From the sequence record OP999020.1: a stretch of DNA of 23,609 nt. One strand, given 5' to 3'. Below, one piece after another: positions 1 through 23,609 of the stretch. Positions within the stretch are counted from its first letter, which is position 1. Every line of letters starts with the position of its first letter. A program made the translations under genes and the position numbers. The notes below the pieces were generated by a model, which searched no databases, had not been told where the DNA came from, and saw only the letters and a program-made list of their open reading frames with translations.

Positions 1-1
1 T

Positions 2-190
2 GGCCTTTATCCTTGCCTAAAAAGAGGCACAATAGTAAAGAAGCAAGATATCCTAGATGCGATGAAGAATATAAAATTAAAATCTGTCATAAACAAAACG
101 GAGTTGTTTGAGGAGTTGTTTGAGACATTTAAGGACCACGGTTACCTAAAGGAGATCGATAATGATAACGTTAAAATTCTACTCTTATAA
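2..190 (+). CDS. 3' end of a hypothetical protein truncated by the window edge; possibly ends in a winged-helix-like segment
   Basis: Frame 2 is open from base 2 to TAA at 188-190 (GLYPCLKRGTIVKKQDILDAMKNIKLKSVINKTELFEELFETFKDHGYLKEIDNDNVKILLL*) and is followed by a T-tract. Not in the ORF track. The fold guess is pattern-based only. Confidence 0.55.
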   Translation, partial: GLYPCLKRGTIVKKQDILDAMKNIKLKSVINKTELFEELFETFKDHGYLKEIDNDNVKILLL

Positions 191-198
191 ATTTTTCA

Positions 199-243
199 GT
201 AAAATTACAGAATTGTCATGTCAGTTCTACAAATTTGTGGAAA
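199..243 (+). repeat. Copy A of the dispersed intergenic element
   Basis: Ungapped 36/45 match to 17497-17541, including the GAATTGTCATG(T/A)CA(G/A)TTCT dyad core. Confidence 0.7.
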
Positions 244-371
244 CCCCTTTTTCCCCTTATGTTTTTGTGACTATCGTGTTAAATTAACATGTGATTTTAC
301 GTGTTTGGCTATGGATCTCATGAGAGAAAGTTTTATAAGTTTAAATAACTACAGTGATAATTGGTGGGAAA

Positions 372-1178
372 ATGTTTGAGATCGAATCCGAATCCGAAAA
401 AACACAACTTCATCTGAAGGCAAAAGAAGAAACCTTAGAAGATCTAGTATACTATGTGTTAGGGAACAGTCTTATATTATACAAGAAAGGCCTATTGCCT
501 TTTGCATTTTACAATTACAAAATAGATAGAATAAAGAAAGATATGTCAAAGATTAATAAAACAACATATGCGATAACCTTAAGCGTTAGACTATATAACA
601 CTGCCAACAAAGAAAAACTAAAAATAATGTTCACTTTCATTTTTGAGATAAATGCTGATCATAATAGTGAGTATATGTTTGACCCAGAGGAGGCTAAAGA
701 TAGGCTATTGATAATAATAATGTCTGGCTTATCCCCACTAATTTATGCCTTCAATGACTTTATTGAAAGAGCTGGCTTTACCTACGATCCTTTAGCTTAT
801 GTTGAGCATAATAAAGAAGTTAAGGCGAATATGATAAATATAGTGATGAAGAAAGTAAAAAGATACACTGTACCTATAGGCGATGAGGCCTTTATCGAGG
901 CAGATGTGATTTATGCAGATACGAAAATGGACTTAGTTGCTGCTAGTATGTTAGGAAGCAATAATTGGTACCTTACAGAGAAGAAAGTTAACTTAGCTGA
1001 TTATAATAATGATATAGAAGCTGTGTTAAAGAGTTATGCAGAAGAATTGAGCAAAACATTTCAAGACCAGATACGAAATGGAGAATCTAAAATTTTCGCT
1101 ATAAAATATAACGATGAATTGACCATGAGCCTTGTGGCACCAGCTTCTAAAAAGGAAAACTACCTATTCGCTACCTAG
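372..1178 (+). CDS. Hypothetical protein, about 268 aa
   Basis: ORF track gives 354..1178 from GTG. ATG at 372 is preferred because it follows an SD-like GGTGG (363-367) and a BRE/TATA-like GAAAGTTTTATAA (326-338). No family recognised. Confidence 0.8.
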   Translation: MFEIESESEKTQLHLKAKEETLEDLVYYVLGNSLILYKKGLLPFAFYNYKIDRIKKDMSKINKTTYAITLSVRLYNTANKEKLKIMFTFIFEINADHNSEYMFDPEEAKDRLLIIIMSGLSPLIYAFNDFIERAGFTYDPLAYVEHNKEVKANMINIVMKKVKRYTVPIGDEAFIEADVIYADTKMDLVAASMLGSNNWYLTEKKVNLADYNNDIEAVLKSYAEELSKTFQDQIRNGESKIFAIKYNDELTMSLVAPASKKENYLFAT

Positions 1179-1188
1179 GTGGCCAACC

Positions 1189-2172
1189 TTGCCTTACTTA
1201 ACATTTAGAATCCCACGCGGTCTAGTTGAAACGATGAAAAGAGTACAAGAGAAGCGCCAAGAAACTCAAGACCTAATAGTCACTAGGGCCTTGGAGAAAT
1301 TCTTTGAGAGGCATAAAAATGAAAGCTTCAGGGCGGTGCTACGGGAAATAAAGAAGTTAGAACAAAAGCTGACTGCTAATTCACCACCGCTTGAGGATAT
1401 AATTACTGTTTCACTGTCAGATGATATGGTAAAGATGCTAAACGAGTACATGGAAAAGAATAAAGTGAGCTCTCGAGATTTAGTTGTTTTTGCAGCACTT
1501 ACCGATTATCTTTACGATGTTACTATGAGAAAGGATGAGAAGGTGGAAATTGATTTTTCCATCAGTAATGAGCTATATAGAAAGCTTACCAATATAGTAC
1601 AATTTACCCCAAAGAATATTAAGGACATCATACCTGACGTAATAAAGTGGTTTTTAGACCATTATGGGCACCTTGATCTTGCTTATATAATTAAGGATAA
1701 GATAGAAAATAAGGATGAATTGTATAAGGGAAATATAGCCGTTAGGTCAATGATACCATGGGACCTTAAGAGACGTTTCCTTAACTACGTTCATAAGAAC
1801 GGATTTTCGATGTCTACGGTTTTTCGCGTTGCATTAATTCTATACTTAAAAAAGGTTGAAGCGGGCGACATAAAAATTGATGAGACTAAGGATGAAGAGA
1901 AAAATCAAGACGCGCCAAAAGAAAAACATATAAACGAAATTGTTGAATCACTTGATAAATTACAAAAGGAGTTGAAAGAACTAGAGGGGGAAAAAGAAAG
2001 AAATGATTCACATGCGCGCCTCATCAATACTAAACTAGAGGTCATAAAGTTAGGCATTAAAAGCGGTGCCGATGCCGATGAGATTATGAATGTAGTAAAT
2101 GCAATCGAAAAGATGAAGGATGAGGCAAAGGAGAAGAAGGAGAAGCTAACAAAAGATAATAATGCATCATAA
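1189..2172 (+). CDS. Putative transcription regulator with four tandem RHH (CopG/Arc-like) domains and a C-terminal coiled coil
   Basis: Four beta-alpha-alpha segments: YLTFRIPRGLVETMKRV..LIVTRALEKFF, ITVSLSDDMVKMLNEY..LVVFAALTDYL, IDFSISNELYRKLTNI..IIPDVIKWFL and VRSMIPWDLKRRFLNY..TVFRVALILYL. TTG at 1189 lies 6 nt after AGGTGG (1177-1182) and avoids the overlap with the upstream gene implied by the track's start at 1132. Confidence 0.72.
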   Translation: MPYLTFRIPRGLVETMKRVQEKRQETQDLIVTRALEKFFERHKNESFRAVLREIKKLEQKLTANSPPLEDIITVSLSDDMVKMLNEYMEKNKVSSRDLVVFAALTDYLYDVTMRKDEKVEIDFSISNELYRKLTNIVQFTPKNIKDIIPDVIKWFLDHYGHLDLAYIIKDKIENKDELYKGNIAVRSMIPWDLKRRFLNYVHKNGFSMSTVFRVALILYLKKVEAGDIKIDETKDEEKNQDAPKEKHINEIVESLDKLQKELKELEGEKERNDSHARLINTKLEVIKLGIKSGADADEIMNVVNAIEKMKDEAKEKKEKLTKDNNAS

Positions 2173-2184
2173 TAGCTTATTGTA

Positions 2185-3591
2185 ATGAATCCGATTTTAA
2201 ATTTCCTGAAGAACGCTAACATTCCTATTGTTTCCATTATATCATCATTCATCTTCTTTGTTGTCGCTGCAAAGCTTTCAACCCCAGCATTTTTCGGGCA
2301 AGTAGCTATAATTCAGTTATTTTCCACTGCGGTCTCATTGCTTGAACTAGTCAATACTTCTATTGTCTCGCGAGAAATCGTATATCAACTTGCCAAAAAC
2401 GAGCTAGACAAGAAGTTCATAAGCACTGCTATTATTACATCATTTTTAATCTCGCCGCTTTTTCTCTCCTTACTGGCCTTTTCTAATTATCTCAGATTTT
2501 TAATTCCTTACTTGATTCTCTTTTTACTGTACCACTACTTAACTGCCATTCTAATAGGCTTGAATAGGTTTACTGAAAATACGATTTCGTGGAGTGTATT
2601 TTTCATGATACGCTGGGGCGTATCAGTTGTTGCAGTAATTTTTAACAGTATTTTACTCTTAATCACGATCTGGACTCTCGCAGCGTTAATATGCGATATC
2701 TATTCGCTTCTAGTAGTGATAAAGAGTGTTTCTGGTTTATCTTTCGCTTTTGATAAGTCTCTTTTTAAGAGATTAGTTAAAGAAAGCTATGCACTGAACC
2801 TGAAGAGCATTGCTAGCTTTTTCAGTTCGCAGGGTGATAGGCTAATAGTGATCTCGCTTCTTGGTACTTATTTTTTGGCCATTTATCAGTTCGCTGCGTT
2901 ATTGGCTGATGTGCCGGGCATGATTTTAAGGGCTATTAACGATTCGGTTCTCGTTTCCTCTTCTTATTTCAAGGCGAAAGGTGCTGATGAGTTACGAATG
3001 AGTAGGTTAACGTTTAAAGCGGTGGTAATTCTAACGTTTATAACTGCGATAGTGTTTTTGGCACTTGTGCGTTTTTTAGTACCAGTATTTTTCCCTGCCT
3101 ATAAGGCCGGCTTAATTTCACTCTCCATCCTTTCGCTTTCTTTTATTTTTTCAATACCATTTCTTGTTCTCACACAATTCATCATTTCGTACAAGAGAGA
3201 TCTTAAACTATTCACTTTAATTTCTCTTATTGATGCTGTATTGATCTTATTAACATCAATCTTCTTAGTTCCAAGGTTAGGAATCTTAGGCGCTGCTATC
3301 TCACAGTTGGCTGTTGCGGTGGTCAATAATGTTCTGAATCTTCTTTATTCATTACACGTGAAGGTGTTTATGATTGGAAAGAAGGAGTTATTGCTGATGA
3401 TCATGATGCCAGCCATCTTTGCTTATGAGCTGTTTTTTGACAGTGTTTATTTTAGCATTTTGCTATTGTTTGTGCTGTTTGGCTTGTTCAAGCTAACCAA
3501 AATCTTCGATAGCCATGAGAAGGATGTAATTACCTATTTTATTGAGAAAAAACTTAGTTTTACGAAAAGGATTTTTGAAGCGATTTTTTGA
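2185..3591 (+). CDS. Polysaccharide biosynthesis protein / oligosaccharide flippase (Wzx/RfbX-like, MOP superfamily)
   Basis: 468 aa with about 12-14 hydrophobic segments and typical Wzx-type motifs (AKLSTPAFFGQV, QGDRLIVISLLGTYFLAIYQFA, LVPRLGILGAAISQL). Confidence 0.85.
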   Translation: MNPILNFLKNANIPIVSIISSFIFFVVAAKLSTPAFFGQVAIIQLFSTAVSLLELVNTSIVSREIVYQLAKNELDKKFISTAIITSFLISPLFLSLLAFSNYLRFLIPYLILFLLYHYLTAILIGLNRFTENTISWSVFFMIRWGVSVVAVIFNSILLLITIWTLAALICDIYSLLVVIKSVSGLSFAFDKSLFKRLVKESYALNLKSIASFFSSQGDRLIVISLLGTYFLAIYQFAALLADVPGMILRAINDSVLVSSSYFKAKGADELRMSRLTFKAVVILTFITAIVFLALVRFLVPVFFPAYKAGLISLSILSLSFIFSIPFLVLTQFIISYKRDLKLFTLISLIDAVLILLTSIFLVPRLGILGAAISQLAVAVVNNVLNLLYSLHVKVFMIGKKELLLMIMMPAIFAYELFFDSVYFSILLLFVLFGLFKLTKIFDSHEKDVITYFIEKKLSFTKRIFEAIF

Positions 3592-3623
3592 TTAAAGTTT
3601 ATTTCTCCCAAAGGAAGGAAATT

Positions 3624-3705
3624 TTGTTATCATACGGCCCCAAGATAACAGAAGATCCGGTTACGAAGTTATCTTAGTTTCGTTTTTAGTGAAGAAAGAT
3701 AACAA
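3624..3705. promoter_or_regulatory. Four alternating GATAAC/GTTATC boxes, possible operator
   Basis: GTTATC 3626-3631, AAGATAAC 3642-3649, GTTATCTT 3668-3675 and AAGATAAC 3696-3703, upstream of the promoter of the 3787 gene. Confidence 0.3.
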
Positions 3706-3786
3706 AGAACGAATAAGCAAAAATCCCCTTCGTTTAGAATATTTTAAGCACAATAATTTTTTAATCGCTTTTTGCAATTTTATCAT

Positions 3787-4101
3787 ATGAGTGGGCACAC
3801 ACTAGAACTTATACTAAAACCGATTGATTTTCGTAAAGTTACAACAAAAGAAGAAAAAGAAGCCATAAAGAAATATGTTAATAGAAATTATAGTATAAAA
3901 GAAGTTAATAGAAATGGGCAAGAAATAGAAATAAGAATCATCTACGATAAACTACCAGATGCTGTTTTAATTAAGGATAGCTTAATAAATGATTGTGTTC
4001 TAAATTACAAGATTGGCAGACTCATAATTCTAAAGCGTAACATGTATATTAAGCTTGTTCCTGGGAAGCTTATTGAACGTAAACCAGTATCTGTTTCATG
4101 A
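3787..4101 (+). CDS. Hypothetical protein, 104 aa
   Basis: ORF track gives 3772..4101 from TTG. ATG 3787 lies 23 nt after a TTTTTTA TATA-like box (3757-3763), the same geometry as at 17581 and 19149. Confidence 0.75.
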   Translation: MSGHTLELILKPIDFRKVTTKEEKEAIKKYVNRNYSIKEVNRNGQEIEIRIIYDKLPDAVLIKDSLINDCVLNYKIGRLIILKRNMYIKLVPGKLIERKPVSVS

Positions 4102-4150
4102 TCGATAATTTTATAAGTATAAATATGTAGTAGATTTATAGGGGTAAAAA

Positions 4151-4453
4151 ATGTTGAAGACAATCCCGTTTAAAATCAATTATAAAATGCTCTTCCTAGA
4201 TCTAGATGACGAAACTGATGATATGTATGCTTATCTTACAGACCCAAATTTAAAATTAGAAAAGCGCGTCAAATTTCGAGAATTCGTAGAATTCAAAAAG
4301 TTCATTGATGAGCTAAGCATAGATTATGTCATAAAACCAGTAGCTGGCTATGTTGATGAGAAAAACAATGAACCTCAAGTAAAATTTTTGATAGTTGTAT
4401 TATTTAAAAAGCCTGTAGCTTCCGATACGCAATACGCTACACCAGTGAATTAA
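4151..4453 (+). CDS. Hypothetical protein, 100 aa
   Basis: ATG start preceded by GGGGT; co-directional in a tight cluster; charged globular composition. Confidence 0.78.
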   Translation: MLKTIPFKINYKMLFLDLDDETDDMYAYLTDPNLKLEKRVKFREFVEFKKFIDELSIDYVIKPVAGYVDEKNNEPQVKFLIVVLFKKPVASDTQYATPVN

Positions 4454-4470
4454 CTGGGGGGTTAAAAAAT

Positions 4471-5247
4471 ATGGCAGAAGAGGCTGAGAAATTAAAACTT
4501 CTAGTTGGGCATTTCAAGGATTTAGCATTAGCAAAAGAATTCTTAATGCAAATAACACCACAAAAGCTTGGAAAAGTTAAGTATTCATACGCAGTGGCCA
4601 TTTCGCAAAACAGTGGCCTAGAGTTCATTCCAACTGAAGTTAAAACAAATCCAATCGTCATAGAAGACACGCAGCGTAAATATGTGAAAAAACTTGTTGT
4701 AGAAAAAACAACAGTCCTTTCGCAAAGCATGCTACTAGTACCAAAAAATCTAAACAACCGTACAGTGGTTAGCCTTTATACGCATGCTGAAACTTATGGC
4801 GATATCTTATTTGGATTGCGTAGGATAATTTGGAAAATACAAGATGATATAAGAAAAACAAAAGCTGGGGAAAAGCCTAACATTTTACTCGACTTAAAAG
4901 TATTGCAGACAAATACATTAAGGCTACTGTTCAACGTGTGTATGGAGTTTATGCTTAAGCGAGGGAATATAGTTACGTTTGATTATGATAAAGGGTCAGT
5001 TCTTCTTTACAGACTAGCAGACCAAAGAGAAGTGTTAACGTTTGCCAACTACAGTGAGATAATATATACGCATGACCTTGGTTTTGATTTCCCTTCACAG
5101 AAGCTAGTAGAGATAGAGTCACATTTAAAGGCAAAGGAAATAGTTCAGCTCGTGAACACAGTAATGAAATTAGTGCATTGGGTGTTTGAATTTACTTTTG
5201 ATTATCTAAATGGCGGGAAATACATTTTAATGGGGGAAAAGCCATGA
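4471..5247 (+). CDS. Hypothetical protein, 258 aa
   Basis: ATG start preceded by GGGGGT. Its stop overlaps the next ATG (ATGA, 5244-5247), which suggests translational coupling. Confidence 0.82.
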
Positions 5248-5762
5248 TTTTCAGTGATAGAGATTTAAAATATTACCTGGAAAAGGGATGGATAAAGATT
5301 GAGCCGTTAAGAGAAGACACTATTAGGGAAAATGGGGTAGATTTAAGGATTGGTAACGAGATTGCTAGATTCAAGAAAAATAGGATTTTTGATCCTGATA
5401 AAGATTCCATAGATGATTTTATAGAGAAAGAGGTAGGTAATGAGTTTATAATAAATCCCCATGAGCATGCATTATTAACTACAGAAGAATATATAAGATT
5501 GCCTAATGATGTAATGGCATTCGTAAATCTTAGATCAACATTTGCTAGGTTAGGTCTTTTCATTCCTCCAACTATCGTAGATGCAGGATTTGAAGGACAA
5601 TTAACTATAGAGTTAGTAGGATCAGAATTCCCAATAAAACTAAAATATGGAATGAGATTTATCCACCTAATCTTCGCAAAAACATTAACACCAGTTGAAA
5701 AGCCATATAATGGAAAATATCAGAAACAAAGAGGAGTAACGTTAGCTAAGCTCTTAAGTTGA
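5244..5762 (+). CDS. dut: dUTPase / dCTP deaminase family protein (trimeric dUTPase fold)
   Basis: Motifs [40 protein letters not shown] and [12 protein letters not shown]. From memory it is very close to the Sulfolobales dcd-annotated and rudivirus SIRV dUTPase sequences. dUTPase versus deaminase activity cannot be settled from sequence alone. Confidence 0.92.
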
Positions 5763-5775
5763 CGTTTTTCTGTAG

Positions 5776-5884
5776 ATTTGGAGAATTCTTACTAGTAAAA
5801 CATATTTTGGTAAATCTGGTAAATTATAATGACAGTTTACCAAATTTGGAGAATTCTGACTTTTTGTTCATATTTCGGTAAATC
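5776..5884 (+). repeat. Copy B of the dispersed intergenic element, containing a 41-bp imperfect direct repeat
   Basis: ATTTGGAGAATTCT-N-CATATTT(T/C)GGTAAATC at 5776-5816 and 5844-5884. Bases 5784-5853 match 17471-17540 at 58/70 without gaps. Confidence 0.85.
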
Positions 5885-5931
5885 AAGGTTATTGTATCTT
5901 TTTAACCTATATTTTATGAATAATATTTAGT

Positions 5932-8900
5932 ATGAGTGTCACTCAGCCAACAACAGAACAGTTAAATGCTTATGCTCAGTATACTTCCCTACAGCAACAA
6001 TTATCTAATTTACTAAATCAAATTCAGCAAATCCCTAACCCTCCAACACCACCACAACCACCAACTTCAAATGACCCAGCTTCACTATCTAATTATTACT
6101 CTAGTTTAGCAGAATATTATCAAAACATACAATCCTATTCTCAAGAGTATGGGAAAACAATAACACAAAACCTACAAATTCTGCAACAATCAATGCAAAT
6201 AATCAACCAAATGGAAGGATTATTGAAGATTTTAGGACAAACAGATTCTAATTTACAACAAGTTGCAGATCAAATAAGCCAAAACATAAATTATTACCAG
6301 CAATTACAAAATGCTACTCAAACAAACTATTCATCATATGCTGCCTTTTTCAACAATCTAGCAAATGCGTATAGCGAAATAAACCAGTACCAACAGCTAC
6401 CAAGCCTTCCACAAGCACCTAGTGGTTCCGTATCATTATCTGGGGCTGCTCAGTACTACTCAAGCCTAGCAAACTGGTTAACACAAAACTCATCTACTGT
6501 ACAACAAAACATAAGCGCTTTACAAGGGGCAATACAAGCATTACAGGCAGCTTTAAACAATGTACCCCCAGGCTATAATGCTTCTCAACTGCAACAACAG
6601 TTACAGCAATGGCAACAATCTTTAGCTCAATTACAAAGTTTAACAAATCTAAACCCACAGCAATTACAAAATACGGCAACTGCTTATTCCTTATGGGCTC
6701 AAGGAATTACCGCACTTAATAAAAGTGATTATCAAGATGCTGTAAACGATTTTAACCAAGCATTACAAGCTGTTGGTTTAAGCCCACCTTCATCACCAAC
6801 ACAAAAAGCTCCCTCTTCACAATGGGCTGCACTATTCTACCTTTCTGGATTAGCAAATGCATTATTAAATGCGCAAAATATACAAAACCAATATCAGCAA
6901 CAGTTAAACCAGTTAGGTCAACAAATTTCGTCTCAACAAGGAGGAAACATTTCGCCACAGCTTCTACAAACTATCTCACAATTCTACACAACTTTGTCTC
7001 AAGAATTAGCACAAGTAAAACCATACTTCGAACAAGCCTCACAATATGGCGCAAACGTAGGCGTTCAGATTAATGCAGATGGATATAATACAGCATCAAA
7101 ACTTGCAGCCGATTTAGCAAAACTAGCAAGCGATATGGCAAATGCATTACAGCAATTGAGTAATAGTAATACGCAGAATCCTAATCCAGCTAATCAGGCA
7201 TCACAAATACTTATGGGCGATCAAGGCTTAGTTAATGAAATAAATTCCCTTGCCTCCTCCTTACCTTCATCCTTTAGTAGTTTAGTAACAGACGCACAAT
7301 CCCTAGTTAGCGGTTATGATGAACTTACTAAGTCTTCTACTAACGCCTATACATTTTATAGTGGTGTTAATCAAATTCAACAGTATTTAAATCAACAGGA
7401 TTATCAAGATGCTTATAACGCTGCAGTAAATCTAGCAAAATCGCTTGGTATATCAGTCTCAATTAATGATCTAACACAACAGTCTTATCAGCCGCCATCA
7501 AACGATCAAGAAACTGAAACTGTGTATTACCTACTTTTATTATCGAAGTGGGGTTTAACATATCAGAGTATCACAAATCAATACCAACAACAGATTAACT
7601 CACTCGCATCTAGCATTAGCTCCTCAAGCTCTATGCAACAAACTTTCAGCACTTATGCACAAATCTTTAAGCTAATGTATGAGATGTATAATACTCTTCA
7701 ACAAATCACCCCTGCTGGTAATGCTGCATTTTCATATTTTGGTGAGACAACTTTCCCGCAAAACTACTTTGCTACAGCTGCAGAATTAATGAAAAAAGCA
7801 TCAGATATAGCATCACAGATCGCGAGTGACCTAGCAAATGGTAATTATGATGATATAGAGAAGATGCAACTGAACTTTAGTGAATTATCACAACTACAAA
7901 GCATGAATAATAGTCTAACACAAAACATGACTTCTAGCATACAACAAAACATATCTAATTTCGCTATTGCTGTTGCAAACTTACAATACAATATCGCATT
8001 TACAAATTCAATAAACAAAGCATTACAACAAGTAAATAACCAGCAAAATCAGACTACTGTTAATCAGAACAGTATAGCCGCGAATCGTTTCTTTAGAGGT
8101 AGATTTGGTAATGCATATGAAGCTTCTAGCAATTCATCAGCACAAACATACCAACAATTATCACAAACATATGCACAAGTAGCACAACAAATTACGACAG
8201 TTACACAACAACAAGCCTCCGGGAGCGTACAGATACCTGGAGTAGGTACAGTAAATGTCCGCGTACCAAATGATTTAATCAACTCCGCAGGCCAAACCGC
8301 ACAGAAGATGAAATTATTAAGCCAAGCTTATAACGCGTTAGCACAAGCTTCACAGAACTCTAACGACCCACAAACTGCACTACAAAACTATCAAACAGCT
8401 TATAATAATTTTACACAGGCTGGCGTTAGTCAAGATAAATTAAGTAATTTACAGAGTGTAATTTCATTTTATCAATATTTAGTAAATAACCAAGGAACAC
8501 TACAAAGCATACAAAGCCAGTTACAAGAAATAGGTAATTTAACACCACAAGTAAATAATAATTCTGTAAAATTAGGGACAGCGGCACTTGTTGCATCAGC
8601 CGCTACAATGCCATTATCACAAATGAGAAGTACAGTAGAACAAGCAACTGGTTTAGACCAAATAAAGCAACAAATTGATAATTATTATGATAATTTCCCA
8701 TCTTTACCTCAAAACCTACAACAACAAGTTAATAACATGCATACAATTGCAGACACTACAGTTGATTTATATACAAATAATTTAGTAGCAAGAGCTTATA
8801 TAAGTGTAACACAATTACCTAACGTTTCAGCAGACCAACAAATACAGTCATTACAAAATGCGAAACAAGCATTACAAAATGCGAAACAAGATACTCAGAC

Positions 8901-11900
8901 ATTACAAAGCCTAGGAATAAATATTGATCCATCACAAATCCAGCAGACTATAGATAATATCAACCAAAGCATAAATGAAATACAGGCAATACAAGGTTCT
9001 TCTCAGCAATTACAAAACATATTGAAGCAAATACAAAATCAATTACAAACGCCTCAAAGTGCAGAAACATTAACATTAAACTTAATGAATCTATCGAGTC
9101 AAGGCTTGCAAATAATCAGTAATATAATAGCAACATATCAAAAATATGGGCAAAGCCCAGACCAAAGCATTTTATCGCTGCAAAAGAAACTACAGAAGAT
9201 TTATGATAATGCACAGAGCGAATACCAGTTATTAACTGCGCAACAATCTTCTCAATCATTTACACAATCAGCAGGCGATATTGCTACTGGAAACATAGGT
9301 GGGGCTATTATAAGTGGTCTAGCTGGTATTGGTGAAGCTGTCTTATCTGGTTTAGCAAATATAGGCGCCAATTTCGTAAGCGTTGTTGGCACAGCAATAA
9401 ACGATGGTTTAAACGATCTAAGCAACTTCATAACTCATGCCATTCCTGGCATAGCTGGGCAAATAATCGCTGGAATTGTAATAGGTGCATTATTTACAAT
9501 CGTACAATTCATACCTGGAGTTGATGTAGCAGTTGATACAGCAATTGGAGCTACTATCATGGCTGCAACAATAGGTGATGCAATACAACAATACTATTTA
9601 TCCGGAATTTCTAATCCGCTAACAATAGCAACAGATATAGGAAAATCGTTTATAACACCAGAAGGATTAGCTGCGCTGTTTGCCGGTGTAGGTTTTTCAA
9701 TCGGATTGCCACGAGTTGTTGATAATGTAGGCGATTTATTCAAATCAACTGATGATGTAAAAGTATCTGGAGTAGTAAAAAGCCTAGATAATGCGAAAAT
9801 TGACTTAGACAAAATACAAGCAAGGATGGGTGACTTATTAAATAAGCTAAAATTAGACAAGACTAAAATTGATGTGACAAAAGTTGCCGAAAACCTAAGA
9901 GATTTAAATGATCTCCTTAGTATAAAGGGAGTATTAGACGGTATTAAAGACTATCTTGACAAACTAACAGAACGCTTGAATGGAATTTTAAAAATAGATG
10001 CAAAAGTAAAAGTTGGACCAGAAGGTGCAGAAGTTTATACGATAAAATTAGGACCATTTGGTGAAGAAGTTGCTAGTTTAACTGCAACCATACAAAAAAT
10101 AGAACAGGCTGCTGAAATTACATTGGAAAAACTAAAATCAAGCCTCAAGATAACTGACGAAGGAGTAGAAATAAAAGGTGGTAGCAATAATACAATAACG
10201 ATAGCTAATAAAGAAGCACTATATACTCAGACAGCAGGCAATCTATCCACAAAAACTGAAATTCCTTCTGAAGGAAAAATAGGCTTACCAGAATTTGAAA
10301 CAGTCAAGATAAATACTGGGGAGTTACATGGTACTACGTTTTCAGACCTAGTAGAACCAAGCAAAGCAAATCTGACTGAAATTAATTTAGAACAAGCAGT
10401 TAATAAATTTTCGCAAATCCCACCAGAGATTAGTAGATTAGAGGCACAATTTGACAATAATGAAACCTTCGCATTGGATATCAGTAAAGAGTTTGCAGAT
10501 TATTTGCACGCAAAATATGATGCCTTAAGATCTCAAATTGTAAATATATCAAAACAAATAGCAAAAGAGCACTACGATAACCCAGATTTTGCAGCAGCAG
10601 AGGAAAAAATAGCTCAGCTGGGTTTTAGAAACCAAATAGATTCCGCTGCTAACAAGATAGAGACATTGAATCAAAAATTAATTGAACTGAGAAAGATAGG
10701 TAATTTATTAAAAGCTGTCAAGGAGAAAACAACGATAGATATCGAACCATTATTGAAAGATTATGTTGATGGTAAGATAGATAATATATATGAGCTAGCA
10801 AATATGATAAATGAAAAACTTTATGACTATTATAAACCACAAATTGATTCTTTAGAAAATAATATTTTAAGCACTTTACAGAAGAAGGGCGCAACACCAG
10901 ACCAAATTGCACAAGTAAAGAGTGAAATTGATAATTTAGTGTTAAATCAAATTGATGAGTTTATTAATCCAAAAGAATCAACAGATACAACACAAGTACT
11001 TGATAATGTTAGTAATCTTGTTGATCAGTTAAACAAAATTGAAGCGTTTGCAAAGAATGCATCTAATGCAAATGATATGATTAACATAATAGAGGACCGC
11101 CTTGGTGGAGGTTCCGGCACACAATATGAAATACAAGCAAATACTAAAACGGAGAATCAACCATTAGGTTCAAATAACATTAGCCAACCAACTACTCCTC
11201 AAAATACTCCTAGCACCACTGGTCAAACTCCTGGTACTACTGCCTCTAGTGGTATTGAGAGTCAGACTGGTAGTGGTCAAATTGCAGTACAAATACCGAA
11301 AGAGGCAGTAAAAAGTGCAGAAAGTAATGTGGTAAACTTATCGCTAAGGTATAGCCTTTCTGACATTATCAATACCGCTAGGCAAACACTTGGAGAAGAC
11401 TTTGATAGAGAATTGTACGCATTTTCGCAGTTGTTTGGACAAGATTCTATAAACCAGGCAATTTTAGATGCTGTGAATAAGTCCCCAACACCAGATCTAG
11501 ACTCCATAGCAAGAACATTAGGCGATGTTATAGAGAGTAAAGTTGATGAGGTTTTACGGACTTCCCCAGATAAAGCAGTTGCAACTATTGAAGATATGCT
11601 AAAAATCAATAATGATTTAGTAAAAAGTAAGCTCACAACAGATTTACTTGACTTTATAAAGAATAATCCAAAAGCAACATTTAATGATTTATTGACATTT
11701 ACAGAAAAAGATCTACCAAAAATTGTTAATGATGTTAAGGACACATTAACAAATTCGGTTTTAGATCAATTGAGTAAAGGATTTGGTAATTTGACTAACT
11801 TAATTGGGAAAGATTCACTGAAGACATTCCTTGAAAATGAGATAAAGAATGGTGTATTTGATGTAAATAAGTTGTTAAATGATGCTAAAGCGTTTGCAGA

Positions 11901-12972
11901 TTCCAGGCTGACAGAATTATTGAAAACTAATCCGGAGCAGGTACTCTCAACGATACTAGATTCTGCAAAGATTGGGAATAAGCTGATTAGAGATAAACTG
12001 TTGACAGATACATTAGACTTTGTAAAACGTTTTGGCGGTAATGTGACATTACAAGATATTGCGGAATTTATAGCAAAGGACGCTTCTGATCTAAAAACGC
12101 AACTTACAAGTACATTAAAGAGTGGTAACTTAAAAGGACTGGCAAATACGTTCCCTGCTTTGAAAAACGTTTTGGAGGAACTAAATACGGACCCAGTAAG
12201 AGGACTGAAACAGTACTTTAGTTTAGTAGACCCAACAGTTGCTGAGAGCTTAAATAGGATAACATCAGATAATGCACTAGATATTCTTGACGCACTAAAG
12301 AGTGATAATTTAACTAAGATCGCACAAATACTTGACTTATCAGTAGACGAACTAGAAAGGCCAGAAGTTAAACTATCAATAATCAGTGAGATATTAGATG
12401 ACTTAATGAAAAAACTAAAGGTGAAAGAAATAACTGTCGAAGAATTTGAAAGTGCGGTAGAAAGTTTGAAAGAAACGATAAATGAAATATTGCCAGAATA
12501 TAGAAATCTGCTAGGAGATTACGCTGAGAAGCTACAAGAACAAGTACAAGAAGTTGAGGATTATGTAAAAGAAAAAAGATTGTCTAAAGTAGTTGAACTT
12601 TATGATGTATTGGTTCCATCTACCGCTGAATTACCAGTGATCTTGTCAATAGCAAGCAATAGTGACATTAATTATTTATTAGACTATGTAGAACAATTAG
12701 CCTCTCAAGAACAAACACCACAAGTTAGCCAAGAAACGCCACAACAAGGAGTACAAGAAGAACAGAGTACAACAGTTTTATCAACACCAGCTCAACCAGA
12801 ATCACCTATACTGGAAGAACCTTTAGCCCCACCACCCACTGAACCAAATCAACAAGAGCAACCAGAATACCCAATGCCAACGGGACCTAATGCACCAGCA
12901 TTGCCAAACAGAAATACTAGATCTGTCAGTGGTCAAACGCAACAACAAATACTATACTTCCCCATTTCATGA
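5932..12972 (+). CDS. Giant 2346-aa helical/coiled-coil protein, probable virion structural protein of bicaudaviruses
   Basis: Uninterrupted 7-kb ORF with a Q/N/S-rich, charge-poor N-half, a hydrophobic Gly/Ala-rich middle (about aa 1114-1263), a K/E/D/L-rich C-half and a Pro-rich tail. Comparably huge proteins are known from STSV1 and ATV; homology is inferred, not aligned. Confidence 0.9.
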   Translation: MSVTQPTTEQLNAYAQYTSLQQQLSNLLNQIQQIPNPPTPPQPPTSNDPASLSNYYSSLAEYYQNIQSYSQEYGKTITQNLQILQQSMQIINQMEGLLKILGQTDSNLQQVADQISQNINYYQQLQNATQTNYSSYAAFFNNLANAYSEINQYQQLPSLPQAPSGSVSLSGAAQYYSSLANWLTQNSSTVQQNISALQGAIQALQAALNNVPPGYNASQLQQQLQQWQQSLAQLQSLTNLNPQQLQNTATAYSLWAQGITALNKSDYQDAVNDFNQALQAVGLSPPSSPTQKAPSSQWAALFYLSGLANALLNAQNIQNQYQQQLNQLGQQISSQQGGNISPQLLQTISQFYTTLSQELAQVKPYFEQASQYGANVGVQINADGYNTASKLAADLAKLASDMANALQQLSNSNTQNPNPANQASQILMGDQGLVNEINSLASSLPSSFSSLVTDAQSLVSGYDELTKSSTNAYTFYSGVNQIQQYLNQQDYQDAYNAAVNLAKSLGISVSINDLTQQSYQPPSNDQETETVYYLLLLSKWGLTYQSITNQYQQQINSLASSISSSSSMQQTFSTYAQIFKLMYEMYNTLQQITPAGNAAFSYFGETTFPQNYFATAAELMKKASDIASQIASDLANGNYDDIEKMQLNFSELSQLQSMNNSLTQNMTSSIQQNISNFAIAVANLQYNIAFTNSINKALQQVNNQQNQTTVNQNSIAANRFFRGRFGNAYEASSNSSAQTYQQLSQTYAQVAQQITTVTQQQASGSVQIPGVGTVNVRVPNDLINSAGQTAQKMKLLSQAYNALAQASQNSNDPQTALQNYQTAYNNFTQAGVSQDKLSNLQSVISFYQYLVNNQGTLQSIQSQLQEIGNLTPQVNNNSVKLGTAALVASAATMPLSQMRSTVEQATGLDQIKQQIDNYYDNFPSLPQNLQQQVNNMHTIADTTVDLYTNNLVARAYISVTQLPNVSADQQIQSLQNAKQALQNAKQDTQTLQSLGINIDPSQIQQTIDNINQSINEIQAIQGSSQQLQNILKQIQNQLQTPQSAETLTLNLMNLSSQGLQIISNIIATYQKYGQSPDQSILSLQKKLQKIYDNAQSEYQLLTAQQSSQSFTQSAGDIATGNIGGAIISGLAGIGEAVLSGLANIGANFVSVVGTAINDGLNDLSNFITHAIPGIAGQIIAGIVIGALFTIVQFIPGVDVAVDTAIGATIMAATIGDAIQQYYLSGISNPLTIATDIGKSFITPEGLAALFAGVGFSIGLPRVVDNVGDLFKSTDDVKVSGVVKSLDNAKIDLDKIQARMGDLLNKLKLDKTKIDVTKVAENLRDLNDLLSIKGVLDGIKDYLDKLTERLNGILKIDAKVKVGPEGAEVYTIKLGPFGEEVASLTATIQKIEQAAEITLEKLKSSLKITDEGVEIKGGSNNTITIANKEALYTQTAGNLSTKTEIPSEGKIGLPEFETVKINTGELHGTTFSDLVEPSKANLTEINLEQAVNKFSQIPPEISRLEAQFDNNETFALDISKEFADYLHAKYDALRSQIVNISKQIAKEHYDNPDFAAAEEKIAQLGFRNQIDSAANKIETLNQKLIELRKIGNLLKAVKEKTTIDIEPLLKDYVDGKIDNIYELANMINEKLYDYYKPQIDSLENNILSTLQKKGATPDQIAQVKSEIDNLVLNQIDEFINPKESTDTTQVLDNVSNLVDQLNKIEAFAKNASNANDMINIIEDRLGGGSGTQYEIQANTKTENQPLGSNNISQPTTPQNTPSTTGQTPGTTASSGIESQTGSGQIAVQIPKEAVKSAESNVVNLSLRYSLSDIINTARQTLGEDFDRELYAFSQLFGQDSINQAILDAVNKSPTPDLDSIARTLGDVIESKVDEVLRTSPDKAVATIEDMLKINNDLVKSKLTTDLLDFIKNNPKATFNDLLTFTEKDLPKIVNDVKDTLTNSVLDQLSKGFGNLTNLIGKDSLKTFLENEIKNGVFDVNKLLNDAKAFADSRLTELLKTNPEQVLSTILDSAKIGNKLIRDKLLTDTLDFVKRFGGNVTLQDIAEFIAKDASDLKTQLTSTLKSGNLKGLANTFPALKNVLEELNTDPVRGLKQYFSLVDPTVAESLNRITSDNALDILDALKSDNLTKIAQILDLSVDELERPEVKLSIISEILDDLMKKLKVKEITVEEFESAVESLKETINEILPEYRNLLGDYAEKLQEQVQEVEDYVKEKRLSKVVELYDVLVPSTAELPVILSIASNSDINYLLDYVEQLASQEQTPQVSQETPQQGVQEEQSTTVLSTPAQPESPILEEPLAPPPTEPNQQEQPEYPMPTGPNAPALPNRNTRSVSGQTQQQILYFPIS
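8849..8890 (+). repeat. Perfect 21-bp tandem duplication (one heptad) within the giant ORF
   Basis: CATTACAAAATGCGAAACAAG x2, encoding LQNAKQA-LQNAKQD. Confidence 0.9.
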
Positions 12973-13956
12973 AGATACAAAAATTTTTTCTAATTCTTTT
13001 ATTAATTCTTTTTGAGCTTCTTCTCTAACTCTCTTTCTTATTCCCCACTCAACTCGTAATTCAACTTCTACTTTCTTTAACAAACCAGTCTTCACATAGT
13101 AATCATACACTATCATCCATTTTTTCCTAGCCTTATCACGTAGTTCGAATAAATATGCAATAATATCCCTCATATTAATCTGAGGAGGTTGCCTATCTAT
13201 CTCATCCTTATAGAGTTCTATAGACTTCTCAAGCTCATTAGAAAAGATCCACCTCATCATATAATAATACTTACGAATAGAAAATTCCCTTGCAAATGCT
13301 TTTTCGTTAATCTTATCACCATCAATTGGTACATAACCTCCTGCTAAAAGTTCTTTAGTATGTACTTGCCATAGAAACTTAATTCTTAACTCAGCAATTA
13401 GACCACTCCTTCCATATGAACCACATAAACCGTTTTCAGAAACTTCATATAAATAACTATCAATTTTCTTCTTAAGGTCGTCAATTGCTGGCATTATTTC
13501 ATCTACTGCTTTCTCTAAACGTTCTGCTTTTTCTTGCTCGCCTTTCTCTTTAAGAGCTCCAAGATGTATGTAAAAGACAAAATCCTTCATAAATAGCCCA
13601 TAGGGAAGGCGTGTAAGAATAATTTTTCTAGATAGATCTTCATAAAAATATGACCAGATTTTTGCGCAGTACTTAGAGGCACCATCAAGTACTTTTTTTA
13701 TTTCTCCAAGTACTACATGAGGATCATCGTTTTTGTGTGCTTCAAGATACTCCTTTACGCTTTTATATCCTTGTGGAATGTATAAATACTTATCAAACTC
13801 TTTTTCATCCATTATTTGAACGTTTAGTCTTTCTTCAACCTTTTCTATTTCTCTCGTTATCCAGTAATCATTCAAGCTTTTATAGTACTCGATTATCTTT
13901 TTCGCTTCTGTTATAATCTCGTTTAGCCTTTCAACATACTCTGAATAACTTCTCAT
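12967..13956 (-). CDS. Hypothetical highly charged helical protein, 329 aa
   Basis: Long ORF with an ATG start 24 nt after a TTTTTTTA box (13981-13988, minus strand). No family recognised. Confidence 0.82.
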   Translation of the reverse strand: MRSYSEYVERLNEIITEAKKIIEYYKSLNDYWITREIEKVEERLNVQIMDEKEFDKYLYIPQGYKSVKEYLEAHKNDDPHVVLGEIKKVLDGASKYCAKIWSYFYEDLSRKIILTRLPYGLFMKDFVFYIHLGALKEKGEQEKAERLEKAVDEIMPAIDDLKKKIDSYLYEVSENGLCGSYGRSGLIAELRIKFLWQVHTKELLAGGYVPIDGDKINEKAFAREFSIRKYYYMMRWIFSNELEKSIELYKDEIDRQPPQINMRDIIAYLFELRDKARKKWMIVYDYYVKTGLLKKVEVELRVEWGIRKRVREEAQKELIKELEKIFVSS

Positions 13957-13998
13957 CTAAAAATATAGAGAAAAGGAAGGTAAAAAAATTTTTATCTT

Positions 13999-14499
13999 TT
14001 ATACGCCTTGCGGGATGTAACCTAATGCCATTAGTAGGTATAGAATTTCTGACACTGAAAATACACTTATTAAGACGTCATCAAATACCATAATAGTTGG
14101 CGCTACGATTAAACCTTGAATCATTAGTGGAATCCAATGGGCAAAGAAGAAAATCGCATTAGTGTAGATATACGTAACATATGCTACTATAAACACAGTT
14201 TGCGCGTAGGTTTGTGTTGAGGAGGAAATGTTTGATAGTACTGATATTCCAGATATTGCTCCTAGTGCTGCTACACCGTTTGCTATAGCCCCAAAAAACG
14301 GATTATTTGTTAACCCAGATAGGAATGAGATAATGCTTATCCCAGAAATGGAAGATAGTAATTGAGAAGCTTGCCCAGAAAAATAGTTCGGTGCTGCCGC
14401 TATAAATGAATCAATTAAGATGTTCGCTACAGCAGCGCCTATTACTAGCCCGAATGCTGTGTTAAATGTTGCTTGTAAGAAATTTGTTAGGAATCCCGT
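13999..14499 (-). CDS. Multi-pass membrane protein, about 166 aa, apparently starting at ACG
   Basis: The 65-aa ORF-track call (13999..14196) is the tail of a frame open up to 14505. It reads (M)GFLTNFLQATFNTAFGLVIGAAVANILIDSFIAAAPNYFSGQASQLLSSISGISIISFLSGLTNNPFFGAIANGVAALGAISGISVLSNISSSTQTYAQTVFIVAY... An SD-like GGTGA lies 6 nt before the ACG at 14499-14497. Confidence 0.7.
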   Translation of the reverse strand, partial: TGFLTNFLQATFNTAFGLVIGAAVANILIDSFIAAAPNYFSGQASQLLSSISGISIISFLSGLTNNPFFGAIANGVAALGAISGISVLSNISSSTQTYAQTVFIVAYVTYIYTNAIFFFAHWIPLMIQGLIVAPTIMVFDDVLISVFSVSEILYLLMALGYIPQGV

Positions 14500-14539
14500 A
14501 TTCTCTCACCTTGTATATAATTATTCTATTTCACTCACC

Positions 14540-17212
14540 TTATAAGAGTTGTGATTGTGCTCTTTGTGTTGCTGAGCTAGAAGAAAGTACTGCTGGTGCT
14601 ACTGATACTGCTGCATCACCTACTACGTTTATTACTGCATTTATCGCATTAACTGCATTGGCATATGTTGCGTTTTGTGTGTAATTTTGACCAGTTATCG
14701 TGTTTAATGCGTTGATGAGATTTAGATAATATTTTGCTTGTTCTTTATACTGTATTGCAGAATTAGTATCTCCATTTTTTAAAGCCTCATATGCCTTTAC
14801 AGCATAATAATATAAAGATTCGAGTAATCCATTCATCTTCATTGTAAATGTGCTTCCTTGCTCTTGTGATAAAGCTATGATGTAAGGGGCATATTGTGGT
14901 GCTGCAGCTATTGCATCTGCATAATCATTATTCATTAAGTAATTTGCGACTGTTTGATTATATTCTATTTGTACTGCTTGTGATGAGTTGTTTGGCGAGA
15001 ATGCGGATACGATGTTATTAATGTAAGTGCTTAATCCATTAAGGTATGGATTATTAGTATTAGCTAATGCCGAAAGTTGGTTAACAATGAACTGTGGATT
15101 TTGCCCTTGTGCAAATGCCGTATCAAAGTCTTGTAACAAATTCTGAACCTGATTGATTGTATTTATTGCCTGATTGATCTCGGCTGTATTATTAGTATCT
15201 GATTTTAACTGATTCAATATCTGAAGGGCCTCATTTAGATTACCGCTTTGTAGTGCGTTTTGGAGATTTGTAGTTAGATTCTGCGCGTTTGTACCTACTT
15301 GCTGTTGTGCGGTTTGTAATAATTGTGCTACAGTATTTGCCTCATTATTTAGATAATTAGCCAAATACGAAGTGATTGGATTACTGCCCACTTGATTTGC
15401 GATTTGTTGTAATTGATTTGCAATTTGCTGTAATGTGTTAACATCTGATGAAGTGTATTGCCCTTTATTTTGTTCTTGCTGTATTGTACTAACGGCATTA
15501 TTGAACTGCTGCTGTATACTGCTCAATATCTGAATTGCTTGAGAGATTGTACTTGCATCTTGTGTATCGCCTATTTGATTAGCAATTTGCTCACCACTCT
15601 GTAAAGCGGAAATTGCTGCATTTATATTACCGTTCTGTAAATCGTTTTGTACTTGACTAATTAAGCTTTGGAATTGTTGTTGCATTTGCTGTAATTGTTT
15701 CTGTTGTTGCTGCTGTAAGTAGTTTTGTATGTTAGTTTGTACTTGTTGCGCAGTACTCGCCAAATTGCTTATATAGCTAGATAAGGAAGAAGTGATTTGA
15801 TTACTGCCTATACTGTTGTTTATGTTGTTTAGTGTATTAATAGCATTTTGAATGGTCTGTAGATCACTTTGTGTATAACTACTCTTATTCTGTTCTTGTT
15901 GTATTGTACTGGCAACACTGCTTAATTGCTGCTGTATATTGTTTAATATCTGAATTGCTTGTGAGATTGTGTTTGCAGCCTGCGTATAACCAATTTGATT
16001 TGCGAGTTGGTCACCACTCTGCAAGGCAGAAAGAGCGTTACTTATGTTACCACTCTGTAGGTTGTTCTCAGCTTGAGAAACATAGTTTTGTACTTCTTGC
16101 TGTAAGTAGTTTTGTATGTTAGTTTGTACTTGTTGCGCAGTACTCGCCAAATTGCTTATATAGCTAGATAAGTAAGAGGTAATAGAATTGTTGCCTATAC
16201 TGTTATTTATACTGTTTAGTGCACTAATAGCATTTTGAATAGCTTGCAAATCGCTAGGTGTATAACTACTCTTATTCTGTTCTTGCTGTATTGTACTGAT
16301 AGCATTATTGAGCTGTTGTTGAATGTTATCTAGTATTTGCGTTGCCTGTGAGATTGTGTTTGCATCTTGTGTATCGCCTATTTGATTAGCAATTTGCTCA
16401 CCACTCTGTAAGGCAGAAAGAGCACCACTTATGTTACCGCTTTGTAAATCATTTTCAGCTTGAGAAATGTAGTTCTGTACTTGCTGTGTATTTGGTCCAG
16501 AACTGCCTCCACCACCGCCTGAACCACCAGAACCACCGCTTGAACCACCACCGCTTCCAGAGCCACCACCACCACCAGAGCTTGGCGGACTGGAACTACC
16601 CCCGCCACCGCCTGAACCACCACCGCCGGAGTTTGGATTAGAACTTCCACCACCGCCTCCAGAACCAGGGCCCGAGCTGTTTGGTGAGCTATTAGGACTG
16701 CTTGATTGGTTATTAAGGTAGTTTTGTATTTGTTGTTGAACTGACTGTGCTTGTTGATATAGACTGTTTAAATAATTTGCAAGAGGACCAGCATATGGAT
16801 TATTATTGTTTGCTTCTGCGTCTAAGCCATTAACAACATTCTCCAAATTATTTACAATTGTGTTAATTGTATTCAAATCGTTTTGTGTATATGAACTTTG
16901 TTGTTGTAATTGAAGTATTGTGTTTCTGTATTGATTATAGTTATATGCAGTAAGAGCATTTAGGACTGACTGCGCATTATAAGCATCGCCTTGATTACCA
17001 GTTTGCTTATCATATTGTATTATTCCATTTAGAATATCTTGCGCATCAGCAGGAGAAGCACCAGCACTAACAACTTGCCCATTTTGAACTGTTTGTGTAC
17101 ATTCTGCAGGACCATATCCATTACTGTATAGCGGAGGGGGATTAATATAAAATACACTTTGGTAAGCCATTAACCAACCTTGATTTGTGCATGGTTGCGA
17201 ATTTGACGACAT
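14540..17212 (-). CDS. 890-aa Q/N/S-rich helical-repeat protein with a Gly/Ser linker, probable virion (tail/filament) protein
   Basis: ATG start with GAGGAG upstream. Contains a Gly/Ser/Pro low-complexity linker (about 16490-16700), three ~129-aa repeats plus degenerate partial copies, and very few charged residues. Confidence 0.88.
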   Translation of the reverse strand: MSSNSQPCTNQGWLMAYQSVFYINPPPLYSNGYGPAECTQTVQNGQVVSAGASPADAQDILNGIIQYDKQTGNQGDAYNAQSVLNALTAYNYNQYRNTILQLQQQSSYTQNDLNTINTIVNNLENVVNGLDAEANNNNPYAGPLANYLNSLYQQAQSVQQQIQNYLNNQSSSPNSSPNSSGPGSGGGGGSSNPNSGGGGSGGGGGSSSPPSSGGGGGSGSGGGSSGGSGGSGGGGGSSGPNTQQVQNYISQAENDLQSGNISGALSALQSGEQIANQIGDTQDANTISQATQILDNIQQQLNNAISTIQQEQNKSSYTPSDLQAIQNAISALNSINNSIGNNSITSYLSSYISNLASTAQQVQTNIQNYLQQEVQNYVSQAENNLQSGNISNALSALQSGDQLANQIGYTQAANTISQAIQILNNIQQQLSSVASTIQQEQNKSSYTQSDLQTIQNAINTLNNINNSIGSNQITSSLSSYISNLASTAQQVQTNIQNYLQQQQQKQLQQMQQQFQSLISQVQNDLQNGNINAAISALQSGEQIANQIGDTQDASTISQAIQILSSIQQQFNNAVSTIQQEQNKGQYTSSDVNTLQQIANQLQQIANQVGSNPITSYLANYLNNEANTVAQLLQTAQQQVGTNAQNLTTNLQNALQSGNLNEALQILNQLKSDTNNTAEINQAINTINQVQNLLQDFDTAFAQGQNPQFIVNQLSALANTNNPYLNGLSTYINNIVSAFSPNNSSQAVQIEYNQTVANYLMNNDYADAIAAAPQYAPYIIALSQEQGSTFTMKMNGLLESLYYYAVKAYEALKNGDTNSAIQYKEQAKYYLNLINALNTITGQNYTQNATYANAVNAINAVINVVGDAAVSVAPAVLSSSSATQRAQSQLL
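15290..16483 (-). repeat. Three tandem intragenic repeats with a 387-bp (129-aa) unit
   Basis: 75-bp identity between 15711-15785 and 16098-16172 (offset 387). 52-bp identity between 15553-15604 and 16360-16411 (offset 807 = 2x387+33). Outer boundaries are approximate. Confidence 0.9.
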
Positions 17213-17271
17213 TTCACTCTCCTCTCTCTAAAAATAATAAAACAAAATTAAAAAGAGTCACTCAGAAGGCT

Positions 17272-17318
17272 TTTTGGCAAATTTACCAAAACTGTCTGAG
17301 TGTTCATAATTCTCCAGT
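17272..17318 (-). repeat. Copy D of the dispersed element, inverted and facing the 890-aa gene
   Basis: The minus strand reads CTGGAGAAT-N-TTTTGGTAAAT with box spacing 28 (29 in copy B). It includes the near-palindrome TTTTGGCAAATTTACCAAAA (17272-17291). Confidence 0.6.
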
Positions 17319-17470
17319 TTTGTAGAAGGTTTTTCCTCATGTAGCCTTGCTTTCTAATTTCGAACTTTTGCTATATACAGGAACTTCGAACTTATGATGT
17401 AAAAAATTAGGCATTAAGTTGTTTCACAAGTTTGAAAAAAATACAGAACGTTTTTTCGATAAATTCACCA

Positions 17471-17540
17471 AATTCTTACTTGTTGAACATATTTTGGTAA
17501 ATCTGCTGAATTGTCATGACAATTCTACCAATTTGGAGAA
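17471..17540 (+). repeat. Copy C of the dispersed element, with a perfect 18-bp palindrome
   Basis: 58/70 identity to 5784-5853; GAATTGTCATGACAATTC at 17508-17525. Confidence 0.85.
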
Positions 17541-17580
17541 AAAGCTAGTCTTTTTTAATTCATTGTGTTTACTTAAACCT

Positions 17581-18081
17581 ATGAGTGAGATAACTCCATC
17601 AGACCCACTGCAACGTATCTCATCTAATTTTATAATAATATTGAATAGTTTACCGCCTGCATATCAATCAGAAACAATACAATACATTAAGACAACTCTA
17701 CTCAACAACGGCCTACAGCAAATTGTGCCACAATCTTTTAGTCAATTAGTTCCCTCTACTACTCCAGCAGCTATTCTTTCATCTATCCAAAAAGAAATAA
17801 CTACTGGACAAGGTGAGAAAATAAAAATACAGCAGTTACCAACATTAGTAGAGCAAACGCAAAACCTAATTGAGCAACTGCCGTCAGTAATTTCAAGAAC
17901 TCAACTGAGTGTTGAAGAAACGCCTGCAGTGCTTGCAGCAATTATTGCTGTACCATATATTAAACAAAATATTTTACCAAAGGTTATTCAAACATCATCT
18001 AGTTCAATAAAGCAACTGCCTAGTGTGCTTGGTAATACTGACAGTGAAGTTTTAATATCGCCATTAGTAGTAAACCAATAA
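17581..18081 (+). CDS. Hypothetical protein, 166 aa (MSEITPSDPLQ...), with recurring QLP(S/T)(V/L) motifs
   Basis: The track's start at 17419 runs through the non-coding repeat element. ATG 17581 lies 23 nt after TTTTTTA (17551-17557). Confidence 0.78.
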   Translation: MSEITPSDPLQRISSNFIIILNSLPPAYQSETIQYIKTTLLNNGLQQIVPQSFSQLVPSTTPAAILSSIQKEITTGQGEKIKIQQLPTLVEQTQNLIEQLPSVISRTQLSVEETPAVLAAIIAVPYIKQNILPKVIQTSSSSIKQLPSVLGNTDSEVLISPLVVNQ

Positions 18082-18103
18082 AAGAAGAAGAATTTTAAAA
18101 AAA
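18082..18103 (-). terminator. Putative U-rich terminator of the 126-aa gene
   Basis: The minus strand reads T7 followed by ATTCTTCTTCTT. Oligo-T/pyrimidine tracts are the established Sulfolobales termination signal. Confidence 0.55.
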
Positions 18104-18132
18104 TCAAAAATATCTTTTTTGTTTTTTATTGT

Positions 18133-18513
18133 TTATGATTTGAAGAAGTTCAGTAGATACTTTATTGCTACACCGATTGCTGCTATTATTACTACTATTA
18201 TTACAATTTCGAAGATTGTGGATGATAAGCTAAGCGTGTTATTGATACCTTGTGTAACTTTCGTAGATATGTTACTATTTGCTGGTAATGTTGGGACTAA
18301 TGTTCCTCCAAGTATACCTATTAAGAAATATGCTACTACAATTAGAACAATGACAACGACTGCAGCCTTGGCAATGTTTAGGAAAGTATCACTATTAAAT
18401 TCTCCGCCACCGCCGCCTCCTCCACCGCCGCTTGATGATTTATAGAATCTTCCCAGCTTCTTTGTTGCCTTGGCTACTGCGTTATTGTAGGCATTTGTGA
18501 ATCCTCTTACCAT
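18133..18513 (-). CDS. Small hydrophobic two-helix hairpin protein, candidate spindle-shell major capsid protein (SMV1/SSV VP1-like architecture)
   Basis: 126 aa: basic N-terminal leader, Gly9 linker, two long hydrophobic helices, and a loop with N-glycosylation sequons (NIS, NNT). It is divergent from, and shares a symmetric promoter with, the p131-like gene. The structural assignment is inferred from architecture. Confidence 0.7.
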   Translation of the reverse strand: MVRGFTNAYNNAVAKATKKLGRFYKSSSGGGGGGGGGEFNSDTFLNIAKAAVVVIVLIVVAYFLIGILGGTLVPTLPANSNISTKVTQGINNTLSLSSTIFEIVIIVVIIAAIGVAIKYLLNFFKS

Positions 18514-18627
18514 GTTCTCTCGATTTTTTCTATATTGGTTAAAGTATAAAAAGACTCCTTAAACACGCTAACAATGGCTTAACGAGTCTTTTTATATTGC
18601 ATTTAAAAAAAGGTTTATTGAGCAAAA
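18514..18627. promoter_or_regulatory. Symmetric divergent promoter with a 13-bp perfect inverted repeat
   Basis: TATAAAAAGACTC (18545-18557) and GAGTCTTTTTATA (18584-18596). Each arm ends exactly 31 nt before its ATG (18513 and 18628). Confidence 0.8.
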
Positions 18628-19059
18628 ATGGCAAGAGAGGAACCATACAAGGGCGACTATGTAGGAGGAGTAGCTAAGGTATTACAAGGCTATTTTGCAA
18701 ACTACTATGGATACCCCGACGTTTCATTAAAGTTAGCTGGTGAAGAAGCAAATCTTAGTAGAACCGGGCATGCAAATGCAAAAGAAATAGTACATGAAAT
18801 GATAAAAACAATTAGAGAAGCTTCAAAACCAATAAGAAGAGGAAAAGGCTTCAAAGATGCATGGGTATATTTCAGTCAAGTTCCAGATAATGCACCACCT
18901 AACAGCACGGCATTACCACCAAATATTGCTCAGGCTGTACAACAGAGACTACAGGCATTATACTCACAGTTACTATCTACAAGAGCGGCTGCTAGTGAGG
19001 CAGCAAAAGCCCCAGCTTTCTCTCCTTCTCAAAGCTTAACTATGCCAGCTAATATGTAA
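18628..19059 (+). CDS. Bicaudavirus major virion protein, ATV p131 / STSV major structural protein family, 143 aa
   Basis: The N-terminus [42 protein letters not shown] matches the p131-family signature as I recall it (KGDY.GG..K...[13 protein letters not shown]). Confidence 0.88.
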
Positions 19060-19077
19060 AAAAGAAAGCTAAACTAA

Positions 19078-19107
19078 TTTTTTTATTTATATTTTATTCT
19101 TCTTCTT
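19078..19107 (+). terminator. Putative U-rich terminator of the 143-aa gene
   Basis: T7 (19078-19084) followed by ATTCTTCTTCTT (19096-19107), the same 12-mer that follows the divergent partner gene. Confidence 0.55.
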
Positions 19108-19148
19108 CTCAAGAAGGCTTTTTTATCTTTATAGTAGTAAGTTTAAGT

Positions 19149-21374
19149 ATGAAGTTTCAAAGAAGGTATTTATTCGTGTTAGCTTTTCTGATCTTTGTGG
19201 TTTCAACAATTGCCTCTGCGGCTATTCAACAAATAAACATCTTAATCAACATCCCACCATCATTAACTGGAAACAATTTGTTCTTTGTTATTCCATTGAA
19301 AACTAATAATAACATAATAACCAATAATAACTTTTACGTTATCAATAATTATGGCTATTATGAATACTCTTATCTTTTCTCATCCACTCCACCATTATTA
19401 ACAGTATACCAAGCACAGGCTACAAACACAACATATTATGTTACGTTTGGAAACGGAATAATACCACAATATGTCACAACTAATATATACTCGAACCTTT
19501 TCACATTCTATCTGATAAATACTACAATTTTTAATGTAAGTGGTGTTTCAGCAAGCGCTGGAATTGCGACCTTTGCAAACGATAGTCACCTTTGGTTCCA
19601 ACCATCTACGGTACGTTATGTTCCATCATCTGTCCTATTCCTTTACAATATTTTACCATCTGCAACCTTATCCGTTAGTCCATTAATATACTCTGGCCAA
19701 CCACTACAAGCTGGTGCTGCAGTATTCTTTAACCTATTTCAATCATCAACAACATACACATTCTCAGCGCAATATTTGAACGTACCTTACCTTTTCCTAA
19801 ATTATCTACAATATCCTACCCTACAAATAACTAACAATCATGTATCAATCAATGATTTCCCACCAGTGCCAGTGAAGCCAGTTTCCGAAGTGATAGTAAC
19901 TCAAAATGAAACAGTCATATCAAACGTGACTTTCCATACTACTCCAATTATCACTCCTTCATCATCGTTCTCAACGACTTATATAGCAACCTTTGCATCA
20001 ATCTATTCCCAGGCCGGTTCATTTGTATATGGTTTAGCCTCATTGATCTTCACTCAATCAATGATAAATGGTTCTAATCTCTACGCATTAGAAAATGGAA
20101 AATTTGTAACTGTAGGTGCTGCACCAACATCCTTATCCTTAGTTAATAATCCACAAATGTTTGTAGTAAACTTAGGTAATAATCCAAAGAACGTAACACT
20201 ATATGGAGTTCCAATAGGTTCTACGGTTGCTGTAACGTATTCAAATGGTACATCTAAAACGTTTATTGCACAAGGGCAAGTAGTTAATACTGTTGGCCCA
20301 TTGAAGTTAACTAATTATGGTATTCCAGCTGGTAGTGGAATTACTACAATGTCAATCACTTTGCCAGGCTCTCAAGAAATTTACACTGCACAAATAGGCT
20401 TTACCGATTTCGTTCACGCCTTTTATATAAATTTAACTAATGGTTTTGCGAGTGTAGATGTTAATGGTACGCAATTGGTTACACTTGGGCAAGTAGTTTT
20501 ACCAGCAAATGTTGTCATAGGAACACAGCAAGTTGGTTCAAACACTTACCTTCTTGGCCTTGTGCAGTCATATACTGGGCAAGTTTATAACTTCTTAGTA
20601 CCACTAAACTATCCAGTTTATAATGTTGTACCTTACGTAAAATATGTTACATATACCGGACAACCATTATTATTAACGGAAATAGGCGTTTATCCAGCAA
20701 ATGGCCTATTCTATACTCTGAATGGGCAACTTATACTTAGTGTTTCAACACCTTATTCAATTACTGCTACGGTGGAAACAATAGTTACATCGCCTGGCTT
20801 AACAGTTATGGTTAATAATGGTAAAGTAAACGTTTATACTAATTCTTCTGCATCTTCTTCAAATTTGGTAATAGAAGGGGCAAATGGTTACCAGCTACAG
20901 TTGATTTACCAAAACGTGCAAACTAATACACCAATAACATCAAACTATTACCCAGTTCAAATACCTTCTAATATGCCTGCCCTAGTTTCAATTGACCCAT
21001 CGTCGAGAGTAATAGTTGTTAATGCTAATGCTATCCAACAGCAACAGGCACAATATATTAGTCAAAAAGTAACTCTCAATCAACCATTAAACGTAACAAT
21101 AACCGCATTGCAAATTACGCCCCTAAAAGTACAATTACCACAAATAATGAATACTAACCAAATAGTTCAAATTACCACATACTATGCTTATGCAGCATTT
21201 GGGATTTATCTGATAAATAGAAATCTTGAAATCACAAACACGTTATGGTATGGATCAATGCTTTTGAGCTTACTTGGATTCATTGTAGCTATAATCGTTT
21301 CAAATCCAGCATTAATAACTGGCTCAATTTTCTTGCTTGTAGCTAGCTTTGGTTTGAGGTATTTTGGAAAATAG
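19149..21374 (+). CDS. Secreted, membrane-anchored beta-rich glycoprotein, 741 aa; candidate adhesion or receptor-binding virion protein
   Basis: Signal peptide (MKFQRRYLFVLAFLIFVVSTIASA), T/V/Y/N/S-rich charge-poor body, 13 N-X-S/T sequons counted, and C-terminal hydrophobic helices. TTTTTTA (19119-19125) lies 23 nt before the ATG. Confidence 0.85.
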   Translation: MKFQRRYLFVLAFLIFVVSTIASAAIQQINILINIPPSLTGNNLFFVIPLKTNNNIITNNNFYVINNYGYYEYSYLFSSTPPLLTVYQAQATNTTYYVTFGNGIIPQYVTTNIYSNLFTFYLINTTIFNVSGVSASAGIATFANDSHLWFQPSTVRYVPSSVLFLYNILPSATLSVSPLIYSGQPLQAGAAVFFNLFQSSTTYTFSAQYLNVPYLFLNYLQYPTLQITNNHVSINDFPPVPVKPVSEVIVTQNETVISNVTFHTTPIITPSSSFSTTYIATFASIYSQAGSFVYGLASLIFTQSMINGSNLYALENGKFVTVGAAPTSLSLVNNPQMFVVNLGNNPKNVTLYGVPIGSTVAVTYSNGTSKTFIAQGQVVNTVGPLKLTNYGIPAGSGITTMSITLPGSQEIYTAQIGFTDFVHAFYINLTNGFASVDVNGTQLVTLGQVVLPANVVIGTQQVGSNTYLLGLVQSYTGQVYNFLVPLNYPVYNVVPYVKYVTYTGQPLLLTEIGVYPANGLFYTLNGQLILSVSTPYSITATVETIVTSPGLTVMVNNGKVNVYTNSSASSSNLVIEGANGYQLQLIYQNVQTNTPITSNYYPVQIPSNMPALVSIDPSSRVIVVNANAIQQQQAQYISQKVTLNQPLNVTITALQITPLKVQLPQIMNTNQIVQITTYYAYAAFGIYLINRNLEITNTLWYGSMLLSLLGFIVAIIVSNPALITGSIFLLVASFGLRYFGK

Positions 21375-21377
21375 GGA

Positions 21378-21980
21378 TTAGAAAAACATTGGCCTTGCAT
21401 TTAATAACTCTGATCTATATATGAAGAATGATTTTGGTGCTAAAAATATCAATTCTGCATCTCTTGTCATTGGGTCAAAATGCGCATAACCAAACAATTC
21501 GTGCTGTAACTTCCATTTTTCCTTATCTACAGAGACAGTGAAGTAGTTTTCCATTGAAAACTGTGATGCTGGTGTAAGTGTTTCAGTAAATACACATTGT
21601 TCGCTATTTATTTGATCACAAATTGTGAATAGTTTTCGTAATACTCTTGGCCTCTTATCTTTTTGTTTAAGTTTCTCTAATTTTTCTAATATGTTATCTG
21701 AGAGATTAGCACGTATATAAACTAAAACCTTTGCTGGTTCATAGTTTGCCAATGTACTAATGAATACTGAGAGATCAATTGGTGTTTGCATACGTATTTT
21801 ATATACATGTTTTAGTTCTCCCGTCAAGATAAAGCCAAAAGGATGAGCTTTCTTTATCAATGGTTTTAGTATATGCAACTTAGGCTTCTTGTAGGACTTT
21901 AAGATATCAACCGTATAGGGCAAATATGAGAGCCTAGGTGTTAAGGTTGGTTTTGGTTTCGATTTTTTAAAGAAAGGCAT
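21378..21980 (-). CDS. Hypothetical basic protein, about 200 aa
   Basis: ORF track gives 21378..21989 from GTG. ATG at 21980 (MPFFKK) follows GGGGCGTGA and lies just past the upstream stop. Confidence 0.75.
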   Translation of the reverse strand: MPFFKKSKPKPTLTPRLSYLPYTVDILKSYKKPKLHILKPLIKKAHPFGFILTGELKHVYKIRMQTPIDLSVFISTLANYEPAKVLVYIRANLSDNILEKLEKLKQKDKRPRVLRKLFTICDQINSEQCVFTETLTPASQFSMENYFTVSVDKEKWKLQHELFGYAHFDPMTRDAELIFLAPKSFFIYRSELLNARPMFF

Positions 21981-21981
21981 G

Positions 21982-22464
21982 TCATTCACGCCCCAATAAT
22001 GTATACTTTGGGTAACTTTTGGGTACTTTTTCGCATGGAACTATGTAAATGCGCAAGATATCTTCCAGTCTTGCATCATCTGTAACTATTGTTTTAGTTT
22101 GATGAACTTCAATACAAGTTTCCCCTTCTTTGTGATCACTAGTAGTATATGTAATTTTGATTATAACTTGATTTATATCATTAAGAGGATATGATTTTAC
22201 AGAAGTGACTACAGCATCTTTTGGGACAGGATAAAGTAAGCTGAGCTTGCTAATAAGGCCACTAACTACTGTGAACTTGATAAATTCACGCCTTTTTGGA
22301 TCATCAAAAGACTCTAAAAATAGGTTTAAATCAAATGGAAATGACCTAGGAGGATTTGCATCGAGGAGTAACACGTTTTTAAAAATTTGAACAACATCAG
22401 CAATATCAATTGAAGAATCTCGGTTTTGTTTACTAGCTTTTCGATCAGTTGTAGCTTCTGACAC
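21982..22464 (-). CDS. Hypothetical protein, 160 aa
   Basis: ORF track call with a GTG start, in a co-directional minus-strand cluster with the flanking genes. Confidence 0.75.
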   Translation of the reverse strand: MSEATTDRKASKQNRDSSIDIADVVQIFKNVLLLDANPPRSFPFDLNLFLESFDDPKRREFIKFTVVSGLISKLSLLYPVPKDAVVTSVKSYPLNDINQVIIKITYTTSDHKEGETCIEVHQTKTIVTDDARLEDILRIYIVPCEKVPKSYPKYTLLGRE

Positions 22465-22496
22465 ATTTATTGATTATATTATTGAGTTTATATTTG

Positions 22497-22820
22497 TTAT
22501 GATTCTTGTCTTCTTATTGCAACAGCTAAACCTAATATGAATAAAGTAACGAAGAAAAGGACAACCAAGAGTACAATTATATCTAACGATACACTTCCCT
22601 GCGCTTCAAATGCTTTCTGTTGTTGTATCGCCTTATTATAATATTGTTCTCCTTCTGTTGAAAAGTTGCTAGTAATTTGATAGCCAAGGTTATCAATCTT
22701 TGTCACTTGTGCAAGTATAAGGTCGGCCAAAAAGTATATTGTTGGGACGAAAATAGCCAAGACTATCAGTACCTTTAAATAAGCAGATGGCAGCTTTAGC
22801 GGATTATCGCCACTACTCAT
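22497..22820 (-). CDS. Small two-TM hairpin membrane protein, 107 aa; possible minor capsid or envelope protein
   Basis: Two hydrophobic helices, a polar loop with an NFS sequon, and a basic C-terminus (IRRQES). Confidence 0.78.
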   Translation of the reverse strand: MSSGDNPLKLPSAYLKVLIVLAIFVPTIYFLADLILAQVTKIDNLGYQITSNFSTEGEQYYNKAIQQQKAFEAQGSVSLDIIVLLVVLFFVTLFILGLAVAIRRQES

Positions 22821-22851
22821 ACTTTTAAATTCACATTACACATTATTAAAT
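22821..22851. promoter_or_regulatory. 31-bp back-to-back bidirectional promoter
   Basis: TTTTAAAT (22823-22830) lies about 24 nt before ATG 22852. TTTAATA on the minus strand (22850-22844) lies about 24 nt before ATG 22820. A CACATTA tandem repeat lies between the two boxes. Confidence 0.5.
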
Positions 22852-23223
22852 ATGCAATTAAAAGCTAGTAATTCATCACCACCACCATATTCAACAACAA
22901 CGTTTATAGTTCTCCTTATCTTAGCCCCAATAATCACATTATTACTTTACTATTTCTTTTCTCTTATGATTCCGCAATTCCTTAAAGCCAATAACCAGTT
23001 AGCGGTAGTATTATCAAATGTTACAAATAATAAGCTAAATAATTATAGTGTTGGTAATGTAACTGTTCAATATTTGAATGGTAGTTATAATAGTGCAGTA
23101 AACCCAATAGCAGCAACAGTAGCATTCTTTTCATACTTGCTAACTAGCCCATATACAATAGCAATACTGTTTGGTATTGCATTAATTTTTTACGCGCTAT
23201 TCTCGATTAGAAGAAAAGGCTAA
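22852..23223 (+). CDS. Small two-TM hairpin glycoprotein, 123 aa; possible minor capsid or envelope protein
   Basis: Two hydrophobic helices, a loop with four sequons (NVT, NYS, NVT, NGS), and a basic C-terminus (IRRKG). Confidence 0.8.
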   Translation: MQLKASNSSPPPYSTTTFIVLLILAPIITLLLYYFFSLMIPQFLKANNQLAVVLSNVTNNKLNNYSVGNVTVQYLNGSYNSAVNPIAATVAFFSYLLTSPYTIAILFGIALIFYALFSIRRKG

Positions 23224-23257
23224 AGATTTTTTATGTTCTTTTTTCTTAATCATATTT

Positions 23258-23371
23258 ATGGCGAAAAAAGATAATGAAAAACAACAAACCATAAGAGAAA
23301 CTGAGAAAGTAGTTATCGCAAGATTAGATCCTCTAATTATTACTAAAAGTTTAGAACAGGCAAAAGACTAA
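23258..23371 (+). CDS. Small 37-aa ORF (MAKKDNEKQQTIRETEKVVIARLDPLIITKSLEQAKD), possibly truncated by the adjacent IS
   Basis: Not in the ORF track. The ATG lies 24 nt after TTTTTTA (23227-23233) and the stop abuts the tnpB element end. Confidence 0.4.
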   Translation: MAKKDNEKQQTIRETEKVVIARLDPLIITKSLEQAKD

Positions 23372-23500
23372 AGATTTCCTTGTCACCCCACAGTTAGAAG
23401 GGGATGTTGGGCCTCAACCTTACGGTTCACTATGGTTACTAACCACTCCACGTAAGGGTCATGGGCCCCCTTCGAGCCCCAAGGCATGAGGCTCACATCT
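23372..23500 (-). ncRNA. Putative TnpB omega-RNA (reRNA) scaffold overlapping the tnpB 3' end
   Basis: Nested stems on the minus strand: GAGCCTCA/TGGGGCTC (23494-23474), GGGCC/GGCCC enclosing CCTTACG/CGTAAGG and TGGTTA/TAACCA (23468-23409), and a terminal CCCC/GGGG hairpin. It is established that omega-RNAs derive from the tnpB 3' end and right end. Boundaries are approximate. Confidence 0.6.
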
Positions 23501-23607
23501 AATTTTTTAGCAATATTCCACGCTGCTATAACGTCCCTATCATGCGTAAAGCCACATTTCTTGCATTTTAGAATTCTAGGTTTCCAGCCTTTTCTCTGGG
23601 CCTTGCC
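23383..23607 (-). CDS. tnpB: TnpB RNA-guided endonuclease, C-terminal 74 aa (partial)
   Basis: Minus-strand translation GKAQRKGWKPRILKCKKCGFTHDRDVIAAWNIAKKLDVSLMPWGSKGAHDPYVEWLVTIVNRKVEAQHPLLTVG*. It contains the zinc-ribbon CxxCG and the RuvC-III DRDxxAAxNI signature. Not in the ORF track. Confidence 0.9.
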   Translation of the reverse strand, partial: GKAQRKGWKPRILKCKKCGFTHDRDVIAAWNIAKKLDVSLMPWGSKGAHDPYVEWLVTIVNRKVEAQHPLLTVG

Positions 23608-23609
23608 AG

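Follow-up and report, generated by a model that had tools for sequence, protein, structure and literature searches.

The window analysed here, a stretch of 23,609 nucleotides from sequence record OP999020.1 (STSV3, one of a small group of spindle-shaped viruses infecting the hot-spring archaeon Sulfolobus), carries three to four copies of a dispersed palindromic element, all of them intergenic and upstream of TATA boxes. The copies (A to D), the repeats beside them, the adjacent promoter signals and the gene of a candidate regulator are arranged as follows:

195-242, plus strand: copy A, a composite palindrome of 48 bp centred between 218 and 219
331-338, plus strand: TATA box TTTTATAA of the operon formed by a 268-aa ORF, the 4xRHH gene and a polysaccharide-synthesis gene
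1189-2172, plus strand: gene of the candidate regulator (4xRHH protein), a homologue of STSV1 ORF26 with four tandem ribbon-helix-helix (RHH) units and a C-terminal helical region
5776-5805, plus strand: extra upstream box ATTTGGAGAA with spacer, specific to STSV3
5806-5853, plus strand: copy B, centre between 5829 and 5830, central dyad weakened to AAATTATAATGACAGTTT
5854-5884, plus strand: spacer and box TTTCGGTAAATC 3' of copy B (repeat family D6), conserved in STSV1 and STSV2
5899-5905, plus strand: TATA box TTTTTAA for the 2346-aa gene, which starts at ATG 5932; distance to the copy-B centre 72 bp
17230-17242, minus strand: probable TATA region of the 890-aa gene (ATG 17212, minus strand), at the position of the STSV1 ORF37 TATA box
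17271-17327, plus strand: copy C, degenerate, with boxes GGCAAATTTACC (17276-17287, left) and TTCTCCAGTTTTGTAGAA (right) retained
17355-17395, plus strand: a second, different repeat TTCGAACTTTTGCTATATACAGGAACTTCGAAC, which accompanies dyad copies
17461-17492, plus strand: upstream box TAAATTCACCAAATT and copy-D spacer (repeat families D5 and D6)
17493-17540, plus strand: copy D, with a perfect 18-bp dyad at 17508-17525 and its centre between 17516 and 17517
17551-17558, plus strand: TATA box TTTTTTAA for the 166-aa gene; distance to the copy-D centre 38 bp

Based on an alignment of the copies, the unit is a composite palindrome of about 48 bp, whose consensus reads TTCnGTAAATTTACAGAATTGTCA to the left and TGACAATTCTGTAAATTTGGAGAA to the right of the centre (arms of 24 nt each). 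The central dyad, GAATTGTCA joined to TGACAATTC, is followed on each side by one AAATTT-centred box and then by a TTC/GAA end; the three sub-palindromes are spaced about 15.5 bp apart. An earlier reading of the same DNA had described a dyad-containing element of 45-70 bp, which captured the dyad and only part of this unit. Cross-genome comparison, carried out with alignment and covariance-model tools, showed that positions +/-1, 5, 7, 8 and 16-18 of the core vary little or not at all among 22 copies taken from four genomes, and the alignment of copies contains a nearly invariant TTTT(T)C tract at the 5' edge of the element. As had been expected, the motifs are enriched over shuffled sequence: the dyad with up to three mismatches occurs twice in the window (0.03 expected) and TTTGGWRAAT ten times (0.54 expected), and neither count was reached in any of 100 shuffles. 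The families D4, D5 and D6 returned by an independent repeat finder correspond to the same elements.

The symmetry of the element was analysed across the aligned copies. In the palindromic register 78.0% of positions pair, compared to 30-48% after sliding; shuffling the columns still gives 76.6%, which means that there is no compensatory covariation. Hairpin z-scores of the single strand depend on the copy and range from -0.1 to -11.6. This symmetry, carried by a shared consensus without compensatory changes and combined with variable hairpin stability, agrees with recognition of double-stranded DNA by a symmetric protein and not with a hairpin.

Copies A, B and D match the profile far beyond chance, with E values of about 1e-13 to 1e-16 (A: 191-243, 55.8 bits, E 1e-15; B: 5802-5853, 50 bits; D: 59.2 bits, E 8e-17). 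The original prediction had listed four related copies. Copy C, the fourth, is degenerate: it reaches 21.4 bits on the plus and 14.6 bits on the minus strand, where the three strong copies reach 50-59 bits; an 8-nt insertion interrupts its central dyad; and it aligns better in the orientation of copy D than in the inverted orientation previously assigned to it. Near the promoter of the 890-aa gene, only the palindromic left box GGCAAATTTACC represents this copy, which is kept in STSV2 and absent from STSV1. The similarities on which the prediction had been built were reproduced, with 58/70 identical positions between 5784-5853 and 17471-17540 (ungapped), 36/45 between 199-243 and 17497-17541, a perfect 18-bp palindrome GAATTGTCATGACAATTC at 17508-17525, and box spacings of 29 and 39 bp in copy B (boxes at 5777, 5806 and 5845), the 39-bp spacing recurring in copy D. 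The dyad of copy A (GAATTGTCATGTCAGTTC) has two mismatches to the perfect form, and the outer arms of copy B read TGGTAAA and TTTACCA.

Orthologues of the three strong copies are found upstream of STSV1 ORF25 and STSV2 gp24 (A), ORF34 and gp31 (B), and ORF38 and gp35 (D). Alignment of the three orthologous intergenic regions at copy B contains a 39-column gap, corresponding to a 39-bp extra segment in STSV3 that STSV1 and STSV2 lack. The spacer of this segment matches that of STSV2 copy D at every position, an indication that copies have recombined with one another; judged by this comparison, the resemblance of B and D in STSV3 is partly recent. Relative to STSV1, a 182-bp indel has its junction at box TAAATTCACCAAATT upstream of copy D. 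One STSV2 copy has lost its centre beside an IS605 orfB while the adjoining promoter is intact, so at least that site is dispensable. The second repeat, TTCGAACTTTTGCTATATACAGGAACTTCGAAC, occurs one to three times per genome, always some 15-175 bp away from a dyad copy.

With respect to promoters, the dyad centre is found on the upstream side of a TATA box, either annotated or assigned by homology, at a distance of 38-118 bp and without any overlap. The individual distances are 38, 40, 58, 58, 69, 74, 74, 77, 115, 117 and 118 bp, among which no convincing 10.5-bp helical periodicity was detected. Asymmetric copies direct their TTTGGAGAA arm towards the nearest gene. The distance to the start codon is not fixed, in agreement with the prediction, and amounts to about 153 bp (A), 102 bp (B) and 64 bp (D) from the dyad centre. 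Downstream of copy A, TATA box TTTTATAA lies 116 bp from the centre and is followed by the Shine-Dalgarno sequence GGTGG (363-367) and ATG 372; its position matches the annotated TATA box and ribosome-binding site in the leader of the paralogous STSV1 ORF17. The TATA boxes behind copies B and D are at the same places as those annotated in STSV1.

Several gene models at the sites were revised. By comparison with the orthologous coding sequences of STSV1 and STSV2 (both 501 nt), the start of the 166-aa gene is assigned to ATG 17581 and not to the annotated TTG 17419. The 4xRHH gene starts at TTG 1189 behind the Shine-Dalgarno sequence GGTGG (1178-1182), and the annotated 53-aa ORF3 (218-379), which overlaps copy A, is probably spurious. 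The STSV3 annotation is thereby corrected at two ORFs that pass through sites and at two misplaced start codons. The copies had been placed mostly ahead of virion genes. Across the genome this is not supported: there is no copy at the coat-protein gene, and other copies precede RHH-gene operons, the gene after thyX, and membrane or glycosylation genes.

The profile identified nine strong sites in STSV1 and similar numbers in STSV2, STSV3 and one metagenomic relative; each STSV genome carries the element in about ten intergenic regions that hold promoters. The nine STSV1 sites all fall between genes, in a genome that is 16.1% intergenic (p = 7e-8), which bears out the non-random placement relative to genes. 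Of the 36 gaps with a length of 90 bp or more they fill 9, and they are spread over 18.6-73.2 kb. The early gene block has no strong site, and the first 18 kb contain only a partial profile match (185-217, 10.9 bits). Positions are conserved at orthologous loci in STSV1, STSV2, STSV3, STSV4 and a fifth, metagenomic genome (L022). In STSV2, the sites are followed by gp12, gp15, gp24-26, gp31, gp35, gp49, gp62 and gp73. Matches in relatives, which a profile scan had been proposed to reveal, were thus obtained in STSV-type genomes, and SMV1 and ATV (112 kb) gave none. In IMG/VR the full element was found in STSV1 only; three unrelated contigs match the dyad alone and not the profile. Among 185,579 species representatives, searched for the exact 18-mer only, the dyad is present in eight genomes, all bacterial and about as many as expected by chance, and in no Sulfolobales genome. 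The element is lineage-specific to STSV-type viruses.

Existing annotation does not account for the element, as had been noted from the window. The STSV1 GenBank record, in which TATA boxes, ribosome-binding sites, repeat regions and stem-loops are annotated, has no feature at the nine sites. A scan of the whole window against Rfam returned no family above the gathering threshold, and Rfam and tRNA searches with a GC-rich stretch behind one STSV1 site gave nothing. Neither the core sequence nor a palindromic intergenic STSV motif was found in the literature searched, a set outside which the STSV1 genome paper (PMC1168784) and the STSV2 transcriptome paper fall.

Taken together, we consider it probable from these sequence features that the element is the operator of a virus-specific regulon, for which a virus-encoded, symmetric and sequence-specific protein is the proposed binder. 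This reading is favoured because the sites are conserved, dispersed over promoters, strictly intergenic, located upstream of TATA boxes and symmetric without covariation. The original prediction had named such an operator among several options, of which it alone is favoured.

A boundary element or terminator, in which the palindrome and T-tract would end or insulate the upstream unit, through a hairpin in RNA or DNA or by way of a protein roadblock, and leave the downstream promoter unregulated, appears unlikely. Copies A and B and 5/9 STSV1 sites begin within a few bases of the upstream stop codon and the T-tract at the 5' edge is nearly invariant, so that a role in termination retains some probability; one STSV1 site also lies between the convergent ORF46 and ORF47. 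However, the site between these convergent genes has a promoter-like AAAGTTTATTAA behind it, copy D and three of the STSV1 sites are in divergent promoter regions with nothing to terminate, and most co-directional gene junctions have no copy. Moreover, the stems are AT-rich, the T-tract precedes the stem rather than following it, copy A forms no significant hairpin (z = -0.1), compensatory covariation is absent, and a terminator scan found no terminator-like sites. Hairpin-type elements in general (terminator, RNA or cruciform) were rejected on account of pairing without compensatory changes and of stems that are not stable in all copies. We regard it as improbable, too, that the sites are read by a host protein, i.e. 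a Sulfolobus transcription factor or chromatin protein by which the virus couples its genes to the host state. Sta1-type host factors do act on viral promoters (PMC5569661), and a host binder keeps some likelihood since only the exact 18-mer was searched in host genomes. Nevertheless, no Sulfolobales genome among the species representatives contains the exact dyad, SMV1 and ATV lack the element although their hosts are related, and the site is unchanged between viruses of S. islandicus (STSV2) and of S. tengchongensis (STSV1, STSV3).

Selfish or structural repeats, meaning remnants of promoter-module duplications or of a small palindromic mobile element that act mainly as recombination substrates without sequence-specific function, are a quite unlikely explanation. 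Copies of one class share long flanks, such as an A-type leader of ~180 bp and a D-type TTTGGAGAAAAGCCTA-TATA module, and junctions of inter-genome indels fall within boxes (the 182-bp indel, the 39-bp segment and the STSV2 centre deletion). On the other hand, the 48-bp element alone is common to the different classes, its core positions are near-invariant, and the sites keep stable orthologous positions, strictly intergenic and upstream of promoters. A MITE- or REP-like mobile palindrome was rejected based on the conservation of orthologous positions in 4-5 genomes, the lack of visible target-site duplications and the absence of the exact dyad from Sulfolobales. The dedicated recombination site considered earlier is likewise unsupported, as the rearrangements at the copies look like ordinary repeat or palindrome instability. 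Replication-origin iterons, a parS-like partition site or a packaging signal would fit a long palindrome repeated around a circular genome, but are very improbable: the sites are unclustered, spread over 55 kb and tied to promoters. The putative STSV1 origin region of 1.4 kb (bases 1-1411), annotated with repeats and stem-loops, contains just the partial 10.9-bit match mentioned above, and no ParB-like gene was seen in the window. A packaging or nucleoid site, as also suggested originally, would leave the strict promoter placement unexplained.

Among possible binders of the proposed operator, the lineage-restricted 4xRHH protein is the best candidate and the most likely one. Its sequence gives a weak match to Pfam RHH_1 and nothing significant in a sequence search of the PDB. 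AlphaFold2 predicts four E-H-H (beta-alpha-alpha) units (pLDDT 72), and the best Foldseek matches are TraY and VirC2, single-chain tandem-RHH proteins (target-normalised TM-scores 0.70-0.74, E 0.04-0.4); structure prediction and fold search hence agree with the four RHH units recognised from sequence. Only four homologues, all STSV-like, were found among 5.8 billion proteins. The gene belongs to the operon behind copy A, and in L022 it directly follows a copy with no intervening gene. At least seven other RHH or AbrB-like proteins are virus-encoded candidates, namely, in STSV1, ORF55 (RHH_1, 1.7e-7), ORF62 (MazE/AbrB, 6e-9) and the multi-RHH family ORF20-24. In STSV2, the 4xRHH protein is gp25, and the other candidates are gp53 (ORF55 type), gp60 (ORF62 type, AbrB-like) and the multi-RHH proteins gp17-23. 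The p131-like protein, which had been put forward as a binder as well, is the coat protein (RIP/P131 family) and nothing links it to the sites. If the 4xRHH protein were the binder, the known RHH architectures, with one or two motifs per chain, would be joined by one with four.

The presence of the element at about ten promoter regions per genome, all outside the early block, would define one co-regulated set of transcription units. In the window, the members of this regulon would be the genes for the 2346-aa and 166-aa proteins, the operon that carries the 268-aa ORF together with the 4xRHH and polysaccharide-synthesis genes, and possibly the 890-aa gene. We infer protein binding, a binder and a sign and timing of regulation as follows. 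A site 38-118 bp upstream of BRE/TATA may serve as a high-affinity nucleation point for an RHH regulator, which would then govern the access of TBP and TFB to the promoter. By analogy to SvtR, the regulator would most likely be a repressor that spreads from the site and also controls its own gene, or alternatively an activator bound upstream of the promoter. The distance to the TATA box varies threefold, which is unusual for a simple activator and counts against the operator model.

In each arm, one 4xRHH chain could contact the inner box through one RHH module and the outer box through another, dissimilar module; a dimer would then span the whole palindrome. The sub-palindromes, about 15.5 bp apart, would fall on alternating helix faces and therefore do not fit simple same-face RHH binding. 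It is a tentative and rather doubtful proposal that a four-RHH dimer reads the three-part 48-bp palindrome, with an occupancy that depends on genome copy number, and acts as the master switch that separates the early anti-defence block from all other STSV genes, the ORF20-24 paralogues reading the variable outer boxes of the different site classes. To our knowledge, hardly any work has addressed how the large tailed spindle viruses (STSV, SMV, ATV) regulate their genes; such a switch, if true, would represent a new architecture of archaeal viral regulators and the first defined temporal regulon in these viruses. Since STSV2 grows on the genetically tractable Sulfolobus islandicus REY15A, the operator idea is directly testable.

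TraY and VirC2, the closest structural matches of the candidate, are bacterial relaxosome accessory proteins at oriT and bind multi-part sites. They contain one tandem RHH pair, in contrast to two in the 4xRHH protein, and are not viral transcription factors. Further parallels are known from archaeal viruses. The high-affinity site of SvtR, which autoregulates, can be situated about 80 nt ahead of the BRE/TATA of a structural gene (PMC5569661). Like the STSV element, the SvtR sites are imperfect inverted repeats that recur in several promoter regions of the viral genome, the promoter of SvtR itself being among the targets (PMC5569661). However, SvtR, a 6.6-kDa single-RHH dimer, uses ~4 sites of ~22 bp, compared to ~10 sites of 48 bp and a candidate binder for the STSV element. 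AvtR of Acidianus filamentous virus 6 is a tandem-RHH monomer that recognises eight conserved sites across the genome and autoregulates (PMC5569661). It resembles the 4xRHH candidate in having more than one RHH motif per chain, but has two, whereas the candidate has four and a helical tail; no sequence similarity between the two proteins was detectable. In the window, neither the published SvtR consensus ATnnTTCAAnAnnnnnAAAATG nor the AvtR consensus ATnnTnnTAnnACnTT has a match, which indicates that the STSV element has a different specificity and is not the same operator. What the STSV viruses share with both systems are specific inverted-repeat sites at several promoter regions of a viral genome. 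The sites before the 4xRHH operon (copy A) and directly upstream of 4xRHH in L022 would be placed for autoregulation, should this candidate be the regulator.

The aCcr1-box is the palindromic site of an RHH factor that is also encoded by bicaudaviruses (PMC9976878), and the aCcr1 clade includes no STSV2 member (PMC9976892). This box differs from the STSV sites in its length of 9 bp, its sequence and its position between TATA and start codon; it was ruled out for the STSV sites by their different sequence and their location 38-118 bp upstream of TATA. A shared regulatory sequence defining a gene set has also been reported within the STSV viruses, i.e. the early/anti-defence promoter motif of STSV1 (ORF1, 2, 4, 6, 9, 11 and 72) and STSV2 (gp01-04, 06, 08, 09 and 73) (Nat Commun 2024, PMC11065993). 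Unlike this motif, the dyad sites avoid the block that holds all early-set genes except ORF72/gp73, and the two sets overlap only in the ORF71/72 intergenic region. The early motif was rejected as an identity for the element, given that dyad sites show no association with predicted anti-defence genes beyond ORF72. The only cis-element proposed earlier for STSV viruses concerns early anti-defence genes, and the dyad sites constitute a second, complementary set of about ten promoters.

STSV viruses are large tailed spindle-shaped Sulfolobus viruses, whose placement in the Bicaudaviridae is provisional. The window is matched by STSV2 at 88% identity over 98% of its length and by STSV1 at 85% over 97%, and its gene order is that of STSV1 from the end of ORF24 through ORF45. 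The features considered here are:

195-242, + strand: copy A of the dyad element, ahead of a 268-aa ORF
1189-2172, + strand: gene of the 4xRHH protein (RHH, ribbon-helix-helix), the STSV1 ORF26 homologue
5806-5853, + strand: copy B, ahead of the 2346-aa gene
17271-17327, + strand: copy C, near the 890-aa gene (- strand)
17493-17540, + strand: copy D, ahead of the 166-aa gene

A direct recount reproduced exactly the similarities claimed in the original prediction (58/70 ungapped between B and D, 36/45 between A and D) as well as the perfect 18-bp palindrome at 17508-17525, and an independent repeat finder recovered the same repeat families (D4, D5, D6). The three good copies (A, B and D) were aligned with their STSV1 and STSV2 orthologues, and the resulting sequence-only profile was searched against complete STSV1, complete STSV2 and a second STSV3 contig. 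Aligning 26 copies revealed a composite palindrome of ~48 bp with the consensus TTCnGTAAATTTACAGAATTGTCA followed by TGACAATTCTGTAAATTTGGAGAA, which is perfect over 48 bp in the STSV1 ORF66/67 copy. Counted from the centre, positions 1, 7 and 8 of both arms do not vary across 22 copies, and positions 5 and 16-18 hardly do. Alternatively, the element can be read as three adjoining small palindromes spaced ~15.5 bp apart, namely GGTAAATTTACC, GAATTGTCATGACAATTC and, in some copies only, TTCTCCAGTTTTGGAGAA. The TTTGG(T/A)(A/G)AAT boxes, of which the element was said to be built, are real but represent the outer parts of the ~48-bp unit rather than the whole. In the comparison with shuffled DNA that had been named as a test, both the box (10 occurrences vs 0.54 expected) and the dyad at ≤3 mismatches (2 vs 0.03) exceeded all dinucleotide-preserving shuffles (each count reached by 0/100).

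With the profile, scores are 50-59 bits for copies A, B and D, and 21 bits (+) and 15 bits (-) for copy C. Based on these low scores and an 8-nt insertion interrupting its centre in the alignment of the copies, copy C is degenerate; described earlier as inverted, it gives a better alignment when oriented like D. About 45 bp separate its palindromic left box, GGCAAATTTACC, from what is probably the TATA region of the 890-aa gene. Within this ORF (- strand; 15224-16455, 16500-16674), there are three to four ~390-420-nt tandem repeats (63-82% identical) as well as a run of Gly/Ser/Pro-rich 21-51-nt repeats, and its product is a repetitive, fibre-like protein.

The proposed profile scan showed that the element occurs genome-wide. 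Nine strong sites were found in STSV1: upstream of ORF17, ORF25, ORF34, ORF38, ORF52 and ORF64, in the divergent regions ORF66/67 and ORF71/72, and between ORF46 and ORF47, which are convergent. All nine are intergenic, which corresponds to p = 7e-8 because the intergenic share of STSV1 is only 16.1%; they fill 9/36 of the gaps measuring 90 bp or more and are absent from the first 18 kb. The profile search returned corresponding site sets in STSV2 and STSV3. Contigs of STSV4 match as well, and a metagenomic contig representing a fifth STSV-like genome (L022) carries a 45-bit copy.

Measured from the annotated TATA boxes of STSV1 and the homologous ones of the window, the dyad centre is located 38-118 bp upstream (A 116 bp, B 72 bp, D 38 bp) and never overlaps the TATA box. 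The sites form classes with common flanks. In the D-type (copy D, STSV1 upstream of ORF38 and ORF64), an arm TTTGGAGAAAAGC(C/T)TA abuts the TATA box, while B-type sites lie ~73 bp upstream of it. The A-type (copy A; sites upstream of STSV1 ORF17 and ORF25 and of STSV2 gp12, gp15 and gp24) is followed by a conserved ~180-bp leader and then by TATA and Shine-Dalgarno sequences; a fourth type has AAAGTTTATTAA after the site. Asymmetric copies point their TTTGGAGAA arm toward the nearest gene. A bias towards virion genes, as originally suggested, is not supported, since the coat-protein gene has no dyad copy at its promoter and copies elsewhere stand ahead of RHH-gene operons and of membrane or glycosylation genes. 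Pfam assigns the coat protein (18628-19059) to RIP/P131 (PF22238, E 1e-34), the family that includes the ATV RNA-polymerase inhibitor.

Two STSV3 annotations running into dyad copies are probably wrong: the 53-aa ORF3 (218-379) starts within the copy A dyad, and ORF17, annotated from TTG 17419, crosses copy D together with its TATA box (17419-17580). In STSV1 and STSV2, the genes orthologous to ORF17 begin at the ATG that corresponds to 17581.

We consider it probable that the element is an operator whose symmetric regulator is encoded by the virus. This regulator would most likely be an RHH protein that nucleates at the palindrome, upstream of BRE/TATA, and controls the promoter. In the palindromic register, 78% of cells pair, compared to 30-48% with slid partner columns; within-column shuffling still gives 76.6%, indicating that the symmetry stems from a common half-site consensus and not from compensatory change. 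Single-strand folding z-scores were -0.1 (A), -3.2 (B), -3.0 (D) and -11.6 (perfect STSV1 copy), a terminator scan detected no terminator-like sites and an Rfam search gave nothing. This pattern fits a putative double-stranded site for a symmetric protein. A terminator or insulator, to which the T-tract at the 5' edge and several sites directly after stop codons would be suited, is unlikely: some sites lie in divergent regions, covariation is lacking and the hairpins are weak.

Binding by a host factor appears equally unlikely, as the exact dyad is absent from host genomes and the element from other viruses whose hosts are related. In a set of 185,579 genome representatives, no Sulfolobales genome contained the exact dyad, and its presence in eight bacterial contigs is about the chance expectation; in IMG/VR, it was found in STSV1 and three unrelated contigs that match the dyad alone. 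SMV1 and ATV gave no profile matches (112 kb, E up to 10). A functionless repeat is slightly less plausible still, in view of the core being invariant across site classes and the strict placement at promoters. An origin, partition or packaging site is very improbable, given the dispersed sites and only one partial match (10.9 bits) in the annotated origin region.

Among the window proteins, only the ORF26 homologue shows any hint of binding DNA; its Pfam RHH_1 match is below threshold. AlphaFold2 predicts four consecutive strand-helix-helix units followed by long helices (mean pLDDT 72; first two units 85-91). With this model, Foldseek retrieved F-plasmid TraY chains on top (target-normalised TM-scores 0.70-0.74, probability 1.0), followed by VirC2, DndE and NikR, at weak E-values of 0.04-0.4. 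TraY and VirC2 are single-chain tandem-RHH proteins. One 4xRHH chain might place two unlike RHH modules on the inner and outer box of one arm, so that a dimer would span the entire palindrome. Only four homologues, all close, were found among 5.8 billion proteins.

The real start of the gene is probably TTG 1189, 7 nt past a Shine-Dalgarno GGTGG overlapping the stop codon (1176-1178) of the 268-aa ORF, which places it in an operon behind copy A. The annotated start, TTG 1132, overlaps the preceding ORF and is probably wrong; homologues begin with MPYLTF, corresponding to TTG 1189. In the metagenomic contig, the ORF25 homologue is missing and a dyad copy lies directly upstream of the 4xRHH gene. 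This fits autoregulation and a common phyletic range, with the 4xRHH protein as a candidate binder. Other candidates are STSV1 ORF55 (RHH_1, 1.7e-7), ORF62 (MazE/AbrB-like, 6e-9) and the ORF20-24 family, whose RHH matches imply an expanded multi-RHH cluster beside the 4xRHH gene in STSV genomes. These paralogues (PHA02938 superfamily; RHH_1 and RHH_3 matches) are located just upstream of copy A; window 62-190 is the end of such an ORF, and the corresponding region of L022 spans 2209-5734.

Dyad copies are also rearrangement points between STSV genomes. Between two AAATT(T/C)ACCAAA boxes, 182 bp are missing from STSV1; copy B of STSV3 is longer by an extra 39-bp segment; and the centre of the STSV2 ORF66/67 palindrome is cleanly deleted beside an IS605 orfB insertion. 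There (STSV2 locus L007, 28900-28950 and 30470-30500), the outer arms TTCTGTAAATT and TACAGAA are kept, the central ~30 bp are gone, and a second right-arm copy lies across the insertion. A second dispersed repeat, TTCGAACTTTTGCTATATACAGGAACTTCGAAC, forms an imperfect inverted repeat around TATATA and occurs in 1-3 copies per genome, ~15-175 bp from a dyad copy in either orientation (window 17355-17395; STSV1 loci L004 18489-18523 and L005 ~9440-9480 and ~22970-23000; STSV2 locus L006 ~39385-39420; L022 ~530-565); it could be a small-RNA promoter or another protein site. In the STSV1 ORF53/ORF52 gap (L005 14655-14790, - strand), a GC-rich stretch of ~135 nt just past a dyad copy and the promoter-like AAAGTTTATTAA folds moderately better than shuffles (z = -2.25), with no Rfam or tRNA matches. 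At the equivalent STSV2 position lies IS605 orfB, and the STSV1 stretch may be a small RNA or an insertion-sequence remnant.

As stated in the original prediction, nothing in the annotation explains the element: the STSV1, STSV2 and STSV3 records have no feature at any site, while that of STSV1 does list TATA boxes, ribosome-binding sites, repeats and stem-loops. The motif was not found in the literature searched, an earlier mention in the STSV1 genome or STSV2 transcriptome papers being possible. Among described systems, the SvtR (SIRV1) and AvtR (AFV6) operators come closest. SvtR is an RHH repressor targeting its own promoter and a high-affinity site that precedes the BRE/TATA of a structural gene by ~80 nt, from which it is believed to spread toward the promoter; AvtR, a tandem-RHH monomer, has eight genome sites and represses its own gene (PMC5569661). 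By analogy, this precedent would favour repression with autoregulation. Activation would be favoured by sites lying upstream of TATA and by the D-type arm having a fixed junction with BRE/TATA. Neither published consensus occurs in the window, so the specificity of the STSV element is different. The aCcr1-box is a 9-bp motif between TATA and start codon (PMC9976878), and STSV2 has no aCcr1-clade member (PMC9976892). A regulatory motif used to predict STSV1/STSV2 anti-defence genes (ORF1, 2, 4, 6, 9, 11 and 72; PMC11065993) defines a set nearly complementary to the dyad sites, pointing to two regulons, of which one would cover the early block and the other the remaining genome. Dispersed operators are a kind of feature already known from archaeal viruses; new are the element itself, its size and its possible 4xRHH reader.

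Follow-up and report, generated by a model that had tools for sequence, protein, structure and literature searches.

How does translation begin in a viral gene that has no canonical start for most of its length? Archaeal start codons are taken to be AUG, GUG and UUG only, and annotation pipelines enforce this rule. The analyzed window is the whole 23,609-nt stretch taken from contig OP999020.1 of the spindle-shaped archaeal virus STSV3, which was assembled from Illumina reads with SPAdes. Its DNA is 85-87% identical to that of STSV2 and STSV1, which are large spindle viruses. The initial annotation of the window had described an overlooked membrane protein of 166 aa with a frame starting at ACG, and direct checks of the sequence agree with this description. 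Thus, a minus-strand frame is open from position 14505 to the TAA at 14001-13999 and is closed on its 5' side by the TGA at 14508-14506, with 166 codons from the ACG to the stop. The first in-frame ATG, GTG, or TTG is the GTG of codon 102, and a start there would give only the C-terminal 65 aa, with 101 of the 166 codons lost in STSV3. The context AAGGTGA-GAGAAT-ACG-GGA-TTC was confirmed as well, with the GGTGA motif located 6 nt 5' of the ACG. Another GTG (14509-14507) is out of frame with the ORF and belongs to this Shine-Dalgarno (SD) motif. All features are listed in Table 1.

Table 1. Features of the ORF36-type locus, its relatives, and the ORF13 homologues. Relatives are numbered herein with the prefix L.
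Feature	Sequence	Position	Strand	Basis or remark
STSV3_1_ORF16, 890 aa, homologue of STSV1 ORF37 (phrog_38696), directly upstream	Window	14540..17212	-	Annotation and profile match
29-nt insertion relative to ATG-type relatives, from the TAA of the upstream gene to the SD	Window	14511..14539	-	Alignment
19-nt AT-rich core, AAATAGAATAATTATATAC	Window	14513..14531	-	Unchanged in all 11 ACG carriers; TATA-box-like
Shine-Dalgarno motif GGTGA	Window	14506..14510	-	Its TGA doubles as the in-frame upstream stop
Unannotated CDS, 166 codons and TAA	Window	13999..14499	-	Orthologue of STSV1 ORF36 / STSV2_33 (phrog_22026)
Proposed initiation codon ACG	Window	14497..14499	-	Aligns with the ATG of STSV1, STSV4_3, L018, L019, and L020
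First canonical in-frame start, GTG, codon 102	Window	14194..14196	-	Sequence
STSV3_1_ORF15, 50 aa, called by the depositors	Window	13941..14093	+	Overlaps the 3' end of the gene in antisense
Run of seven T, starting 11 nt 3' of the stop	Window	13982..13988	-	Read from the sequence
ORF35 homologue, downstream	Window	12967-13956		Annotation
ATG start, insertion absent	STSV1, L019, STSV4_3, L020, L018
ACG start, 29-36-nt insertion present	STSV3, STSV4_6, STSV2, L008-L013, L021, L024
ORF13 homologue	STSV1, AJ783769.1 (L027)	15085-15450
ORF13 homologue	STSV2, JQ287645.1 (L025)	11907-12272
ORF13 homologue, STSV4_1_ORF18	OP999027.1 (L029)	From about base 100

The gene had indeed been overlooked. The OP999020.1 record contains no annotation of it and has only the antisense STSV3_1_ORF15 at this place, which is probably a spurious call. 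The depositors' rule was to take the longest ORF with an ATG, GTG, or TTG start (PMC10101205), and this rule accounts for the calling of the antisense ORF instead of the gene. Additional small ORFs were called by the depositors in STSV4_6 (STSV4_6_ORF1-3; L004, 55-180, 235-372, and 476-601). Together with STSV3_1_ORF15, they either run antisense to the ORF36-type gene or are pieces of it, and they are probably artefacts of the same ATG/GTG/TTG-only rule. STSV1, STSV2, and the window were screened for conserved open codons located 5' of the first canonical start. The ORF36-type gene was the top outlier of this screen, with 102-103 codons; a start-less open stretch of this length is beyond chance.

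The encoded protein has a full-length match to phrog_22026 in PHROGs (E 8.1e-77, residues 2-166 of the 166-position profile). It is 83% identical to the STSV2 protein and 73% identical to the STSV1 protein, and tblastn identities to STSV2, STSV1, and STSV4 range from 73 to 100%. As in STSV1 and STSV2, the gene is located between the ORF35 and ORF37 homologues on the same strand. Judged by sequence comparison, the STSV3 frame is the orthologue of STSV1 ORF36 (CAH04219.1) and STSV2_33 (AFU92012.1), with equal length, the same neighbours, and the same SD and spacing. STSV1 ORF36 differs in having an ATG start and no 29-nt insertion. STSV2 shares the ACG with STSV3, yet its gene is annotated from an internal ATG (147 aa), which hides the non-canonical start in the record. 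An internal ATG of this kind is lacking in STSV3. The canonical ATG start of the founding member is replaced by ACG in STSV3; this difference concerns the start mode only and does not affect homology.

The STSV3 protein is strongly hydrophobic, with four acidic residues, no Lys or Arg, and about five hydrophobic segments, and it is predicted to be all-helical. This composition supports its description as a membrane protein. AlphaFold2 with an alignment of 10 sequences gave a mean pLDDT of 37 and a pTM of 0.25, which is too poor for a fold search. No match was found in Pfam, and the sole family matched in PHROGs, phrog_22026, has no assigned function. In the ESM Atlas, none of the neighbours was credible (best score 0.79), and the best hit of the PDB profile search had only E 0.42. 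Polytopic membrane proteins normally obey the positive-inside rule, and the absence of Lys and Arg is unusual; the relatives have at most one to three such residues.

Relatives with DNA context were collected from GenBank records, the contigs behind protein matches, and one MAG contig. The comparison with related viruses that had been suggested for this locus yielded ATG in five sequences, three of them from metagenomes, and ACG in 11 with STSV3 included, so a picture in which all relatives read ATG is not borne out. The 11 ACG assemblies originate from three isolates, six ENA metagenome assemblies, one JGI metagenome, and one MAG, that is, from different isolates, samples, and laboratories. 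The MAG contig was the one further ACG carrier found in a search of genome contigs. A pattern scan of metagenome contigs revealed no more relatives, and a search of viral contigs returned STSV1 and STSV2 only.

The GGTGA-N6-ACG arrangement is unchanged in all 11 ACG sequences, and its spacing matches the GGTGA-N6-ATG of STSV1, L019, and L018. Thus, STSV1 has GGTGA-TAGAAG-ATG where the metagenome-type sequences have GGTGA-TAGAAG-ACG, and L018 has GGTGA-GAGAAT-ATG where STSV3 has GGTGA-GAGAAT-ACG, with equal SD and spacing in both pairs. L018 reads GGTGAGAGAATATG, the STSV3 context with T replacing C.

In addition to genuine ACG initiation, the initial annotation had considered an ATG-to-ACG mutation or sequencing error and an AG-dinucleotide slip. 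A sequencing or assembly error for ATG has nothing but prior expectation in its favour, and the ACG is present in 11 independently produced assemblies. Their independence excludes an error as well as a private mutation, and the probability left to the error reading is negligible. A change from ATG to ACG is nevertheless the likely history of the codon, as an old substitution retained in many lineages. The slip finds no support in the alignment, since the ATG relatives have an identical GGTGA with identical 6-nt spacing and no indel; an indel is thereby excluded as the reason why this GTG of the SD is out of frame. The ACG is therefore real and fixed in the sequences that carry it.

In the gene tree, the ACG carriers are not grouped as one clade, so their history includes recombination or repeated change; recombination is likely. 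A single ACG clade was not rejected by the AU test (p 0.16 for the whole gene, 0.09 for the 5' part, and 0.34 for the 3' part). Two versions of the ORF35-ORF37 block were found in the STSV4 deposit, L004 (OP999032.1, STSV4_6) and L005 (OP999029.1, STSV4_3). The STSV4_6 block is near-identical to that of STSV3, with ACG and three synonymous differences, and the STSV4_3 block is very divergent, with ATG and dS of about 2. The STSV4 preparation is thus probably a mixture of at least two viruses. In a further copy, from a Metallosphaera MAG contig (L017, GCA_038734555.1, 1390-1812), unrelated sequence takes the place of the first ~27 codons and the ORF37 neighbour is missing; this copy is a recombinant, a remnant, or the product of a chimeric assembly.

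Selection tests were limited to the ACG carriers. For codons 2-101, which precede the canonical GTG of STSV3, dN/dS was 0.15-0.26 and the excess of synonymous changes was significant (p from 3e-6 to 5e-4). For codons 2-32, dN/dS was 0.15-0.37, with p 0.006 in two of the three deep pairs. Codons 2-19, compared between STSV3 and the metagenome type, gave dN/dS 0.16 with five synonymous and three conservative changes (p 0.03); taken on its own, this evidence is thin, as the changes are few. Variable sites at codon positions 1/2/3 were distributed as 8/1/12 in codons 2-32 and as 19/7/36 in codons 2-101. Even STSV4_3, at dS of about 2, retains the N-terminal motif GFL.NFLQ.T, so the N-terminus matters to the family. 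In the ACG carriers, the codons located 5' of any canonical start are thus under purifying selection, and the constraint extends from codon 2.

The loss of the canonical start, together with the failure of the depositors to find an ORF for this gene, could also be explained by a decaying pseudogene in the ACG lineage, inactivated by the mutation of its start codon, that looks intact only because the change is recent. Against recent decay, dS among the carriers is 0.25-0.6, dN/dS is 0.15-0.35 over the whole frame, no indels or stops were found in the full-length copies of 166 codons, and STSV3 and STSV4_6 differ by three synonymous and no non-synonymous changes. A pseudogene is very unlikely on this evidence. 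The substitutions instead indicate that the gene is not a pseudogene and that its 5' part is read as protein.

The nearest in-frame stop 5' of the ACG is a TGA two codons away in the STSV3 type and a TAG one codon away in the metagenome type. The distance from the stop of the upstream gene to the ACG is 40, 42, 44, or 45 nt among the carriers and is set by the length of an A-run. Several stops are located between the upstream gene and the ORF36-type frame, and there is no fixed frame relation between them. A programmed readthrough or frameshift fusion with the upstream gene was rejected on the grounds of this variable spacer and the intervening stops. As the A-run varies in length, no constant frame arrives from upstream, and neither ORF16 nor the mini-ORF described below can lead into the gene by readthrough or frameshifting. 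No upstream frame thus feeds the gene.

In a translational counterpart of the slip considered in the initial annotation, the ribosome could also initiate at the GTG inside the SD and enter the ORF through a programmed +1 frameshift in the first 15 codons. All carriers have this GTG, and its frame continues without a stop for 15 codons, past the beginning of the ORF. However, the same GTG is found in the ATG-type relatives as a mere part of the SD, and no separate SD precedes it. The alignment with the ATG relatives contains no indel, and no slippery or stall motif is shared by the carriers, which have GAA-TAC-GGG-ATT or GAA-GAC-GGG-ATT at this place. Such a frameshift is even harder to credit than decay and can be regarded as highly improbable.

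The ACG is the only near-cognate codon, with at most one mismatch to AUG, common to all carriers between the upstream stop and codon 19. The internal canonical starts differ by lineage: STSV2 has an ATG at codon 20, the metagenome type has a TTG at codon 28 and an ATG at codon 33, and STSV3 has none before the GTG at codon 102. No SD was found before the internal canonical starts of the ACG carriers, and no canonical alternative is shared by them. The protein could nevertheless be made from these starts, or from the near-cognate ATA that STSV3 has at codon 20, with the 5' part constrained for another reason. Existing annotations agree with such starts, since STSV2_33 is annotated from the ATG of codon 20 and gene callers begin the metagenome copies at the ATG of codon 33. 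On the other side, the internal starts are unconserved, whereas the SD and the ACG are invariant. Moreover, substitutions in codons 2-32 are biased to position 3 and conservative among the ACG carriers, and a canonical start in STSV3 deletes 101 of 166 codons that evolve under dN/dS 0.22-0.26. Internal initiation is therefore considered unlikely.

The ACG is accompanied by an AT-rich insertion of 29-36 nt, found in every ACG carrier and in no ATG carrier. Its 5' end contains a second GGTGA (GATGA in the metagenome type) right after the TAA of the upstream gene, and its 3' end is the A-run, with 2, 4, 6, or 7 A among the carriers (14511-14512 in the window). The 19-nt core between them is invariant, while nearby synonymous sites differ by 27-36%. 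No other copies of the insertion or its core were found in the window, STSV1, or STSV2, and the insertion is related neither to the dispersed dyad element nor to the capsid promoters. Two further elements around the start were considered. The first, a 5-codon mini-ORF beginning with GTG or ATG right after the upstream stop, is present in all carriers but is not supported as coding, since all three of its substitutions are non-synonymous and its frame relative to the ACG varies; it might still act in re-initiation. The second, an 8-bp hairpin between the SD region and codons 7-9, was predicted in STSV3 and rejected; its z-score against shuffled sequences is -0.1, and the pairing is lost in STSV1 and STSV4_3.

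The AT-rich element may alternatively be a new promoter, from which the gene would have its own transcript beginning near or just after the ACG, with translation by an unknown leaderless-type initiation. The core fits the archaeal TATA consensus at 7 of 8 positions (ATTATATA) and has remained invariant amid the synonymous divergence around it, and the insertion and the ACG are perfectly linked. However, the distance from the box to the ACG is only 15-20 nt, too short for a normal promoter, and changes with the A-run, whereas the annotated TATA boxes of STSV1 are mostly located 24-45 nt 5' of the start codon. A transcript from about 23 nt past the box would lack the ACG and the first codons, and yet these codons are constrained. 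The SD is invariant as well, although it would be of no use to such a transcript. Transcripts beginning at or after the ACG are thus hard to square with the constraint on codons 2-19 and the invariant SD, and this reading is distinctly unlikely, somewhat more so than internal initiation. The insertion may compensate for the weak start as an unstructured standby region or a second SD copy, add a promoter, or be the site of a regulator.

The locus is located in the structural-gene cluster of STSV3, where a homologue of the giant ORF34 gene converges on the ORF35 homologue. In the initial annotation, the ACG was proposed to keep a virion membrane protein at low copy number, a role that is conjectural. 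In the STSV1 annotation, ORF37 has a TATA box and ORF36 has a ribosome-binding site only, at the same position as the GGTGA motif of STSV3; this arrangement fits a two-gene transcript. The run of seven T downstream of the gene resembles an archaeal terminator and may close such a two-gene unit. The transcript with the ACG gene probably has STSV3_1_ORF16 as its first cistron.

Of the explanations proposed for the locus, genuine ACG initiation is favoured by the fixation of the codon in 11 sequences, an SD and spacing like those of the ATG relatives, and the constraint from codon 2. We consider it on balance probable that this is an expressed gene for a 166-residue polytopic membrane protein, in which the ancestral ATG was changed to ACG in one STSV-like group and translation begins at the ACG under the guidance of the SD. 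The change would have affected STSV2, STSV3, STSV4_6, and eight environmental contigs. According to this model, the ORF36-type gene would be co-transcribed as the second cistron behind the 890-aa ORF37-type gene. The GGUGA motif would pair with the 3' end of the 16S rRNA and set the ACG, 6 nt downstream, in the P site. There, the ACG would serve as the initiation codon and be read by initiator Met-tRNA with one central mismatch, giving Met as the first residue, probably at lower efficiency. Lower efficiency would mean less protein per transcript. The aIF1 of S. solfataricus was reported to discriminate against non-canonical start codons (PMC6237735), so an ACG should be a poor start. A literature search for Archaea and Sulfolobus found no documented ACG start, and a search for STSV proteomics or ribosome profiling found no such studies.

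ACG starts are used in eukaryotic viruses, for example for the AAV capsid protein VP2 and the Sendai virus C' protein, and are thought to set a low or fixed output of the viral proteins. Those starts depend on a scanning 40S subunit and Kozak context, whereas in STSV3 the ribosome would be brought to an internal cistron by an SD. The bacterial infC gene (IF3) has an AUU start and is autoregulated by its own product, which discriminates against such starts. The STSV3 gene shares with infC a conserved non-canonical start behind a normal SD but differs in that no autoregulatory loop is evident. To our knowledge, no natural ACG initiation codon is known in Archaea, and this locus would be the first. 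In ribosome profiling of Haloferax volcanii, about 30% of the putative alternative initiation sites were near-cognate (Gelsinger et al., 2020; PMC7261190). As a guard against false positives, the authors put these sites aside and pursued none of them (PMC7261190). They suggest that the archaeal machinery may use near-cognate codons. Haloferax is a euryarchaeon studied with ribosome footprints, whereas the evidence for STSV3 is evolutionary. With its ACG shared by ten other independently sequenced viruses and its whole frame under coding constraint, the locus is a strong candidate for non-standard translation initiation in Archaea. It would be a further instance of the known non-AUG initiation and has unusually clean comparative support.

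If near-cognate starts recur in STSV-type viruses, as proposed below with ORF13, the eukaryote-like initiation machinery of the host would accept SD-positioned codons other than AUG, GUG, and UUG in vivo. The linkage between the insertion and the ACG would then point to a compensating or regulatory cis element co-evolved with a weak start. The locus offers a natural test case for how strictly start codons are controlled by aIF1, aIF2, and the initiator tRNA of Crenarchaeota at 75-80 C. Another question it could answer is whether archaeal viruses, like eukaryotic ones, set the protein ratios of an operon by weak starts. The claim is open to a direct test, since STSV2 can be grown on Sulfolobus islandicus REY15A, which is genetically tractable. 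Under the start-codon rules, the gene was missed in STSV3 and split into small, probably spurious ORFs in STSV4_6, and the copies of STSV2 and the metagenomes were annotated in shortened form. The gene maps of STSV2, STSV3, and STSV4 are corrected accordingly, and further Sulfolobales virus proteins have possibly been lost or shortened in the same way.

The second rank in the open-codon screen belongs to STSV1 ORF13 / STSV2_11, with 41 codons. ORF13 is annotated from a TTG (81 aa) or later, and its frame is open for 41 more codons without a canonical start. In STSV1, STSV2, and STSV4_1, the first codons of the frame, directly 3' of a TAA, are ATA-ATT-TCT; a GGGG run and a TATA-like TTTAAAAATATAAAC are located just 5' of the frame. 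For codons 3-41, the 39 codons 5' of the TTG, dN/dS was 0.05-0.26 (p from 2e-6 to 0.007), and the upstream codons have a codon-position pattern of 4/2/15. In the protein database, ORF13 is present in shortened versions only. Given this constraint, a product of 122 aa with AUA or AUU as its start codon is probable. Constraint from an ATA or ATT makes near-cognate initiation more credible as a recurring feature of STSV-type viruses. That such starts are recurrent and selectively maintained in these viruses, with ACG in the ORF36-type gene and ATA or ATT in ORF13, is a tentative proposal, plausible but a little short of probable.

A longer frame without ATG, GTG, or TTG was also found in the window. 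This frame (11766-12518, minus strand) is stop-free for 250 codons, is antisense inside the giant gene of 2346 aa, and is open in STSV1 and STSV2 as well. It is most likely a by-product of the codon composition of the giant gene and not a gene itself.

Follow-up and report, generated by a model that had tools for sequence, protein, structure and literature searches.

Does the mirror symmetry between two divergent genes of the STSV3 contig OP999020 mark a special regulatory device, or is it simply what two ordinary transcription units look like when they lie back to back? The window, that is, the whole stretch of 23,609 nt that was analysed, carries a 126-aa hairpin protein gene and a 143-aa RIP/P131-family protein gene on either side of a short spacer, and the original prediction had taken the pair, with its twin promoters and twin terminators, for a self-contained mirror-symmetric unit. 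We consider it likely that the symmetry is that of two monocistronic archaeal transcription units with no special device, because both genes have the same conserved 18–21-base promoter copy and a T7 end. The inverted repeat and the near-equal arm-to-ATG distances would then arise simply because one promoter-plus-short-leader design is present twice, in opposite orientations.

The two genes and their products

18133..18513, minus strand: 126-aa hairpin protein gene, homologue of STSV1 ORF39, STSV2_36 and ATV ORF104b
18628..19059, plus strand: 143-aa RIP/P131-family protein gene, 'coat protein' in GenBank; Pfam PF22238, E = 1.3e-34
17581..18081, plus strand: 166-aa gene, convergent with the hairpin gene; PHROG 25734 spans residues 1–166 of 166

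The 126-aa gene is annotated on the wrong strand in OP999020. Its product has a basic N-terminus, a Gly run and two hydrophobic helices, and the label 'virion structural protein' is attached to STSV1 ORF39, STSV2_36, ATV ORF104b and PHROG 16261. A single-sequence AlphaFold2 model placed helices at residues 2–25, 41–71 and 83–125 with low confidence (mean pLDDT 68), and a Foldseek search of the PDB with this low-confidence model gave no match. The layout of a hairpin capsid protein (basic N-terminal segment, two hydrophobic helices, polar loop) was found in the 126-aa protein, and SMV1 gp03 is alike. The direct BLASTP comparison with SMV1 gp03 (PDB 7RO2) gave E = 1.7; through ATV gp59 as an intermediate, the two are linked by pairwise matches of E = 6e-6 and E = 3e-4. 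A seven-sequence hairpin profile found 7RO2 as its sole PDB match, at E = 5.2, and the two proteins belong to different PHROGs (16261 and 28873).

The 143-aa protein scored 118.8 bits against PF22238, for which the cut-off is 27, and matched the PDB entries 5EQW (E = 6e-43) and 3FAJ (E = 1.3e-18). In bicaudaviruses, the RIP/P131 family has been reassigned to the nucleoprotein core (PMC10589707).

An inverted repeat with invariant arms

The spacer between the 126-aa and 143-aa ORFs is 114 bp long and is made up of the following parts:

18545..18562, minus strand: left arm, hairpin-gene promoter, reading TTAAG-GAGTC-TTTTTATA on the minus strand; 0 variable columns
18579..18596, plus strand: right arm, P131-like gene promoter, reading TTAAC-GAGTC-TTTTTATA; 0 variable columns
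18563..18578, no strand: variable centre between the arms; 7 of 16 columns vary
18514..18544, minus strand: TATA-to-ATG leader region of the hairpin gene, 31 nt; 12 of 31 columns vary among relatives
18597..18627, plus strand: TATA-to-ATG leader region of the P131-like gene, 31 nt; 8 of 31 columns vary

All of the coordinates in the original prediction proved correct. The 13-bp repeat, TATAAAAAGACTC at 18545–18557 and GAGTCTTTTTATA at 18584–18596, shows full complementarity; 31 nt separate each arm from its own ATG, and both the dyad axis and the point midway between the ATGs fall at 18570.5. A repeat search lengthened the match to 18 nt per arm at 94% (18545–18562 and 18579–18596). Among 20,000 dinucleotide-shuffled versions of the spacer, 11 contained a perfect inverted repeat of at least 13 nt (P = 5.5e-4), and the exact 13-mer occurs at just these two sites within the window. 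In the hairpin-gene leader region, the A-run AGAAAAAA (minus strand, 18524–18531) is followed by C-GAG at −9 to −6, with a predicted start site near 18521. Similarly, the P131-like leader region has an A7 run at 18605–18611 followed by T-GAG at −9 to −6, with a predicted start site near 18619–18620. A scan of positions 17200–19300 against Rfam returned chance-level matches alone (E ~1), and thus no known RNA family was recognized in the spacer.

Are these arms maintained in other viruses? A protein search yielded three more STSV-like loci, and the arms were present in 7 of 7 relatives, with one mismatch in STSV4. Among six relatives, none of the 36 arm columns varied, compared with 27 of the 78 columns in the leaders and centre (Fisher P = 8e-6), where the variable fraction was 39% in the left leader, 44% in the centre and 26% in the right leader. 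These results bear out the arms as conserved promoter elements. The distance from arm to ATG was 30–31 nt across the seven relatives, whereas the gap between the 13-mers was 26 nt in six genomes and 118 nt in STSV4. The predicted recurrence of the symmetry itself was borne out in part: it is exact in five of the seven relatives, off by 1 nt in the other two and absent in ATV. In STSV4, TTAA has changed to TCAA in parallel in both arms, a hint that this extension may have co-evolved with whatever reads it. The STSV4 insert also holds a partial extra promoter copy, AACGAGTTTTCC, and thus the promoter element does get duplicated. Scans of IMG/VR and metagenomes for P131-type relatives returned just STSV1, STSV2, ATV and ATSV-like contigs, and the divergent hairpin gene was absent from the ATSV-like loci found in these scans.

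A promoter class of structural-module genes

The arms define the consensus (C)TTAA-S-GAGTC-TTTTTATA, a virus-specific TATA promoter. The AT-rich octamer TTTTTATA stands 31 nt before each ATG, a distance that fits a start site about 24–27 nt downstream of the octamer, and is invariant in the relatives. At the position expected for TFB recognition, GAGTC is invariant; since another STSV class has an A-rich BRE-like word there (AGAAAG), TFB recognition is assumed for the present class. Furthermore, the conserved block continues for 10 nt upstream from the TATA box, beyond what would be expected for TBP/TFB contacts alone, and an extra factor may bind there.

We observed a third copy of the element, exact, 22 nt upstream of STSV1 ORF53, and a version with one mismatch upstream of STSV2_51. 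A DNA cruciform or RNA hairpin formed by the two arms was considered and rejected, given that the arms are 118 nt apart in STSV4 and that the ORF53 copy is single. The pattern GA[GC][TA]CT(4-6)A, tighter than the 13-mer with three mismatches, hits promoters at six of its seven sites in STSV1, at all five in STSV2 and at all three in the window; the promoters that are hit belong to the homologues of ORF34, 37, 39, 40, 41 and 53 (binomial P 1e-6 to 1e-10). The motif thus marks a promoter class of neighbouring structural-module genes, as had been suggested; the class has a weaker form at the homologues of ORF34, 37, 38 and 41 and the full form at ORF53. Its weaker members in the window are as follows:

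5897..5904, plus strand: TCTTTTTA, TATA-like core, weak class member, 27 nt upstream of the 2346-aa gene (STSV1 ORF34 homologue)
17247..17259, minus strand: GACTCTTTTTAAT, class motif, 34 nt upstream of the 890-aa gene (ATG 17212; ORF37 homologue)
17547..17557, plus strand: AGTCTTTTTTA, class motif, 23 nt upstream of the conserved ATG 17581 of the 166-aa gene (ORF38 homologue)
19117..19127, plus strand: GGCTTTTTTAT, class motif, 21 nt upstream of the 741-aa gene (ATG 19149; ORF41 homologue)

At the orthologous sites, STSV1 has GAGTCTTTTTAAC at ORF34, STSV1 and STSV2 have the identical word GACTCTTTTTA at ORF37, and both have GAGACTTTTTTA at the site that corresponds to 19117..19127. The related words that had been pointed out before the 890-aa and 166-aa genes (17247–17259 on the minus strand and 17546–17558 on the plus strand) are indeed present, but each has three mismatches and they are not significant as matches alone, because the 13-mer at three mismatches is not enriched in the window (12 matches, with 19.3 expected).

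The motif is distinct from two other STSV promoter classes. One of them has the repeated form taataccgt...agaaagMtttaaata, in which the BRE-like word is A-rich (AGAAAG), and one appears to be the motif described for the anti-defence genes of STSV1 and STSV2 (PMC11065993). Inspection by eye led us to reject GAGTC as a GANTC methylation site, as class members have GAGAC, TAGTC/TAATC or GTATC at this position, and ATV has AAATC/CAATC.

Predicted terminators and 3' flanks

18097..18103, minus strand: T7 run (A7 on the plus strand), predicted oligo-T terminator, 29 nt past the hairpin-gene stop; invariant in 7 of 7 relatives
19078..19084, plus strand: T7 run, predicted oligo-T terminator, 18 nt past the P131-like stop; invariant in 6 of 6 relatives with sequence there
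18082..18093, minus strand: (TTC)n-type 12-mer ATTCTTCTTCTT in the hairpin-gene 3' flank, adjoining the stop codon of the convergent 166-aa gene; word not conserved
19096..19107, plus strand: (TTC)n-type 12-mer ATTCTTCTTCTT; copy number differs in a 99%-identical strain
19105..19116, plus strand: small dyad CTTCT-ca-AGAAG, immediately before the next promoter, with one covarying pair among the relatives

An invariant T7 run follows both genes, as had been proposed. Runs of seven or more T are scarce in the window (two on the plus strand and four on the minus strand), and the two T7 runs that follow these genes have the form of an oligo-T terminator, namely at least five T shortly after a stop codon. 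A T-stretch is an established archaeal termination signal, and the intrinsic terminators of Haloferax and S. acidocaldarius are likewise reported to consist of a T run soon after the stop, with no hairpin required (PMC7237163); compared with these, the T7 runs of STSV3 are nothing unusual.

Could the 12-mers that follow the T7 runs be part of the signal, so that each pair of T7 and ATTCTTCTTCTT forms a specific bipartite terminator common to both genes? The identity of the two 12-mers is real: ATTCTTCTTCTT is exact at both sites and occurs nowhere else in the window, the 11-mer TTCTTCTTCTT occurs twice in the window, both times here (iid expectation 0.03), and just 0.5% of 3'-flank pairs in STSV1/STSV2 have a common 12-mer. 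TTCTTCTTCTT also follows the T-run of ATV P131 and that of SMV1 gp03, and pyrimidine content is slightly higher after T-runs in terminator position (0.58–0.60 compared with 0.55). The notion of twin terminators with an identical 12-mer nevertheless fails at the level of conservation. The (TTC)n tract differs in every relative, is one unit shorter in the 99%-identical strain and is missing downstream of the P131-like gene in STSV4; no 12-mer is common to the two corresponding flanks in STSV1 or in STSV2, and TTCTTCTTCTT occurs six times in ATV, several of them inside annotated genes. Moreover, the spacing is not mirrored, with 3 and 11 nt from T7 to the 12-mer and 39 and 36 nt from the stop codon to the 12-mer. 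Downstream of the P131-like gene, the tract makes up the left half of the next promoter region's small dyad, which reads CTCCT-ta-AGGAG in STSV2, CTCCTT-ctt-AAGGAG in L034 and CTTCT-ca-AGGAG in STSV1. A bipartite terminator is therefore improbable.

How the two units might work

The sequence, its conservation, the distribution of the motif and the protein families were observed directly, and from the sequence we predict TBP/TFB use, start sites, leader lengths, termination at T7 and matched expression. Each unit would begin with one copy of the virus-specific core promoter, in which GAGTC precedes the TATA box TTTTTATA at the position of the TFB-recognition element and the TTAA-S extension lies further upstream. 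An A-rich stretch would come next, and then a pyrimidine-GAG about 8–9 nt before the ATG as a possible initiator, which would leave the mRNAs with very short leaders. Each copy would recruit its own set of host TBP, TFB and RNA polymerase for outward transcription, and each unit would end at its T7 run by intrinsic oligo-T termination. The hairpin protein and the P131-type protein, both abundant virion proteins, probably have the same promoter strength and regulation, because the two copies are identical and under strong purifying selection. The mechanism is thus ordinary, consisting of standard archaeal TATA promoters and oligo-T terminators, and the promoter class is modestly interesting.

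On the other hand, a self-contained mirror-symmetric unit is not what the relatives display: STSV1 and STSV2 have the third promoter copy at ORF53, 11 kb distant, the gap between the arms widens from 26 to 118 nt in STSV4 while the arm-to-ATG distances are unchanged, and ATV pairs the promoters of the two genes without adjacency or inversion. Nor is the label of a "late" promoter supported: in the related SMV1a, gp03 and gp11 are assigned to a 'full-time/late' class, with gp03 the most abundant transcript from 0.5 h onward (PMC12199143).

The promoter class has a clean and testable definition for the virion/structural-module genes of STSV-type viruses, with about 20 invariant bases, three full copies per genome and several weaker copies besides. 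It could be used for strong or co-regulated expression cassettes in Sulfolobus/Saccharolobus, and it bears on how a virus without its own RNA polymerase sorts genes into expression classes. It would also help to re-annotate these genomes, as several gene starts and one strand assignment are wrong in the public records.

Alternative explanations for the symmetry

Might the repeat be a single palindromic operator, from whose dyad axis one dimeric regulator governs both genes? The dyad is perfect and its axis is the midpoint of the two ATGs in five of seven relatives, but the arm centres are 39 bp apart, no part of the spacer varies more than the stretch between the arms (7 of 16 columns), and the fixed short spacing of half-sites is not found, since in STSV4 the two arms are preserved at their usual distances from the ATGs although 118 nt separate them. 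The same element stands as a single copy at ORF53, and the paired copies of ATV are direct and distant. A single operator is extremely improbable, being already contradicted by STSV4 and ORF53. The symmetry might instead be the relic of an inverted duplication, of the promoter or of a whole transcription unit, with no present function. The arms are alike over ~21 nt (18 of 21), the leaders share an A-run and GAG in the same register (13–15 of 31 positions identical), and the partial copy AACGAGTTTTCC in the STSV4 insert fits with duplication. The leader similarity is marginal, however (P = 0.01–0.2), the likeness in leader or gene beyond the promoter that would mark a duplicated unit was not found, and a neutral remnant would not remain invariant amid 26–44% variable columns. 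The proteins, a membrane-type helical hairpin and the P131 helical bundle, are unrelated, and with likeness beyond the ~21-nt arms marginal, the suggested ancient inverted duplication of one transcription unit was not supported. A functionless relic is thus very unlikely; duplication may well be the origin of the second promoter copy, but not of its upkeep.

It is also conceivable, albeit rather unlikely, that each arm combines a TATA box with the site of a dedicated sequence-specific factor, either a viral activator or repressor or a host TFB paralogue. That such a factor reads TTAA-S-GAGTC and switches on the hairpin, P131-type and ORF53 genes together is an equally tentative idea. The invariant block that extends 10 nt upstream of the TATA box, the three near-identical copies per genome (consensus CTTARCGAGTCTTTTTATAT) and the parallel change of TTAA to TCAA in both STSV4 arms are consistent with it, as is the private 19-mer of the ATV hairpin and P131 genes, which is unlike the gp57/gp63/gp64 subclass. 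Because the virion-gene promoters of SMV1 carry a clear palindromic operator, CTCAAACATATGTTTGAG, regulator sites have a precedent in the family. Yet the element of STSV is no palindrome, this analysis turned up no candidate for such a factor, the parallel change was seen once, in a single genome, and strong conservation could come from selection for maximal basal promoter strength alone. In at least two bicaudavirus lineages that diverged deeply, the STSV-type and ATV, the hairpin and P131-type genes have a private, near-identical promoter that differs between the lineages and is identical within a genome; concerted evolution with a dedicated reader would account for this, although we think it unlikely. 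If it were true, a reader of the sequence beside the TATA box (a viral factor or a particular host TFB) would set the ratio of shell to core protein. Two ordinary units, each with its own promoter copy and T7 run, remain our preferred reading.

Comparison with known systems

The STSV1 record (AJ783769 / NC_006268) annotates two TATA boxes in the ORF39–ORF40 spacer, at 42948–42953 (minus strand) and 42994–42999 (plus strand), which are the outer ends of the same arms, and it annotates TATA boxes for ORF37, 38 and 41 as well. These are 6-nt TATA boxes alone; the 18–21-nt identity, the ORF53 copy and the class-specific GAGTC are unannotated there. Long, near-identical, virus-specific promoters (TATA, BRE and flanks) are known to precede a functional gene class, and STSV1 and STSV2 are listed among the examples (PMC11065993). 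Those motifs precede early anti-defence genes and often include repressor sites, whereas the STSV3 class precedes virion/structural-module genes and has a different word, GAGTC-TTTTTATA.

ATSV was considered as a third lineage in which the hairpin and P131 genes are paired and was rejected: the gp45 promoter does recur, but in front of gp73, which encodes a soluble protein. Since the promoter of the ATSV P131-type gene is duplicated at gp73 and not at a hairpin gene, the pairing is not universal in the family.

Many virion-gene promoters of SMV1, whose hairpin capsid protein gp03 is that of PDB 7RO2, have a common motif, as in STSV. Unlike in STSV, this motif is the palindrome CTCAAACATATGTTTGAG between the TATA box and the ATG, a typical site for a dimeric regulator. 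The genes of gp03 and of the P131 homologue gp11 are not adjacent, and in SMV1a, they belong to one expression class (PMC12199143).

In ATV, AATCTTTTTAA occurs five times, always upstream of a gene (gp57, the hairpin gene gp59, the P131 gene gp62, gp63 and gp64), and several of the genes so preceded are annotated as virion structural proteins. The words that flank it differ, with GCGCTTG downstream in ATV and TTAAC-GAG upstream in STSV, and unlike in STSV, 5.5 kb separate the hairpin gene from the P131 gene, both of which lie on one strand. P131 and gp63 diverge from each other, and together their promoters make an inverted repeat of 11 bp. Furthermore, the hairpin gene (gp59, long ORF) and P131 of ATV share a 19-mer that is unique to both, 29 and 31 nt from their ATGs.

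The Inverted Repeat and Its Conservation

The original prediction described two divergent genes arranged as a mirror-symmetric cassette, and our recheck confirmed all of its coordinates. The two ORFs flank a spacer of 114 bp:

18133–18513 (−), hairpin gene, 126 aa
18545–18562 (−), left arm of the inverted repeat
18563–18578, centre
18579–18596 (+), right arm
18628–19059 (+), P131-type gene, 143 aa

The 13-mers TATAAAAAGACTC (18545–18557) and GAGTCTTTTTATA (18584–18596) are perfectly complementary, and if one mismatch is allowed, the repeat lengthens to arms of 18 nt. In STSV3, the distance from arm to ATG is 31 nt on each side, and the dyad axis (18570.5) is the midpoint between the two ATGs. 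Among 20,000 dinucleotide shuffles of the spacer, 11 contained a perfect inverted repeat of at least 13 nt.

STSV3 is a Tengchong hot-spring isolate whose genome was reported as incomplete (PMC10101205). In the annotated collection, STSV2, STSV1 and an STSV4 contig are closely related to it (86%, 84% and 73% DNA identity over the region), and ATSV, ATV and SMV1–4 are farther away. The divergent gene pair was compared in seven genomes, namely these four STSVs, L036 (JAPDLV010000038.1, a MAG contig ~99% identical to STSV3 in the region), L034 (JAVZAY010000041.1, an STSV-like contig of a 'Metallosphaera' MAG) and L035 (an STSV-like Logan contig). The STSV-like viral contigs L036 and L034 were binned in MAGs named 'Candidatus Rehaiarchaeum fermentans' and 'Metallosphaera sp.', respectively; their presence inside cellular MAGs probably reflects either faulty binning or infection of the cells.

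Both 13-mers are exact in 6/7 relatives, and STSV4 carries one mismatch. When the six genomes with 113–114-bp spacers were aligned, none of the 18 columns of either arm varied, whereas 39% of the columns varied in the left leader (the 31 nt between arm and ATG), 44% in the centre, 26% in the right leader and 15–32% in the first 60 coding bases (arms vs. the remainder of the spacer, Fisher P = 8e-6). Because the arms are invariant while their surroundings vary, they are the most constrained sequence in the region. The predicted inverted repeat is borne out as a real and strongly conserved feature.

Two Promoters or One Symmetric Device

Could the repeat act as one mirror-symmetric device? The evidence argues against this. 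The centre is the least conserved portion of the spacer. The symmetry expected in relatives was exact in five of the seven genomes, but STSV1 and L034 are off by 1 nt (30 and 31 nt), and STSV4 holds its arms 118 nt apart rather than 26 while keeping both of them, each 30 nt from its ATG. A third exact copy of the 13-mer stands unpaired 22 nt upstream of STSV1 ORF53, 11 kb distant, and the STSV2 homologue of ORF53 likewise has a single upstream copy with one mismatch, 11 kb distant; the flanks of these copies also resemble the arm flanks (consensus CTTARCGAGTCTTTTTATAT). Moreover, the STSV1 record already annotates both TATA boxes at the orthologous positions, and this much was known. The inverted repeat is thus best read as two promoters, and mirror symmetry as a special unit does not hold.

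Promoters of the Sulfolobales have a TATA box centred ~26 nt before the start and an A/T-rich proximal element, and they initiate at a purine after a pyrimidine. By these rules, each arm would be bound by TBP and TFB, with starts near 18619–18620 (+) and 18521–18522 (−), and the leader RNAs would therefore be ~8–9 nt long, beginning at the conserved Y-GAG. As the GAGTC words are 26 bp apart, no overlap is expected between the pre-initiation complexes, and RNA polymerase would terminate at the T7 runs. Read in this way, the mechanism appears ordinary: a class-specific archaeal promoter in two copies, with an oligo-T terminator ending each unit. An additional factor besides TFB may read the invariant TTAA-S-GAGTC (S is G on the left and C on the right), a possibility favored by the parallel TTAA to TCAA change in both STSV4 arms and by the private 19-mer of ATV.

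As for the origin of the two promoters, inverted duplication of a whole transcription unit had been offered as an alternative. This is not supported, since the hairpin and P131-type proteins are unrelated and the leaders are only marginally similar (13–15/31 identical, P = 0.01–0.2), having in common only an A-run and GAG at the same register. The similarity of the arms spans ~21 nt (18/21 identical). Duplication of the promoter is plausible, and STSV4 holds a partial extra copy, AACGAGTTTTCC, between its arms. The STSV4 gap (1236–1353 of its contig, L004) exceeds that of the other genomes by 92 nt, and the GenBank ORF3 (1207–1419) that spans it is probably spurious.

Promoter Classes in the STSV Genomes

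We compared the 70 nt upstream of each annotated STSV1 and STSV2 gene and of the window's ORFs, which brought out long promoters of near-identical sequence in at least three families.

Promoter families in STSV1, STSV2 and the window
Family 1: taataccgt...agaaagMtttaaata, precedes the ORF1–11 paralogues
Family 2: atagaaagttttataagcttaaat
Family 3: GAGTC-TTTTTATA class

Family 1 seems to match the type of conserved motif described for anti-defence genes in STSV1 and STSV2 (PMC11065993). About 1% of gene pairs have at least 13 promoter bases in common, mostly within the three classes, and such sharing is typical of STSV genomes.

The word GA[GC][TA]CT(4-6)A occurs seven times in STSV1, five in STSV2 and three in the window, and 6/7, 5/5 and 3/3 of these lie 23–36 nt upstream of gene starts (binomial P from 1e-6 to 1e-10), in front of homologues of ORF34, 37, 39, 40, 41 and 53. 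The ORF38 homologue has a weaker word, AGTCTTTTT(T)A. The proposal of a word marking a promoter class therefore holds in this form, but the two related words first cited, although present, are each at 3 mismatches to the 13-mer and are not significant alone; at ≤3 mismatches, the window shows no excess of the 13-mer (12 matches vs. 19 expected).

A perfect 16-bp palindrome, AATTGTCATGACAATT, lies at 17509–17524 upstream of the 166-aa gene, and many intergenic regions of STSV1 and STSV2 contain words like it (gtcatgacaatt..gtaaatttgg). The OP999020 record starts ORF17 at TTG 17419 (220 aa). The conserved start is ATG 17581, giving 166 aa, equal in length to STSV1 ORF38 and STSV2_35; the 166-aa protein covers positions 1–166 of 166 of PHROG 25734, and this ATG is preceded at 23 nt by a TATA-like motif. 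The record places ORF18 at 18119–18445 (+) (108 aa, TTG start), where the conserved gene is the 126-aa ORF on the opposite strand. STSV1 ORF41 is annotated from 43571; the ATG that STSV2 and STSV3 also have is in frame 27 nt farther upstream (43544; 3244–3246 of L002, STSV1), 23 nt after the GAGACTTTTTTA motif.

The 3′ Ends

Twin terminators had also been predicted. A T7 run starts 29 nt past the stop of the hairpin gene and 18 nt past that of the P131-type gene, and it is invariant in 7/7 and 6/6 relatives, respectively; runs of T7 or longer are rare in the window, which has six with both strands summed. A T stretch is an established termination signal in archaea (PMC7237163), and runs of T5 to T10 follow many other STSV2 genes. 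The T7 runs stand as predicted terminators, but the shared 12-mer, ATTCTTCTTCTT, is not kept in relatives.

The 12-mer, a (TTC)n tract, is exact at both 3′ flanks in STSV3 and found nowhere else in the window. Downstream of the hairpin gene, the sequence is ATTCTTTTCTTC... in STSV1, STSV2, L034 and L035; downstream of the P131-type gene, L036, despite its 99% identity, is one TTC unit shorter, STSV2 reads TCTTCTCCTCC, and STSV4 has nothing like the tract. No 12-mer is common to the orthologous 3′-flank pairs of STSV1 and STSV2. Because the tract differs in every relative and these pairs lack a common 12-mer, the exact match is best explained as a short-lived coincidence between two pyrimidine-rich tracts. 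The pyrimidine excess after T-runs at terminator positions is mild and general in these genomes.

On the P131 side, the tract doubles as the left half of a small dyad (19105–19116) that precedes the promoter of the ORF41 homologue. Its sequence in STSV3 is CTTCT-ca-AGAAG; the counterparts are CTCCT-ta-AGGAG (STSV2), CTCCTT-ctt-AAGGAG (L034) and CTTCT-ca-AGGAG (STSV1). One base pair covaries, with both sides changing among relatives. The dyad may serve as a regulator site or form an RNA stem.

The Two Proteins

The 143-aa protein belongs to the RIP/P131 family (Pfam PF22238, E = 1.3e-34; structures 5EQW of ATSV, E = 6e-43, and 3FAJ of ATV, E = 1.3e-18). Long named the major coat protein, this family is now assigned to the nucleoprotein core, and the seven-strand shell is built instead by a very hydrophobic protein (PMC10589707). 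The 143-aa protein also weakly matches the ATV RNA polymerase inhibitor RIP/ORF145 (PDB 7OQ4 chain Z, E = 0.0016), which fits their known common ancestry (PMC5123050).

The 126-aa protein combines a basic N-terminus with a run of glycines and a pair of long hydrophobic helices. Its homologues, STSV1 ORF39 and STSV2_36, are both labelled 'virion structural protein', and it falls in PHROG 16261 (E = 1e-38) alongside ATV ORF104b. The layout is the same as in the solved SMV1 capsid protein gp03 (PDB 7RO2). Direct BLASTP to gp03 gave E = 1.7, the path through an ATV intermediate gave E = 6e-6 and E = 3e-4, and the family profile matched only 7RO2 in the PDB, at E = 5.2. Since the layout matches but sequence homology is not established, 'shell protein' is a reasonable reading and no more.

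Comparison with ATV, SMV1 and ATSV

In ATV, AATCTTTTTAA occurs five times, all upstream of gp57, gp59, gp62 (P131), gp63 and gp64, several of which are annotated as virion structural proteins. P131 and gp63 are a divergent pair whose promoters make up an 11-bp inverted repeat. A 19-mer, AAATCTTTTTAAGCGCTTG, is common to gp59, the hairpin-protein gene (ATG 42671), and P131, and is restricted genome-wide to these two places, 29 and 31 nt from their ATGs; unlike in STSV3, the two genes lie on the same strand, 5.5 kb apart. For ATV gp59 (ORF104b, labelled 'virion structural protein'), the probable start is 42671, which makes the protein 155 aa long (42204–42671 (−) of L015, ATV); only this long form matches positions 1–149 of the PHROG 16261 profile, and its ATG has the AATCTTTTTAA promoter 29 nt upstream.

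In SMV1, many virion-gene promoters have a palindrome in common, CTCAAACATATGTTTGAG, placed between TATA box and ATG. In the form CTCAAACA(T/G)ATGTTTGAG, it occupies this position in at least 10 promoters, including that of the capsid gene gp03 (record positions 866, 2391, 4682, 16861, 19074, 31387 and others), and resembles an operator for a dimeric regulator. One copy lies within the annotated P131 homologue gp11, whose real start is therefore probably an ATG farther downstream that has a separate promoter. The suggested 'late' label is not supported, as gp03 of SMV1a, its hairpin capsid gene, is the top transcript all through infection and falls with gp11 in the 'full-time/late' class (PMC12199143).

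In ATSV, the 23-nt promoter of the P131-type gene gp45, GCAAAGCAATATCCTTAAAAACT, recurs without mismatch at one other site, 33 nt upstream of gp73 (15898–15920 of L033, ATSV record 51898–51920, and ATSV 34279–34301 (−)). This second copy precedes a gene for a soluble 110-aa protein, not a hairpin gene.

Consequently, the pairing of hairpin and P131 promoters is seen in two lineages, compatible with a third and absent in a fourth. New here are the extended promoter class and the third copy of the promoter, at ORF53, together with the cross-lineage pairing with ATV.
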